From Nanobdellota archaeon (GTDB taxonomy: Archaea; Nanobdellota; Nanobdellia; Woesearchaeales; GCA-2686295), in contig JAHIUF010000031.1 of assembly GCA_018817005.1 (NCBI GenBank), positions 1-63,352 of the forward strand: DNA of 63,352 nucleotides, written 5' to 3'. A program made the position numbers and the translations under genes. The notes under the pieces are model-generated. The model was not told the origin of the DNA. It did not search any database and saw nothing but the letters and a program-made list of their open reading frames with translations. Of the stretch, positions 1-63,352 are shown in pieces (positions within the stretch are counted from its first letter, which is position 1; each line of letters begins with the position of its first letter).

Positions 1-197
1 AACAACGAACAAATGAAAAAATACGCAAAAAAAAGAATGAATGCATAGCTAAAGCCATGCAAAAACAATTTTTCCAACCAAAAATAATCAAAAAACAAGT
101 TTTTAGAAGAATTATTACAAAGAATTATCCGACACAGCAGCATTATAGAAAATTATTTAAAACGAACTTTTTTCTTTTATCGTGCTATTAAGATTAA

Positions 198-205
198 TTT
201 ATATA
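198..205 (+). promoter_or_regulatory. TATA box (TTTATATA), candidate promoter of the tRNA-Thr transcription unit
   Basis: Perfect archaeal TATA consensus. No comparable TATA lies in the 30 nt before the mature tRNA 5' end at 341, so the predicted start is near 230 and the leader would be over 100 nt. Confidence 0.45.
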
Positions 206-242
206 GCAATTATGGTTGCACGTCAACTAATCGCAATCAGTT

Positions 243-340
243 GCCTCCGCAAACAAAAAGCAGAGCTTTTTGAGTGAAGGCTCGTAAAACTCGCCTCCGT
301 AACAAAAATCAGAAGATTTTTGGACGTCGGCAATTTCATT
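243..340 (+). repeat. Two degenerate tRNA-Thr-derived units (243-292, 293-340) directly upstream of the tRNA
   Basis: Each unit starts with GCCTCCG, identical to the tRNA acceptor 5' strand. This is fused to an intron-like A-rich segment that forms an 8-bp hairpin (CAAAAAGC-AGA-GCTTTTTG; CAAAAATC-AGAA-GATTTTTG), with a compensatory G:C vs T:A change between units. Unit 2 ends with a decayed T-arm-like GGACGTCGGCAATTTCATT. Confidence 0.6.
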
Positions 341-428
341 GCCTCCGTAGCATAGTAGCTATTGCGGCAGACTTGTAAACAAAAATCAAGTTATCTGCAG
401 GTCGTGGGTGCAATTCCCATCGGAGGCT
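341..428 (+). tRNA. tRNA-Thr(UGU) with a 15-nt intron (378-392) at the canonical 37/38 position
   Basis: Perfect 7-bp acceptor stem GCCTCCG/CGGAGGC. Anticodon stem GCAGA/TCTGC with loop CU-UGU-A|intron|A. CTTG(372-375)/CAAG(387-390) forms the 4-bp central helix of a bulge-helix-bulge motif. T stem GTGGG/CCCAT. The D loop lacks GG and the T loop is TGCAATT, so the elbow is non-canonical. Confidence 0.65.
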
Positions 429-430
429 TT

Positions 431-2056
431 TTATATCTTTTCAACCAAATCACTTACTGCTTCAAACAATTCTTCTGGCCAGTATTTTCTTCGTTCTTCG
501 CTTGCAACATTTTTGAAGTATTCTCTTGATTCATCATCTAATTCGAACTCTTCGCTTTCGATAAAACGCATGAGTGCTAAAAATATTTCATCCGGTAAAA
601 GGAGTTTTGCATTGATTTTTCTTAATTGGTCTTTTAATTTTATTTGTTCTTCCTTTGAATAACCTGTAGAAAAAAGCAGTTTCTTTTTCTTCTCAGGACT
701 CTTAAGTATTGACCATCGATTAGGAAATTCTATTTTTAATCGTTCAATGGCAATACTATGTGCGTGGTAAAAACCAACATCGATTTGACCTGATAAGTTA
801 TAAAGGTTAAGTTTTTGTTTTAACCAGTCCTCGTATGGCTCATCGTTTTCCAAGTACTCTTCAAAAAGTTTTTTACAATCAGAATCATCAATAAATCCTT
901 GTGTAAACCTTAACCAAAGACCATCTTTTGCCAAATCAATCATATTTGTTTTTCTTATTATTGAAAAGAATTTTTCTTCTTCCACACTTTCAATTATTAA
1001 AGTGTATCTTCGAACAAAATCTTTTCTTCTAAGTACTCTTCCATCTCTTTGTATCATCTGTCTGCTTGATCTTGTAAAGCTTGCAACAATTGCAATATTT
1101 GCATCTGGAACATCATATCCTTCATCTATTAATCTTGGAGCAACAAGAACTGCAGATTTTCTTTTTCTGAAATCCTCTAATCTTTCAATGACCTCTTTTT
1201 TTGACATTTGACTATGAACAACTATGGCACCTAAAACGTCACCTATTGTTTCAGAGAATTCTATGCTCTCGCTAAAGATAATTATTTTTTTGTCTTTTTC
1301 CAGATTAACAATTGTTTTTATAACATCGATTTTATTTTTTGCAGTATGTCTCATCTTTGCCTGCTGAGACCAAATCTTTAATATTCTTAAAGCAAATTTG
1401 TTTCCTCTCTTTGCCATAACAGTTACTTTTCTTACATCTATGGCCGCCATTCGTAGCAGCTGATAATATTCTCTTTGCAAATCCATGTACCTCTGATATT
1501 CTGTCAATTCCAAAGAAACTCTAATATTGCAAAGGTGAAATCTTTCTTTTAATTCTTCAACATTACTCAAACTATAAACAATCTTTCCCGCGCCATACCT
1601 TATGGCCAAGTCTCCTTCATCTTCTCTTTCTGGTGTTGCACTAAGACCAATTGTGTGGTCTGTTTGAAGAGAAAAAATTCCCGTGTATAGTTCTGAACCA
1701 TAATGGTGTATTTCATCAAGTATTTTTATTGTAAAGGGTGTATTAAATTCAAGTTTTGATGCAGTATTTATTACAGACAACACTATTCGTCCACTTAAAT
1801 CCTTTTTTCCTCCAAAATAAAAAGATGAAGAAATGTTTGGCAAGAACTTTTTTATTTCATTTCGCCATTGATACATTAAGTTTATGGTCGGAACCACAAC
1901 TAACGCTTTATTATTTTTATCCTCTTCTAAAACATCTTTTATTATTCTTATTGCAAGAACTGTTTTTCCTTTCCCAGAAGCAACTTTTACAACTCCTTTA
2001 AAATCATGTTTTTTTAATTCTTCATAAGCTTCTTTTTGCCATTCGTAAAGTTCCAT
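431..2056 (-). CDS. SF2 DNA helicase, XPB/Rad25-like
   Basis: Walker A SGKGKT, DEIH box, and SATPEREDEG (motif III followed by the RED motif typical of XPB). Motif VI is QRDGRVLR. A ~170-aa C-terminal extension has no recognisable motifs. Confidence 0.75.
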   Translation of the reverse strand: MELYEWQKEAYEELKKHDFKGVVKVASGKGKTVLAIRIIKDVLEEDKNNKALVVVPTINLMYQWRNEIKKFLPNISSSFYFGGKKDLSGRIVLSVINTASKLEFNTPFTIKILDEIHHYGSELYTGIFSLQTDHTIGLSATPEREDEGDLAIRYGAGKIVYSLSNVEELKERFHLCNIRVSLELTEYQRYMDLQREYYQLLRMAAIDVRKVTVMAKRGNKFALRILKIWSQQAKMRHTAKNKIDVIKTIVNLEKDKKIIIFSESIEFSETIGDVLGAIVVHSQMSKKEVIERLEDFRKRKSAVLVAPRLIDEGYDVPDANIAIVASFTRSSRQMIQRDGRVLRRKDFVRRYTLIIESVEEEKFFSIIRKTNMIDLAKDGLWLRFTQGFIDDSDCKKLFEEYLENDEPYEDWLKQKLNLYNLSGQIDVGFYHAHSIAIERLKIEFPNRWSILKSPEKKKKLLFSTGYSKEEQIKLKDQLRKINAKLLLPDEIFLALMRFIESEEFELDDESREYFKNVASEERRKYWPEELFEAVSDLVEKI

Positions 2057-2176
2057 ATAGTAATAGAATAAAGAATCTCTTTTAATAGTTTAACTAAATG
2101 TTTACTATAATCAATTCTGAAAATCTTTTTTTCATTAAAAAGTTTTACTTGAAATTAAGCTTTTTAAAAAGATAAA

Positions 2177-2184
2177 TTTAAATA
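2177..2184 (+). promoter_or_regulatory. TATA box (TTTAAATA) for the signal peptidase gene
   Basis: Centre lies ~27 nt upstream of the ATG at 2208, implying a leaderless or near-leaderless mRNA. Confidence 0.5.
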
Positions 2185-2207
2185 ACAAAAAAACTCTGTT
2201 GTTTATT

Positions 2208-2819
2208 ATGAAGAGATTTATGTTGTTAATTTTAATGTTATTTTTGCTTTCTGCTTGTGTTGAAGAAATTAGTTTAGACTATGAAAAAGAGTATGAAAAA
2301 ATTGTTCAAAATGATTTTATTGAAGAAATGAATAATCAAAATTTGGAGTTAAGAGAAAATATTACGAAACTTCAAGAAGAATTAACATATCAAAAAGCTC
2401 AAACTAACACGTTTATTGAGAGATTAAAAGAATTTTTAGATTTACCCAGCAGAAAAGCCAGTCCTTCTGATTGGATATCTGAAGAGCAGATTCAAGTTCA
2501 AGATGACAAAATAATTATTAATATAAATGATGCAGTTATTGCAAAGGTTACTGATACGCATTCTTTAGAACCAACAATTGACAAAAACACTCATATTATT
2601 CAAATCAAACCTCAAAATGAGAGTGATATAAGAATTGGTGACATTGTGGCTTATGAGTCTCAATTAACTAGTAATTTAATTCTTCACAGAGTTGTTTCAA
2701 AAGGAAAAGATGAAGATGGTTGGTTTTTTGTGATGAAAGGAGACAATGTAGGGGTTCCAGATCCTGAATCTGTCCGATTTTCACAGATTAAATGGGTTGT
2801 TGTTGGAATAATGTACTAA
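2208..2819 (+). CDS. Signal peptidase I, archaeal/ER (Sec11/SipW) type, membrane anchored
   Basis: Catalytic-box motifs THSLEPT (Ser), GDIV, LILHRVV (His rather than bacterial Lys) and KGDN. N-terminal TM segment ends in LLSAC. ATG at 2208 is preferred over the TTG at 2199. Confidence 0.75.
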   Translation: MKRFMLLILMLFLLSACVEEISLDYEKEYEKIVQNDFIEEMNNQNLELRENITKLQEELTYQKAQTNTFIERLKEFLDLPSRKASPSDWISEEQIQVQDDKIIININDAVIAKVTDTHSLEPTIDKNTHIIQIKPQNESDIRIGDIVAYESQLTSNLILHRVVSKGKDEDGWFFVMKGDNVGVPDPESVRFSQIKWVVVGIMY

Positions 2820-2844
2820 TGCTTTTGTATGAAAAAAGAATAAT

Positions 2845-2852
2845 TTTAAATA
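2845..2852 (+). promoter_or_regulatory. TATA box (TTTAAATA)
   Basis: Centre lies ~27 nt upstream of the ATG at 2876. Confidence 0.45.
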
Positions 2853-2875
2853 AAAATCAATATTACTTTTAAATA

Positions 2876-3112
2876 ATGAAAAAAATAATTATTATAACAA
2901 TCTTCTTTTTGATGATTTTACTGATTGGGTGTGAAAAGAATAGTTCTTTGACTGGTCAAGCAATTTATGGTTCTGATGCTTCCAGTGATAATTTTGAAAT
3001 ACAAAAAGTAGATTTAAAGGAATGTTGTACTTTTATTGATGAACAGGGTTTAAAAAAAACTTGTAGTGTCCTGAAAAGATTTGATTGTGATTATTGTGAA
3101 TCTGTATGTTAA
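2876..3112 (+). CDS. Small secreted/lipobox protein, Cys-rich C-terminus, unknown function
   Basis: Signal sequence ends in LLIGC (lipobox-like). Six further Cys residues lie in the C-terminal 30 aa. Confidence 0.5.
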   Translation: MKKIIIITIFFLMILLIGCEKNSSLTGQAIYGSDASSDNFEIQKVDLKECCTFIDEQGLKKTCSVLKRFDCDYCESVC

Positions 3113-3115
3113 AAT

Positions 3116-3400
3116 TTATTCAAACTCTTTTATTCTCTTTCTGATCACTTCAGAATATTTTTTTCTATCAAGAATTTTTTCAAGCTTTAATGCAAGCGCG
3201 TGATCTCCTAAAACATCTCTCACCCATTTGGCAAAATCGTTTTTTCGATTGTCCTGATTAACATGATAAACAAAATCCCAAATCTTCATGAATTCAATTT
3301 CATTTACAAGCTCATAGATATTTCTTACAACAGTGCCATTACAAAACCAAAAGCTTTTTTCCGGCGGAACATCTGATAGGAAATTCCAAGGGTCAACCAA
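3116..3400 (-). CDS. Stand-alone copy of the recurrent F-x-F / HV-x(4-5)-NDF-x-W / LA domain (unknown function)
   Basis: SFWFCNGTVV...YHVNQDNRKNDFAKWVRDVLGDHALALKL aligns with four other copies in this window. TTG start is preceded by GGTGAG. Confidence 0.6.
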   Translation of the reverse strand: MVDPWNFLSDVPPEKSFWFCNGTVVRNIYELVNEIEFMKIWDFVYHVNQDNRKNDFAKWVRDVLGDHALALKLEKILDRKKYSEVIRKRIKEFE

Positions 3401-3496
3401 ATTCTCACCTCAAAACAGTTGATGGTATTATAAGTTTAAAAATGTTTCCAAAAATGAAATATGACAATTGAAAAAAATAGGAAAAAACAAGACAAG

Positions 3497-3539
3497 ATAT
3501 CGAACCCAATATATCGAAAAAGATATATCGAAATCGATA
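3497..3539 (+). promoter_or_regulatory. Candidate operator: three ATATCGAA direct repeats at 14-bp spacing ending in the palindrome TATCGA-AA-TCGATA
   Basis: Repeats lie at 3497, 3511 and 3525, with the perfect inverted repeat at 3526-3539. All sit immediately upstream of an AT-rich TATA-like stretch and the PadR ATG at 3573. Confidence 0.5.
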
Positions 3540-3572
3540 CTTTTAAATATATTAAAATTTTATAAAAATAAA

Positions 3573-4076
3573 ATGATAAGGGGCCACTTGCGAATGCTTG
3601 TTATAAAAGCACTCGATGAAGGTGAAAAATCAGGTTATGGATTAACAAAGTTCATATCTAAAAATACTGGATGGAAACCTAGTTGCGGCTCGATGTATCC
3701 TCTTCTTGAACAATTAACAAAAGAAAAGATTGTAGAATTCAAAGTAAAAGAAAACAAAAAAATGTATGCTTTAACAATAATAGGAAAAGAAGAACTCAAA
3801 AAAATTTCTGAAAAGAAAGCCGAGCTTCTAACAAAAGTTGATGAAGTAATGAAAACATACATGACCATATATAAACAAAAACTTGGAAAATTTCAACAAA
3901 AAGCAATAAATCTAATGAAAGAAGGAAAAATAGATATTGAAAACCCCCCTCCAGAAATGACAAGGTTAAAAGAATTAATGTCAGAATTGGTGGTAACTGG
4001 AAAAGTTAAAAAAGAATGGGAAAAAATTAATAAACTATTAAAAAGAACAAACGATGAACTAGAAAAAATAAAATGA
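3573..4076 (+). CDS. PadR-family winged-helix transcriptional regulator
   Basis: LRMLVIKALDEGEKSGYGLTKFI...GSMYPLLEQLTKEKIV is a PadR-type wHTH, followed by a coiled-coil C-terminus. The in-frame ATG at 3573 is preferred because 3468-3572 holds the repeat/TATA region. Stop overlaps the next gene (ATGA). Confidence 0.7.
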   Translation: MIRGHLRMLVIKALDEGEKSGYGLTKFISKNTGWKPSCGSMYPLLEQLTKEKIVEFKVKENKKMYALTIIGKEELKKISEKKAELLTKVDEVMKTYMTIYKQKLGKFQQKAINLMKEGKIDIENPPPEMTRLKELMSELVVTGKVKKEWEKINKLLKRTNDELEKIK

Positions 4077-4759
4077 CCAAAGAAATCATAATTGAATTAG
4101 ACAACGTCTGGAAAACATATAAAATGGGAACCGTAGAAGTACATGCACTCAGGGGAATGAGTTTAAAAGTTAAGAAAGGAGAATTTTTAGCAATCATGGG
4201 ACCTTCAGGAAGTGGAAAAAGCACCGCCATGAACATGATAGGCTGTCTTGACATCCCAACCAAAGGAGAAATAAAACTCTTAGGAAGAGACATATCAACA
4301 CTTCACGAATCAGACTTGGCTCAAATAAGAGGTAAAAAAATAGGGTTTATATTTCAAAAATTCAACTTACTAAACACACTTACTGCAAAAGAAAACATAA
4401 TGCTACCAATGACATTTCAAGGTATTCCAAGAGAAGAAAGAGAAAAAAAATCTGAGGAATTACTGGGTCTTGTAGAGCTAAAAGATCGTATGGATCACAG
4501 ACCAAATGAACTGAGTGGAGGTCAACAACAAAGAGTTGCTATTGCAAGATCACTTTCAAATAGTCCAGATGTGATTCTCGCAGATGAACCCACAGGAAAC
4601 TTAGACAGCACAACAGGAGAAAGAGTGCTTGATTTTTTAAAAAAACTCCACAAAGAAAAAGGAACAACAATTGTAATGGTCACACATGACAAAAAGATTG
4701 CAGAACAAGCCGAAAGAATTGAATTCTTAAAAGACGGCTCGATTGTAAAAAACTTATAG
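4073..4759 (+). CDS. ABC transporter ATP-binding protein, MacB/LolD-type
   Basis: Walker A GPSGSGKST, signature LSGGQQQR, Walker B ILADEPTGNLD, H-loop VTHD. Confidence 0.9.
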   Translation: MTKEIIIELDNVWKTYKMGTVEVHALRGMSLKVKKGEFLAIMGPSGSGKSTAMNMIGCLDIPTKGEIKLLGRDISTLHESDLAQIRGKKIGFIFQKFNLLNTLTAKENIMLPMTFQGIPREEREKKSEELLGLVELKDRMDHRPNELSGGQQQRVAIARSLSNSPDVILADEPTGNLDSTTGERVLDFLKKLHKEKGTTIVMVTHDKKIAEQAERIEFLKDGSIVKNL

Positions 4760-4770
4760 AGGTAAAAAAA

Positions 4771-6003
4771 ATGAGAACTACAAAAATTGAGTTATTAAAA
4801 ACCATGTTTATAATAATTATACTGGTTTTAACAATAGGATTAGTTTCAGCAACAGAACAATCATATCTGTCTGCAACACTAATGAAATATGAACCACAAC
4901 CATCAACACCTGGAAATTATGTTAAAGCATATATAAAACTTGAAAATTCAGGAAACGGACAAGCAAAAAATGTTGCTTTAGAAGTCTTGCCAGAATACCC
5001 TTTTAGTATAGATGATGGTAGAAAGAGCAAAGAACAAATAGGAATTATTGGTGGACAAAGTTTTTACACTGCAGAATTCACAATGAGAGTGGATAAAAAT
5101 GCAGTGGAAGGCACGAATTATCTTAGAGTAAGATACAACATTGACGAACAACAAACAAAATGGACTGAACAAAAATTAGCAATCAGTGTTCAAACGCAAG
5201 ATGCTATTTTATCAATTGAGTCAATTTCAATAGAGCCATCAGAAATTACTCCTGGAAAAGCAGGGACTATAAAAATAACTCTCAGTAATCCTTCGGACTC
5301 ATATATTAGTGATATAAGCGCACAAATAGATCTTTCTTCAACAACATTACCATTTGCACCACACAATTCTGCAACAGAAAAAAATATTTACCAAATAAAA
5401 GAAAGACAAAAACAAGAGTTAGAATATGAAATAATAGCTCTTCCGGGAGCAGAAGCAAATGTTTACAAAATACCACTAGACATATCCTATTATGATAATG
5501 TTGGAAACAGTTATTCGAAATCTGAATTAATTGGCGTTGTTGTAAACAGTGAACCTGACATAAAAGTTACTGTTGATGGAACAGACCTTCTAAGAAGTCA
5601 GATGGTTGGAACAATAACTCTAAAGGTTGTAAATAAAGGATTAAGCGATTTGAAATTCTTAAACTTAAAGCTTACAGAAACAGATGATTTTGAAATAATG
5701 TCTTCATCTTCAGAAGAATACATAGGAAATCTTGATTCTGATGATTTTGAAACAGTTGAGTATAAGATAAAACTGAAAAAAACAGGTGAGATTAAGATAC
5801 CGCTAGAACTAGAATATAAAGACACAAACAACAATCCCTACTCTGAAAGTTTATCAGTAAACCTAAAAGTTCGAACTGCAGAAGAACTTGGTCAGGAAAA
5901 AAGTAAAGGCGGAATATGGATTATAATAATCGTTGTAGTTGTAGTTGGATTCTTTATATACAGAAACAGAAAAAAGAAAAAGAAAAAAGAGAGCAACGCT
6001 TAA
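4771..6003 (+). CDS. Secreted, C-terminally anchored beta-sandwich (CARDB/COG1361-like) surface protein
   Basis: N-terminal signal/TM segment and repeated beta-rich modules (ALEVLPEYPFSID etc.). C-terminal TM IWIIIIVVVVVGFFIY is followed by a poly-Lys tail. Position inside the ABC operon is typical for this class. Confidence 0.55.
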   Translation: MRTTKIELLKTMFIIIILVLTIGLVSATEQSYLSATLMKYEPQPSTPGNYVKAYIKLENSGNGQAKNVALEVLPEYPFSIDDGRKSKEQIGIIGGQSFYTAEFTMRVDKNAVEGTNYLRVRYNIDEQQTKWTEQKLAISVQTQDAILSIESISIEPSEITPGKAGTIKITLSNPSDSYISDISAQIDLSSTTLPFAPHNSATEKNIYQIKERQKQELEYEIIALPGAEANVYKIPLDISYYDNVGNSYSKSELIGVVVNSEPDIKVTVDGTDLLRSQMVGTITLKVVNKGLSDLKFLNLKLTETDDFEIMSSSSEEYIGNLDSDDFETVEYKIKLKKTGEIKIPLELEYKDTNNNPYSESLSVNLKVRTAEELGQEKSKGGIWIIIIVVVVVGFFIYRNRKKKKKKESNA

Positions 6004-6015
6004 AGCCTAAAAAAA

Positions 6016-7233
6016 ATGTTTTTTGATTTTTTTCTTATAGCATGCCGAAACATCTCCAGAAGGAGACTTCGGTCATGGCTTACAATGGTTGGTATATTTA
6101 TAGGTATAGCTGCTGTTTTTACACTAGTAAGTCTTGGAAATGGATTTGAAAAAGCCCTTATTGATGAATTTGAAAAAATGGGTACAGATAAACTATTTGT
6201 ACAACCAGGAAAAGGCTTCTTTTCAACCCCTGGTTCTTTAAAAAATGTTTTGTCAGATTATGATTTAGAACTAATAAAAAAAGTTAAAGGAGTAGAAACT
6301 GCTGCAGGCATGAACTATAAAATTGCAAGAATAGAATTTAAAGATATATCAAAATATTCATGGGTTATAGGAATTTCAACTGATCCTGAAGAAAAAAAAT
6401 TATTATTTGAGATGCAAAATTTCAAGGTTGCGAAAGGACGAGAATTAGAGTCAAGCGATAAATACAAAATATTAATCGGTGCACAAATTGCAAAAGGATT
6501 GACCTTTGATAAAGAAGTTGATCTTCGAAATACAATAAAAATTGACGGCATAGACTTTAAGGTTGTAGGAATCTTAGAATCTATGGGAAACCCGCAGGAT
6601 GATCAAACAATGTATATACCTTTAAAAACAGAAAAAGAGATTTTTGGGGAAGGAGAAAACCTTGATTATATAATGGCCAAAACATCATTTAATGCAGACC
6701 AGGACAGAGTGGCTGCAGACATAATGAAAACTTTAAGAAGAGAAAAAGGTGTTCGTGAAGGGGATGAAAACTTTAACGTTCAAACATCTGCCCAGTTAAT
6801 AGAGAGTTTTAACACAGTTCTAAACATTGTTACCGTGGCACTTATCAGTATTGCTGCAATTAGTATTGTTGTTGGAGCAGTGGGAATAACAAACACGATG
6901 TACACAGCAGTATTAGAAAGAACAGGAGAGATAGGAATCATGAAAGCAATAGGTGCAAAAAACTCAGACATACTAACAATATTTTTAATCGAATCAGGAA
7001 TACTTGGAATGATGGGTGGTTTAATAGGTGTATTAATTGGTGTTGGAATTGGAAAATTAGTTGAAGTAATCGTAAAAACAGCCCTTTTAATTGATTATAT
7101 AACTCCTGAAATAACTGTTGGACTCATATTAGGATCACTCGCATTCGCATTCGTAATTGGAGCGGTCTCTGGAACAATGCCTGCAAGACAAGCTTCAAAA
7201 ATGCACCCTGTAAACGCTTTAAGATCAAAATGA
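6016..7233 (+). CDS. ABC transporter permease, MacB/FtsX family (paralogue 1)
   Basis: N-terminal TM RRLRSWLTMVGIFIGIAAV, a large extracytoplasmic domain, and a C-terminal FtsX block ERTGEIGIMKAIGA. Overlaps the next gene by 4 nt. Confidence 0.85.
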   Translation: MFFDFFLIACRNISRRRLRSWLTMVGIFIGIAAVFTLVSLGNGFEKALIDEFEKMGTDKLFVQPGKGFFSTPGSLKNVLSDYDLELIKKVKGVETAAGMNYKIARIEFKDISKYSWVIGISTDPEEKKLLFEMQNFKVAKGRELESSDKYKILIGAQIAKGLTFDKEVDLRNTIKIDGIDFKVVGILESMGNPQDDQTMYIPLKTEKEIFGEGENLDYIMAKTSFNADQDRVAADIMKTLRREKGVREGDENFNVQTSAQLIESFNTVLNIVTVALISIAAISIVVGAVGITNTMYTAVLERTGEIGIMKAIGAKNSDILTIFLIESGILGMMGGLIGVLIGVGIGKLVEVIVKTALLIDYITPEITVGLILGSLAFAFVIGAVSGTMPARQASKMHPVNALRSK

Positions 7234-8447
7234 TAAAAGATTATTTTAAAGTAGCCATAAAAAATATTTTTAATCGAAAACTTAGATCATGGCTTACGAT
7301 GATAGGTATTTTTATTGGTATTGCTGCAGTTGTAGCTCTTATAAGTTTAGGAAGTGGTATGCAAAAAGCCATAACTTCACAATTTGGAAAAATAGGGGCT
7401 AATAGAATATCTATCTCACCAGGTGGTGCAATTGCAGGTCCTCTTTCAGAAAATCTGGGAAGTGGAATTCTTTATAGTAGTGATGTTGAAGCTGTCAGAA
7501 ATGTTAAAGGTGTTGAGTTTGCAACAGGACCAATAGCAGCATATGTTGAACTGGAATTTAACAAAGAAATTGAATATGTTGCTTTAATGGCTTTTGATGA
7601 TGATACAAAAACTCTCCGATACATGGAAGAAATGGGTTTAGCGGAAGTTGAATATGGTAGGCAAATCAAAACCGGCGCTACAAGAGAGGTGATACTTGGA
7701 AACAGAATTGCAAATGATCTTTTTGATAAACCAATTCAGGTTGGGAATAGTATATATGTTGATAATTACAAGTTTAATGTTGTTGGAATTCAAAAAAAAT
7801 CCGATTCATCTATGTTTGATACAGTAATAAGAATTTCAAAAAAAACTGCTGAAGACTTGTTTGAAAGAGAAAATCCTTCTAATATTTTTGCAAAAGTTGA
7901 TGATAATTATGAACCCACAGAAGTGCTTGGAAAATTAGAAAAAGCTTTAAGAAAAGAGCACAACGTAGATGAGGGAGAAGAAGATTTCACTATAGAAATT
8001 GCTGCAGATGTTATTGAATCGTTCACACGCATATTAACAACTGTTCAAATATTAGTTATTAGTATTGCTGCAATTAGTATTGTTGTTGGAGCAGTGGGAA
8101 TAACAAATACTATGTACACAGCAGTATTAGAAAGAACAGGAGAGATAGGAATCATGAAAGCAATAGGTGCAAGAAACTCAGACATACTAACAATTTTTTT
8201 AATAGAATCAGGAATGCTTGGACTTGTAGGGGGACTAATAGGTATATTTATTGGTGTTGGAATTGGAAAAGCAGTTGAAGTCATAGCCAAAGCTGCAATG
8301 AACTCAAATATTTTACAAGCACATTTTCCATGGTATTTGATTCTTGGATCGTTACTATTCAGTTTTCTCCTTGGTGCAATTGCAGGAACAATGCCTGCAA
8401 AACAAGCCTCCAAAATGAATCCCATCGATGCCTTGAGATATGAATGA
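7230..8447 (+). CDS. ABC transporter permease, MacB/FtsX family (paralogue 2)
   Basis: Same architecture and length (405 aa) as paralogue 1. Confidence 0.85.
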   Translation: MIKDYFKVAIKNIFNRKLRSWLTMIGIFIGIAAVVALISLGSGMQKAITSQFGKIGANRISISPGGAIAGPLSENLGSGILYSSDVEAVRNVKGVEFATGPIAAYVELEFNKEIEYVALMAFDDDTKTLRYMEEMGLAEVEYGRQIKTGATREVILGNRIANDLFDKPIQVGNSIYVDNYKFNVVGIQKKSDSSMFDTVIRISKKTAEDLFERENPSNIFAKVDDNYEPTEVLGKLEKALRKEHNVDEGEEDFTIEIAADVIESFTRILTTVQILVISIAAISIVVGAVGITNTMYTAVLERTGEIGIMKAIGARNSDILTIFLIESGMLGLVGGLIGIFIGVGIGKAVEVIAKAAMNSNILQAHFPWYLILGSLLFSFLLGAIAGTMPAKQASKMNPIDALRYE

Positions 8448-8467
8448 TTATTCTTAATTCTTAGTAT

Positions 8468-8590
8468 CATAAAATTTATATAATCAAAAACCAAAAGATT
8501 TTTGGATAAAAATTTTATTTACATAAAATTTATATAATCAAAAACCAAAAGATTTTTGGATAAAAATTTTATTTACATAAAATTTATAAA
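8468..8590. repeat. Tandem 54-bp repeat (2 full copies plus a partial third), each with a TATA box and a 15-nt palindrome
   Basis: Copies start at 8468, 8522 and 8576. TTTATATA lies at 8475 and 8529, and TTTATAAA at 8583. CCAAAAGATTTTTGG lies at 8491-8505 and 8545-8559. Confidence 0.9.
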
Positions 8591-8614
8591 CAATAAAAAA
8601 GAGTATTAAAATTA

Positions 8615-9610
8615 ATGGAAAAAGAAAAAATCACCAGATATTGGCTGATAATAGTATCCTTAATAATATTAACCTTAAGTTTTTTTATTGTAAAAGATTT
8701 TCTTGCATACATTGTTTTTGCGTTTGTTCTAATATTTGGTTTTTATCCTCTTTACAGATTTTTAAACAAGAAGATAAAAAACAAGAATGTTTGTGCTTGG
8801 TTGATGATATTAATTATTTTAATAATCATTATCATACCATTATTTTTTATAATAAATTCTCTCGTGCAACAAAGCTATTCTGCTTATAACAATGTAAACA
8901 ACATCGATTTTAATAAAATGGTGGGATATATTGATTTTATTTTTAAAAAAGATATAAACATTGATTATTACTTTCAAACAACCATTCTAAAAATAAGGGA
9001 TGGAATAATTCGATCAGCGCCAGGATTTATAGGTTCGGTTGCAGATATCATTTTAGGTCTTTTCATAATGTTTTTTGTGATGTTTTATGGATTTAAAGAA
9101 GGAAACAACTGGGTTTTACTTGTAAAAAACATCTTGCCTTTAAAAAATGAAGCAAAAGAAAGGTTGTTTATGGAAACTGCAAATGTTACAAAAGGAGTTA
9201 TCTATGGTCAATTCTTAACATCATTCATCCAAGGAGCTCTAGGCACAATTGCATTTCTAATATTAGGAATACCAGGAGCTGTTTTTTGGGGTTTTATAAT
9301 GATGATTCTAGCATTCATACCAGTTCTTGGAACACCAATTATTTGGCTTCCCACAGCATTAATACAACTTGCTATTGGAAGAACAGTTCAGGGAATAATA
9401 CTATTAATTTTTGGTTTTGTAATACTAATAAACATTGATAATTTGTTGAAACCAAAACTGGTGAGTGCAAAATCAAAAATTCATCCACTAGTTGCATTGA
9501 TAGGACTCTTCGGAGGTTTAAAACTATTTGGTCTTATTGGGATAATTCTCGGACCTTTAATTCTAGCAATACTTTTTGTGGGTATAAAATTTTATACTGA
9601 AGAATTATGA
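8615..9610 (+). CDS. AI-2E family (PerM/UPF0118) membrane transporter
   Basis: Polytopic ~330-aa protein with the family's typical layout. It has a central soluble insert and a C-terminal block VFWGFIMMILAFIPVLGTPIIWLP...LLKPKLV. Confidence 0.7.
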   Translation: MEKEKITRYWLIIVSLIILTLSFFIVKDFLAYIVFAFVLIFGFYPLYRFLNKKIKNKNVCAWLMILIILIIIIIPLFFIINSLVQQSYSAYNNVNNIDFNKMVGYIDFIFKKDINIDYYFQTTILKIRDGIIRSAPGFIGSVADIILGLFIMFFVMFYGFKEGNNWVLLVKNILPLKNEAKERLFMETANVTKGVIYGQFLTSFIQGALGTIAFLILGIPGAVFWGFIMMILAFIPVLGTPIIWLPTALIQLAIGRTVQGIILLIFGFVILINIDNLLKPKLVSAKSKIHPLVALIGLFGGLKLFGLIGIILGPLILAILFVGIKFYTEEL

Positions 9611-9614
9611 TTTT

Positions 9615-10541
9615 TTAAAGCGATTTAGTGTAATACTGCATTTTCTTCTTAATATCATCCTTTAAATTTTCATCAATAAATAGTTTATCTATTTCGTTAT
9701 TCCAATCAATTTTTGGTATGTTGTAAAACTTACTTTCAAAAGTCCTATTTGCAGACTCAACTTGAAAAACGAGTTCTTTTGCTTTTTTTGAATTCAAAAT
9801 TTTTATTGCAGGAAGTTTTGTTATATTATCAGCACCAGAAAGCAACAAGTCTTTTACCTCTCCAAGTCTATTTGACCATGTACCTGCAATTATTTGAAGT
9901 TTTGGAAATGCAACTCTCGTTCTTTTTATCCACTCAACATAATACTTTGTGGTCGGACCTTTCTTAAAAATAGTTCCTTCTTGTGGTTTTAATGCATAAA
10001 ATGTTACTCTATTCACAAAATATTTTTTTATAAAATCTAAAAGTTTAGGAATATCATTTTTTGTTTCTCCAAGACCAATTATTATCGTCATCGCTTTTTG
10101 AAGCCCAAACTCATCGCAAATCTTAAACATCTCAGTAATCTCATTTAGTGGTTTTGATGGACAAAGTTTTTCTCTCAGAGAAGAATTTATACACTCAACT
10201 GTTCCTGCCACGCCCTTTATGTAAGGTTCAAATAATAGGAGGTCTTCTTTTGTTAAAACACCGATGTTTAACCATTGCTTTTCTTTTGTTATAGAATAAA
10301 TGTTTTTTAAGATATCCAAAATCTCCTCCTTTAAAAGAGCATCGTATCCTCCTGATAAGAATTCTATTTTCCAATTTAACTTTTTACAAATAAGCGCTTC
10401 TGCAAATATTGACGCTCTAGTCCTTCTAGATTTATCTTTGTCAACCTTTCCTTTCAAAGTGCTCATATAGCAAAAAGCACAGTCTTGTTTTGAACAATAC
10501 CAGTTAAGAAATATTGCTCTTTCAAAAAAAACCTTCTTCAT
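9615..10541 (-). CDS. Radical SAM protein, BioB/ThiH-like fold
   Basis: Cys cluster CSKQDCAFC (CX4CX2C) near the N-terminus, a GGY motif, and IIGLGETKND resembling the BioB-type GxGET. Confidence 0.6.
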   Translation of the reverse strand: MKKVFFERAIFLNWYCSKQDCAFCYMSTLKGKVDKDKSRRTRASIFAEALICKKLNWKIEFLSGGYDALLKEEILDILKNIYSITKEKQWLNIGVLTKEDLLLFEPYIKGVAGTVECINSSLREKLCPSKPLNEITEMFKICDEFGLQKAMTIIIGLGETKNDIPKLLDFIKKYFVNRVTFYALKPQEGTIFKKGPTTKYYVEWIKRTRVAFPKLQIIAGTWSNRLGEVKDLLLSGADNITKLPAIKILNSKKAKELVFQVESANRTFESKFYNIPKIDWNNEIDKLFIDENLKDDIKKKMQYYTKSL

Positions 10542-10573
10542 ATAATAAAAAGAAAAAAGATTAATTTAAAAAA

Positions 10574-12049
10574 TTATAGTATTGGCAGAAGCTCATTTAT
10601 CTCATAAGGCGATATTGCTGTTTTGTAACCGTTATTTTTTAATCGTTTTATCAAAGAAACCTTCTTTAAAGAAGCCTTGTATTCTCCTAGATGTTTTCTT
10701 CTGTCCTCTATAAAACTTTTAAAAAGATGTTCTCCTAAAGTTTCTTTTACTATGTCACTTTGTTCTGTTAATTTTAGTGCTTCTTCTAGATTTTTGGGAA
10801 GACTTCGTATTCCTTTTGCAGCCCTTTGAAAAGAATTCATTTCATAAACATTTGCCTTGGTTGGACTTGGAAAATCATAACTATTCATTATGCCTTTAAT
10901 TCCTGCATTAATCATAACTGCAAATGCCAAGTAAGGATTTGCTGCAGGATCTGGACTTCGAAGTTCAAGTCTTGTAGCTTTTTCAAGATTTGGAGCATAT
11001 TGAGGTTTTCTGATTAGATTTGAACGATTTTGAGGATCCCAACAAATATATACTGGAGCTTCATATCCTGGAACGAGTCGCTTGTAAGAATTAACCCATG
11101 AATTAAGAACAGATGTTATTTCTGGGATGTGCGTTAATAAACCCGCCATGTATTGTTTTCCCATCTTAGAGAGTTTATGTTCATCTTTTGAATCAAAAAA
11201 AAGATTAATATCTTTATTAAACATTGACTGATGAACATGCATACCGCTACCGTTTATTTTAGCAATCGGCTTTGGCATGAAACTTGCAAAGAGACCTGCT
11301 TCTCTTGCAGTTCTTCGAACAACATACTTGTATAACATTATAAAGTCGGCCATTTCTAAAGCGTCAAGATATCGCACATCTGTTTCGTGTTGTGAGTGAG
11401 CCACTTCATGATGATCATACTCAAATTCATAACCCATCATCTGCATCAACAACTGTGTCTCTTTTCTTATCTCGCCAAATCTGCCTGTTTTAAAATAACT
11501 TCCACTATCTAGAAGTACAGGTTTTTCATCAACAATTTTTGGTCTTCCAAAACCATTAGATTCAAATAAAAAATACTCCAGCTCTGGTCCAACATAAATT
11601 TTATCTGCACCTATTTTTAATTTGGCTTTTTCAAGGGTTTTTTTAAGCACAGCTCTACAATCACCCTCATAATCAGTTCCATCAGGATTTTTTATATCTG
11701 CAAAAACAACTGCTTCTCGCCATTCGACATCTACGCCTTTTGTTTTTCCTTTGTATTTCCAAGGCAGTATTCTTGCAGTTTTTGGATCTGGAAAAGCAAT
11801 TTTATCGCTTTCATTTATTCTTGCCTGTCCAAGAACTGAACTACCATCATAACCCTTTCCATGTTTGAACATGTCTTCATTCATCTCATATACAGGTACA
11901 GAAAACTCACATTGAACATTTCCTAAAAGGTCTGCAAACCAAAACCTGACAAATTGTATGTCAGGATTTTCTTTAAGCATTGTCATAAAATCTTTTTCAT
12001 TCCTACAGGGTTTAAATTCTTTCGGATTAAAAATATTTTTTTGTAGCAT
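10574..12049 (-). CDS. glnA: Glutamine synthetase, type I
   Basis: NGSGMHVHQS, VPGYEAPVYICW and NRSNLIRKP motifs, with overall GS-I length plus a short C-terminal extension. Confidence 0.9.
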   Translation of the reverse strand: MLQKNIFNPKEFKPCRNEKDFMTMLKENPDIQFVRFWFADLLGNVQCEFSVPVYEMNEDMFKHGKGYDGSSVLGQARINESDKIAFPDPKTARILPWKYKGKTKGVDVEWREAVVFADIKNPDGTDYEGDCRAVLKKTLEKAKLKIGADKIYVGPELEYFLFESNGFGRPKIVDEKPVLLDSGSYFKTGRFGEIRKETQLLMQMMGYEFEYDHHEVAHSQHETDVRYLDALEMADFIMLYKYVVRRTAREAGLFASFMPKPIAKINGSGMHVHQSMFNKDINLFFDSKDEHKLSKMGKQYMAGLLTHIPEITSVLNSWVNSYKRLVPGYEAPVYICWDPQNRSNLIRKPQYAPNLEKATRLELRSPDPAANPYLAFAVMINAGIKGIMNSYDFPSPTKANVYEMNSFQRAAKGIRSLPKNLEEALKLTEQSDIVKETLGEHLFKSFIEDRRKHLGEYKASLKKVSLIKRLKNNGYKTAISPYEINELLPIL

Positions 12050-12182
12050 AAAATGTTGAAAACATAATCTTTTAATAACTTTTTGGCAAAATAATTAAAC
12101 AAAAAAGTCTTTAAAATGAGAAAATTTAAATATTTGTTTACTTTTTGTGAAAAAAAAGATTGTTTTTTAAACAAATGTTAAG

Positions 12183-12626
12183 ATGAAATTAGACGAAACC
12201 GATAAAAAGATATTAAATGTTTTAATTGATGATTCGAGACTTTCATATCGTCAGATTGCAAAAAAAATACTTGTGTCTGCAGCAACAGTTATGCATCGAG
12301 TAAAAAGACTGGAAAAAGAAAAAATAATAGAAAGATATGGCGCACAAATAGACTACGATTTATTAGGCTATGATATACATGTACTTATAGACTTAAGAGT
12401 TGCTAAAGGAAAACTATTTGAAATTGAAAAAAAGATTGCTGCAAACAACAATGTCTACGCTGTTTATGATAATACAGGACACTTCGATGCAACAATTCTT
12501 GCAAAGTTTAAAAACAGAAGAAGCATGGATGAATTTCTAAAAAAAATTCAAAAATTTGATTTTGTAGAAAGAACAGAAACTAAGCTTATTCTAAACACTA
12601 TAAAAGAACAAGGCATAAAACTCTAA
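12183..12626 (+). CDS. Lrp/AsnC family transcriptional regulator
   Basis: N-terminal HTH DETDKKILNVLIDDSRLSYRQIAKKILVSAATVMHRVKRLEKEKII plus a RAM-type C-terminal domain. Divergent from glnA. Confidence 0.85.
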   Translation: MKLDETDKKILNVLIDDSRLSYRQIAKKILVSAATVMHRVKRLEKEKIIERYGAQIDYDLLGYDIHVLIDLRVAKGKLFEIEKKIAANNNVYAVYDNTGHFDATILAKFKNRRSMDEFLKKIQKFDFVERTETKLILNTIKEQGIKL

Positions 12627-14455
12627 AGATTCTGCCAACAATGCATTAACTCTAAAAATAAAGCTGAACTCCAAGCCTGAGAAAGACATCCTTCAGAACG
12701 CATTTCTAAAGCAGAACTTATCTCTGCATGATGACCGATAAACCCTGAGAACAGTATTTCATCCTTGCTTGCAGAAATAATTTTTTCAACAAAATACTTA
12801 AACTTCTGCTTGTCAAGAGAAAGCATAGAAATTGCTACCAATGAATTCATAAAAAACCAACTGTCACCCCTATGATAACTCTTGTTATCAGTTCCAGAAT
12901 GATAAGGTACAAATAAAGGACTATTTTTGTCAATTGAAGAAATACCACCCCAATCAAGCCATAAAGCTCTGATAGCTTTTTTGAATACAAGCATCCACTC
13001 AAATTTTCTTAATAATTCAGGATAAACATAATAAGCTATGAAAACATTAGGCCTTACAGTTTTATCAAAACCATTATTATATCCATCAAGAAGCATTCCT
13101 TCTTTGAAAAACACTTTTTTAATTTTCTTCACAAAGGTTTTCTCAATATCCTTATATCCTTTAAAAGGAAGATCTAAAAGCTTACACATAAGCTTCATGA
13201 GTTTAAAGAAATTTAGAAACAAAGCTTGAATTTCAATTCGTTCACCAGCCCTTCCATCATCATTAAAAGATGTATCCATCCATGTTTCTTTTTCTTTGTT
13301 AATAATAAGATAATTCTCCATGTGAGATAAAATGTGTTCCTCAATACAAAAATGGAGTTTGTGCTTTATAAGCTCTAATTCTTTTTCTGAAAAATAATCA
13401 TTAACAAGATTTTTTTCATACAATGTTTGTAATAAATCATAAAACCTCTTGAAAAGCCAGCCAATACTATCTGCAGAATCTAATTTTGATTCCGGCAAGC
13501 GATTAGGAAGTCTGCCATTAGACTGTATCTCATCTAAATATTCAAAAAGTCTTTTTTTCACATATGAATAACGTTCTTGTAAAATCCAAGCCTTAAGAGA
13601 AATTAATTCATCACGAGACCAGAATTGAAAAAACCAAGGAAAACCAGCCAAAACACCCTCTTTTTTGTTCTTTTCACCCAATATAACTGTTAAATCATCT
13701 AATGATTTTAAAGCCGCATCATAGGCAAAGTCTTCATTTTTCAAAAGCTTTTTTGTGTGAGTAATTAAAGTTTGCTTTAAAAAATCAAAGTGATCAAAAG
13801 CAAACTTACATTTGTCAATTGCTTTCTTTTCAGAGTCCGCATGAGCAAATATTAACTTTAAAGAATTAGGGCAGAATATTTTTAAGGCTTTAAAAATATG
13901 AAATTCATAACGATCATTTCTTTTTTTATCATAAGAATATTTTTTTTTTGTCCACTCACAAATTTTTTCAAAAGAGTCAGCACCTCTTATTACTAAATAA
14001 TATTGTTTGTGAATATTTATAAGAGAACTATCTGAATGTTTTTTGTAATGAATTATTATATAATCTCCTTTCTTTGTTACATCATAAATTCTTCCTTTAT
14101 CATCAAAATCATAGATGTTTCTAAAGTCTAACTCCAGATTTATAAACCCTTCATAATTATCAACTTCATACAAAAGGGCTTTTGATGTGAGAAAAAAAGT
14201 TTCTGAAGAATCTCCTGATAATCTTTTGATATTTGAAAAGTGATTTTCTAAAACAGTCACTTCTTTTTCTAAATAAATATTTTCAACAACTTTAAACAAG
14301 TCCATATTTGAATCTATAAAGCACCATCCTTGAAAGTATGAACTATTTTGATTTGTTCCCAAGGACAAATAACTTCCTGCCTTGTTTGAGAGAAGAAAAC
14401 TACCCTCACCCTCTTTTTTTATAGCTCGATGACCGAGCTTATGCACTATTCTCAT
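12623..14455 (-). CDS. Glycogen debranching enzyme (amylo-alpha-1,6-glucosidase, GDE_C type)
   Basis: GFPWFFQFWSRDELISL matches the GDE_C hallmark (PWF..WGRD). C-terminal (alpha/alpha)6-like region includes SQAWS. Confidence 0.8.
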   Translation of the reverse strand: MRIVHKLGHRAIKKEGEGSFLLSNKAGSYLSLGTNQNSSYFQGWCFIDSNMDLFKVVENIYLEKEVTVLENHFSNIKRLSGDSSETFFLTSKALLYEVDNYEGFINLELDFRNIYDFDDKGRIYDVTKKGDYIIIHYKKHSDSSLINIHKQYYLVIRGADSFEKICEWTKKKYSYDKKRNDRYEFHIFKALKIFCPNSLKLIFAHADSEKKAIDKCKFAFDHFDFLKQTLITHTKKLLKNEDFAYDAALKSLDDLTVILGEKNKKEGVLAGFPWFFQFWSRDELISLKAWILQERYSYVKKRLFEYLDEIQSNGRLPNRLPESKLDSADSIGWLFKRFYDLLQTLYEKNLVNDYFSEKELELIKHKLHFCIEEHILSHMENYLIINKEKETWMDTSFNDDGRAGERIEIQALFLNFFKLMKLMCKLLDLPFKGYKDIEKTFVKKIKKVFFKEGMLLDGYNNGFDKTVRPNVFIAYYVYPELLRKFEWMLVFKKAIRALWLDWGGISSIDKNSPLFVPYHSGTDNKSYHRGDSWFFMNSLVAISMLSLDKQKFKYFVEKIISASKDEILFSGFIGHHAEISSALEMRSEGCLSQAWSSALFLELMHCWQNL

Positions 14456-15438
14456 TCTCTGCCATGAATTATCTTTGAATGATCGCCAATATTTAATCTT
14501 TTATAAAAACCCTTTACTCTTGCAAAAGAGCCAACAATTGATTCATCCAGTTGAGCATCTTCAATACAAGAGCTCTCACCCAACAAACTGTTTTTAACAA
14601 TGGAATTTGAAATAATTGAATTTCTTGCAACAGTAACATTTGGACCGATAATAGAATTCATAATTAAAACATTATCTTCTATGTGAACTGGTTCTATTAT
14701 CAATGAATTTTTACTTTTCAAAGGTTTATTTCTACCTGTTTTCAAAAGGAACCTATTTGTCTGAAGAAGAGTTTCAGGCTTTCCACAATCCTCCCAAAAA
14801 GACACTTTTTTTGCATCAAATCTCGAGCCATAACCAATCATCAGGTTTAAAGCGTCAACAAGATAAAACTCACCTTTAAGCTGCATATCTCTCTTTATAA
14901 GTTCATCAATGCAATTAAATAAAAGTTTGTGATTCTTAACATAATATAGTCCAATATTTACTAGGTTTGAAGAAGGATTCTTTGGCTTTTCAATTATTTT
15001 TTTCACAATACCTTTTTTATCTGGAAAAACAACTCCAAACCGTTCAGGGTCTGGGTGTTCTTTAACAAAAATCAAACCATCATTTTTTGTGGATTGCAAT
15101 TTTTTTAAATCAGGATTAGAAATGGTATCAGAAAACCATATTAAAACATCTTCATGAACAAATTTTTCTGCAAGTCTTATTGCATGTGCTTGACCTTTCA
15201 ATTCTTTTTGAACAACGAATTTTGCATCAAAATCATAGTTTCGCATAACAAAATCCTTAACTTGTTCTCCTAAATAGCCTATAATAAAAATAACTTCCTT
15301 TACACCTGCTTTTTTTAGCGGGTCAAGAATGTATGATAAAACCGGTTTTCCGGCAACTCTAATAAGAGGTTTAGCCTTAGTGTGCGTATGTGGTAAAAGC
15401 CTCGTTCCTCTCCCTGCTAAAGGTATTATTACTTGCAT
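14452..15438 (-). CDS. Sugar-1-phosphate nucleotidyltransferase with C-terminal left-handed beta-helix
   Basis: IIPLAGRGTRLLPHTHTKAKPLIRVAGKPVL is the nucleotidyltransferase G-rich loop. The C-terminus has hexapeptide-like repeats. 4-nt overlap with the debranching enzyme gene. Confidence 0.8.
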   Translation of the reverse strand: MQVIIPLAGRGTRLLPHTHTKAKPLIRVAGKPVLSYILDPLKKAGVKEVIFIIGYLGEQVKDFVMRNYDFDAKFVVQKELKGQAHAIRLAEKFVHEDVLIWFSDTISNPDLKKLQSTKNDGLIFVKEHPDPERFGVVFPDKKGIVKKIIEKPKNPSSNLVNIGLYYVKNHKLLFNCIDELIKRDMQLKGEFYLVDALNLMIGYGSRFDAKKVSFWEDCGKPETLLQTNRFLLKTGRNKPLKSKNSLIIEPVHIEDNVLIMNSIIGPNVTVARNSIISNSIVKNSLLGESSCIEDAQLDESIVGSFARVKGFYKRLNIGDHSKIIHGRE

Positions 15439-15549
15439 CGAGAATAGAAAAAGAAGAGTTATTAATAAAGATTTTGGAAAAAGAAGACATTTGACACGAA
15501 GCCTTTCACACCAAAAACTATTTATATGCTTTAAAAGAATTATTCTTTT

Positions 15550-16608
15550 ATGAAAAACATAACTAATATTTCTGAATACGTAAAGAAACTTTCCAAAGAA
15601 AAAAAAGAGGTTTTTTCAAGGATATTTGAACTCACAACCAGCATTGGAAGAATGAAAATCCCGACTGAGATGAAATCATGGGTTATAAGCCAGTTTGGGT
15701 CATTAGAAGCAGTTCAAAAACAAAAAATTGTGAGAATTGATAATAAACTAACCTTTGAAACAAGTCTTTATAATGAGCTTAGAACAAAAATACCTGCGGA
15801 CGTTCAACATACAAGTGAAGTAAAAAAAATTATTGAAGAAAAGAGAGGCGGACCATTTTGCAATCCAAAAACCCAAACACCCGAAGACACATTTGGAAGA
15901 ATTGAAGGCAAAGCATCAATTACTGCCAGCAATGTTGCGAAATATGATGCAGAACATGGACTTATTATTTTCAAAGAACACAACCCTCTTCATTTTAAAC
16001 CAAAAGAAATAAAGGATTATTTGGACGTCGCTGAAAAATGGATAAAAAAAGTGCATGAAAAAAATTCTCAAAATAAATACCCGTATATTCTTTGGAATTG
16101 TTTGTGGAAAGCAGGAGCAAGTCTTATTCATGGTCATATGCAGGTTCTAGTCGGGAAAAAAAGACATTACAGTGAAATAGAACTGTTAAAATTCGCATCG
16201 AGTTTTTACAAAGAATTATACAATAGCGATTATTTTGAAGACTTTTATGAAGTTCATAAGGCTTTAGGACTGGGTTTTGAACATGGTAAAAACAAGATAA
16301 TGGTTAATCTCACTGCTAAAAAAGAAAAAGAAGTGATTATTATGGGACAAAACCTTTTAGAGTGTTCTGAAGCGATTTATAGGGTTTTGCAAGCATATTT
16401 TAACATGGGTGTTGAGAGTTTTAATATGGGTGTTTATCTGCCACCAATGGATAACTCTTGGAGTTTACCATTAATTATAAGACTCGTTGATAGAGGCTCT
16501 CTTTCGAAGAACACCACCGACATTGGTGGTATGGAACTGTTTGCAAGGTCAAGCATCATACTTTCCGACCCATACAAAGTTCTTTTAAAAATAAAAAAAG
16601 AATTTTAA
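15550..16608 (+). CDS. GalT/HIT-superfamily-like nucleotidyltransferase or NDP-sugar phosphorylase (tentative)
   Basis: H-x-H-x-Q active-site-like motif IHGHMQV, in glycogen gene context. No clear N-terminal CxxC zinc site. Confidence 0.45.
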   Translation: MKNITNISEYVKKLSKEKKEVFSRIFELTTSIGRMKIPTEMKSWVISQFGSLEAVQKQKIVRIDNKLTFETSLYNELRTKIPADVQHTSEVKKIIEEKRGGPFCNPKTQTPEDTFGRIEGKASITASNVAKYDAEHGLIIFKEHNPLHFKPKEIKDYLDVAEKWIKKVHEKNSQNKYPYILWNCLWKAGASLIHGHMQVLVGKKRHYSEIELLKFASSFYKELYNSDYFEDFYEVHKALGLGFEHGKNKIMVNLTAKKEKEVIIMGQNLLECSEAIYRVLQAYFNMGVESFNMGVYLPPMDNSWSLPLIIRLVDRGSLSKNTTDIGGMELFARSSIILSDPYKVLLKIKKEF

Positions 16609-18437
16609 ATTTCTTTATTTGCTTTGCATTTGTTCAAATTCACCAAAGCTTTATTATGCGCATCAACGTAGTTCTGAACGAAGAATTTCCAATCAACGGT
16701 TGAAGCAAGGTTTTTTGCTTCAATCTTATTCTGAACTCGTTCTTGATGATTTAAATGGGAGAATTCATACATTATGTTATACAAATCATCAACCACTTCT
16801 TGTTTTGAACGATTATATCTTTTTAAAATATAAATTCCTTTAGCTTTTTCTTTTTGTTTCTTTGGAACTTTTGATTCAATAAATCTTCCAAAACCTGCAA
16901 GATCAGTTGTTACTGCTGACACACCCATCGCAGCTGTTTCTACAGGTGTATAACCCCAAGGCTCATAATAACTAGGAAAAATCCCTAGATGCGAACCAGC
17001 TATTGCATCATAATATGGAAGGTTAATCATACCATCATTTCCATCTAAATAAACAGGATATACTATGACTTTAACCTTATCATCAGCTTTGTTGTCAAGT
17101 CCAGCATCATATAAGCTTTTTATCAAAACATCATTTTTTTCATCAGAGATATAATGAGTGCAAATTGAAGGATTGCCTTGTCTTTTGAATTGTATGAGAT
17201 CTTTTTTAAGGTCTTGCAGAAACTCCTCAGTGAACATGCTTGATATCGATGGAGTTTTACTGCTAACAATGTCCTCAACTATTCTCTTCAATATATCTTG
17301 AGAGTGCCAATCAATATAATTTTTTATATGACGATAATAGTTCTTGTTTTCAAAAACTTCTACTTTTAAACCTTTTGTGCCCATTGGTATCCAAAAGAAA
17401 ACTGCGATGTTTCTCTTTGTTTTTTCAGTTTTAAGTTTTTCATTTAGTTTTGCAAGTGCTTCTATCATTACATCAATGCCTTTGTTCTTAAACTCGTATC
17501 TGCCAACAATAAAAAAGGTTAAGTTGTGGGTTAAATCAAAGGTGTAGTGAGGGAAAAAGTGGTATGTTAAAAATTCCCTTATCTTGTCTCGAGTTGTTAA
17601 ATGTTTAACAGACGTTTCTTCGATTGTTGGAAACTTCCTAAGGGTTAAACCATTATTTAGTATAACTTCTGGTTTTCGACCAAGAATTTTTGCTGATTCT
17701 ATTGCCGTTATTTCTGAAACAGTTGTGAATATGTCTGCATTATTTGCACAAGCTCTTTCTGTGAGAAACTTGTCTGCAACACCTTTTTTATAAGCTTCAT
17801 CTTGCGGATTCATAGTCTCAAGCACACCATAAAGATCATCGCCTGATCCTGCAACTGATCTGCCAAGAATTGTTGCATGAGTTGTAAAAACTGTTGCTAT
17901 GTTGATTTGTTTCTTTTTAAAATAAAGTATTGGAAATCCTGCCAGCCATTCGTGAAACTGTCCAACGATAGAGCTATTCTTTATGTTTGCAGATATTTTT
18001 TCAAGAAGTCTTGCAACGGCCCAAGACCAAAGCATTGGTTCTTCAAAATCCCAGTGAGAGTTTATAGAATCTATCTGGTAATTATTCCAGAACCAATATT
18101 TTATTTCATCTTTTTTGCTTATTAATGCTTTAAAATCTATTAGTATTATGTTTGGACTGCCGTCAGCGTCCCATTCACCATAATAACATTTAATGCCTTC
18201 TTCTTCAAGTTCATCAAAAGCTTGTTTGAATTCTGCAGGTGGGTGTTTCAAATCAAGTCCGACTCTTGCTTTTTCTTCAAAATAAGGTCCTATTAAGAAA
18301 TAATTTTTGTAATGTTGTTTCATAACATAAGCTTTGCTTTTCACAACAGTATATATGCCTCCAACCTTATTGCATACTTCCCATGATGCTTCGAACAAGT
18401 ATTCTGCTTTTGCTTTTTTTGTAGTCATTTCTTTCAC
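16605..18437 (-). CDS. Glycogen synthase, GT3 (animal/fungal-type) family
   Basis: FEASWEVCNKVGGIYTVVKSKA, GQFHEWLAG and FTTHATILGRS closely match the hallmark blocks of eukaryotic-type glycogen synthase. Confidence 0.85.
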   Translation of the reverse strand: MKEMTTKKAKAEYLFEASWEVCNKVGGIYTVVKSKAYVMKQHYKNYFLIGPYFEEKARVGLDLKHPPAEFKQAFDELEEEGIKCYYGEWDADGSPNIILIDFKALISKKDEIKYWFWNNYQIDSINSHWDFEEPMLWSWAVARLLEKISANIKNSSIVGQFHEWLAGFPILYFKKKQINIATVFTTHATILGRSVAGSGDDLYGVLETMNPQDEAYKKGVADKFLTERACANNADIFTTVSEITAIESAKILGRKPEVILNNGLTLRKFPTIEETSVKHLTTRDKIREFLTYHFFPHYTFDLTHNLTFFIVGRYEFKNKGIDVMIEALAKLNEKLKTEKTKRNIAVFFWIPMGTKGLKVEVFENKNYYRHIKNYIDWHSQDILKRIVEDIVSSKTPSISSMFTEEFLQDLKKDLIQFKRQGNPSICTHYISDEKNDVLIKSLYDAGLDNKADDKVKVIVYPVYLDGNDGMINLPYYDAIAGSHLGIFPSYYEPWGYTPVETAAMGVSAVTTDLAGFGRFIESKVPKKQKEKAKGIYILKRYNRSKQEVVDDLYNIMYEFSHLNHQERVQNKIEAKNLASTVDWKFFVQNYVDAHNKALVNLNKCKANKEI

Positions 18438-18473
18438 TTTTTTAATTGTTGTTTTGTTAATTGTTAGTTTTTT

Positions 18474-18854
18474 CTAAATCAATAATCTTGATAAAATAAA
18501 TCCTAATATTAGTCCAAAAATCATCCCGTATATAAATTCTTTTGCCAGGAATCTTTTGAATTCTTCTGAAGCTTCAAGTTGCTCTAGGGGATATTTAAAA
18601 CTCAAATCTAGCTCATATTCTTTTATAGCTTTTAGCACGTCTTCTTTTGAATGACAATAACTTATGGCTTTTGCAAGGGATTCTTCTTTTAAAACTTCCA
18701 AAATCCATTTGGCGAAATCATTCTTTTGTTTGTTAACATGATGCTTAAACTCTTTATCAGACATATCTTTAATTGCGTTTTTGAAATCTATAATAGTTTC
18801 AGCCTTTTTACCATGTACAAAATAGAAATGTTCGTGTTCTGGTATTCCCAACAA
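18474..18854 (-). CDS. Tail-anchored protein carrying the recurrent F-x-F / HV..NDF.W / LA domain
   Basis: HFYFVHGKKAETIIDF...HHVNKQKNDFAKWILEVLKEESLAKAI plus the C-terminal TM FIYGMIFGLILGFILSRLLI. TTG start follows GAGGTGA. Confidence 0.6.
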   Translation of the reverse strand: MLGIPEHEHFYFVHGKKAETIIDFKNAIKDMSDKEFKHHVNKQKNDFAKWILEVLKEESLAKAISYCHSKEDVLKAIKEYELDLSFKYPLEQLEASEEFKRFLAKEFIYGMIFGLILGFILSRLLI

Positions 18855-18927
18855 TTCACCTCTTTTTTATGTATTAATGTTTATTTTTTGATATTTTTGG
18901 TTTGATGTTTCTATGTAATCTTAAATT

Positions 18928-20160
18928 TTAACCCATTATAGAGCTTGGAGTGTCTGTTAAATTAAAACTAGGATTGCGAGGAGTCTCTTTTTGGCTTAGC
19001 TTAAGTCTTATGATTATATCATTTAGAGCGTTCATAAATAATATGAATGCATCATATGGTGTTGAGTATGGATTAAAGTATTTATGAACGTCCCCATCAT
19101 TAAACCATTTAGTGCACATATAATAAAAATGGTCAGAGATGGTTAATTTTCTCCAGTCTTCTAAGAGTTTTGGATTATTGGATTTTTTTATTGCAGATTC
19201 TAAAAGGTAGAGTTCTTTTATTGCTGTTTCTTGCATCTTATTTCCAAGCCACGCACTAAGATCTCTTTCCTCGTCAGCCCAAGAAACAAAATTATGAACA
19301 TCAAGCTCTGCTTTTGGCTCTTGTTTTAAAAGTTCTGAAGGTGTAACAAAATTTATTCCTCTCTTAAAAAATTCTTCTGGTAATATTTCTAGAAATTGAA
19401 AAATGCCTGTGTGCTCCCACTGGTGTTCTCCAAAGGTTTCATAATCCATGAATAAATTTACTGAATGACCCTGATTTTCAGAAATCCATGATGCAAATTT
19501 TTCAATAAATAATGGGTGTTCATTCCAGGTTTTTTCACCAAATCTGAATGCAAGATCATCACTTAACCTATAATTTTTCAATAACAATCTCAGATTATCT
19601 GTGGTTTTGGATTTATAAACATAGTTTGGACTTCTCCAGGAAAGAATTCGATCTGCACCTTCTGCAAGAATGCCTTCAAAACCCATTTTTTCAACAAAAT
19701 TTGCCAATTCATTATTATAAATCAGTTCTGTGTTTCTAAACACTTTTGGTTCTTGATCAAATAATTCTTTTATTTTTTCTTTGTGAAGAAGTACTTGTTC
19801 TTTGAATTCTTCCTTTGAAAACATAAATGATAATGAATGATAATATGTTTCTGATAAGAACTCAACACATCCGGTTTTGGAAAGCTCTTTAAAAGATTCT
19901 AACACTTCCGGCGCATATTTTTCAAATTGCTCGATTGCAACACCTGAAATACTAAATGATATTTTGAACTTGTCTTTATGCTTTTTTATAAGATTTAATA
20001 AGAGTTTATTTGTTGGCAGATAACACTTATTGGCGACTTTTTTCATTATCTCTTCATTTTTCTGGTCATCAAAATAGTTTGAATGATTTCCTATATCAAA
20101 AACAGTATACCTGCCCATACGATACGGCTGGTGTACTTGAAAATAAAAGCATACGTTCAT
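18928..20160 (-). CDS. Glycoside hydrolase family 57 (alpha-amylase / alpha-glucan-active enzyme)
   Basis: N-terminal CFYFQVHQPYR and the DYETFGEHQWE block are typical of GH57. Confidence 0.8.
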   Translation of the reverse strand: MNVCFYFQVHQPYRMGRYTVFDIGNHSNYFDDQKNEEIMKKVANKCYLPTNKLLLNLIKKHKDKFKISFSISGVAIEQFEKYAPEVLESFKELSKTGCVEFLSETYYHSLSFMFSKEEFKEQVLLHKEKIKELFDQEPKVFRNTELIYNNELANFVEKMGFEGILAEGADRILSWRSPNYVYKSKTTDNLRLLLKNYRLSDDLAFRFGEKTWNEHPLFIEKFASWISENQGHSVNLFMDYETFGEHQWEHTGIFQFLEILPEEFFKRGINFVTPSELLKQEPKAELDVHNFVSWADEERDLSAWLGNKMQETAIKELYLLESAIKKSNNPKLLEDWRKLTISDHFYYMCTKWFNDGDVHKYFNPYSTPYDAFILFMNALNDIIIRLKLSQKETPRNPSFNLTDTPSSIMG

Positions 20161-20169
20161 ATAATCACC

Positions 20170-21381
20170 TTATTTTTTTAACAAATCATTGTATATTTTT
20201 AAACATTTCCCTGCGGGTATGTCCCAATTGAATTTTTTCACTTCTATTTGTCCATGTTCTTTGAGTGTTTTGTGCAGTGTTTCGTAGTATAAAAGTGCAA
20301 GTATTTTACTAGCAATATCATCTGTGTCCCAAAAGTCAACTTTTAAGCAATGATCTACTACTTCACTTACTCCTGATTGTTTTGAGATGATAACTGGTGT
20401 TCCTGATTTCATGGCTTCTAGGGGTGTTATTCCAAATGGTTCTGATACAGAGGGCATTACATATATATCTGCCATTTGATATGCTCTGCTAACGTCTTCG
20501 CCTGTTAAAAAACCTGCGAATAGTATATTTTTTGATATTCCAAGTTCTGCTGTTTTTTCAATCATTTTTGGTTCCATATCTCCACTGCCAACAACTACGA
20601 ATTTGACATTTGGGTCTCTTTCAAGCACTTTTTTTGCTGCTTCAATAAAGTAATCCGGTCCTTTTTGCAGTGTTATTCGTCCTAGAAATAATACTATTTT
20701 GTCAGTTTTTTCAATTCTATAAGTTTGTTCTTCTGAAAAATCTACGGCGTTATGTACAACTTCCACTTTGTCTGGTGATACTCCGTAGTGTCTTACAATT
20801 ATTGTTTTTGTATAGTTACTTACAGCAATCACTTTATCTGCTTCGTGCATACCTTTTCTTTCAATATCATAAACATACTGATTTATGTTTGTGCCACCTG
20901 ATCTGTCAAAAGAGGTTGCGTGAACATGTACCACTAATGGTTTGTTGGATATTTTTTTGGCATTTATTCCTGCTCGAAAAGTCATCCAGTCATGAGCGTG
21001 TATTATATCAAATTCTTCTGTTTGAGCAACTATTTTTGCTCGTTCACTAAACCGGTATATCTCTTCAAATATGTTTCGTCCGTAAAGATTTTTTGAAGGT
21101 GATTGTTTTTCTAAATAAAGATTTTTTTCATAAGATTCTATTGTAAGATAAGGCATAAGTATAGAATCTATTTTTTTGATTCTTATCTTTGTATTTTTAA
21201 AGTAATTTTCTGCAACAAGAAGCTTTACGTGTTTGGAGGTTATATTTTCAGGGCCTTTAGGCATGACAAAGGTAACTGCTACATTGTGATGTTCTAAGCC
21301 TTTTGTCAGTCCATAACAAGCAGTTCCAAGTCCTCCAGAGTATATTGGTGGAAACTCCCATCCAAACATTAGAACTTTCAT
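20170..21381 (-). CDS. GT-B glycosyltransferase (GT4/GT5-like, glycogen/alpha-glucan synthase-like)
   Basis: MKVLMFGWEFPPIYSGGLGTACYGL N-terminus and the EPFGITPLEAM motif. ATG at 21381 with upstream GAGGGG is preferred over the GTG at 21426. Confidence 0.75.
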   Translation of the reverse strand: MKVLMFGWEFPPIYSGGLGTACYGLTKGLEHHNVAVTFVMPKGPENITSKHVKLLVAENYFKNTKIRIKKIDSILMPYLTIESYEKNLYLEKQSPSKNLYGRNIFEEIYRFSERAKIVAQTEEFDIIHAHDWMTFRAGINAKKISNKPLVVHVHATSFDRSGGTNINQYVYDIERKGMHEADKVIAVSNYTKTIIVRHYGVSPDKVEVVHNAVDFSEEQTYRIEKTDKIVLFLGRITLQKGPDYFIEAAKKVLERDPNVKFVVVGSGDMEPKMIEKTAELGISKNILFAGFLTGEDVSRAYQMADIYVMPSVSEPFGITPLEAMKSGTPVIISKQSGVSEVVDHCLKVDFWDTDDIASKILALLYYETLHKTLKEHGQIEVKKFNWDIPAGKCLKIYNDLLKK

Positions 21382-21505
21382 TAATTCTTTCCCCTCTTTT
21401 TCCCTTTTTTTAAGAAGTGTATTCACCCCTTATTTTAGTCCTTAAACTATCTAATTAAATTATATTATCTTTGACTTTAAAAAGTTTCCCATACTAATTT
21501 AGTTA

Positions 21506-21542
21506 TTAATTAACTAATTAAAAACATTAATTAATTAACTAA
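21506..21542. repeat. Two copies of TTAATTAACTAA spaced 25 bp apart in a divergent promoter region
   Basis: Exact 12-mers at 21506-21517 and 21531-21542, between the GT-B gene and the ArsR-like gene. Confidence 0.5.
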
Positions 21543-21574
21543 CTTATTTAATCAAATAGAAAACTTTAAATAGG

Positions 21575-21591
21575 CGTCTTAATTTAAGACG
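21575..21591. promoter_or_regulatory. Perfect palindrome CGTCTTAA-T-TTAAGACG, candidate operator
   Basis: 8-bp inverted repeat ending 6 nt before the GTG start at 21597. It is GC-richer than its surroundings. Confidence 0.45.
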
Positions 21592-21596
21592 ATAAA

Positions 21597-22265
21597 GTGG
21601 ACTTTGAAACTTTGTTTGTGGAATCTAAATGGAGAATTCTAACTGAACTAGCACAAAAAAAACAGTCACCAACAGAGCTAGCAAAAAAAACAAATACTAG
21701 CGTTGCAAACATCAGCCAACAACTAAGACTCCTAGAAGCATACGGCATAGTAAAAAAACAAAAAGTAAAATCCAAAAACGAACCTGGAAAACCAAGAACT
21801 CTGTATGAAATAGGAAAAGAAGCAACACACATAATACATATTGAAAGAACAATAGCTGAAAAAAAGCTGTTTGAAAAAAATAACTGGACACAAGCAGCAA
21901 TAAATGCCCTTATGCTAGAAAAAGAGGAAGATGCATATTTCATAATTAAATTTTTATGTAAAGAAGAAATATTTAACAAATGCAAATCACTATTCATCAT
22001 AAGAAATAATCATGATTCAATAGAGGTTCTTTTAATAACAAAAAACTTTGAAGATATAAGAAAAGATTACAGCAGTATAGAATTAACCGGTCTGAATAAT
22101 AATAAGAAAAAAATAATTATTTGGAGTCATGATTTACCAGAAATAGAAACTGGAATAACAGAAAAAAACGAATATTTTATAAACCTTACAAACAAGATGA
22201 GAATCATCTACGATCCATCAAATTTAAAGGAACAAATAGAAAATGTCAGAACACGAAACCTATAA
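21597..22265 (+). CDS. ArsR-like winged-helix regulator with an uncharacterised C-terminal domain
   Basis: SKWRILTELAQKKQSPTELAKKTNTSVANISQQLRLLEAYGIV is an ArsR/SmtB-type HTH. GTG start. Confidence 0.6.
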   Translation: MDFETLFVESKWRILTELAQKKQSPTELAKKTNTSVANISQQLRLLEAYGIVKKQKVKSKNEPGKPRTLYEIGKEATHIIHIERTIAEKKLFEKNNWTQAAINALMLEKEEDAYFIIKFLCKEEIFNKCKSLFIIRNNHDSIEVLLITKNFEDIRKDYSSIELTGLNNNKKKIIIWSHDLPEIETGITEKNEYFINLTNKMRIIYDPSNLKEQIENVRTRNL

Positions 22266-22521
22266 AACCCTTGATGAATTAAAATATGAAGACTTACTAG
22301 AATTAAAAAAAGCCATAAAAGAAAATAAAATAGAAATACTGATAAACAAACAATTAGAAAAATTTAAAAATGGAAACAAGGTATGTCCAGTTTGTAACAC
22401 ACTAATACAAGAAGGGGATCTAACACTATTTTTTGGTCCGATTGGACTTAGAAAACAAGCCACGTTTTGTGCAACGGACTGCTTAGAGTATTTCCTAACA
22501 AAATTAAAAAAGGAGTTGTAG
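22243..22521 (+). CDS. TRASH/YHS-like zinc-ribbon (metal-binding) small protein
   Basis: CPVC-x24-FCATDCLEYF fits the C-x2-C...C-x3-C TRASH pattern. Overlaps the end of the ArsR-like gene. Confidence 0.5.
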   Translation: MSEHETYKTLDELKYEDLLELKKAIKENKIEILINKQLEKFKNGNKVCPVCNTLIQEGDLTLFFGPIGLRKQATFCATDCLEYFLTKLKKEL

Positions 22522-22523
22522 AA

Positions 22524-22790
22524 ATGAGTTTGGTGGAACTAAGAAGAGTTTTTGAAAAAAGAAGATACAATCTTATACAAACACTTGAATCTAACAAGGA
22601 AGAAATAGACTTGTCAAAACAGCATCAAATGTATGGTGCAGTAAGAGAAATTGAAAACTTCTTAAAAGCAATTGATTATCATAGGGAAAAAGAAGTAAAT
22701 TCTAACACAACAATCACGCTAAAAAACGAAGTACAACAAACATTTCTAAAAAAAATAAATTTAAAATTTAAAAGCCCAAACGATCAATAG
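22524..22790 (+). CDS. Hypothetical small helical protein
   Basis: ATG at 22524 is preceded by AGGAG. The longer ORF from 22467 overlaps the previous gene. Confidence 0.4.
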   Translation: MSLVELRRVFEKRRYNLIQTLESNKEEIDLSKQHQMYGAVREIENFLKAIDYHREKEVNSNTTITLKNEVQQTFLKKINLKFKSPNDQ

Positions 22791-22937
22791 ATCTCTTCTT
22801 CATTCTCATAAACAAACGATCTCCTCTAAGTTCTACCTGTTTATGAATAAAAAAACCGTTCTTAACAAGAATCCTCTCTCTATAAATAGCTTCAGTCAAA
22901 ACTATCACCCCAAAAAAGTAAAACTACGTCAGAGTTT

Positions 22938-24377
22938 TTAAATCTTTTGATGCAATGTTCGCTCGTACAATATAACCATTAAGAAGTACAAAGGTGCAAC
23001 AATAAAACAGGTTGCAAAAATTAAAATCTTAAAAAAGGTTGTCAAACCAACAGCTCCAACTAAATAAGAACCAAAAGGCACGAGTATGAGTAAGGGGAGA
23101 GCAGTGACAAAACCTAAGAAACTAAAATAGATTCGTCGTTCTTCTTCGAATAATAATTTACGTGTGAATAAAGACTGACCAACCCCTACAATTGAACCTC
23201 CAAGAATAGATAAGGCACTTGCAGCACACACAACCGCTATGGAACGGTTATAAACTAATGCTAAAGGAAGCATGGCTGAAAGAAGTGTTCCAAAAACAAG
23301 CATGGGAGAAACACCTATGTAATCCTTAAGTTTTCTAGTAACAAGAGGTCCTAAAAAAGAAACCAAAACTGCAATTACAAAAACAAAAGATACATTTAAA
23401 AAACCCCCTAAAAAAGATGTTTTGAAAAACTCGTAGATAAAAATTCCATAAAAAGAAGTTCCTAAAACCTGTAATATTCCGGAAATAGCAGAAGTTAAAG
23501 CCAAAAGCAAAACAATCTTGTTATTGAGAAAAACACCCATGTGAAGCTTTGCTCTTGAAAAAAATTCACCAAAAAAAGAAAAAACTCTCGTTTTAGAAAC
23601 AACAATATTTTCTTTGATAAATGAAAGAACATAACTCGAAATTATAAATACAAATGCAGTTATTTCAAAACAAATTAAATATCCGTAAACAGCAATACTT
23701 TTTCCAAAAAGATTGATTTTGAAAGAACCAGAACTCGGGAAAAAATCCATGACAAAACCAGATATTAGTAAAGAAAGTGCAGTTATTAGAATACCAAAAT
23801 AAGCAACTTTTGTCAAAAAAAAACCCCTATTTTTATCTGAGAGATTCTCCCTTAAAAATCGAAGATAAAACTCACCATGAGTCACGACTGCAGCACAGCC
23901 TATCAGAATTGCAAATGCGAAAATCAAAGGGTTTTTTACCATTCTTCCAACAGCCATTAAAAGAAAACTGAAACCAAATATAACCCCGCCTCGTTTTATA
24001 AGCTTTTTTCCAATATAATGAACCTTTGAAAATTCCTTAAAATAAGAAGACAAAAATAATGATAGAATCATTTTTAAACCGTTAACGAAAGCAATGAAAA
24101 AATAAGACGCTCCTGAATGCAAAAACAAAATATTTATGAAAGGATTTGATACGAACCCATAACCAATTCTATCAAAGATTTCTTTTAAAGCAAATAGTTT
24201 AGAAAGTTTTTTTGAAGACAAAGCCTTATCTGAATGAACTCTTGCTGCAAAACGCTCAATTTCTGTGTCTATTTCATCTTCCAAAAAACCCTTTTCCATG
24301 AGTTGTTTCTTCAAATCAGAAAGTGATTGATTGTCTTGAAAACCATGTTCAATAAACGAAAGTAAATCCTCACCCAT
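22938..24377 (-). CDS. Polytopic membrane protein (MFS-like) with a ~70-aa soluble N-terminal domain
   Basis: About twelve hydrophobic segments after a charged N-terminal region. No diagnostic motif recognised. Confidence 0.4.
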   Translation of the reverse strand: MGEDLLSFIEHGFQDNQSLSDLKKQLMEKGFLEDEIDTEIERFAARVHSDKALSSKKLSKLFALKEIFDRIGYGFVSNPFINILFLHSGASYFFIAFVNGLKMILSLFLSSYFKEFSKVHYIGKKLIKRGGVIFGFSFLLMAVGRMVKNPLIFAFAILIGCAAVVTHGEFYLRFLRENLSDKNRGFFLTKVAYFGILITALSLLISGFVMDFFPSSGSFKINLFGKSIAVYGYLICFEITAFVFIISSYVLSFIKENIVVSKTRVFSFFGEFFSRAKLHMGVFLNNKIVLLLALTSAISGILQVLGTSFYGIFIYEFFKTSFLGGFLNVSFVFVIAVLVSFLGPLVTRKLKDYIGVSPMLVFGTLLSAMLPLALVYNRSIAVVCAASALSILGGSIVGVGQSLFTRKLLFEEERRIYFSFLGFVTALPLLILVPFGSYLVGAVGLTTFFKILIFATCFIVAPLYFLMVILYERTLHQKI

Positions 24378-24533
24378 TTTAAATATAAAAAGAATTGATA
24401 ACTATTTAAAGTTATTGCTTGAATAAAACAGTCGAACAATAAAAAACTAAAGTAAACTCAAAATAGTCATTGTAACAACTATGAAAGAGAAACAAACATT
24501 TTTAAAAACCAAAAAGCAAACTAAGATGTATAA

Positions 24534-25787
24534 ATGAAATTTACTTTTGGATTGAAAAAAATAGCTTCCGGAAACAAGAGGGGAAGAATACTTGAACAAT
24601 GGAAGTTTGACTCTCACAGCAGTCTACTAGCGCCACCAATAATTGCAAGTTTAACAAAAAACAAGTCTCACAGCATAATTACTGGAACCAAAGACGGAAA
24701 AATCATATCTGTGGATCTTGACGCGAATATTGAGTGGGTTTTTAATGCCAAAGAAGACATTGATAAAATGGAATTAATGTTTTTGGATGTAGAAACATCA
24801 AGCTCAATACAAGCATCACCAAATGTTTGTGATATAAATAATGATGGAGAAAAAGAAATCGTTGTAGGATCAGAATTAGGAAATATCTACACACTTAACT
24901 CTAAGGGTAAGCTATTGTGGAAATTCAAAACAAACGGATCCATAAGAGGAACACCATTAATTGCTGACATAAACAACGATGGAAAAAAAGAAATAATATT
25001 TGGCTCAGGAGACAAAAATTTATACGCTTTAGATAATAGAGGAGTTCCACTATGGAAATACGATGCAAAAACAGAAATTGAATCTTGTCCTCAAAAAGTT
25101 CAAAATCAAATAGTTTTTGGATGTAGTAACGGTGAAATAACTTCTGTGAATAATAAAGGAGAGCTATTGTGGAGATTCAAAACAAAAGCTAAAGTTCTTG
25201 CTCAACCAATTTCTGGAAAGATTTTTGGTAATGAAAAAGAAGTAATTATAATTGGTTCAACAGACAATTACTTGTACTGTCTTGATTTAAAAGGAGAACT
25301 CATCTGGAGCTTTAAAACAAGAGGAGCAATATATTCAAAAGTAGTTCTGGCAGATATTAATAACGATGGACAATTAGAAATAATATTTGGTTCTTGTGAT
25401 AATAATGTTTACGCATTAGATTCCAACGGAGAAATAATCTGGTCCTATGAAACTGACTTTTGGATTGTAGCTCCCCCGCTGGTTGAAGACATTGATGGGG
25501 ATGGACAGTTAGAAGTTATCGTCGGATCATATGATCAAAACATTTACATCTTAGATGCTAGAGGAAGCTATAAATTAAACTATGTTCCAGGAGTTTCAAG
25601 CGTTATGCAACAAGCAGGACACTACACAGACATCATGACAGAAGAACCAGGAACTATTACTGGCAAAAAAATCTGGCAATATAAAACTGAAGGCATAATT
25701 GTTGGCTGTGGATATATAAATGAAACTAAAAGCATAATAGTAAATACAAAAACAGGAAAAATAAATAAACTAACACATCAAGATTAA
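24534..25787 (+). CDS. Beta-propeller protein with PQQ-like/FG-GAP-like repeats
   Basis: Repeated units of the form D(I/L)NNDGxxEI(I/V)xGSxDxNxYxLDxxGxxxWxF. No evident signal peptide. Confidence 0.7.
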   Translation: MKFTFGLKKIASGNKRGRILEQWKFDSHSSLLAPPIIASLTKNKSHSIITGTKDGKIISVDLDANIEWVFNAKEDIDKMELMFLDVETSSSIQASPNVCDINNDGEKEIVVGSELGNIYTLNSKGKLLWKFKTNGSIRGTPLIADINNDGKKEIIFGSGDKNLYALDNRGVPLWKYDAKTEIESCPQKVQNQIVFGCSNGEITSVNNKGELLWRFKTKAKVLAQPISGKIFGNEKEVIIIGSTDNYLYCLDLKGELIWSFKTRGAIYSKVVLADINNDGQLEIIFGSCDNNVYALDSNGEIIWSYETDFWIVAPPLVEDIDGDGQLEVIVGSYDQNIYILDARGSYKLNYVPGVSSVMQQAGHYTDIMTEEPGTITGKKIWQYKTEGIIVGCGYINETKSIIVNTKTGKINKLTHQD

Positions 25788-25806
25788 AAAAAAATGAGGT
25801 AAAAAA

Positions 25807-26616
25807 ATGGTTGAAGAAGTATCAGAACAAAAAATCATCAGAAGAATAAGAACATATATTAACGGGCTGGATGAGCATATGGAAGGCGGAATACCTGAAG
25901 GACATGCAACACTTATAAGTGGAACGGCTGGAACGATGAAATCATCAGTCTGTTTCAACATCTTATACAATGAAGCACTTAAAGGGAAAAAAAGTTTGTA
26001 CGTATCTTTAGAACAATCCTATGAATCACTTGTTCAACATATGAGTAATATGAGATTGAATATTCACAGAATCAAATTATTACCAATAAAAGATCTTACA
26101 AAAATTAATGAGGTTGTGAACAAAGCAAAAGCCGGAGATACAGGCAGCATTATTATTGCAGATGTTGGTTGTATAAGAAATGAAATTAAAGACATTAAAC
26201 TTGGGGACAACAGAAGCTGGCTAAATGTAATAAAAAATATTATAAAAAAGATGAAAGCAGATCTTAATTGTGACTTGGTAGTTTTAGACTCAATGTCTGC
26301 GCTTTATGTGCTTTCAAGATTTGAGAATCCGAGAATAGAACTATTTTATCTTTTTGAATTCTTAAAAAGCATGGAAATAACATCTTATCTCATATCAGAA
26401 ACAACAGATAATGGTGCTTACAGCGAACTTGGAATGGAAGATTTTCTCGCCGATGGAATAATAAACCTCAGACTCACGCCTTTCAGAAGAAATATTGTTA
26501 GAGAAATTGCAATCGTTAAGATGAGAGCAACAGATTGTAATAATGATATTTTCAGTCTGGAATTTAAAAATGGACAATTCCAAGCACTTTACGGCGGACA
26601 AAACCCATTATTATAA
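25807..26616 (+). CDS. KaiC/RadA-paralogue-like single-domain RecA-fold ATPase
   Basis: GGIPEGHATLISGTAGTMKSS (P-loop with Met where the conserved Gly is expected), Walker B DLVVLDSMSAL, ~270 aa. Confidence 0.65.
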   Translation: MVEEVSEQKIIRRIRTYINGLDEHMEGGIPEGHATLISGTAGTMKSSVCFNILYNEALKGKKSLYVSLEQSYESLVQHMSNMRLNIHRIKLLPIKDLTKINEVVNKAKAGDTGSIIIADVGCIRNEIKDIKLGDNRSWLNVIKNIIKKMKADLNCDLVVLDSMSALYVLSRFENPRIELFYLFEFLKSMEITSYLISETTDNGAYSELGMEDFLADGIINLRLTPFRRNIVREIAIVKMRATDCNNDIFSLEFKNGQFQALYGGQNPLL

Positions 26617-26695
26617 AAACTAATTTTTTATTTTTTTCACAAAATTTCTCTTTGCAAAAGACTTAAAAATAAAATCTGATTCTATTTTACGAAAA

Positions 26696-26977
26696 ATGAA
26701 TTTAATAACAGATATAATAAAAATATTGTCTTTACCACAGGAAATAAGCGAAAAAACAAAGAGAACCGCCCTAAAAGAATTGATTGAGAACAACATTGAC
26801 TACGACTTGTCAGAAGATTTTGTCAAAAAAGAAAAAACATTTGCAGAAGAATATAAAATTCTTGGAACAACAGATTTCTTAGAGAAGTATTCCGGTTTAT
26901 TTTCCGAAGACCAGCAATTGGGTATTGAAATAACCGTGCTTGACAAAACAATTTATGAATTGTACAAAAAGGATTAA
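26696..26977 (+). CDS. Hypothetical protein
   Basis: 93-aa ORF on the same strand between the KaiC-like gene and herA. No motifs recognised. Confidence 0.35.
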   Translation: MNLITDIIKILSLPQEISEKTKRTALKELIENNIDYDLSEDFVKKEKTFAEEYKILGTTDFLEKYSGLFSEDQQLGIEITVLDKTIYELYKKD

Positions 26978-27020
26978 AAAACCCAAAACATTTTTAATAA
27001 GGAATAAGTTCTTTTAACTT

Positions 27021-28550
27021 ATGATTAAGGGGCAGGTTGTTTCTGGAAGATTTGGAGAAATAGTTGCAAGAGTCAAATCAGATGTTGATTTAGAGCTTGG
27101 AGAACTATTAACTGCAGACTCAAAAGCTGGAAAAGTACTACTGCAAGTTTATGATTTGGTTTATAGCAGCCAGATATCTCAGCAAAATCTTGAGTTAATA
27201 TCTGGTATGAATCTCGAAGAGTCATCTGACTTTGAATTTATGGATGCAAAACTAAGAAATTATGAACTTGCACTTCTAAAAAGCCTTGTAACGATAAAGC
27301 CTAAAAAAGTCGTTTCATCTAAATCACTACCAACTTTTTTTTCAGAAATAAAAGAAATCACCAAAGAAGATGTAACCTTTCTCACAAAGCCTAAAGAACC
27401 TCTTTTTTTAGGAAATCTCAGGTCAGGAACAAGAGATTTGAATTTTCCAGTGTTTCTACCCGCAGAAAAAGTGTTTTCTCATCACGTATTAATAACTGGA
27501 ACAACAGGAAAGGGAAAAAGTGTTTTGATGACAAACCTTATTTGGGATACTATTGAAAAAGAATCTTGTGCACTGCTAGTTTTAGATCCTCATGATGAAT
27601 ATTTTGGAAGAAACAAAAAAGGACTAAAAGACCATCCTTCAAAAAAAGTGTGTTATTACACTTCTAAAAATCCACCCACAGGTCAAAAAACATTAAAAAT
27701 AAATCTCAAATGCGTAAAACCTCACCACTTATCGTTTATAGACTTTTCACAACCGCAAAGACAAGCAATGGGTTTATACTATAAAAAATATGGTGATAAA
27801 TGGGTTGAAGCAGTAATCCTTGAAAAACCTCTGAATGTTGATTTTAATGAAGCAACAATCTCAGTTCTAAAGAGAAGACTATTATCATTACTAGACTTGG
27901 ATTTTAATGATACACAGGTTTTTTGCGAGGGAATTTTCTCTCTCAATGCTGGTGAAACAATAATTTCTGATATTTGCTCAGAATTAGAATCCAGCAAAAC
28001 AGTTATTGTTGATACAAGCAACTTCTCAGGGCAAACAGAACTTTTAATAGGCTCTCTTGTTGCAAGCGAAATACTCAGACGTTATAAAAATTACAAGATA
28101 AAAGGAGAAATTGATAAAAAACCTGTTATAAGTGTCGTCTTAGAAGAAGCGCCAAGAGTTATTGGCAAAGAAATCCTAGAAAAAGGATCAAATGTGTTTT
28201 CAACCATTGCAAGAGAAGGTCGAAAATTTAAAGTTGGACTGGTTGCAATAACGCAACTTCCAAGTTTGATTCCAAGAGTTATTCTTGCAAACATGAACAC
28301 GAAAATAATTCTTGGAACTGAAATGAATTCAGAAAGACAAGCAATAATTGAGTCTGCTTCACAAGACTTAAGCAGCGATAATAGATCAATTGCAAGCCTT
28401 GATGTGGGTGAAGCAATTGTTTCAAGTAATTTTTCTAAATTTGCACTTCCAATTCATATTCCTCTATTTGAAGATATGATACAAAAACAAAAAAAAGAAG
28501 AAAAAGAAGATAGTTCGATTAAAACAGTTTTTTCAGGTGTAAAATTATGA
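27021..28550 (+). CDS. herA: HerA-type hexameric DNA helicase/translocase (DUF87 ATPase)
   Basis: N-terminal HAS-barrel-like [15 protein letters not shown], Walker [11 protein letters not shown], Walker [10 protein letters not shown], and ARE-GRKF block. 4-nt overlap with mre11. Confidence 0.8.
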
Positions 28551-29758
28551 AGTTTGCTCACATGGCTGATTGTCATATTGGTTCGTGGCGAGATCCAAAA
28601 CTTAAAGAGTTGTCAATCCTTGCCTTTGAAAGAGCAGTTGATATCTGTATAGAAAAAAAAGTTGATTTCATACTTATCTGCGGAGACCTATTCAACACTT
28701 CACTTCCTGGAATTGATTTTTTGAAGCGAACAACAAAAAAATTAAAAGAACTTGAAAGAAAAGAAATTACTGTTTATGTTATCCCCGGAAGCCACGATTT
28801 TTCTCCAAGCGGAAAAACAATCCTTGATGTGCTAGAAGAAGCCGAACTACTAATAAACGTGGTCAAAGGTTCTGTTAAAGACGACATTCTTAAATTAAAG
28901 TTCACCATTAATAAAAAAACTGGTACAAAAATTACTGGGCTTCTTGGACGAAGAGGGCTTTTAGAAAGATCTTATTATGAAAAGCTTGATAAAAAAAGTC
29001 TTGAAGAAGAACCTGGTTCAAAGATTTTTATGTTTCACACAGCCCTTTCTGAACTTAAACCAATAGAACTTGAAAAAATGGATTCAGCACCAATATCTTT
29101 CCTTCCAAAAGGTTTTGAATATTATGCAGGGGGACATGTTCATATTGTTCGCGATGAAACACTTGAAGGTTACAAGAAAGTTGTTTATCCTGGTCCTTTA
29201 TTTCCTGCTAATTTTTCAGAACTTGAAAAACTCAAGCAGGGAGGTTTTTACATTTATAATCATGGAAAACTTGAATTTATGCCTATTAATGTAAAAAATG
29301 TATTTCTTTTACAAGTTGACGCACATAGAAAAACACCTCAAGAGGTCTTTGAAGAAATTGTTGATGTCATAAAAAATCATGAGTTCAACAACACAATCGT
29401 CCTTTTAAGGATTTTTGGAAAATTGAAATCAGGTAAACCTTCGGATGTTGATTTTAAAAAAATATTTACTATGATTTATGGTAAAGCTGCATTTTTTGTT
29501 ATGAAAAACACTTCAAAACTTATAAGTGAGGAGTTTGAAGAAATAAAAATAACCGCTAGTTCTGTAGAAGAAATTGAAAATGAAATTATAAAAGAGAATT
29601 TGGGTCAAATAAATACTTCTTTTTCTAAAAACGAAGAAGTGGTTGCAAAAAAATTTTTGGAGATTTTAACAACAGAGAAAAAAGAAGGCGAAAAAGTTTA
29701 TGAATTTAATAAACGCATAAAAGATGAACTTGATAATATTTTAAATTTGAATGAATAA
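28547..29758 (+). CDS. mre11: Mre11/SbcD-type DNA repair nuclease
   Basis: Calcineurin-like phosphoesterase motifs [19 protein letters not shown] and GGHVH in the canonical order. Confidence 0.85.
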
Positions 29759-29769
29759 GTCTTTTCTAG

Positions 29770-30339
29770 CTAAAGTTTTTTTACAGCCTCACATAAATTA
29801 TTGGTCTTTTCCCATGTTCGCTCAAGTCTTTTATTGGCTTCAAAGATGAGTATTTTGAGATAATCTTCTGAAATAAGTATTTTTCCTTCTGCAGCGATGA
29901 TTGTTTCAATTTTTTCTGTTGACCAAAGTTCAATCATTAAGTGTTTTTCAACTTCAAAAAGACCACCACGTTTAAATCCGATTCTTCTTGCAATTCTCAA
30001 CAGTTTAGATGCGCTTTTCAGGTCTTTTGCGCAAATATGGATTATTGCTGGCTCTTGTCTAAACCAAAGTTTTTCTGTGCTGTCATATTTTTTCAAGGAG
30101 TCTTTTAATTCTTTATAGTCTCCTTTTTTATGGGTTCGATAAATAAACTGTGCTTCTCTCTTGCTTCCAGAAAGAGGTATTTGTATAAGAATTATTCTTC
30201 CAGAACAAGAACTGGTTGTGTAATAGTTTTCTTTAGAATTGATAATATCAATGAGTTGTTCTATAGGTTTATCTACTGCGCCAATATTGCTTTTGTCTTT
30301 TCGTTGCATAATTCTTTTTTTATCGCTTAAAAAAGTCAT
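29770..30339 (-). CDS. taw3: tRNA wyosine-derivative methyltransferase Taw3/TYW3
   Basis: YYTTSSCSGRIIL hallmark motif and ~190 aa length. Confidence 0.8.
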   Translation of the reverse strand: MTFLSDKKRIMQRKDKSNIGAVDKPIEQLIDIINSKENYYTTSSCSGRIILIQIPLSGSKREAQFIYRTHKKGDYKELKDSLKKYDSTEKLWFRQEPAIIHICAKDLKSASKLLRIARRIGFKRGGLFEVEKHLMIELWSTEKIETIIAAEGKILISEDYLKILIFEANKRLERTWEKTNNLCEAVKKL

Positions 30340-30841
30340 GTTTCATAAGTTGTGTTTTTTCAATGTATTCTAAATCTAAATCTTTTTCAATTTCAGGATG
30401 AAGTTTTGCGCTAATATAATTTTTCACTATCAATACTTTTTTAACTTTAAACCATTTAGTGTAACATATTTCAATCATTGCTCCAGGCGAATATCCTACA
30501 ACAAGCAAAACATCTGATTCTTCGCAAAGTTTTTCAGGCTGATTTCTCCAGGTTCCACAAGTTATTATTTCATCAGCAAGACTTGGCTCAACATCTAAAA
30601 GACCCCAATCATCATCGTCTGTTGGTATTATACCTATAATTCTTTTTCCACCAGCGTTTTTATATGCTTTAGCAATTATTCCGGGTGCATTTGTTTGTGC
30701 TGGTACAACTACAAGTTCATGACCTGTGAGTGCTATCTGCTTACCAATATTTTCTAAAAAAGAAAAATAATCTATTTTTTTCAACTTCAAAGTTTCGCAA
30801 AACTCTTTGATTCTTGTCGGTCCTGCTATTCCTATCTTCAT
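30320..30841 (-). CDS. LOG/TIGR00725-like Rossmann-fold protein (tentative)
   Basis: MKIGIAGP N-terminus, GGKRIIGIIP and GYSPGAMIEI resemble the SLOG/LOG family. ATG at 30841 directly follows the corA stop. Confidence 0.4.
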   Translation of the reverse strand: MKIGIAGPTRIKEFCETLKLKKIDYFSFLENIGKQIALTGHELVVVPAQTNAPGIIAKAYKNAGGKRIIGIIPTDDDDWGLLDVEPSLADEIITCGTWRNQPEKLCEESDVLLVVGYSPGAMIEICYTKWFKVKKVLIVKNYISAKLHPEIEKDLDLEYIEKTQLMKHDFFKR

Positions 30842-30843
30842 TT

Positions 30844-31782
30844 TTACAACCAATCAATTTTATTGAAGATTATTAGACCTATAACAACTATCAGAAACAT
30901 TATAATCATCAGATAAATGAATGCCAATGGTGATTGCTGCAAAGGAAGATTTATGTTCATACCATATATTCCAGTGATGAGGGTTGGTATCATTATTATT
31001 AATGCAAGAGACGTTAATTTTTTCATAAATTTATTTAGTCTGTGACTGGCAGCAACTGACTGAAAATTAAAAAGGTTTGAGATTACTTCTCGCTGTACTT
31101 TTTCTGTATCTCTTACCTGTAATGCATCATAGTAAAGTTCTGTAAAACTTGAAAGGTCTGCTTTTGTAAAATTCTTAAAATAACTTTTTCTTAGTCCATT
31201 TAACACCTCAATATTTGCAAGTACTGCTTGATTAAAATGAGTTAATGTAACATTTGAATCATAAAGATTCGACAATTGCTTATCTGAAATGTTCAAGCCT
31301 TTGCTTTCTAAAACATCTGTTAAATTCGCAATTTTATCTATTGACGATAAGAACTCGTCATTAATATTATCTAAAAAGTAAGAGAGCATTCCCCCTTGTC
31401 CTTTTTTAAAGAGAAACTTGAGTTTGTTTTTGTTAACTAGACTCGCCGTTTTTTGAAATACGTTTAACGGCTCTTTTTCAACAGTTACAAAAATTTGTTT
31501 TATCAAAAAAATATTAACTGGAATAGTTGTTATTTCATCATTTTCTCTAAACGGTGCTTGATATACTAATTCCAAAAATCGACCCTGTTCCAAACGCGGT
31601 CTTTCTTCTTCTTCTAAAAATTCTTTAAATTCATCTAGTGGAATTTCTAGTTTTTCAGATATTAATTGAAGTTTTTCTTCAGACTCATTAATTACCCTTA
31701 TCCAGGTAAGTTTTTTATTGTTTACTTGGTCTAAATTCTCAACTCGTTCTATATCTTTACCATTATAAGTGTAGATTTCCAT
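30844..31782 (-). CDS. corA: CorA-family magnesium/cobalt transporter
   Basis: GIYGMNINLP (GMN motif) lies between two C-terminal TM helices, after a cytoplasmic N-terminal domain. Confidence 0.9.
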   Translation of the reverse strand: MEIYTYNGKDIERVENLDQVNNKKLTWIRVINESEEKLQLISEKLEIPLDEFKEFLEEEERPRLEQGRFLELVYQAPFRENDEITTIPVNIFLIKQIFVTVEKEPLNVFQKTASLVNKNKLKFLFKKGQGGMLSYFLDNINDEFLSSIDKIANLTDVLESKGLNISDKQLSNLYDSNVTLTHFNQAVLANIEVLNGLRKSYFKNFTKADLSSFTELYYDALQVRDTEKVQREVISNLFNFQSVAASHRLNKFMKKLTSLALIIMIPTLITGIYGMNINLPLQQSPLAFIYLMIIMFLIVVIGLIIFNKIDWL

Positions 31783-31830
31783 AAGTGAAAGAAAAATACT
31801 TGCTTTTAAAAATGTATTTAATAATAGAAA

Positions 31831-33147
31831 TTAAATTGTAGATTCTATAATTTTTATTGCTTCTTCTTTACTAACATAATGTCTAGATTTATCAACATTT
31901 ATTGGAGAAGCAACATCATCACCGTCAATATTAACCATATTAACTGCTTCAGTCAAAGGCTTTTGAACATTCAACCAAAAATAAACCTTATTATTATCCC
32001 AAAAAAATGTTTGATACCATTTATTTTCAATAAGAGTAACTTTTGTTCCTTTAATATTTAAATCCTCTACTTTATATTCAGCGTTATTATTTGATAATTG
32101 AATAACAGAACCTAAAATTAAAATTGGAGAAGTTGATTCAGAAAATTCAAAACCACAACCAGTACAACTAGATTCTTCTATAGACCTCATAGTTCTAAAG
32201 TTAACTACTTCATATTCAAATCCTTGAGACTCAGTTTTTTGAAAATTACTATATCTTGAAATTACAGCAGATTCAGGACAAGGATTTTTCATAGGACTTC
32301 TCTCTTCTCGTTCAAGATCTTCGCTTATATCTTCAGGTACAAAAAGAAATTCAAAACCTTCAGGCAAATAAGTAGGAATGACAACTTCAAAGTCTGCTTC
32401 TTCTAATCGTCTATGATTATTGACACAAGAAGAAAAAGTTCCTGTAACTTGTTCTCTTAAAGCATTTTCTTCTATTTCAGCATCAGGAAATTGTGTTCTT
32501 AAATCAAAGAAATCATCGGTTATACCAGTGTTAATCTTTATATCTGTCAAATAGTTTGATTTTAATAAACAATTGGTATTTGAAAAATCAATATTATTTT
32601 CTAACATAAAATTATTCAAAAACTTGCAAGTTTCTTCACTTAAAAAATAGTTTTCTTTTAGGACTAAATAAGTTTCTTTTTCAACATAATAAACTTGTTT
32701 GTTACCATTATTCGCCTCTAAAGTTAAAATATAAACAGAGTTTTTATCATAAATTCCTTCTTCAATACTAATAACCTTATATCTATCCATTAAATCAACT
32801 AACACTTTCGAGAAATCAGGAGAGTAGTCACTTTCATCTCTTAAAAAACTCTTAAACAAGTATAATTTATTTTCTATCTTTTTATAAACATATTCATATT
32901 CAAGATTTGCAGATTTTACTTCTTCATCTGTTTCAGTATAATAATAACCTTTGTTATTTACAGTAAAAGACATTGTTTCATCTTCTTCAGTTCCTTGCAA
33001 GTTTGAAGAATGAGTTACACCAGAAAAATCCATTCTGCTTTCAAATCCTCTTTGCAATTCTTTTGCAAATGCTCTTGCTTCTAAACCAGTACAGCTAGAA
33101 AGAATAAACACCATTAAAATTAAGAATGTAAAAACAATTTTTTTCAT
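31831..33147 (-). CDS. Secreted lipobox protein, LolA-like plus DUF4367-like regions (tentative)
   Basis: Signal sequence ends in ILSSCTG. The second half contains the IPTYLPEGFEF-type motif. Confidence 0.4.
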   Translation of the reverse strand: MKKIVFTFLILMVFILSSCTGLEARAFAKELQRGFESRMDFSGVTHSSNLQGTEEDETMSFTVNNKGYYYTETDEEVKSANLEYEYVYKKIENKLYLFKSFLRDESDYSPDFSKVLVDLMDRYKVISIEEGIYDKNSVYILTLEANNGNKQVYYVEKETYLVLKENYFLSEETCKFLNNFMLENNIDFSNTNCLLKSNYLTDIKINTGITDDFFDLRTQFPDAEIEENALREQVTGTFSSCVNNHRRLEEADFEVVIPTYLPEGFEFLFVPEDISEDLEREERSPMKNPCPESAVISRYSNFQKTESQGFEYEVVNFRTMRSIEESSCTGCGFEFSESTSPILILGSVIQLSNNNAEYKVEDLNIKGTKVTLIENKWYQTFFWDNNKVYFWLNVQKPLTEAVNMVNIDGDDVASPINVDKSRHYVSKEEAIKIIESTI

Positions 33148-33202
33148 ATAAAGTTACCCTATTAGGAAAGAAGAAAGTTAAATAAGTTTAAAAAGGTGTT
33201 GT

Positions 33203-34498
33203 TTACGGTTCTTTTCTTAGCATTGTTCTTGGAAATGGTATTGCATCTTTTATATTATCTATTTTGCAAATCCAAGCAATTACTCTTTCAACACCAACAC
33301 CGTATCCTGCGTGTGGAACAGAACCATATCTTCGAAGATCAAAGTACCAATCATAGTTTTTTATGTTTTCTCCTTGTTTTTCTAGTTCTTCTTCCATTTC
33401 TTTAATATTTGTACTTCTCTGACTGCCGCCAATAATTTCTCCATAACCTTCTGGTGCAAGCATGTCAAAGCATAATGCTTCATCAGGAATTTCTGGGTCT
33501 TTTGGTTTATAAAAAGCCATTGCTTCCTTTGGGTAATGCGTAACAATAATTGGTGTTTTAAAATGAGTCATTAGTTTTTCTTCTTCTATTGTTCTTAAGT
33601 CTTTACCGAATTCCACATTCATACCTGATTTTTCTTTAAGAATTTTTAATGCTTTACGATATTTGATTGTTGGCCAATCTTTTTCAACCATTTCTAAAAG
33701 TTCTTTGGAATCTCTTTCTAATATTTTTAGTTCCTCAGAGCAGTCTTCGGCTACTTTTTTTATACAGTATTTTAATTCTTTCTTTGCAAACGCAGTTACT
33801 TTTTCCAGATCAAACCATGCAGCTTCCATTTCTGCCATCCAAAATTCTGATAAGTGTCTTGAAGTTTTGGACTTTTCTGCTCTAAAAGTAGGTCCCATGT
33901 TGTATATTTTTTCAAGAGCAAATACTCCTGCTTCAGCGTATAATTGCCAGCTTTGTGAAAGATATGTTTTGTCTTTGTAGTATTTAACTTCAAATAAAGT
34001 GCTTCCACCTTCGCATTGATTTGGCTGCAGAATTGGTGCATCAAACCTGTAAAATCCTTCTTTTCTAAAAAATTCGTCTCTTGCCTGAACATATCGGCTT
34101 CTGATTTTCATTATGGTTGAAAGTCTTCTTGATCTTATCCATAAATGTCTTTTGTCAAGTAAAAATTCTGGACTTTGATCTTTTGTTATTGGATATGTGT
34201 CGCTTTCTCCTATGATATTGAATTCATTGACTGAGATTTCATATCCTGTTGGTGCTCGATCATCTTTTTTTATTGTTCCATGTAATTCCATTGATGTTTC
34301 TATTTGTATTCCTACAGCGGAGTTCCATTTTTCATCTGAAAAGGCATCTTTTTTTATAACGCATTGTATGATATCTGAGGAGTCTCTTAATACTATAAAT
34401 TTTATTTTGTTTGAGCCTCTTTCTCGATAAACCCATCCTCTTATAGAAACTTCGCTTTCGCCTTTATTCATGGCTTCTTTTATTGATATGAATGTCAT
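33203..34498 (-). CDS. asnS: Asparaginyl-tRNA synthetase
   Basis: Class IIb motifs GPTFRAEKSKTSRHLSEFWMAEME and GGSQRS...WYFDLRRYGSVPHAGYGVGVERV. 431 aa. Confidence 0.85.
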   Translation of the reverse strand: MTFISIKEAMNKGESEVSIRGWVYRERGSNKIKFIVLRDSSDIIQCVIKKDAFSDEKWNSAVGIQIETSMELHGTIKKDDRAPTGYEISVNEFNIIGESDTYPITKDQSPEFLLDKRHLWIRSRRLSTIMKIRSRYVQARDEFFRKEGFYRFDAPILQPNQCEGGSTLFEVKYYKDKTYLSQSWQLYAEAGVFALEKIYNMGPTFRAEKSKTSRHLSEFWMAEMEAAWFDLEKVTAFAKKELKYCIKKVAEDCSEELKILERDSKELLEMVEKDWPTIKYRKALKILKEKSGMNVEFGKDLRTIEEEKLMTHFKTPIIVTHYPKEAMAFYKPKDPEIPDEALCFDMLAPEGYGEIIGGSQRSTNIKEMEEELEKQGENIKNYDWYFDLRRYGSVPHAGYGVGVERVIAWICKIDNIKDAIPFPRTMLRKEP

Positions 34499-34620
34499 AA
34501 TATGTGTGTATACTCTTTGTTTTTAAAGTTTTTTCCTAAAAAACAACAAAAAAGTGAACAAACTAAATAAATACAATCAAAATAATAAAAATAATAAAGA
34601 TAATAAAAATAATTTATGTT

Positions 34621-34821
34621 ATGAAACTAATAGAAAATTATTTAAACAACGGATGTAACTTTTATTCCTGTATGAAAGATATAAATATTGAGTTAAAAGA
34701 TAAAACTCATTCTCTTGCAAAAGTTTGTGCAGTATTAAAAAACACAACTCTAAAACAATATATTCAAAAAGCGATAGCAGCAGCTATAGAAAAAGATAAA
34801 GAAGAATTAAAAAAATTATAA
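34621..34821 (+). CDS. Small ribbon-helix-helix-like protein (tentative)
   Basis: INIELKDKTHSLAKVCAVLKNTTLKQYIQKAIAAAI has a beta-strand/helix/helix pattern. Confidence 0.3.
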   Translation: MKLIENYLNNGCNFYSCMKDINIELKDKTHSLAKVCAVLKNTTLKQYIQKAIAAAIEKDKEELKKL

Positions 34822-36573
34822 TTATTTTTTCTTACGAATATTTATGAAAAGTTCTTTTAATTGAATCTCAGATATTTCCGAAGGGCTACCATCCATAGGA
34901 CACTCTGCATTCTTGTTCTTTGGAAATGCTATGACTTCTCTTATATCATTTGTTCCTGCAATAAGTGCAACGCTACGGTCAAGACCAAGACCCATACCTC
35001 CGTGTGGTGGACCACCATATTCATAAGCTTCGAGTAAGAACCCAAATTTTTCATGAGCTTCTTTTTTATCAAGACCAATAAACTTCATTATTCTTTCTTG
35101 GACTTTCGGAATGTTGACTCTGATTGAACCCGAGCCAAGCTCTGTTCCATTCAAAACGAGATCCCAAAGATTACCAATAACCTCTCCTGGTCTTTTTTCA
35201 AAATCATTTATGAACTCTGGTTTTGGCATTGAAAACATGTGGTGTTCAGGCGCCCATCTGTCTTCGTCTTCATTCCAAGAAAAAAGCGGAAAATCTTTGA
35301 CCCAACAAAATTTGAACTCATCCTTTTTTATCAAACCTAAATTCTCTGCAAGTTTAAATCTTAGTTTTGAAAGAATATAATTACAAATTTTGGGTTTATC
35401 TGCGATAAACATCAACACAGAACCTTTTTTTGCTCCTGTTCGTTTAATAAGCTCGTTTTGAAGCTTTGAAGAGAAAAACTTTGCAAGATTTGACTCTAAT
35501 CCTTTGTCAGTTACTTTCATCCAAGACATACCTTTTGCACCGTTGCTTTGACAAAATTCAATGTATTTATCCAATTCGTTTCTGGAAAAGTCATTACTAG
35601 GATTTATACATTTAATAAGTCCGCCATCTTTGTGTATTTGCTTGAAAACTTGAAAATCTGATTTGTCAACGATATCACTCACATCATGTAAAAACAAGTC
35701 AAATCGAATGTCTGGTTTATCAGTTCCAAATTTCTCCATTGCTTCTTTATACGTGAAAATTGGAAAGGTTGATAGATTTTTGCCAAGTAATTTTTTGAAA
35801 ATATGCTTGTAGAGTCCTTCAGTAAATGCTCTTATCTCGTCAGAAGTTACAAAACTCATCTCGAAATCCATTTGGGTGTGCTCTGGTTGTCTATCAGTTC
35901 TTAAATCCTCATCTCTAAGACAAATTGGAACTTGATAATATCTATCCACTCCTGCAATCATAAGTATTTGCTTGTAAAGCTGCGGACTTTGAGGAAGAGC
36001 AAAAAACTTCCCAGGACTAACTCTTGAAGGAACAACATAATCCCTTGCACCTTCAGGTGTTGACTTAACAAGCATTGGTGTTTGTATTTCTAAAAAGCTA
36101 TGTTTGTTGAAGTATTCCCTTGCAACAATCAGAAAATCGTTTCTTAATTTCAAATTTGCAATCATCGAAGGTCTTCGCAAATCTAGATAACGATATTTAA
36201 GCCTTGCATCATCACCTGCAACTTTATTATCATCAACCTCTAAAGGTGGTGTTTTAGATTTATTTAGTATTTCAACTTCATCAACTAAAACCTCTATTTC
36301 ACCAGTTAAAAGTTTAGGATTTATCAGATTTTTACCTCTGAATCTCACAGTTCCTTTTGCCATCAAAACATCTTCTCTTGAAAGATGTTCAGCAATTGAG
36401 TGTGATTTTTTATTGTTGGAAGGATCAAAAACTATTTGTGTCAAACCATATCTATCTCTTAAATCAATAAATATAACTCCACCATGGTCTCTTCTGGAAT
36501 GGTTCCATCCGCACAAAATAACTTTTTTCTTTATGTCCTTTTTTTTTAGTTCTCCACATGTATGTGTTCTCAT
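34822..36573 (-). CDS. aspS: Aspartyl-tRNA synthetase, long bacterial type with GAD insertion
   Basis: RTHTCGEL N-terminus, RDEDLRTDRQPEHTQMDFEMSF and GGPPHGGMGLGLDR motifs, ~583 aa. ATG at 36573 is preceded by GGTGA. Confidence 0.9.
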   Translation of the reverse strand: MRTHTCGELKKKDIKKKVILCGWNHSRRDHGGVIFIDLRDRYGLTQIVFDPSNNKKSHSIAEHLSREDVLMAKGTVRFRGKNLINPKLLTGEIEVLVDEVEILNKSKTPPLEVDDNKVAGDDARLKYRYLDLRRPSMIANLKLRNDFLIVAREYFNKHSFLEIQTPMLVKSTPEGARDYVVPSRVSPGKFFALPQSPQLYKQILMIAGVDRYYQVPICLRDEDLRTDRQPEHTQMDFEMSFVTSDEIRAFTEGLYKHIFKKLLGKNLSTFPIFTYKEAMEKFGTDKPDIRFDLFLHDVSDIVDKSDFQVFKQIHKDGGLIKCINPSNDFSRNELDKYIEFCQSNGAKGMSWMKVTDKGLESNLAKFFSSKLQNELIKRTGAKKGSVLMFIADKPKICNYILSKLRFKLAENLGLIKKDEFKFCWVKDFPLFSWNEDEDRWAPEHHMFSMPKPEFINDFEKRPGEVIGNLWDLVLNGTELGSGSIRVNIPKVQERIMKFIGLDKKEAHEKFGFLLEAYEYGGPPHGGMGLGLDRSVALIAGTNDIREVIAFPKNKNAECPMDGSPSEISEIQLKELFINIRKKK

Positions 36574-36819
36574 TATATTCACCTGTTGTTTTATTTGTTT
36601 AGTTATTCTTATTTAATTTTTTTCTTTTTATAGCTCTTTTTAGGTGTCAACAAATTTTTAGTAGGTTGACAACTACATTTAGTAGTTATCATTATTATTT
36701 GAATTATCAACTAAAAAGAACTCATTGCAATATCCAAAAATATTAAGATTTTGCATGAAAACAAGAAGAAAAGATTTGTTTATAAAATTTTTGGGTGAAA
36801 TTTTTGTTTAAACAAAAAA

Positions 36820-37686
36820 TTAGGTATTCATATCTTTTAAAATATTACAAGCTCTGCACATTTTGTTGCTTGCAGGCTCTCCACATTTTTCACATGAATT
36901 GATTTCTTCAAATTCTATTTCTTTTTTTAGTGGCAAAATTAGTCTTTCGTGAAATCTTAACAAATTATATTTTACTGCAGGATGATTTTTTTCAAAGTCG
37001 TCAAGAATTTTTCGATAGGTTCGTCTATATGCTTCTTTTGATAAAGGACAAATACCATAATAAACTGTAAATTTCATTATTTTTGAATATCTCTTAACTT
37101 CTTCTTCGGAAATCCAATACAATGGTTTTACTCTCTTAACAAATTTTGAAGAATTGGAACTTCCAGATATTGGTCCTTGACTTTTTGCAAGTTTTGTATC
37201 ATTTCTAAAAATATTCATCATAAAGGCTTGTGCTTCATCGTCGAGATTATGACCTGTTACGACAGCATTAAATTTTTTCTTTTTTGCATATTTATTCAAT
37301 AAATATCTCTTTAAAATACCACAAATCATGCAAGAGGAGTTATTATGGCCTTTTTCTTTTAATTTATCCTGTATTTCTTTAAGAGTCATTCCAAATTCTT
37401 TTTTGAAAGAGAGAATTGTTAGTTTTATGTTGTTTTTTTTACATACAGTTTTTAGATTTTTAATATTTTGGTCTGTGTATTCTCCAATGCTCGGATCAAG
37501 GTTAATGCCTTCAACATCATATCCTAATTTTTTCAGTATATAAAGACAAACTGTTGAGTCTTTACCACCTGAAACTGCTACTGCAATTTTGTCTGTCTTT
37601 GAAAGCATTAAATATTTTTTTATAGTTTCACGTACTTTTTTTTCAACATATTCTTTCAATTTTTTGTTAGGTATTTCTTGTGTCAT
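36820..37686 (-). CDS. PP-loop ATPase, TtuA/NcsA-like tRNA 2-thiolation enzyme
   Basis: SGGKDS PP-loop, GHNLDDEAQ, and a C-terminal CEKCGEP...CRAC zinc finger. Confidence 0.7.
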   Translation of the reverse strand: MTQEIPNKKLKEYVEKKVRETIKKYLMLSKTDKIAVAVSGGKDSTVCLYILKKLGYDVEGINLDPSIGEYTDQNIKNLKTVCKKNNIKLTILSFKKEFGMTLKEIQDKLKEKGHNNSSCMICGILKRYLLNKYAKKKKFNAVVTGHNLDDEAQAFMMNIFRNDTKLAKSQGPISGSSNSSKFVKRVKPLYWISEEEVKRYSKIMKFTVYYGICPLSKEAYRRTYRKILDDFEKNHPAVKYNLLRFHERLILPLKKEIEFEEINSCEKCGEPASNKMCRACNILKDMNT

Positions 37687-37722
37687 AATTTATAGTGCTT
37701 TTATAGTTTTTTAAAACTTCAT

Positions 37723-39075
37723 TTAGAGTTCATTTAGAACACTTAAAAGTAAATCTTCTTTAAATGCAGGAGCCATTACTTGTAAACCAACAGGTGTTTT
37801 GTCTATTTCTCCTGCTGGTACAACCCCTGCACAGATGCCTGCAAGGTTTGCCGGAATTGTGAATGCATCATATGCATACATATCTTCAACACTTATTTTT
37901 TCACCAATTTTATGGGGTAGTCGTGGTGTTACTGGACTGATTATAATATCTACTTTCTTAAATGCTTCTTCTAAATCCTTTGCAATTTCTTTTTTGGTTG
38001 CAAGAGCTTTTCGATAGTATTGACCGCCATATTCTGCTCTGGAAATTTCCTTTCCGCCAAGTATTCTTCTCAAGACTTCTTCCCCACAGGTTTCTTCTAT
38101 TTTTTTACCAAATCTTCGTCCGTCAAATTTCCTTGTTCCAGAAAAGAATTCTACATAAACAAGAGGGTAGTACGTTTGCACTGCGAGTTTTACATGTTTT
38201 AAGTTTATATTAATAATTTGAGATGCTGTTTTTTTTATTAATTCAGCGGTTTTTTCCATTACTAATTTGTAGATTCTTTTATCTGTGCATAATGCTTCAA
38301 AATCTTTGCTAATGCCTATTCTGAAATGTTTTTCTGATTTTAGATTTGAATAATTTTTAATGGGTTCATCATACGTTGTTGGGTCTTTTTCTGATTTGCC
38401 TGCTATTACTTCAATCATTAATGCCGCCCCAAACACATCTTTACATAGTGAACCTATTTGATCCAGGCTCATGGATAAATCTACAAGACCATATCTTGAT
38501 ACTCGACCATAGCTTGGTTTTATTCCTATAATTCCGCAATGTGATGCTGGGTTTCTTATGCTTCCACCGGTGTCCGTTCCAAGAGCTATATCACAAAAAT
38601 CTGCTGCAACTGCTGCTGCACTACCGCTACTTGAGCCTCCTGGTATTCTTCCGAGTGCTTTTGGGTTTTGCGTTGCACCATATGCGCTTGTTTCACCGCT
38701 GCTTCCTGATGCAAATTCATCCATATTCGTAAGTCCTATTATTATTCCATCTTCTGCTTTTATTTTTCTTACAACATCTGCATCGAATGTTCCCTTATAA
38801 TTTTCTAGTGTTTTTGAAGCACAGGTTATTGGCATTCCACAAACGCTGATGCATGATTTTACAGCTATTGCAAGCCCTGCTAATTTTCCGACTTTCTTTT
38901 TTTCTTTAATTTTTTTATCTATTTCTTTTGCTTGTTTTAATGCTTCTTTTTTTGCAACATATAGAAATGAGTTAATTTTCTTGTCTTCTTGTTTTATTTT
39001 TTTTAGAAATTCTTGTATATTTCTTTCTGCAGTAAATTTTCCAGATTTTATTTGAGCTAGTTTTTCTTTTATCAT
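37723..39075 (-). CDS. gatA: Asp/Glu-tRNA amidotransferase subunit A
   Basis: Amidase signature GGSSSGSAAAVAA with catalytic Ser context GTDTGGSIRNPAS. Start could instead be the GTG at 39099, overlapping gatC. Confidence 0.9.
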   Translation of the reverse strand: MIKEKLAQIKSGKFTAERNIQEFLKKIKQEDKKINSFLYVAKKEALKQAKEIDKKIKEKKKVGKLAGLAIAVKSCISVCGMPITCASKTLENYKGTFDADVVRKIKAEDGIIIGLTNMDEFASGSSGETSAYGATQNPKALGRIPGGSSSGSAAAVAADFCDIALGTDTGGSIRNPASHCGIIGIKPSYGRVSRYGLVDLSMSLDQIGSLCKDVFGAALMIEVIAGKSEKDPTTYDEPIKNYSNLKSEKHFRIGISKDFEALCTDKRIYKLVMEKTAELIKKTASQIININLKHVKLAVQTYYPLVYVEFFSGTRKFDGRRFGKKIEETCGEEVLRRILGGKEISRAEYGGQYYRKALATKKEIAKDLEEAFKKVDIIISPVTPRLPHKIGEKISVEDMYAYDAFTIPANLAGICAGVVPAGEIDKTPVGLQVMAPAFKEDLLLSVLNEL

Positions 39076-39092
39076 TATTTTTATTTCTTTTT

Positions 39093-39320
39093 TTACCACT
39101 TCTTTTTTTCTGCGACTATAAAATCATCTTTTACGTTGGGTGCATTTTCAAGCATTCGTTCTCGGAATTTCTCATCGGAATCATCTGTGAATTTCTTTCT
39201 TGTTTCTTGTTTTCTCTTTATTCCAAAGTCTTTTGAAAGTGTTATTTTATCTAATTCTTTTATGAATTCATCCATGATTTTTTTTGCTTCTTTTCTTATT
39301 TTTTCTTGATTCATTTTCAT
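39093..39320 (-). CDS. gatC: Asp/Glu-tRNA amidotransferase subunit C (short form)
   Basis: 75-aa protein between gatB and gatA, with the C-terminal ENAPNVKDDFIVAE resembling the GatC tail. Confidence 0.6.
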   Translation of the reverse strand: MKMNQEKIRKEAKKIMDEFIKELDKITLSKDFGIKRKQETRKKFTDDSDEKFRERMLENAPNVKDDFIVAEKKKW

Positions 39321-39353
39321 TGATTTATTATGTTAAATAGTTCTTTTAATTCT

Positions 39354-40718
39354 TTATTTAATTAATTTCTTTATTATTGAATTAACTTTATTAGGATCTG
39401 CTTTTCCTTGAGTCTTAGCCATAACAAAACCAATAATTGAGTTTATAGCTTTTTCATTACCAGACTTAAAATCTAAAACTGCTTCTTTCTTTGCCAAAAT
39501 CGCTTCCTTACAAAAAGACTCAAGTTCATCCATGTCTGATAATGACTCAAGTCCTTGTTCTTCAATATACTGTTTAATATTCAAATTTTCTTTTAAGAGC
39601 TTTGGAAGTAATTCTTTTAAAACAACAGGCGAAGCTTTTTTGTCTTGTAAAAGTTCAAACCAATCAACAAGATTAGACACGTCAACTTTCAAATCATCGT
39701 AATCCATCCCTAAGTTATTTATTGCGGCAATAACATCCCTTCTAAACCATTTACTGGCAAAAACAGGGTTTATTTTTTTTACTACCTCTTCAAAAAGCTC
39801 TGCTAAAACTATTTCGGAGCTGATTGTTTTTGCATCAGTTTTGTCAACACCCATTTTTTTGTAGCGCATAAATTTTTCAGAGGGTTTTTCAGGAATCATT
39901 AATGCAATTTTTTTCACAAGCAATGGGTCGATGTTAATTACTGGTAAGTCCGGTTCAGGTATAAACATGTAATCTTGAGCAGATTCTTTTGATCTCATAA
40001 ACAAGGTTTCACCAATAGAGTCGTCCCACGCTCTTGTTTGCTGAAAATTGTTCTTCTCTTTTTTCTGCCTTTCAACCTCAAAATTTATTGCTTTCAGAAT
40101 ACTTGAAATAGAGTTAACATTTTTTACTTCAGTTCTTATGAAGTTTGGTGCAATTGAAACGTTAACATCGCATTTTATGCCTGCAGTTTTGTCAACAGCT
40201 CTAATATATGAAAGGGTTGTCAATAATGTTTTAAGCCAAGTTTGAACTTCACTAGTTGATTTAAAATCAGGTTTTGTAACTATTTCTACAAGTGGAAAGC
40301 CTGAACGGTTATAATCAACTTTTCCTGAGATTGGATCCCATCTCGCAGGGTCTTCTTCCAGGTGTATTTCTTCTATTCCAATTCCTAAAAATTCCCCGTT
40401 AAGTCCAACAGGCATTCCAAAGCTTCCGCTCATAGTTCTTTGATATCCTGACGGTAAGTCCGGCCAAGAATAATGTTTTCTTTGAAATATCAGCAAATTA
40501 TTTATTTTACATCCAAGCATCAGACCAATAGATATTATTTTTTCTACTGCATCATTGTTTGGAAGCATTGGTTTTGAACCTGGTTGTGAAGTGCAAGTAG
40601 GACAAATGTTCGTGTTTGGTTTAGCATTAGAGTCTATTTTACAATTACAAAAAAGTTTTCTTTTATTCTCCATATTGAGATAGCCATGTATCTCAAGACC
40701 TATTTTTACATCCCCCAT
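39354..40718 (-). CDS. gatB: Asp/Glu-tRNA amidotransferase subunit B
   Basis: KIGLEIHGYLN...KLFCNC N-terminus, conserved cradle domain, and a YqeY-like C-terminal tail. Confidence 0.9.
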   Translation of the reverse strand: MGDVKIGLEIHGYLNMENKRKLFCNCKIDSNAKPNTNICPTCTSQPGSKPMLPNNDAVEKIISIGLMLGCKINNLLIFQRKHYSWPDLPSGYQRTMSGSFGMPVGLNGEFLGIGIEEIHLEEDPARWDPISGKVDYNRSGFPLVEIVTKPDFKSTSEVQTWLKTLLTTLSYIRAVDKTAGIKCDVNVSIAPNFIRTEVKNVNSISSILKAINFEVERQKKEKNNFQQTRAWDDSIGETLFMRSKESAQDYMFIPEPDLPVINIDPLLVKKIALMIPEKPSEKFMRYKKMGVDKTDAKTISSEIVLAELFEEVVKKINPVFASKWFRRDVIAAINNLGMDYDDLKVDVSNLVDWFELLQDKKASPVVLKELLPKLLKENLNIKQYIEEQGLESLSDMDELESFCKEAILAKKEAVLDFKSGNEKAINSIIGFVMAKTQGKADPNKVNSIIKKLIK

Positions 40719-40951
40719 AAAAATTAAGAGAAGAATATTATTTATATAATTTGCTGAAAATCAAGAACTCCGCCCTAAACAAATAGAAATCAAAGATTTC
40801 TGTTGTGTTCATAAATTTATTATTCCACACAAAGAAAAAGAGCAGGCTATAGATTTTGTCAGAGAACTAATGAAACATCAAACGTACCAACAATTCAAAC
40901 AAACATTAAAAGAAATTGATTATTCTATAAAAACAAGAAACACCAAGATTT

Positions 40952-41578
40952 TTATATGAGCTCAACACGACAATCAGCTTGTTCTTTGAATTTCTCAGCA
41001 TCACTCTTTGTTCCTACAACAGAACCATAATGCATGGGTATTGCAAGTTTTGGATTAATCAATTTTACTGCTTGAACAGCTTCCTCTGCAGTCATAACAT
41101 ATGTTCCTGAAACTGGTAAAAGAGCAACATCGATATTTTTTAAAGACGACATTTCAGGTATTAAATCAGTATCACCCGCATGATATATCCTTACACCATC
41201 AATAGTTAAAACAACACCAATCCATTCATTTTCTTTTGGATGAAAAGATTTATTCAAGTTATATGCAGGAACTGCTTCAATACGCAAACCAAAAAGTTCA
41301 ACAATATCTCCTGGACGTACAAGAGTTACACTTCTAGCTTCAACTCCAGAAAGCTTACTTTGACAATCAGGAACTGTAACTATAATAGTTTTATCCCCTG
41401 AGATTTTCTTCACATCTGAAACACTGCAATGATCAAAATGATTATGAGTTATAATCACTAAATCTGCTTTTTCAAAATCCCCAAATAACTTATAAGGATC
41501 AACATAAACAATCTTTGTTCCTGTTATCTTAAAACTTGCATGACTTAAACGTTCAATCGAAATGTTCTCATATCTCAT
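40952..41578 (-). CDS. Metallo-beta-lactamase-fold hydrolase (UPF0173-like)
   Basis: ITHNHFDHCS (HxHxDH) and a downstream HAGD motif. ~208 aa. Confidence 0.8.
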   Translation of the reverse strand: MRYENISIERLSHASFKITGTKIVYVDPYKLFGDFEKADLVIITHNHFDHCSVSDVKKISGDKTIIVTVPDCQSKLSGVEARSVTLVRPGDIVELFGLRIEAVPAYNLNKSFHPKENEWIGVVLTIDGVRIYHAGDTDLIPEMSSLKNIDVALLPVSGTYVMTAEEAVQAVKLINPKLAIPMHYGSVVGTKSDAEKFKEQADCRVELI

Positions 41579-41648
41579 TTTGGCACCTCAAGATTTAAAA
41601 AAAACGAAGTTCTTTTTAAATGTTTCTCAGAGAGAAAAAATCAAAACA

Positions 41649-41656
41649 TTTATATA
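41649..41656 (+). promoter_or_regulatory. TATA box (TTTATATA) for the three-paralogue membrane gene array
   Basis: Centre lies ~27 nt upstream of the ATG at 41680. Confidence 0.5.
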
Positions 41657-41679
41657 TTCTTATGTCAACAATTAACTAG

Positions 41680-42240
41680 ATGGCAGAATCTGTTTTTAGA
41701 GGAACGATTGAATTTCTAAATGAAATAGGTATTTACGACGTAGTATTGCCCTTTCTTTTAGTCTTCACAATAGTTTTTGCCATACTTGAAAAAACCAAAG
41801 TTTATGGAGTTGAAGAAGTAGAAGGAAAAAAATATACTAAAAAGAATCTTAATGCAATGACTGCATTCGTAGTTTCTTTTTTTGTAGTTGCATCATCAAA
41901 GCTTGTAGAAGTTATTTTAAAGGTTTCATCGCAAGTTGTTGTACTGCTTCTTTTAAGCATATTATTCTTGATGCTTGCAGGATCATTCCATAAAGATGAG
42001 GAATTCTACTTACAAAAAGGTTGGAACACATTTTTCATGGTTCTTATGTTTATTGGAATAGTATTTATTTTTTTAAACGCACTCGGATGGCTTGATACTG
42101 CATATGAATTTTTAAGCGGTCGATGGGATACTAATGCAGTCTCAGCAATAATATTACTGGCTGTTGTCGTAGGATTCATGTTTTATGTCACAAGAGATTC
42201 AAACAGCGGCAAAAAGAAAAAAGAAACTAAGGAGGATTGA
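41680..42240 (+). CDS. Membrane protein, paralogue 1 of a tandem triplet (unknown family)
   Basis: Shared N-terminal block GIYDVVLPFLLVFTIVFAILEKTK, then 3-4 further TM segments and a Lys-rich tail. Confidence 0.6.
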   Translation: MAESVFRGTIEFLNEIGIYDVVLPFLLVFTIVFAILEKTKVYGVEEVEGKKYTKKNLNAMTAFVVSFFVVASSKLVEVILKVSSQVVVLLLLSILFLMLAGSFHKDEEFYLQKGWNTFFMVLMFIGIVFIFLNALGWLDTAYEFLSGRWDTNAVSAIILLAVVVGFMFYVTRDSNSGKKKKETKED

Positions 42241-42246
42241 TTTAAA

Positions 42247-42849
42247 ATGGCTACTTTACAAAATTACTTAATAACTTTAGAATATTGGGGCATCATGGAT
42301 GTAATTCTACCATTCATACTAATATTCACAATTATTTTTGCGGTTTTGCAAAAAACAAAGATTCTTGGTGATGGAAAAAAGAATTTTAACGTTGTAATAG
42401 CGCTGGTTATGGGTCTCGCAGTAGTAATACCTCATATCACAGGTGATTATTATGGTCTATACAGTAAAACTGGGTTTGATGTGGTGGAAGTTATAAATTC
42501 TGCTCTTCCAAACATATCGTTAGTTGCAGTGGCAATAATAATGTTAATGCTAATTATTGGCGTGTTTGGTGGAGAGGTACAAATTGCTGGAACATCACTT
42601 GCAGGATGGGCGGTATTATTTTCAATAGTCGCGGTTGCATTAATTTTTGGAACTGCAGGCGGTATTTTCAGAAATATCCCACCATGGTTATCATTTATAA
42701 GAAATCCAGAAACACAAGCACTGGTTGTTGTAATACTGGTCTTCGGAATACTTATATGGATGATAACAAAAGAGGATAAAGCAGAAAGCAAAGGATTCGG
42801 CAATGTCATGAAAGACTTGGGATCTGTGCTTAAAGGCAAAAAATCATAA
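42247..42849 (+). CDS. Membrane protein, paralogue 2
   Basis: GIMDVILPFILIFTIIFAVLQKTK block. GGAGG lies upstream of the ATG. Confidence 0.6.
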   Translation: MATLQNYLITLEYWGIMDVILPFILIFTIIFAVLQKTKILGDGKKNFNVVIALVMGLAVVIPHITGDYYGLYSKTGFDVVEVINSALPNISLVAVAIIMLMLIIGVFGGEVQIAGTSLAGWAVLFSIVAVALIFGTAGGIFRNIPPWLSFIRNPETQALVVVILVFGILIWMITKEDKAESKGFGNVMKDLGSVLKGKKS

Positions 42850-42866
42850 AAGAAAAAAAATAGAAC

Positions 42867-43436
42867 ATGGCAACATTCCTTGATGTAGGTATATTAGAAC
42901 ACTTTTCAGTAATTTTTATTTTCTTGTTAATTTTTGCTATAACTTACGCAGTTCTTACTTTTTCAAATCCCTTTGGAAAAGAAGCAAAAGGTCTTTATGC
43001 AATAATTGCTTTAGCCATTAGTTTCTTAGTTGTAAGATACAAACCCGCAATTCTTATGATTAACTTCATGACTCCTTGGTTCTTGGTTGCATTTTTATTC
43101 ATTTTTTTCATGCTGGTTATAATTGGCATGTTTGGCGGAGGTCAATTAAATCTTATAAAGCTTGTGAGTGATCCGCAAGTCTATATCTGGATAATTATTA
43201 TATCTGTAATAATACTTGTATTCGGATTATCACACACAATGGGTCAAACCCTTCTTGAAAGAGGGCCTGGAAATGAAACAGTATCTGGACAGATTGAAGC
43301 TGGAGGTTCCACTCAAACTTCAAGTTTTTCGCAAAATGTAGTTAACACTTTGTTTCACCCAAAAATTCTTGGAACACTTTTAATTTTTATGGTTGGTCTT
43401 TTCACGATAATTTTCTTAACTAAAATGCCAAAGTAA
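42867..43436 (+). CDS. Membrane protein, paralogue 3 (most divergent)
   Basis: GILEHFSVIFIFLLIFAITYAVL block with the same length class and TM layout. Confidence 0.55.
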   Translation: MATFLDVGILEHFSVIFIFLLIFAITYAVLTFSNPFGKEAKGLYAIIALAISFLVVRYKPAILMINFMTPWFLVAFLFIFFMLVIIGMFGGGQLNLIKLVSDPQVYIWIIIISVIILVFGLSHTMGQTLLERGPGNETVSGQIEAGGSTQTSSFSQNVVNTLFHPKILGTLLIFMVGLFTIIFLTKMPK

Positions 43437-43462
43437 GAAAATAGAAAATTGTCTAAAAAAAA

Positions 43463-44116
43463 TTATTTTTTGTTTTTCATAACTTCTGTTATTCGAGAAA
43501 GATCATTAACATTATCAATAAAAACCGGTAAGACCTTAGAAAAAACTTTTTCCATGGCTTTTACTTCTGCACCAACATTGAGAATATTCTTATCATAATC
43601 ACCAATTTTACCAATTATTGCTTTGTGTAACTTATCAAAATTATCTTTTAAATCTTGAAATTGTTGCTCCATATTAGAAATCTTGGTTTCAGTTTTATTT
43701 TTCCAATCAATAACTTTTTTTATATCTTTTACAAGCTCATTCCATTTCTCTTCAATTATCGATTCTACAAGTTCTTCTGTTTGAATTGCTGATTGAGAAT
43801 TGAATTGTACTAGTGCTTCTTGAGGTGCAAAGTTTGGTTGTTGAGGGGGAAAATCATAATTCTGGTTTTGAATCTCTGGTTGATCAGAATAATGACTTAT
43901 ATCGCTTTGTGGATAATCATCTTCTTCATGAGTTGTTGGGGGCAGTTCAATCCTGTTTATGGCTTCAAATATTTGTTCAGAAGTGTAACCTGACCTTTGA
44001 AGAGTTTGAATTATTTGATTATTATCAAGTCCTTGTGCTTTCATTGATGAAACTTGATCAACAGGAATGTTATCTGTTTGAGTTTCTGGTGGTGGGTTTT
44101 TTCCAAAAAGTGGCAT
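43463..44116 (-). CDS. Coiled-coil protein with a small helical N-domain and a Q/P-rich linker
   Basis: N-terminal VDQVSSMKAQGLDNNQIIQTLQRSGYTSEQIFEAI, a low-complexity PQ-rich middle, and a heptad-rich C-terminal ~110 aa. Confidence 0.5.
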   Translation of the reverse strand: MPLFGKNPPPETQTDNIPVDQVSSMKAQGLDNNQIIQTLQRSGYTSEQIFEAINRIELPPTTHEEDDYPQSDISHYSDQPEIQNQNYDFPPQQPNFAPQEALVQFNSQSAIQTEELVESIIEEKWNELVKDIKKVIDWKNKTETKISNMEQQFQDLKDNFDKLHKAIIGKIGDYDKNILNVGAEVKAMEKVFSKVLPVFIDNVNDLSRITEVMKNKK

Positions 44117-44169
44117 TTTTAATCACGTAACTTTAAAAACTATACTACAAGGTATATAAATTTTTTTAT

Positions 44170-44598
44170 TTATTTATTAGTGTCAAATTTGTCTTGCTTG
44201 ATAAACCTTTCGAATTCATCTTTTGTAACAAAATTCATTGGTTGCCATAAATCAAGATATTTTTCAAGAACCTTAAAATCTGTTACTTTTACAACTTTTT
44301 CAAGTTCTACATACATCTGACTAATTTTTTGTAATAATTCAGCTAGTTGCTTTTTTAAGTCAAACATTTCTTGATTTATGAGTTTTAACTCATCATGAAT
44401 ATTTTTTTCAAAGTCTAAAAAGTTTTTATCAGACATTTGGGTTTTATTTCTAAGATTGCCATATCTGTCCTCAATAACTCTTAAACGAGAACCAACTTCA
44501 GTTATATTCTTTGAAATAGAATCAAGTTTGGGATTATCTTTTGGATTCGCTTTTTTTGTAGCAGAAAGATTATTGTTTTGTGGGGAGTCGTATTGCAT
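44170..44598 (-). CDS. Coiled-coil protein
   Basis: Heptad-rich throughout. ATG at 44598 (MQYDSPQ) is preferred over the TTG at 44610. Divergent from the ATPase gene. Confidence 0.5.
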   Translation of the reverse strand: MQYDSPQNNNLSATKKANPKDNPKLDSISKNITEVGSRLRVIEDRYGNLRNKTQMSDKNFLDFEKNIHDELKLINQEMFDLKKQLAELLQKISQMYVELEKVVKVTDFKVLEKYLDLWQPMNFVTKDEFERFIKQDKFDTNK

Positions 44599-44684
44599 TT
44601 TTAATAACAAAATTTATAAAGGTTTTATGCTGTTTTATTATAAGAAACAAGCTACATATAAATTTTTCGAACGGAGGTGGGTTT

Positions 44685-46982
44685 TTGGTCGATAATTTTA
44701 GTGATGCCTCTATAACTTATGAAACTCAGAGACAAGGAGAGGATAATATTCTGAAGATTGATTGTGAGAATTTAATTAAAATGCCCTCTATTGAGGATGA
44801 TGAATTCTTTATGGCAAAGGCTTGCGAACTCCTTGTTGAAAATAAAGGTGTTACGAAAATTGTTTTTACTCAAAAAAGGGATTATGAATATGATTATGCT
44901 CAAACTAACATTCTTTTAGAGATTGCACTACTTTATAATCAGCTCATAAAAAACAAGGAGCTTTTCAGCTATAATGCTTTAAAAAATTATGGTCTTAAAG
45001 GAAATCTTGAAAGATGGTATAATGAAGTTCATAATGTTATATTTAACATGTTAAAAAAAGATCCTGCTGGTTGCTACGTTACTCTTAAAAGAATTGTTAG
45101 ACGTGACATGATTGCGCTTGAAAAAACAGTGGATACAAAAGCCAAACAAGCACATAATAAATATTTAGAAATTTTGAAATATATTCTCAAACTTTTAGAG
45201 AATACAAAGCTTATAACCATTCTTAAACCCTATCTTGCCGGACACTCACCTGGAGATAGAGAAATTTATAGAAAAATCTTTAGTCCTTCAATAAAACCGG
45301 ATTTCATGTTTACAAAATTAATGGCCACTTATCCTAAACAAGCTTTAGAACTTGACAGTTACACTGTTGGTGATAATGAAATAATTATATTTGAACTTCC
45401 GGACACAATACAGTACTTATATCACATTGTTCCTCCAGAATTTCGTCTTGAAGAGGATGAATATGAACTACTTGATCTTGCAAGAGGTATACTTTCAGAG
45501 CACAAACCTGAAAAACAAGAGTTTGTAGATCCTGAACGTATGAGGGAAGTGTTTTCTAATGTTGGTCATGATCTTATTGAAGAATTAGCAAATTATCACA
45601 ATATTAAACTCACTCCAAAAAAAATTAATACCTTAACAAATATACTGATAAGATATACAGTGGGTTTTGGACTTATAGAGGTTCTTTTGGAGGATAAAAA
45701 AGTTCAAGACATAACTATAAACAGCCCTATGGGTCAAATACCTATGTTTTTAGTGCATCAAGATTTTGGAGATTGTCAAACAAACATTATTCCTACAGTT
45801 AATGATGGCGAATCATGGGCTTCAAAATTAAGACTTATTTCTGGAAGACCGCTTGATGAAGCAAATCCTGTTCTTGACACAGAAATATTTATTCCTGAAG
45901 TTGCAAATGCGAGAGTTGGTGTTATTGCACCACCATTAAATCCTTTGGGAATAGCTTATGCTTTTAGAAGACACAGGGATAAGCCATGGACTCTGCCTCT
46001 TTTTGTAAAAAATCGAATGTTAACACCTCTTGCAGCAGGAATTTTAAGTTTTATAATTGATGGGAGTAGAACATTACTTATTGCTGGAACTAGAAGTGCT
46101 GGAAAAACATCGCTTCTTGGCTCTTTGTTGATTGAAATTATGCGAAAATATCGTATAATAACTATTGAAGATACATTAGAGCTTCCAACAACTAGTCTTC
46201 GAAAGTTAGGTTATAATGTTCAACCGATGAAAGTAGCTTCTGCTCTTTCAAAAGGTAGTTCTGAAGTGCCTGCTGATGAAGGTATAAGAACCACCTTAAG
46301 ATTAGGAGATTCATGTTTAATTGTTGGTGAAGTTAGAAGCACAGAAGCTAGCGCTCTTTATGAAGCAATGAGGGTTGGAGCTCTCGCCAATGTTGTTGCA
46401 GGAACTATTCACGGCGATTCGCCTTATGGTGTATTTGACAGGGTTGTTAATGATTTAAAAGTTCCAAGAACGAGTTTTAAGGCTACAGACATAATTGTTG
46501 TTGCAAACCCTATTAAAAGTGCTGATGGTCTTCACAAGTGGCGTAGAGTAACGCAGATAAGCGAGGTTAGGAAGCAATGGGAGGATGATCCTCTTCGTGA
46601 AAATGGTTTTGTAGATTTAATGAAATACAATTCTAAAACTGATGAGCTCGAACCTAGTGATGCTCTTATAAATGGTGATAGCGAAATTTTAAAAGCAATT
46701 GCTGGAAATGTTAAAGAATGGGCTGGAAATTGGGATGCTGTTTGGGATAATATTCTTTTGAGAACTAAGATTAAGGAAGAATTAATTAATATTTCAGAAA
46801 AAGAAGGAAATCTTGATTTATTAGAAGCACCATTTGTAATTCAATGTAATGATGAATTTCATCGAATCAGCTATAAGGTTAAAGAGAAAAAAGGTGTTTT
46901 AGACTCTGATGCAATCTTTTTTGAGTGGTCTGAATGGGTGAAAAGAGAAGTGAAAAAACTCAATATTCAAAATGAAAAATGA
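44685..46982 (+). CDS. Type II/IV secretion-family ATPase, archaeal FlaI/PilB-like, with a long N-terminal region
   Basis: Walker A AGTRSAGKTS, IITIEDTLEL, Walker B-like GEVRSTEA and His box GTIHGDSP. The probable TTG start at 44685 lies 5 nt after GGAGGTG. The tracked ORF start at 44580 overlaps the divergent gene. Confidence 0.8.
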   Translation: MVDNFSDASITYETQRQGEDNILKIDCENLIKMPSIEDDEFFMAKACELLVENKGVTKIVFTQKRDYEYDYAQTNILLEIALLYNQLIKNKELFSYNALKNYGLKGNLERWYNEVHNVIFNMLKKDPAGCYVTLKRIVRRDMIALEKTVDTKAKQAHNKYLEILKYILKLLENTKLITILKPYLAGHSPGDREIYRKIFSPSIKPDFMFTKLMATYPKQALELDSYTVGDNEIIIFELPDTIQYLYHIVPPEFRLEEDEYELLDLARGILSEHKPEKQEFVDPERMREVFSNVGHDLIEELANYHNIKLTPKKINTLTNILIRYTVGFGLIEVLLEDKKVQDITINSPMGQIPMFLVHQDFGDCQTNIIPTVNDGESWASKLRLISGRPLDEANPVLDTEIFIPEVANARVGVIAPPLNPLGIAYAFRRHRDKPWTLPLFVKNRMLTPLAAGILSFIIDGSRTLLIAGTRSAGKTSLLGSLLIEIMRKYRIITIEDTLELPTTSLRKLGYNVQPMKVASALSKGSSEVPADEGIRTTLRLGDSCLIVGEVRSTEASALYEAMRVGALANVVAGTIHGDSPYGVFDRVVNDLKVPRTSFKATDIIVVANPIKSADGLHKWRRVTQISEVRKQWEDDPLRENGFVDLMKYNSKTDELEPSDALINGDSEILKAIAGNVKEWAGNWDAVWDNILLRTKIKEELINISEKEGNLDLLEAPFVIQCNDEFHRISYKVKEKKGVLDSDAIFFEWSEWVKREVKKLNIQNEK

Positions 46983-49200
46983 TGATAAATCGTTTGAAAA
47001 ATTCAAGGAGAAATACCAAGCACGTATTAAATCAGAGTTTGATGGACGAACAGACAATTTAAGACCAATAAACTCGAGAGAGTATTCTGATTTTAAAAAA
47101 GAATATCTTCCTAAGCATTTAACAATTTATGAAAAGCTTTGTAATTTTTCTGAAAAGGTTGTTCAGATAAAACCTGACAAAAAAAAAATTCCTGAACTTC
47201 AAGAAGCAATTGATATCTGCCATTTAAATATAACACCTACTGGTACAACTAGTTTTGCGATTGTAATCCCTTTATTCATTATTATTATAGGTTTAATATT
47301 TGGATACCTTTTACCTTTTCTAATTTCAGGCGAAGCAGGATTATTTTTCTTATCCATATCTGTAATTATAGGTTTAAGTCTGATGGTGCCTTTAGGGAAA
47401 ATTCCTTTTCTTTTTTCTAATAACTGGCGTATGAAATCCAGCAACCAGATGGTTTTATGTATTTTTTATGTCGTAACACATATGAGGCACACTTCTAATC
47501 TAGAGCTGGCAATTGATTTTGCAGCCGAACACTTAACGCCCCCATTATCAATTGATTTAAAAAAAGTTGTTTGGGATATTGAAACTCAGAAGTTTAGTTC
47601 TATAAAAGAGTCTCTTGATACATATCTTGAATCTTGGAGAAAATGGAATCAGGAATTTATTGAAAGTATGCACTTAATAGAATCTTCCCTTTATGAAAAT
47701 TCTGAAGATAGAAGAGTTAACGCTCTTGATAAAAGTCTTTCAGTTATGCTTGAAGAAACCTATGAAAGAATGCTTCATTTTTCTCAGAATCTAAAATCTC
47801 CAATAACCACTCTTCACATGATGGGTATTGTTCTTCCAATTTTGGGTCTTGTTATTCTTCCTTTAGTTGTAAGCTTCATGTCAAATGTTAAATGGTATCA
47901 TTTATTTACTCTTTATAATGTTATTCTTCCTGGAGCGGTTTATTATATGAGTCGTATTATTCTTTCTAAAAGACCTACGGGCTATGGTGATTCTGATATT
48001 AGTCAAAAATTTTATGGTTTGCAAAAATATAAAAAAATATTGATTAAAATCGGCTCTTCAGAAATCAGAATTTCTCCTGCAATTCTGTGTTTTTTAATAT
48101 TTGGAGTGCTCTTTTTTATTGGAATTTCTCCTTTATTAATTCATCAAATGTTACCTAATTTTGATTGTAGCATTGGTTCTAGGGGTTTGTCTTGTTTACC
48201 TATGAGAAGTCATCCTGATGCAAAATATTATTTTCTTGGTTATCGTGATGAAATTATTGATGGTTACTCCACAGGAAAAATTGTTGGTCCTTTTGGTTTG
48301 GGCGCGACTCTTTTAAGTACTGGTATTCCTTTAAGTTTTGGTATTGCAATAGGACTTTTTTATAAGATTCGCTCAAAAAAACTCATTAAGATTCGTGAAC
48401 AAACAAAAAAACTTGAAGGGGAGTTCGCTTCTGCTTTGTTTCAGCTTGGAAACAGACTTGGCGATGGGTTGCCTGCAGAGATTGCATTTAGTAAGGTTGC
48501 AAAGATGATGGAAGGAACTCATTCTGGTAGATTTTTTGAAGATGTTAGTATGAATATTCAAAAGCTTGGGATGAGTGTAAAACAAGCTATTTTTGATGAA
48601 AAGTCAGGTGCCATAAACAATTATCCTTCACCAATAATTGAAAGTTCAATGAAAGTGCTTATTGAAAGTAGCAAAAAAGGTCCTATCATTGCAAGTCAAG
48701 CGCTGATTAACGTTTCTAGTTACATAAAAGACATGCATCGAGTTGATGAGCGTTTAAAAGATTTGATGGCTGATGATATTAGCAGTATGAAAGCTCAAGT
48801 TGCTTTTTTAACACCTGCAATAACTGGTATTGTTATTGGTATTACTAGTATGATTACTACAATTCTTGGTACTTTAACTGAGAAAATAACTTTGCTTACA
48901 ACTCAAGCTCAAGATGGGAGTGCAAATATGAGTTCTATTATGGGCATGTTTGGAACTGGTGTGCCTACTTATTTTTTTCAGATAATAGTTGGTTTATACG
49001 TTGTTCAAATCGTTTACATCTTAACTATTCTTATTAATGGTATAGAGAATGGTGCTGATAAATTAAGTGAGCGATACATGGTGGGAAACAATCTTTTTAA
49101 GACAACTATAACTTATTCTGTTATTGCGTTTATCATCATATTAATATTTAATATGATTGCAGGCAGTATTTTAACATCTGTTAGTATTAGTGTTACTTAG
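46972..49200 (+). CDS. FlaJ/TadC/PilC-like polytopic platform protein (T2SS-F family)
   Basis: Two helical cytoplasmic T2SSF-like domains alternate with TM bundles. Overlaps the ATPase gene by 11 nt. Confidence 0.7.
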   Translation: MKNDDKSFEKFKEKYQARIKSEFDGRTDNLRPINSREYSDFKKEYLPKHLTIYEKLCNFSEKVVQIKPDKKKIPELQEAIDICHLNITPTGTTSFAIVIPLFIIIIGLIFGYLLPFLISGEAGLFFLSISVIIGLSLMVPLGKIPFLFSNNWRMKSSNQMVLCIFYVVTHMRHTSNLELAIDFAAEHLTPPLSIDLKKVVWDIETQKFSSIKESLDTYLESWRKWNQEFIESMHLIESSLYENSEDRRVNALDKSLSVMLEETYERMLHFSQNLKSPITTLHMMGIVLPILGLVILPLVVSFMSNVKWYHLFTLYNVILPGAVYYMSRIILSKRPTGYGDSDISQKFYGLQKYKKILIKIGSSEIRISPAILCFLIFGVLFFIGISPLLIHQMLPNFDCSIGSRGLSCLPMRSHPDAKYYFLGYRDEIIDGYSTGKIVGPFGLGATLLSTGIPLSFGIAIGLFYKIRSKKLIKIREQTKKLEGEFASALFQLGNRLGDGLPAEIAFSKVAKMMEGTHSGRFFEDVSMNIQKLGMSVKQAIFDEKSGAINNYPSPIIESSMKVLIESSKKGPIIASQALINVSSYIKDMHRVDERLKDLMADDISSMKAQVAFLTPAITGIVIGITSMITTILGTLTEKITLLTTQAQDGSANMSSIMGMFGTGVPTYFFQIIVGLYVVQIVYILTILINGIENGADKLSERYMVGNNLFKTTITYSVIAFIIILIFNMIAGSILTSVSISVT

Positions 49201-49337
49201 AAATTTTCTTATAAGTTTTTTCATCATTAAATTCAAGAAAATTATTGAGCGACACAATCAACACATAAATAAATAGCATAGAAATAAAATGTCTTATCTT
49301 TCTTTCGGGGTATTTTTTGAATTCCATTTTTGTAGAA

Positions 49338-49441
49338 TGGGAACGCTGGGATTTGAACCCAGGACACCTACGTTTCGACAGTATTTGAATGAATTCAAAA
49401 ACGCTTCAGCGTAGTGCTCTCCCAGTCTGAGCTACGTTCCC
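49338..49441 (-). tRNA. tRNA-Phe(GAA) with a ~30-nt intron next to the anticodon loop
   Basis: The reverse complement reads GGGAACG-TA-GCTC-AGACTGGGA-GAGC-A-CTACG-CTGAAG-[30 nt]-A-CGTAG-GTGTC-CTGGG-TTCAAAT-CCCAG-CGTTCCC-A. D and T loops are canonical, with G37. Confidence 0.9.
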
Positions 49442-49729
49442 TTATTCTACTTTTTCAATAGTTCCTTTTCTTCCAGTTGTGACTTGGAGGTTTCCTTGCC
49501 ACTCATTCACAGAAGCATCTTTTAAGTGAATTTTCATACCAACTTGTACTAAGTCTATTTGTTCATTCCAAAGTGTTAAGGTTATTTCTCCAGAGTTATC
49601 TTTTACTGTTGCACTAGCAACTCTTCCGGGTTTCCCAAATTTTTGGAATTCTCTAATAGGACCTATTTCTACAACGTCCACTTTTAATTCAACATCTGTC
49701 TGCTTTGCTTGTAGTTCTTTTATTTTCAT
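49442..49729 (-). CDS. Single OB-fold nucleic-acid-binding protein (SSB/RPA-like)
   Basis: 95-aa protein with an OB pattern ...GRVASATVKDNSGEITLTLWNEQ...GNLQVTTG. The stop codon abuts the tRNA-Phe 5' end. Confidence 0.6.
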   Translation of the reverse strand: MKIKELQAKQTDVELKVDVVEIGPIREFQKFGKPGRVASATVKDNSGEITLTLWNEQIDLVQVGMKIHLKDASVNEWQGNLQVTTGRKGTIEKVE

Positions 49730-49768
49730 GATAGTGAATGAAAAAACAGCATTCTTTTTTAAACTTTT

Positions 49769-52015
49769 TCATAAGTTTTCGTTAACTTCTTCTTTTAGAA
49801 CGCTTATTAACTCTTCTTTTGTCTTTGAATCACTTATTTTTTTGGCCAGTCTTGGCAGTTCAAATACTCCTAAAATCCAGCTTGCAAAGTCGTTTTTGTC
49901 TGTTGAAACATGGTTTTCAAAGACTTCTTGTGGCATCACGCGCAGGTAACTTTCAAGGTCTGCAATTGATTTTAAGATTACTTTGTTTGAAAGATAGAAA
50001 TATTTGTTTTTATCTGTTGGTTCTTCACAAAATTTTTGATTGACTTTTAATTGTTCTATTGGTTTGTTGTTTATTTCTTCTGTTTCTTCTTGTTCTTGTT
50101 TGGTTTCTTTTGTTTCTTTTTCAACAAGCACCTGCTTAGATTCTGGTTTTGATTCTTTTTTTATTTTCTCTGACTCTTGTATTTTAGTTTGTGGTTCTTC
50201 TTCAGTAAATTTTAAAGCTTTTATTAACTCATCTTTTTTGTCTAAATTATTTATTTTCTTGGCTAGTTTTTCATTTTCAAAAACGTAATTCACAAAATCA
50301 CTAAAATCATTTTTCTCTGTTCCTGCGTGTTTTAAAAAAGTTTTTTCACTAATTCTTTCTAAATATTTTATTAATTGTTTTTTTGTTGTGATGTTTTTTG
50401 GTATTCCAAATAAATGATTCTTTTGGTACTCAATAAAAAGTATTACTGGCAGAATTATAATGAATGTTAGGATAACAAGTATTGTGAATAAGAAGTTAAA
50501 TTTTGTTTTTGTTGTTTTTGGTTGTTCTATTAATTTACTTGTTTCTTCTGTTTCTTTTGTTTTTGTGATTGTTATTTTTTCGCAGTCTGTTTTTGTGTCA
50601 TCTTTTGTTATCAAATCAACACATAATTCAAATTCTCCTTCTTTTAAATCTGAAGCTGAGAAACTATATTGATTTAGATCTGAATTTTTATCAATTGTTA
50701 TTGTTTGTCTTTTTAATATTCTTAGTAAGTCATCATTCTGTTTAACATAAAAAACCGTTTCTGCATCTTCTATGTCTCTTTTTAAAAAGTTTAAAACTTT
50801 GTAAGCTATGACAACTTCTTGCCCGACAGGAATATTTGAATTTTTAATTTGTACGTCGCCATATATCTCTTCATCAATTATAGAAACAACTATTGTTATT
50901 GTTTTTTCAAAACTAGCAAATTTGATTGTAAAGCTGTATGTATCAACTCCAATAGACGCATCTTCTGGAACATTTAGATGAAGATTTATTGAATTCTTAT
51001 CATTTGCAGGAATGTCTATAGTATTTGTTTCAAGAGATAAATATCTCATTTCTGGCTTTAAGTCTAAAGTTAACGTTAAGTCATGATTGGATTTGCTTAT
51101 TAGTTGTATTGAATGTATTTTTTGCTCTCCTTTTGTTGCTTCTATTGTTATTAGTTCAGGAACCATTGTTATTGCAGTTATTGTATCTGTTTCTTCTTCC
51201 ACTTCTTGGGTGCTAGTGCTAATAAAGGAACTACTGCTGGAGCTTCCCCCACTACTTGTGCTTACAACAACACAGGTTTTTGACACTAGTGGTTTGTTTA
51301 TCACAGTCCCACAATCATTCACATCAAAACATAATCTTGAACCACAGTCATCTCCAGACCACGCTTCACAAACCCAGTTTTCTTCACAATATCCTTGTAT
51401 TGAAAAGTATTGATTTGATGTGTGAAATCCAGAAAATTCCGCTGTGTTATTTATTATTTGTAAATTAAAAGTATTGGTTTTATCGATGAAATCAGACCCA
51501 TTATTCCAATACAAACTATAACCTGTATGATTTTCACTTATTGCTGTTGATGCAGAAACATTTGTAAAATGATTTTGTGCTTGAACAGTTATGTTTTTTT
51601 CATAATAAGCTATTGTTATTACTTCTGAATCTTCAACTATTATTGGAGCTAAAACTTCAAACTCCAAAACTGCAATTGTATCTTTTTTTGCTTCCCAGAA
51701 TAAATGTGTTTGAGTTTCAGTAACTATTGTTTCATTTCCTTCTTCGAAAACCGCCCAGTTAAATCCATTAGTCCAGCCTGTTGGTTTTTCTATATTAACA
51801 TTTTTGTTTTCATCCAGATTATAAATTAGTGGTATTCTTATGCTTATGTTTGGACCGTTTGTATTAACAGTTTTATTCAATTGTTCGGTTTGATTAAGAT
51901 TATATTGAACTTCTGGTTGAACAACTGTAATACCTATGTCAAAACTTGCTGCAATTGAAAATATTGCAGTTATGAAAAGCAGAATGATTAATTTGAAGTT
52001 ATTTTTTCCATTCAT
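49769..52015 (-). CDS. Single-pass surface protein whose cytoplasmic tail carries two copies of the recurrent NDF domain
   Basis: N-terminal signal anchor, Cys-rich and beta-sandwich ectodomains, and a poly-Ser linker. TM FNFLFTILVILTFIIILPVILFI is followed by a basic tail with GTEKNDFSDFV...LAKKI and YFYLSNKV...HVSTDKNDFASWILGVF..LAKKI. Confidence 0.7.
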   Translation of the reverse strand: MNGKNNFKLIILLFITAIFSIAASFDIGITVVQPEVQYNLNQTEQLNKTVNTNGPNISIRIPLIYNLDENKNVNIEKPTGWTNGFNWAVFEEGNETIVTETQTHLFWEAKKDTIAVLEFEVLAPIIVEDSEVITIAYYEKNITVQAQNHFTNVSASTAISENHTGYSLYWNNGSDFIDKTNTFNLQIINNTAEFSGFHTSNQYFSIQGYCEENWVCEAWSGDDCGSRLCFDVNDCGTVINKPLVSKTCVVVSTSSGGSSSSSSFISTSTQEVEEETDTITAITMVPELITIEATKGEQKIHSIQLISKSNHDLTLTLDLKPEMRYLSLETNTIDIPANDKNSINLHLNVPEDASIGVDTYSFTIKFASFEKTITIVVSIIDEEIYGDVQIKNSNIPVGQEVVIAYKVLNFLKRDIEDAETVFYVKQNDDLLRILKRQTITIDKNSDLNQYSFSASDLKEGEFELCVDLITKDDTKTDCEKITITKTKETEETSKLIEQPKTTKTKFNFLFTILVILTFIIILPVILFIEYQKNHLFGIPKNITTKKQLIKYLERISEKTFLKHAGTEKNDFSDFVNYVFENEKLAKKINNLDKKDELIKALKFTEEEPQTKIQESEKIKKESKPESKQVLVEKETKETKQEQEETEEINNKPIEQLKVNQKFCEEPTDKNKYFYLSNKVILKSIADLESYLRVMPQEVFENHVSTDKNDFASWILGVFELPRLAKKISDSKTKEELISVLKEEVNENL

Positions 52016-52997
52016 GTTCTATTGCTTTCATCATTTCTTCTTTTGTTTGACAAAACTTCATTGTTTTTGCGAGTTCTGGTTTTTTAAATACTCCTAAAAC
52101 CCAGTTCGAGAAGTCGTTTTTGTCTGTTGAAACATGTATTTTAAAGGTTTCTTGTGGCATTACACGTAAATAATAGTAAATATCCATTATGCTTTTCAGT
52201 GTTGTTCCGTTGTGAAAGTAGAAGTATTGGTCTTGTGATTCTGCAGGTTGTTCTAATTCTTTTTTGATTTCAGTTGCATCTTTTATTTTTTGTTCATCTG
52301 GTATTGCAGTTTCACTTTTTAGTTCTTGTTTTTCTTCTTCATCTGTTGTTTCTGGTTTTATTTCTTTTTTTAGTTTTATTTGTTCTTTTTTTTGTTTGTT
52401 ATCTTTTTGTATAGTTTTATCTTTTTTGAGTAATTTTTCTGATAGAAGATTGCTTTTTTTTACAAGACCTATAAATATCCCTGCTAGAATAACAATTGAT
52501 AATATTCCTATTAGTATACTTTTTACAGTTCTTATTCTTTTTGGAGTTTCTTCTCTTGCTTTTTTCATTATGTATTTGTTATAACCAACTCCGTCTTCAT
52601 TTACAATTACTACATCAAAAGATCGTCTAATTCTCATATTCATTCCTATTTGTCCTCCATCACTACTTGTTTGAGGTTCTACGGCGTAGGTTACAGTATA
52701 ATAATCTCCTATTTTTGCATTTTTTGGACAAGTTATTTTTATGAATAATTCATTATCAAAAGATTTTGGTGAAAGATTGTATGTTGGGTTTTTATCGGTG
52801 AGTTCTGCTACTTCACTTTCAAGGGTTATCTTAACATTTACAGATACATCTTCAGGGTTTTGTAGTGTAAGTCTTACAAAATGGCTTTCACCTTTTAAAA
52901 GTCTTAAAGTGTTATCTTCCATGTAATCTTGAGCTACGCCTAATCCGTATGATAAAGGTATGGTTAATAACAATATAAGTATTAAAAACTGTTTCAT
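51999..52997 (-). CDS. Single-pass surface protein whose cytoplasmic tail carries one copy of the recurrent NDF domain
   Basis: Signal peptide, a ~150-aa ectodomain, TM ILIGILSIVILAGIFIGLV, and a K/E-rich linker. C-terminal YFYFHNGTT...HVSTDKNDFSNWVLGVF..LAKTM. 17-nt overlap with the next gene. Confidence 0.7.
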   Translation of the reverse strand: MKQFLILILLLTIPLSYGLGVAQDYMEDNTLRLLKGESHFVRLTLQNPEDVSVNVKITLESEVAELTDKNPTYNLSPKSFDNELFIKITCPKNAKIGDYYTVTYAVEPQTSSDGGQIGMNMRIRRSFDVVIVNEDGVGYNKYIMKKAREETPKRIRTVKSILIGILSIVILAGIFIGLVKKSNLLSEKLLKKDKTIQKDNKQKKEQIKLKKEIKPETTDEEEKQELKSETAIPDEQKIKDATEIKKELEQPAESQDQYFYFHNGTTLKSIMDIYYYLRVMPQETFKIHVSTDKNDFSNWVLGVFKKPELAKTMKFCQTKEEMMKAIEHEWKK

Positions 52998-53086
52998 CTT
53001 CTTTCATTTTAAGAATTATACTATTAAATATTTTCGTTTTTAATTAAAAGAAAAAGAAAATAAAAAAAAATTAAATTTTAAATTCT

Positions 53087-53950
53087 TTAGTTGTAGGCTT
53101 CAATCAACCAGTTAGTAGTTGAATTCGTACTATATGTACCATTACTTAGTCCTGATGGCAAGTCCAACCAAACATATAAATTCTGTGTCGAGTTTACAGA
53201 TAAGCTTGCACCAGTTATTAGGATGTTACTTCCTACAGCCATACCTGCTGCATCTGCTGTTGCGTTTACTGTAAAGTTTCCAGCGCCAATCGTATCTTCA
53301 CCATTGGTTAAAGAATGCCCTGTTATGTTTATCTTTGTAAATGCGCCATTTCCTGTGTTATTCAGTACTTGTGGGTCGTCTGATGCGTTTAAACCTGTGG
53401 CTCCTGGTGATGCTGAGTTAAAGTTTATATTTGACTGTTCTAGCGTGAATGCGTATAACGTATCATATGTCATCGTGTTTGCATTCGAGTCATTAGCCAC
53501 TGCTGCTGCTCCATCAATAGCTCTTACACTTATATCCCATGAAGCCGATGATTCATCGTAATAATTCATGTTGATTGTACAATCAACTCCTCTGATGTTT
53601 CCTCCAGTCCATGCTCCGTAATCTGCACAACTTGCACTTGATCTTGTTACTCCATTAAATGTTACGTTTGCTGATGCCTGTGTCGGATTAACATCTGTGT
53701 ATCCGTTTGTATCTGTTACATTGAAGTATATGTGAACTGCAGTTGTTGTTCCTTCTGTTGGTGTTCCTGAAGCTGCAGATACTCCTGTAATAGTCGGTGC
53801 AGCGTTGCTTATTACAACTGATATGTTGAAGTATTTCTGTGTGTTGTTTGCTCCAAAGGCTTGTCCTATTACTGGTGTGAACAAACCAATTAGCGTTATT
53901 ACGCACAATATTGTTGTCAGAAATATTATTGTGATTTTTTTTGAGCTCAT
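53087..53950 (-). CDS. Secreted protein paralogous to the C-terminal ~240 aa of the giant surface protein
   Basis: Aligns along its mature length with the giant ORF tail (APTIT..., LYAF.LE...GLNASDDPQ(V/I)LNNTGN...GNFTVNAT...YVWLDLP...NGTY.TNSTT.WLIEAYN*). ATG at 53950 follows GAGGT. Confidence 0.7.
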   Translation of the reverse strand: MSSKKITIIFLTTILCVITLIGLFTPVIGQAFGANNTQKYFNISVVISNAAPTITGVSAASGTPTEGTTTAVHIYFNVTDTNGYTDVNPTQASANVTFNGVTRSSASCADYGAWTGGNIRGVDCTINMNYYDESSASWDISVRAIDGAAAVANDSNANTMTYDTLYAFTLEQSNINFNSASPGATGLNASDDPQVLNNTGNGAFTKINITGHSLTNGEDTIGAGNFTVNATADAAGMAVGSNILITGASLSVNSTQNLYVWLDLPSGLSNGTYSTNSTTNWLIEAYN

Positions 53951-54067
53951 TTTTTTGTTAAACCTCACAAATTAATGTATTTTTTAGTATACTGGTGCCT
54001 TTTTAGATATATTCATATATAAATGTTTCGATTTTCTGATGTTTTGAATATAGAAAAGGCGAAAAAA

Positions 54068-57000
54068 CTAATTATAAGCTTCAATCAACCATTGAGTGGT
54101 AGAATTGGTAGTATAAGTACCATTAAGAAGACTAGTTGGTAAATCAAGCCAGATATACAAGTATTGAGTTGAATTACGAGGAAGGGTTGCACCAGAAATC
54201 AAATTGTTTGAACCAACTTTAAAACCAGCAGAATCAACAGTTGCATTAACAGTGAAATTTCCAAATCCTATTCTGTTAGCTCCAAATGCCAAGTCATAAC
54301 CAGTTATATTTACATAAGTAAAGTTTGCATTTCCTGTGTTGTTTAAAATCTGAGGATCATCTGAAGCATTTAATCCTTGCGTTCCAGGAACTGCAGATGA
54401 AAAACTTATTGAAGCTTTCTCAAGCCTGAATGCATACAAGTAGTTGTAAGTGAAGGTTGTTGTGTCATTATAAGCAGATTCTCCTTCATCATCTTCTATT
54501 GAAACATTTATAGTCCAAGAACCCGGCAAGTCATAATATTGCATGTCAACAGAGCAATTATACGTAACGTTTTCAGAGTCTAAAGTATTGTTAGAACAAG
54601 TTCCAGTTCTTGAAACAGCATCTTTTGTAAAGGAAACAGATGTAGATGTGTGATTGTGGTTACTATCAGTGTCTTGAACAGTGAAGTTAATCTCGACACT
54701 TGTTGTTGTTCCATCTGTTGGATTTTGTGCAGATAATGACTGGACAGAAGTTATTGTTGGTGCTGTGTTTGAAGGTGTCGCTGTTAGCAAGATGTTTATT
54801 TGTTTGCTTTCTGTTAGATTTACATCTCTGCTGTCTGATGTGTATCCGTCCGCGGTTGTGTTTAAGGTGTAGTTTGTTTGGTAAAGTTTGTTAGTATAAT
54901 TTTGTGTGTATTCTGTTAGTGTTTGTCTTGTTATGAATCCTGTTGCAGCTGTTAGTTCTGAGAATATTTCATTATTTGTGTTGTTGTAACCTGTGATGTT
55001 AGCTCCTTCAATAGCACCAGAGCTATTAGAAACATTAACATCTAAATACCATTTAAATACGATTGTAGCACCATTATGTCCGGAACTTAAGCCTGTTTTT
55101 GATTTGTCGTAGGTAACGTTAATAAAGGTGTTTATATCTTCTGGTCCATCAGCATCTGCAATTACTATGTGATATGTTCCTGGCCCGTAAATTTTATCAT
55201 TATAGAATGTGTTATTCTCACTATATTCTATTTTTATATTCCAACAATCTGTTTCTGTACAATTAAATATGTTATTCCTGAAGTTGTTGTTGTTGCAATC
55301 GTCTGCTGATGTGTCTCCTATTAATAGTGTGTTGGTGTTTCCTCCTGATGTAAAGATTATGTTATTTGAGAAATTATTGTTGTCAGCACCTGTTTTCAAA
55401 AATACTGGTCTTGCTTGGTCTGCAGATGCAGTTATATTATTATAATTGAAGTTGTTGTAGTCTACGTCATTCCATAAGTATAATCCATATGAAACCCCTA
55501 AGTCTTGTGATAGTATATTAATTGTGTTGTATTCTATGTTGTTGTGGTAAACCCATTCATACATCATTATTCCATGAGAGAAATGTACTGAGGTTGATTT
55601 TGGTTCTAAATGGTTGTGTGATATGTTTGTGTGGTTAGTTCGTCGTAAGTATATTGCGTATCCACTTCCACCTATTGTTCTTATTGTATTATTATAAACT
55701 AATGTGTTATTATTATATAACAAGTATATTCCTACAGGATAAGTTGTTCCTGCGTTTGTGCTATTAATGCTGAATGAGTTATGTCTTATAATGTTGTTTT
55801 TGGAATATTTTATTGACATTCCATATGGGTAGTTTGCATTTGAGCGTCTTAATATTTGGTTATTTTCTATGGTTAGATTATCATAATTAGTTGAAAACAC
55901 ATTGTTGATGCTGTCTATTTCTCCAAAGTTTCTTATTATGAATCTTGATAGTTTTGTATTGTGAGCAGTTATATTTACTGTATGTTTATTTCCTGTTCCA
56001 TTAATTGTTGGCTTGATTGTTGCGTTGCTTGTTAGGTTTATGGTTTTGTTAATTATTATATCCTCATTGTATGTTTCACTGTCTATAACTCGCACTTCCC
56101 AGTTTTGTGATGCTAAGTTGATACCTTCTTGTATTGTTGTAGCGTTACAGCATCCTCCTGCTTGACATACAACTATCATGTTTCCATATGCTGGACAAGT
56201 AGTTGTTACTGTCACATTATTATTCAAGCTTGTGTCATTTGCAGTGCCATCTGAACATGTTACGTTGTAATAATATGTTCCTGCACTTTGTGTTCCGATG
56301 CTTATGTTGATTGTTAGGTTTCCTCCGTTGGTGGTTGTGGTGTTGCTTCCAGTTAAATCTCCGCTTAGACTACAATTCATTGTTTCTTCTGTGTTGTTAT
56401 CTGTGACATTGATTTTAATTGTTATGCTGTCTGTGTTTGTTGGGCTAGTTGGTGTTGACCAAACACCTGTAATTGTTGGTGTAAGGTTTAGTTGTGTTAG
56501 TACAATATCAATCTGCATGCTGTTTGTTAGGTTTACTTGTCTTGAGTCATTCACATAATTGTTTGCTGTTGTGTTTATGGTGTAGTTCGTTTCATAGTAT
56601 TTACCTGTGTAGTTTTGTACATACTCTGTTAATGTTTGTCTTACAATGAATCCCGTATCTGTTGTTAATTCTGAGAATACTTCATTGTTTGTATTGTTAT
56701 AACCAGTGACATTAGCGTTTTCAACAGCACCAGAAACATCAGTTACATTCACGTCTAAGTACCATTGGACATATATTTTTGACGCTGCGTTTGAAAAGTT
56801 AACTTTTGTTTTGTTAAATGTGTTGTTTATAATATAATTTCGTCCCGTGCTTTCACTATAAATATCATATGTATTTATGTCATTGGCTTTTAAGAAGTTG
56901 TTTATCAACACATTATCAAAAGCAGTTGTGAATCTTATAGGTGTTGAATGTACTAAGTCTTGTATTGGTCTATAAGTTGTTATGTTGTTATTTGTTAAGG

Positions 57001-60000
57001 TATTATTATCGCTGATTCTTATTTGCACAGCAGGTGATCTGTAAGAATAAACTTTTATTGTGTTATTAATTATTTTATTGAAATAATTGTTTTGTTCTAA
57101 ATATATTCCACGCGAATAAAGTGATGCTTCAAGTGTTATGTTATTATTGGAAATATTATTGTAATTAGATGCTTGTAATCTTATCATGTCATTCCATCCA
57201 TAATTGGTTGATGAGTTGAAATTATTGCTATCAATTGATGTGTTGTGTGTGTAATAAAGTCTTAATCCTCTTAAATCAAAGGTGTTGTTTGTGATTGTAA
57301 CATTATTTGACCATGCTAAGTACATTATACCAATATCAAGTGTGTTCTTTATTGTTGTGTCTTGCTCGTTGAAATAATAGTATATTGTTTTGTTATTAAT
57401 CTTGTTTGTAGTATCTATTGATTGATTGAAATGATCTTTTGTAGAGCCTGCTATGTTTATATCATAGTAAGTGGTTGGATTAAGCAAATTGTTTTTAAGA
57501 GTTTGACCTGCTGATGAAGAGATACTTATGGCCATGCCTGATGTTGTTGTTATGTTGTTATAACTTATATAGTTATTTAAGGAATCAACTTCTATTGTTA
57601 TACCATTAGTCCCATCGTTTCCAGTACTGACAGTTATTATGTTGTTACTTAAATTATTGTTGCTTGCAGTTCTAAGATATATTCCTGGACTGTAATGTCT
57701 AGTTGTAATTATTCTGTTGTTTATTATTGTGTTGTTATTTGCATTATCCCTCAATGCTATTCCATAGTTTCTATCACCGCTTCCCAAAGTTGGATTCATA
57801 GTTACATTGTTTCCTGTTATGTTGTTGAAGTATCCTCCATATATGTATACTCCATAAGTAAAATATGTTACAGAATTAATTCTGTTGTTTTTAACTAAGG
57901 AATTATTTGTGCCAATGTATAATCCACGATGCATCACTGGTTCAGTACTATCACCATAGTATCCTAGATATGTTATGTCTGTGTTTTCTATTCTTAAACT
58001 ACTTCCAGCAAAGTTCCACCATTCATAGTTTGTTGTTCCGTTCTTATATCCTGATGTGATGTTGCTGTTGTTTATGTTTAGTGTTCCGGTATTGTTTATC
58101 ACAAACTCTCCATTGGTTGATGAGTTCATAATTAAAGTTATGTTATCTAATGTTAAACTACCAGTGATTGTAACATTTCCGTTCATGGTTATTGTTTGGT
58201 CAGAGCAAGATTCTGTTGAGGTTACATCCCAATTACCGCTAACAGGAGCATTACATAAATCTCCTGTTGTTGTTACTGTCACATTATTATTCAAGCTTGT
58301 GTCATTTGCAGTGCCATCTGAACATGTTATGTTGTAATAATGTGTTCCTGCGCTTTGTGTTCCTATGCTTATGTTTATTGTTAGGTTTTCTCCGTTGGTG
58401 GTTGTGGTGTTGCTTCCAGTTAAATCTCCACTTAGGCTACAGTTCATTGTTTGCCCACTATTGCTATCCGAAACATTAATCTTAATAGTTATACTATCAG
58501 TTTCTGTTGGACTTGCAGGAGTTGACCAAACACTTGATATAACGGGTGCTGTGTTTGATGGGGATTCAATAGTATAACTTATAAAACTGTTATAATCAGG
58601 AGTCAAGTCATACCTATTAATATATGATCCTGTTTCAAAGGTCAGGTTTATGTTATCATCAGAAGATATATCTAAGTCTGACAAAGTCACACTTATTTCT
58701 ACTAATGAGTCATTGGTTGCAGCAGTAGCGTTTGCAACGTAATCATCTGAGCTGTTGTATATTCTCCATAATGTTGAATTAAAGGCTTCTATCATGTAGT
58801 CATATTTGAATGGAAGTGCTAGGTTGGAATCAGGTGTTATGTTTGTTCCTGTGCTGTCATCATTACTTATAAAAACTCTGTGGTGTCTGATATTAGAACT
58901 GTTGTAGTCAAAGCTGTTGTTCAACTCCATCATTATAAACAAGTTGTTTTGATTATTAGCAAGACCGATTGTTTTAATGTCAAAATTGTCTTTTATCAGG
59001 TCTAGTCTGTTGTACGTGAGGTTATAAGGTGCAGCACTGCCTTGGGTAACAACATAATCAATTTGCTTGTCATTTCTTAGTTTCTCAGGCCATGTTGCGA
59101 AAGCCGGTCTTAAACCAGAATAAATTGCTCCTGTGATTAGCTGCACTTCAGTTTCCCATATTGCTGTCGCATTATCATATTTTCTATAGTAAATGTTGTC
59201 TCCTTTTTTATACATTGCATAAATATTGTCTTCTATGTCTGCTGATATCCAAAAAGTGTTATAATATACTCCCCCACCGCCTGTGCCGAAGTCTAATTCG
59301 CTTAAGTTAAGGCCTTTTTCCCATGTTCCATTGAAGTATCGCTTGCTGTATCTCAGGGTTGCTATATCTCCTATGTCTTCATCCTGATAATATAGTATGT
59401 GGGCTGTTTTCTGGCTGTCAACCACAATTGAATTATCACTAGTTGCTTGGTCTAATTGCGTCTGGTCGCCTGCCCATTCTGCCGCGTTCCATGTTCCGGA
59501 GCTTGCGTTCCTAAAACGGTATGCAATGGTCGCATCAGAGTCAGCATCAATATCCCTATAAGAAATATGAACATTGTTATCCCTGTCAATAACTAAATTT
59601 TGATTTGCAATAAATGAGTTTCCGCTCAACGAATCTAAAGCACTCCATGTGCCACTGCTGAGATTATAATATCTGTATCCTATTTTCCATAAACCTCCAG
59701 CTCTGTCGGAGTAACTAACATGCAAGTTATCATTGCTATCTATTCCAATTGATGGAACACTTTCTCTATCTGCAACAATCATATCAGGCATTGCCTGCTC
59801 ACCCTTCCAAGTACTTGCGCTTGAGTTATAAAAATTATAGTAAACATCATCAGGATAGGTTTGTCCTGTATTAGCTGCATCACTCCAAAAAACCCAGATG
59901 TTTTCTTGGCTGTCAATAACTATGGTCTGGGTACTTGCAGAATTTACACTCAAATCAAGTTCACTTATCATTTCAAAAGTCCAGGTGTTTCCTTCATCAG

Positions 60001-63000
60001 CTGATGTTGCAACATAAGAACTATAGTTCGCGGCAGATCCCAAAGGAACATCTCTGGTAAAAGTTATCTTGATATTGCCTTCCAAGTCTCTTGTTATGCC
60101 TCTTTTTGAACTAGTAGTAATAGCACTATAATATGAGTTATTGACAAATACCAGTTCAGCGAATTTACTTCCTGCTCCATCACCCTCAAGGTCAGTAACA
60201 TTCTTCACATCGCCCCAATCAGCAAAGTTTCCATCTATTGCAATTTCATCACTTTCAGTTAAATTTAGGTAAGGTGCAAACCATGTTTCCTGAGAATTAT
60301 CAATCTCTCCTATAGAGTTATTAACCCATATTGTTATGATGTAAGTTCCTGTTGGGTAAAATTGTGCAGTAACAGTGTCGTTCCAATAAATATCTCCGCT
60401 GCCACCATTTGTTAAGGTTGCATTCTGCCAGCTTGTTTCATTTGGATAATATATTTGGGCGATAACAGTGTCAACGCTGCCTGACAAGGTTGTTATGTTG
60501 GCTGTTATGTTAACATTTGTCCCATTCAGTATTTTTTGAGGAGCAGCATTTGCGTCTGACACAACTAAAGAACTCTGAATAATAATACTTGAATTCAACC
60601 AAGAACTATTAAATATTCCATCGTTTGCTAAGCAGCTTAGGGTCCAGTTTTCTCCGGCACTAGTTAAAGAGTCACTAACATTGGCCACATTAACTTCTAC
60701 TCCTTGTGTGTAGTTGTCCCCAGAGTTGTTTGCCCAACCACTTGAATTCAATGTGTTGTCTTTATACCATTTATAATAATAACTAACATCATCTCCATCA
60801 GCGTCTGTTGCGTTACAATAACCAACCAGCGTATCATTAATGTATGCTGTTGTTGGACTTATCCTTGAACTGTTCATTACAGGAGCATAGTTTGTAGTGT
60901 AGTTTATCTCACACCATATCTTATCAATCCAAACAGCATCATTTGGTGCTCCAGGGTCAAGGTTAACAATCCTGATATGCAGGTTGTTGACGTCTGTTGT
61001 TTGGAAGTCAGGGTCTGTTTGTAAGTCTGTAGCGCTTACAATAGTATCAGGACCTGATTCATCAGCAGGCATGCTGACAGTAGAGCCAAGCTGGTTTCCG
61101 CTTCTGTCATCATAAACATAAAAGTTACCGCAGGGGTTAGGTGCTCCGCCTTCATTTATGTACTCAACAAAACATGACAAGTTATTAACAGTCGAAATGA
61201 AATTTGAAACATCGCTTAGTTCAACAATTAACTCTTCACTCCTATCTGGACAGCCGGCATCCCAACTGTCTGTTCGTGAATCATCACTTACAGTTATTAA
61301 AGCAACACCTGTGGATGTCAATGCACTAGCAAGAGGGCATTGTGAGTCTATATCTACAATTGGTAGGAGTGTTTCTATGATTGGCGCATCGCTTGCTATT
61401 TGCCATTGTCTTGCTTCTGTCCATTCACCAATTTCAAGAGCGCCTAATATGTAGAATTCTGGGCTTTTGTCTGGTGCATCAAACTCATAGTTTATTTCAT
61501 ATGTTTCTCCTTTCTTAAGCTGTTTGTTCCAAGTAAGTTTTTTTGTGTCTCCGACAGTTGTTATGCTTAAGTCTTGTTGTGGTGTTATTTCAAAGTTTGC
61601 TGGTACATACTCTGTTATTTCTCCGTTATGATTCTTATTTGCTTTTATTGTGAAATTAATCATATACTTTGCTGGTGGATATATTCTTGTTGGTCCTTTT
61701 CTTACAACATCATAATCTGGTTTTTCTTCTACTTGGAAGTTGTCTGTTATATTTCTTTCACCATTTCTTGTCAAGGCAGTTAGAATCATTTCATATAATC
61801 CTGTGTTGGTTGTATTGTAATAAGTGTAGTAATCGGGCATATTTGTAACTCCGTAATATTCACATTCTGGACTTATAATTATGCTTTCTTCAGAAGTCGA
61901 TAATGTTATTGTTTCATTGTCAGGACTTGTTATTTCTAACAATACTTCTGCGTCACAAACCATTCTTCCTTCATCGTCTAATACGGCTATTCCTATGTTT
62001 GCAGTTTCATTTTCAAGATAGATGCTTTTGTGTGTGTTTATTGCTAGTACTCCCCATGTGAAGTCTTGCTCTACAATGTATGTTTCACCATCTTTTATTA
62101 ACTCTATTTTTAGTGTGTATTTTCCTGGTTTAAAACTTCGTTGTGTTGGTATCTCGATTCTGAACTTTCCTTCTCTGTCTCTGATTATTTCTGGTTGTAA
62201 ACTTATTTTGTGTCCTTTTTTACTGTAAATTTCTATAGTTACTTCTTGTTTTTCATCAATATATTTTTCTTTGTGTTTTTCAAGGTCTATTTTTAGGTCT
62301 TTGTCTTTTATTTTTTCATATTCTGCTTTGTTTATATATTCATATTCAAACTCTGGTTTTTCTTTTAAGCTAAAGTGTTTCTTGCTTGTTATCTTCGGAG
62401 TTATGTTTATGGTTTCATTCAATAACTCTTCTTGTTCTTCAGCTAGAACTTCTATGTTAAATTCATTGCTTCTTACAAGTTCTTCTCCGTCTGTTGCATA
62501 CACATACATTGAGTAGTTTCCGGTGTTGTTTGATGTGAATGTTATCATATTTTCTTCCACTATTGTTTTTATTTCTGCAACTTCTTTTGCATCATAAGTT
62601 AATTTATCGCCGTCAGAATCGTAGAAGTACTCTGATAAGTTTATCGTATAATTGTTATTTGTTATGAATATATCTGATATTTCTTTTATTTGTTGTGGTG
62701 CATTATTTTCTATAAGTATTTGATAGGTTATGTTGTTTAGTATTACCGTTGCATTTTCTACTTCAATTATTATGGTGATATTTGCGCCAATGTTTTCTAG
62801 GAGGCAGGTTTCTTTGCATTCTTTATTAAAAATTATTATTGTTTGCGCTTCTATTAAGGTTTCATTTATTATTTCTGTATGATTTGTCTCACTAATATTC
62901 AAGATTATTGAGTCAGTAATTATTTGTGTTTCATTTTCTTCACTGATATTTATTATAATTGTTGTATTTGAAGTTTCATTAAAAGTTATGTTTTGATAAC

Positions 63001-63352
63001 TAATATTAGTGGTTATAATCTCTGTAAAGTTTTCCAATATTTGCTGTGTTATATTTAAACTTGCGTTTATAGAAATATTTGAGGTTATGTTTTGAGATAC
63101 ACTTTCTATTGTGATATTTATTGTTTGATTAATGGTTTCATTCAAAACTATTGTTAAATTTTCTGAGGTTTTATTTGTTTCATTAATAATTATTGTTTTG
63201 TTAATAGTTATAGTTTCATTTTCGATTGTTTCATTGAAATCTTCTGATACATTTATGGTAAGATTAATTGTTGTTGTGTTTAATGTTTGGTTTGTCTCAA
63301 TCACTTCTTGAGTTATATTTTTCAAATCGCTTTCATTTATTAACTCATCAAA
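54068..63352 (-). CDS. Giant surface protein (over 3094 aa, 5'-truncated by the window edge)
   Basis: Single uninterrupted frame. The frame stays open for the 9 codons between the tracked TTG at 63325 and the window end, and the visible N-terminus has no signal peptide. Domain order: N-x-S/T-rich region, cadherin-like segment, Asp-box beta-propeller, then two [Ig-like, parallel beta-helix, CarboxypepD_reg-like] modules, then a C-terminal two-domain module. Asp box SADEGNTW lies at 59981-60004. The beta-helix regions show PbH1-like repeats with recurring N(N/I)xI motifs. N-x-S/T sequons are very dense throughout. Confidence 0.85.
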   Translation of the reverse strand, partial: FDELINESDLKNITQEVIETNQTLNTTTINLTINVSEDFNETIENETITINKTIIINETNKTSENLTIVLNETINQTINITIESVSQNITSNISINASLNITQQILENFTEIITTNISYQNITFNETSNTTIIINISEENETQIITDSIILNISETNHTEIINETLIEAQTIIIFNKECKETCLLENIGANITIIIEVENATVILNNITYQILIENNAPQQIKEISDIFITNNNYTINLSEYFYDSDGDKLTYDAKEVAEIKTIVEENMITFTSNNTGNYSMYVYATDGEELVRSNEFNIEVLAEEQEELLNETINITPKITSKKHFSLKEKPEFEYEYINKAEYEKIKDKDLKIDLEKHKEKYIDEKQEVTIEIYSKKGHKISLQPEIIRDREGKFRIEIPTQRSFKPGKYTLKIELIKDGETYIVEQDFTWGVLAINTHKSIYLENETANIGIAVLDDEGRMVCDAEVLLEITSPDNETITLSTSEESIIISPECEYYGVTNMPDYYTYYNTTNTGLYEMILTALTRNGERNITDNFQVEEKPDYDVVRKGPTRIYPPAKYMINFTIKANKNHNGEITEYVPANFEITPQQDLSITTVGDTKKLTWNKQLKKGETYEINYEFDAPDKSPEFYILGALEIGEWTEARQWQIASDAPIIETLLPIVDIDSQCPLASALTSTGVALITVSDDSRTDSWDAGCPDRSEELIVELSDVSNFISTVNNLSCFVEYINEGGAPNPCGNFYVYDDRSGNQLGSTVSMPADESGPDTIVSATDLQTDPDFQTTDVNNLHIRIVNLDPGAPNDAVWIDKIWCEINYTTNYAPVMNSSRISPTTAYINDTLVGYCNATDADGDDVSYYYKWYKDNTLNSSGWANNSGDNYTQGVEVNVANVSDSLTSAGENWTLSCLANDGIFNSSWLNSSIIIQSSLVVSDANAAPQKILNGTNVNITANITTLSGSVDTVIAQIYYPNETSWQNATLTNGGSGDIYWNDTVTAQFYPTGTYIITIWVNNSIGEIDNSQETWFAPYLNLTESDEIAIDGNFADWGDVKNVTDLEGDGAGSKFAELVFVNNSYYSAITTSSKRGITRDLEGNIKITFTRDVPLGSAANYSSYVATSADEGNTWTFEMISELDLSVNSASTQTIVIDSQENIWVFWSDAANTGQTYPDDVYYNFYNSSASTWKGEQAMPDMIVADRESVPSIGIDSNDNLHVSYSDRAGGLWKIGYRYYNLSSGTWSALDSLSGNSFIANQNLVIDRDNNVHISYRDIDADSDATIAYRFRNASSGTWNAAEWAGDQTQLDQATSDNSIVVDSQKTAHILYYQDEDIGDIATLRYSKRYFNGTWEKGLNLSELDFGTGGGGVYYNTFWISADIEDNIYAMYKKGDNIYYRKYDNATAIWETEVQLITGAIYSGLRPAFATWPEKLRNDKQIDYVVTQGSAAPYNLTYNRLDLIKDNFDIKTIGLANNQNNLFIMMELNNSFDYNSSNIRHHRVFISNDDSTGTNITPDSNLALPFKYDYMIEAFNSTLWRIYNSSDDYVANATAATNDSLVEISVTLSDLDISSDDNINLTFETGSYINRYDLTPDYNSFISYTIESPSNTAPVISSVWSTPASPTETDSITIKINVSDSNSGQTMNCSLSGDLTGSNTTTTNGENLTINISIGTQSAGTHYYNITCSDGTANDTSLNNNVTVTTTGDLCNAPVSGNWDVTSTESCSDQTITMNGNVTITGSLTLDNITLIMNSSTNGEFVINNTGTLNINNSNITSGYKNGTTNYEWWNFAGSSLRIENTDITYLGYYGDSTEPVMHRGLYIGTNNSLVKNNRINSVTYFTYGVYIYGGYFNNITGNNVTMNPTLGSGDRNYGIALRDNANNNTIINNRIITTRHYSPGIYLRTASNNNLSNNIITVSTGNDGTNGITIEVDSLNNYISYNNITTTSGMAISISSSAGQTLKNNLLNPTTYYDINIAGSTKDHFNQSIDTTNKINNKTIYYYFNEQDTTIKNTLDIGIMYLAWSNNVTITNNTFDLRGLRLYYTHNTSIDSNNFNSSTNYGWNDMIRLQASNYNNISNNNITLEASLYSRGIYLEQNNYFNKIINNTIKVYSYRSPAVQIRISDNNTLTNNNITTYRPIQDLVHSTPIRFTTAFDNVLINNFLKANDINTYDIYSESTGRNYIINNTFNKTKVNFSNAASKIYVQWYLDVNVTDVSGAVENANVTGYNNTNNEVFSELTTDTGFIVRQTLTEYVQNYTGKYYETNYTINTTANNYVNDSRQVNLTNSMQIDIVLTQLNLTPTITGVWSTPTSPTNTDSITIKINVTDNNTEETMNCSLSGDLTGSNTTTTNGGNLTINISIGTQSAGTYYYNVTCSDGTANDTSLNNNVTVTTTCPAYGNMIVVCQAGGCCNATTIQEGINLASQNWEVRVIDSETYNEDIIINKTINLTSNATIKPTINGTGNKHTVNITAHNTKLSRFIIRNFGEIDSINNVFSTNYDNLTIENNQILRRSNANYPYGMSIKYSKNNIIRHNSFSINSTNAGTTYPVGIYLLYNNNTLVYNNTIRTIGGSGYAIYLRRTNHTNISHNHLEPKSTSVHFSHGIMMYEWVYHNNIEYNTINILSQDLGVSYGLYLWNDVDYNNFNYNNITASADQARPVFLKTGADNNNFSNNIIFTSGGNTNTLLIGDTSADDCNNNNFRNNIFNCTETDCWNIKIEYSENNTFYNDKIYGPGTYHIVIADADGPEDINTFINVTYDKSKTGLSSGHNGATIVFKWYLDVNVSNSSGAIEGANITGYNNTNNEIFSELTAATGFITRQTLTEYTQNYTNKLYQTNYTLNTTADGYTSDSRDVNLTESKQINILLTATPSNTAPTITSVQSLSAQNPTDGTTTSVEINFTVQDTDSNHNHTSTSVSFTKDAVSRTGTCSNNTLDSENVTYNCSVDMQYYDLPGSWTINVSIEDDEGESAYNDTTTFTYNYLYAFRLEKASISFSSAVPGTQGLNASDDPQILNNTGNANFTYVNITGYDLAFGANRIGFGNFTVNATVDSAGFKVGSNNLISGATLPRNSTQYLYIWLDLPTSLLNGTYTTNSTTQWLIEAYN
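56202..56475. repeat. Intragenic repeat copy A (Ig-like module) within the giant ORF
   Basis: Aligns without gaps to 58269-58542 (offset 2067 nt), with roughly nine in ten identical positions by eye. Confidence 0.85.
58269..58542. repeat. Intragenic repeat copy B (Ig-like module) within the giant ORF
   Basis: Partner of 56202-56475. Encodes ...VWSTPxSPTxTDSITIKINV...MNCSLSGDLTGSNTTTTNG.NLTINISIGTQSAGT.YYN.TCSDGTANDTSLNNNVTVTTT. Confidence 0.85.

Follow-up and report, generated by a model that had tools for sequence, protein, structure and literature searches.

Seven genes at positions 41680-49200 of the window (the whole 63,352-nucleotide stretch analyzed here) probably encode the machinery, in part membrane-bound and in part cytoplasmic, that assembles the filaments of a type IV pilus (type IV filament) family widespread in DPANN archaea. 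These archaea account for a large part of archaeal diversity, and a life in attachment to other cells is assumed for most of them; to our knowledge, the molecular hardware of this attachment is largely unknown. The seven-gene assembly module defined here is conserved from Woesearchaeales to Aenigmatarchaeota. Five of its proteins (MemA, MemB, MemC, cc146, and cc217) and one domain of its ATPase are uncharacterized, and thus present concrete targets, including for annotation.

A preliminary description had treated the 22 kb from 41680 to 63352 as one supercluster with envelope functions. All the open reading frames that it listed were found in place (Table 1), and the region consists of two unrelated things, the conserved module and an adhesin operon starting at 49769. 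The single-stranded DNA-binding protein (SSB) and the tRNA encoded between them are not envelope functions. The giant adhesin operon, strain-variable and outside the machine, was thereby removed as a false lead.

Table 1. Features of the region from 41680 to the end of the window.
Feature	Position	Strand	Description	Basis
MemA	41680-42240	+	186 aa, ~5 TM helices; first of three tandem paralogues	ORF and hydropathy
MemB	42247-42849	+	200 aa; MemA paralogue	
MemC	42867-43436	+	189 aa; most divergent of the three paralogues	
cc217	43463-44116	-	Soluble; UBA-like three-helix N-terminal domain, P/Q-rich linker, conserved C-terminal coiled coil	
cc146	44170-44598	-	Soluble coiled-coil protein, divergent from ATPase gene	
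Intergenic region	44599-44684		86 bp, AT-rich, between divergent cc146 and ATPase genes	Sequence reading
PilB/GspE/FlaI-superfamily secretion ATPase	44685-46982	+	765 aa (most likely start)	Pfam T2SSE
GspF/PilC/TadC/FlaJ-type platform, divergent	46972-49200	+	742 aa, ~9 TM helices	AF2/Foldseek
tRNA-Phe(GAA)	49338-49441	-	104 nt; outside the machine	Rfam, 54.8 bits
OB-fold SSB/RPA-like protein	49442-49729	-	95 aa	Pfam Ssb-like_OB, 1e-10; NCBIfam RPA/SSB models
Variable surface-protein operon	49769-63352, continues past window	-		Paralogy, synteny
748-aa protein	49769-52015	-	Signal peptide, one TM helix	
332-aa protein	51999-52997	-	Signal peptide, one TM helix	
293-aa protein	53087-53968	-	53% identical to last 234 residues of giant protein	BLASTP, E=1e-71
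Giant N-glycosylation-rich protein	54068 to beyond window	-	full length, 3226 aa	

The ATPase passed the family threshold of Pfam T2SSE (PF00437) with 45 bits (curated cut-off, 24.9). Its translation contained, as read by eye, a Walker A motif (GTRSAGKTS), an Asp box (IEDTLEL), a Walker B motif that includes the catalytic Glu (LIVGEVR), and a His box (AGTIHG). Among solved structures, the best match was GspE of Archaeoglobus fulgidus (PDB 2OAP, E=9e-29), and CpaF (3e-20) and FlaI (2e-13) were also matched. Partial NCBIfam matches were to the TadA family and, among the top ones, to FlaI. A family-specific N-terminal domain of ~230 aa (ORF residues ~36-268) gave no match in the searches. Amino acid identity was 58-77% to relatives in Woesearchaeales and 48-49% to the full-length proteins of three distant loci (L087, L091, and L094). 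Translation most likely starts at TTG 44685, behind GGAGGTG, which yields 765 aa instead of 800; the long ATPase gene that had been described as overlapping the platform gene was found as such, with an overlap of 11 nt, and its product is likely shorter.

The ATPase gene adjoined the platform gene in 62 of 69 informative loci. The platform protein alone had no NCBIfam match and no sequence match in the PDB, and it scored 12.8 bits against the 25.2 required by Pfam T2SSF (PF00482). Its AF2 model (pLDDT 79) comprised a pair of cytoplasmic helical bundles resembling T2SSF plus an additional segment rich in beta structure (~residues 356-438), and in Foldseek it matched EpsF, OutF, and PilC in their cytoplasmic domains with a probability of 0.93-1.0 and a target TM-score of 0.61-0.73. 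The family, which amounts to 1222 clusters at 50% identity, carried the T2SSF signal in both halves of the protein: it was sub-threshold in 12 of 29 close homologues, reached 1e-4 and 21-23 bits in distant members, and corresponded to a precomputed match at or below 1e-5 in one member (P0411). With a broad family profile, EpsF was the top PDB match (E=0.016). The FlaJ/TadC-like identity given in the preliminary description is therefore a prediction that holds at the level of fold and remote profile only, and does not extend to a significant sequence-family match of the protein alone. The platform itself is annotated as hypothetical.

MemA, MemB, and MemC were confirmed as tandem paralogues, with BLASTP E-values of 6e-16 (MemA/MemB), 2e-8 (MemA/MemC), and 1e-8 (MemB/MemC) and ~5 hydrophobic segments apiece, and they fell into a single cluster of 90 proteins across 32 loci. 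The conserved motif of MemA was G-x-YDVVLPFLLVFT-x(6)-LEKTK. All 2863 homologues of MemA were unnamed, no family was found for it in Pfam, NCBIfam, or PDB, and its AF2 model was poor (pLDDT 65).

No TM segment was found in cc217, and its profile matches were weak ones to UBA, Raf1_HTH, and coiled-coil models, with nothing stronger. In two distant loci, L087 (HMM E=1e-27) and L094 (3e-23), a cc217 orthologue was encoded upstream of the ATPase. The start of cc146 was placed at ATG 44598, giving 142 aa, as also called in NCBI assemblies; its orthologues in L087 (E=2e-16) and L094 (E=4e-21) were conserved in position and orientation. A relationship of cc146 and cc217 to FlaC was rejected, as the matches were coiled-coil noise (6 of 28 members, E of 0.018 or higher). 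The intergenic region upstream of cc146 and the ATPase gene contained, by direct reading, TATA-like elements (tttataaa and catataaa) and the GGAGGTG ribosome-binding site, and may function as a promoter. The view that the conserved partners of the motor match no known family, and that the locus has a non-standard accessory composition, was thus borne out.

The whole module recurred in dozens of Woesearchaeales species. On the platform side, where 80 GTDB species loci were sampled and denominators refer to informative loci, the full block of three Mem genes, cc217, and cc146 was present in 25 of 44 loci, had moved but lay within 10 kb in 3 further loci, and was out of view in 12 of 44. MemA was also syntenic in both GTDB and metagenome loci; in the 31 informative metagenome contigs sampled around it, it was accompanied by MemB and MemC in 31, by cc217 in 27, by cc146 in 26, and by the ATPase in 24, the cc and ATPase genes being missing in 4. 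Gene order alone is weak evidence within Woesearchaeales, because housekeeping genes (AspRS, SSB, GlyRS, RFC, and YchF) are likewise syntenic around the module.

More distant relatives, with 26-31% platform identity, kept the same accessory genes directly beside operons encoding proteins with class III signal peptides. In L094, the order was Mem, cc217, cc146, ATPase, and platform, followed by at least five ORFs with class III signal peptides, and in L087, cc217, cc146, ATPase, and platform were followed by at least six pilin-like ORFs. L089, labeled Aenigmatarchaeota by NCBI, had three Mem-family ORFs, the platform, and pilins, all co-directional. Pilin operons were also found in L091 and L093, and a divergent one at the platform in L026 (Woesearchaeales). 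The pilin-like genes of relatives were several, some of them large with VWA or Ig-like parts.

These loci also bear on the reading that only the ATPase and platform form a pilus machine, MemABC and cc146/cc217 being unrelated genes kept nearby by the general gene order of Woesearchaeales. The synteny of housekeeping genes was comparable (SSB in 31 of 59 loci; AspRS, GlyRS, and RFC frequent), the loci with the block out of view and those with Mem genes alone would fit, and none of these proteins has a recognizable domain. However, the families persisted beside the ATPase and platform or pilins in L087, L089, and L094, where the housekeeping synteny was gone, and the Mem genes of L089 ran in the direction of the platform and pilins. 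Further, Mem genes adjoined pilin-like ORFs in L148, in which the ATPase was absent, and Mem and cc217 formed a single co-directional unit in L063, L074, and L077. We consider a chance association of this kind unlikely.

In the window itself, two scans of all six frames gave no credible class III signal peptide. Peptidase_A24 prepilin peptidase and FlaF/G/H were not matched among the scanned window ORFs (most ORFs of at least 110 aa), in which a Sec-type signal peptidase I (2199-2819) was the sole type of signal peptidase seen. Sequence beyond the window end was taken from a 76.7-kb contig that carries identical copies of the genes of this region and probably derives from the same strain; no pilin or prepilin peptidase was found in the 10 kb past the 3' end or across the available 76.7 kb. 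The earlier observation that the ATPase and platform lie outside any recognizable pilus or archaellum operon therefore stands for the window. The conclusion drawn from it, a pilin-less machine, does not, since class III operons adjoin the platform in family members (L026, L087, L089, L091, L093, and L094). This adjacency argues that the module is a genuine type IV pilus machine with dispersed pilin genes and that pilins are missing from this locus because of where their genes lie. In archaea, ATPase/TadC modules and their pilin genes are frequently separated (PMC4858521), and flaB- and flaK-type genes have been reported in most Woesearchaeota MAGs (PMC11606122; PMC5994134). By analogy with the relatives, pilins and prepilin peptidase are assumed to be encoded elsewhere in this genome.

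Such a machine could build a short pseudopilus for secretion or for uptake of DNA or other substrates (T2SS/Com-like) instead of an external adhesive pilus. Bacteria use this core machinery for secretion and for taking up DNA (PMC6711533). The pilin operon of L091 encodes a 1340-aa protein with a class III signal peptide and Peptidase_M23 and SLT matches, which suggests enzyme delivery, and DPANN cells need to import many building blocks. Yet several pilin-like genes, large VWA/Ig-like ones included, are typical of adhesive pili, and no ComEC/ComEA-type DNA-translocation genes were found in the loci, so a pseudopilus appears improbable.

The operon downstream of the module was composed largely as first described. 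The 748-aa and 332-aa proteins had a common C-terminal domain (43% identity over ~160 residues, BLASTP E=1e-32), the 293-aa protein was a copy of the C-terminus of the giant protein, and the latter, reported as longer than 3094 aa and open at the window end, was complete on the 76.7-kb contig. It contained 175 N-x-S/T sequons and no C-terminal anchor, and its full-length form had an N-terminal signal/anchor. According to the supercluster reading, a truly pilin-less ATPase and platform would export or deploy this giant adhesin and its partners. The genes are adjacent and convergent in the window, and in one relative (L006, 63% platform identity), proteins homologous to the 748-aa and 332-aa ones are likewise encoded downstream. 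In contrast, homologues of the operon were patchy, and it was located behind the platform in just 1 of 59 informative loci. In this strain, the operon sits between the SSB gene and GlyRS/RFC/YchF; in the closest relatives, these genes come directly after the SSB gene, and the arrangement points to an independent, strain-variable insertion, unrelated to the pilus module. Moreover, the giant protein and its partners bear ordinary Sec-type signal peptides, and the relatives of the machine adjoin pilins. A single supercluster is thus very unlikely.

That the machine is an archaellum motor for motility is scarcely credible: in KEGG-style annotation of Woesearchaeota MAGs, genes of this kind are named flaI/flaJ (PMC5994134, PMC11606122), and FlaI was among the top partial matches of the ATPase, but the ATPase scored 108.6 bits against the ArlI (FlaI) equivalog NF058587 (cut-off, 550), its best solved relative is GspE and not FlaI, no ArlH, ArlF, ArlG, or ArlB gene was found in the locus or the window, the sole KaiC-like protein, encoded 16 kb away, scored 50 against 215 for ArlH, and the accessory genes are unlike ArlCDE/X.

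Among the closest known systems are the archaeal pili built with stand-alone ATPase/TadC modules, those of euryarchaeal Clade 2 and subclade 4F (Makarova et al., 2016; PMC4858521), in which a VirB11/PilB-family ATPase is likewise followed by a TadC/FlaJ-type platform and the pilins are frequently encoded at other sites. For subclade 4F, a cytoplasmic coiled-coil protein specific to the lineage has been reported, and nanoarchaeal ATPases without identifiable cognate pilins have been noted (PMC4858521). Unlike in those pili, the ATPase here has the extra conserved N-terminal domain, with no known relatives, the platform is ~150-200 aa longer and too divergent for T2SSF models, and the conserved partners comprise three polytopic paralogues together with two specific coiled-coil proteins. 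The bacterial Tad/Flp pilus shares a CpaF-like ATPase and a platform made of two T2SSF-type repeats, whereas its TadB and TadC are two separate proteins, TadZ, a secretin (RcpA), and TadD/G are missing here, and nothing in the Tad system corresponds to the Mem and cc proteins. The archaellum motor (ArlI/ArlJ with ArlH and either ArlX or ArlCDE) uses the same ATPase and platform superfamilies and is ringed by cytoplasmic coiled-coil accessory proteins, a role that cc146/cc217 may share. A functional analogy is also possible with the alignment subcomplex PilM/N/O (type IVa) and with GspL/M (T2SS), membrane and cytoplasmic accessory proteins through which ATPase and platform are connected. However, PilN, PilO, GspL, and GspM cross the membrane once and carry ferredoxin-like domains in the periplasm, and PilM resembles actin, whereas MemABC have 5 TM helices each and cc146/cc217 are soluble coiled-coil proteins, and no homology of MemABC or cc146/cc217 to PilM/N/O or GspL/M was detected.

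In the proposed pilus machine, the ATPase would act as a PilB/GspE-type hexamer that hydrolyses ATP and drives the GspF/PilC-type platform, which in turn would pull pilins with cleaved class III signal peptides from the membrane and add them at the filament base. The cc146 and cc217 proteins may partner the ATPase in the cytoplasm as scaffolds or regulators, possibly through contact with the N-terminal domain unique to it. MemABC may surround the platform as a hetero-oligomeric sub-complex in the membrane, with a role analogous, not homologous, to that of PilMNO, ArlX/ArlCDE, or ArlF/G. The filament would most likely help the cells to attach to or interact with a host or partner cell. More tentatively, MemABC, cc146, cc217, and the ATPase N-terminal domain may be obligatory structural parts of a distinct DPANN-specific class of type IV filament machine, in which a hetero-oligomeric polytopic ring and a cytoplasmic coiled-coil cage replace PilMNO or ArlX/ArlCDE/ArlFG. 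Such a machine could be a conserved device for host engagement, equipped in some lineages with pilin-fused cell-wall hydrolases, as in L091.

The two genes between the module and the adhesin operon had been identified correctly. The OB-fold protein, matched by Ssb-like_OB and RPA models, is a housekeeping neighbor outside the machine, and its gene was syntenic along with GlyRS, RFC, and YchF. The tRNA-Phe gene, missed by ARAGORN, was matched in Rfam; its anticodon was read by eye, as was an intron of ~31 nt after position 37.

All of the ORFs listed in the preliminary description were found in the window (GC content ~31%, archaeal contig), and close homologues of its proteins belonged to Woesearchaeota/Nanoarchaeota (DPANN) MAGs. 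The three tandem membrane proteins (MemA, MemB, and MemC; 186-200 aa) were paralogous as proposed (BLASTP E-values 6e-16 to 1e-8), each with ~5 hydrophobic segments. The most likely ATPase start, a TTG codon behind GGAGGTG, gives a protein of 765 aa instead of the 800-aa ORF; the same length was called in four other assemblies, and the homologue median was 763 aa. With cc146, one of the two coiled-coil proteins (cc146 and cc217), starting at an ATG, 86 bp of AT-rich intergenic sequence separate it from the divergent ATPase gene. The OB-fold protein was SSB/RPA-like, and a tRNA-Phe(GAA) gene with an intron of ~31 nt after position 37, found by Rfam, directly abutted the SSB stop codon. Another tRNA gene was found by Rfam near the start of the window, probably also with an intron; ARAGORN detected neither of these two genes.

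Coordinates of features in the window and in related loci
Feature	Sequence	Coordinates	Strand	Details
Second tRNA gene	window	341-428	+	88 nt
Glycogen metabolism cluster	window	12623-21426		GDE_C amylo-1,6-glucosidase, nucleotidyl transferase, glycogen synthase, GH57, GT4/GT5 starch-synthase-like
Co-directional run	window	24534-29758	+	FG-GAP beta-propeller protein, generic archaeal KaiC-like ATPase, HerA-type ATPase, Mre11-like phosphoesterase
KaiC-like ATPase	window	25807-26616
Tandem class II Asp/Asn-type tRNA synthetases and Gat genes	window	33203-40718	-	431 aa; 586 aa with bacterial-type GAD insertion domain; followed by GatA-like amidase, 75-aa ORF (possibly GatC), GatB
cc146 start	window	44598
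ATPase start (most likely)	window	44685
tRNA-Phe(GAA) gene	window	49338-49441	-
Genes of the 748- and 332-aa proteins	window	49769-52997	-
Split platform gene	L082	12327-14555		two ORFs, 542 and 183 aa
Small HTH-like regulator candidate	L086	9493-10017	+	174 aa, two internal HTH-like repeats, overlaps giant gene start by 17 nt
Pilin operon protein	L091	15771-19314, past locus end	+	1340 aa

On sequence evidence, the ATPase was clearly recognizable as a PilB/GspE/FlaI-superfamily enzyme. It passed the Pfam T2SSE threshold, and its Walker A, Asp-box, Walker B, and His-box motifs were intact. Among solved relatives, A. fulgidus GspE was the best match (9e-29), followed by CpaF (3e-20) and the more distant FlaI (2e-13); assignment to the archaellum FlaI equivalog was rejected at 108.6 bits, far below the 550-bit cut-off. 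Upstream of the part aligning to solved ATPases lies a conserved N-terminal domain (ORF residues ~36-268), whose profile retrieved no relative from Pfam or PDB.

The platform protein gave nothing significant in single-sequence and close-homologue profile searches against Pfam, NCBIfam, and PDB, and its family signal came from Foldseek and a broadened profile only. Its AlphaFold2 model (pLDDT 79) matched the cytoplasmic helical domains of EpsF, OutF, and PilC with Foldseek probabilities of up to 1.0 and target TM-scores of 0.67-0.73. Pfam T2SSF was sub-threshold in 12 of 29 close homologues, reached ~1e-4 in one or other half of the protein in distant family members, and fell to <=1e-5 in the member P0411. 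The top PDB match of the broadened profile was EpsF (E=0.016), with the GspF signature helix pair aligned. Together with the overlap between the platform start codon and the ATPase stop, these results argue for a highly divergent GspF/PilC/TadC/FlaJ-type platform, in which two T2SSF repeats and extra insertions are predicted. The family comprised 1222 clusters at 50% identity (E<=1e-3), or 492 at E<=1e-30. In a near-identical strain assembly (L082), the platform gene was called as two ORFs, either because of a frameshift or an assembly error or because the platform is disrupted.

For the accessory proteins, profiles of MemA, cc217, and cc146 against PDB and Pfam returned only TM-helix or coiled-coil noise, and a limited literature search found no paper on the set. 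The AF2 model of MemA was poor (pLDDT 65, pTM 0.34) and below the quality for a fold search, which does not conflict with an obligate hetero-oligomer. Both cc146 and cc217 were soluble coiled coils; the N-terminus of cc217 formed a small UBA-like domain, and this protein also had a P/Q linker. A weak match of cc217 to FlaC_arch (6/28 members, E>=0.018) was put down to coiled-coil bias.

The module order recurred in relatives, as the preliminary description had proposed checking. Among 80 platform-centred loci from distinct GTDB species, all Woesearchaeota/Nanoarchaeota-type MAGs, the ATPase gene lay beside the platform gene in 62 of 69 informative loci, and the full MemA-MemB-MemC(+)/cc217(-)/cc146(-) block was found upstream in 25 of 44. 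The cc genes alone were kept in four of these 44 loci, and no Mem/cc block was in view in 12. In three more loci (L063, L074, and L077), the block was shifted ~5 kb downstream, with the three Mem genes and cc217 forming one co-directional unit. A reciprocal MemA-centred scan of metagenome contigs yielded 31 informative loci, of which 31 carried MemB and MemC, 27 cc217, 26 cc146, and 24 the ATPase. Several Woesearchaeales species (L015, L026, L038, L053, L058, and L069) had a platform gene without an ATPase gene beside it, so the pair is separable; in L038, L053, and L058, the platform gene was preceded by that of a conserved ~170-aa protein (cluster c29). Housekeeping genes were likewise syntenic around the module (AspRS upstream; SSB, GlyRS, RFC, and YchF downstream), and gene order alone therefore leaves a functional link unproven inside Woesearchaeales. 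A partnership of the SSB gene with the machine, for instance in DNA uptake, was rejected, since this gene travels with GlyRS, RFC, and YchF in the backbone.

The decisive loci came from remote members of the family, in which platform identity had dropped to 26-31% and housekeeping synteny was lost. In the window itself, a six-frame scan for class III signal peptides found nothing credible, even with loose rules and all start codons, stricter rules having missed known-type pilins in distant loci. In L094, a Mem-family gene (HMM E=3e-14) and orthologues of cc217 (3e-23) and cc146 (4e-21) were arranged and oriented as in the window, followed by a 752-aa ATPase, a 724-aa platform, and then directly by five or more ORFs whose signal peptides were of the canonical class III type (e.g., RKG/IGTVKTILAITALI and NRKG/LSQILYLIIAAAVL). 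L087 encoded cc217, cc146, ATPase, and platform in this order, and then at least six class III signal-peptide ORFs (e.g., MTKG/QMPVPYIIAIVIG). In L089, from a MAG labelled Aenigmatarchaeota by NCBI, three Mem-family ORFs, the platform, and pilin-like ORFs were all co-directional. Pilin operons were also found at the platform in L091 and L093; in L148, Mem genes were followed by pilin-like ORFs, with the ATPase absent. Within Woesearchaeales, L026 carried, next to the platform, a divergent operon encoding six class III proteins.

Because distant relatives adjoin class III signal-peptide operons, we concluded that this family represents a genuine type IV pilus/filament machine, with the Mem and cc proteins as its ancient, specific companions, since these are kept in L087, L089, and L094, where housekeeping synteny is lost. 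Thus, the apparatus earlier proposed to be non-standard and pilin-less is indeed non-standard in its accessory composition, but the pilin-less reading does not hold for its family. As relatives of the same family carry pilins at the locus, their absence from the window was ascribed to dispersal of the pilin genes, in agreement with published observations, including that flaB- and flaK-type genes are common in Woesearchaeota MAGs (PMC11606122, PMC5994134). In the proposed cycle, standard for type IV filaments, the platform would be driven by a hexamer of the ATPase and would lift processed pilins from the membrane into the growing filament. Around the platform, MemABC would assemble into a membrane sub-complex, and cc146 and cc217 would act in the cytoplasm as scaffold or regulator, perhaps by docking onto the unique N-terminal domain of the ATPase. 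The filament may serve adhesion, secretion, or uptake.

The 1340-aa protein of the L091 pilin operon carried a class III signal peptide (MKG/IDVLFGAITIGFVGAILIFY) and precomputed Peptidase_M23 and faint SLT matches. It resembles a murein hydrolase fused to a pilin, here in a DPANN-type archaeal locus; if real, this would point to bacteria as host or prey, and it gives a hint that some lineages attack the cell wall of their host.

The preliminary description had also joined the module and the giant-adhesin operon into one 22-kb supercluster. Homologues of the operon followed the platform in only one of 59 loci (L006), and in the closest relatives (L001, L003, and L004) the backbone was intact, with GlyRS-RFC-YchF directly after the SSB gene; the operon would therefore be an insertion into a conserved backbone, merely juxtaposed to the module. 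A 76.7-kb contig with identical copies of the region's genes, probably from the same strain, reached 13 kb past the window. There, the giant protein was complete at 3226 aa with an N-terminal signal/anchor, and a 174-aa HTH-repeat cytoplasmic protein may act as a dedicated regulator of the operon. Farther on were genes for GlyRS, RFC, an HTH protein, IscS, NifU, and a YchF-type GTPase. The case of an ordinary pilus locus with pilins and a prepilin peptidase just outside the window found no support, as neither occurred in ~10 kb past its 3' end.

The in-window part of the giant protein contained 175 N-x-S/T sequons and lacked a C-terminal anchor, and its homologues were patchy, covering small parts only; this make-up is typical of a variable DPANN surface protein. 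Two duplications noted earlier were reproduced by BLASTP: the giant C-terminus in the 293-aa protein (53% identity, E=1e-71), and the C-terminal cytoplasmic domain common to the single-pass 748- and 332-aa proteins (43% identity, E=1e-32). The latter domain, with the motif HVSTDKNDF-x-W-x-LGVF, occurred twice in the 748-aa protein and matched DUF5752 below threshold (21.2 vs 23 bits). Orthologues of both single-pass proteins held the same position in L006.

Elsewhere in the window, the KaiC-like ATPase was rejected as FlaH/ArlH (50 vs 215 bits). The synthetase/Gat cluster fits a transamidation route, with possible acquisition of a bacterial-type AspRS. The glycogen synthase was of the eukaryote type (PF05693, E=1e-161), and a comparable glycogen cluster adjoined the Mem trio in L116, L143, and L163.
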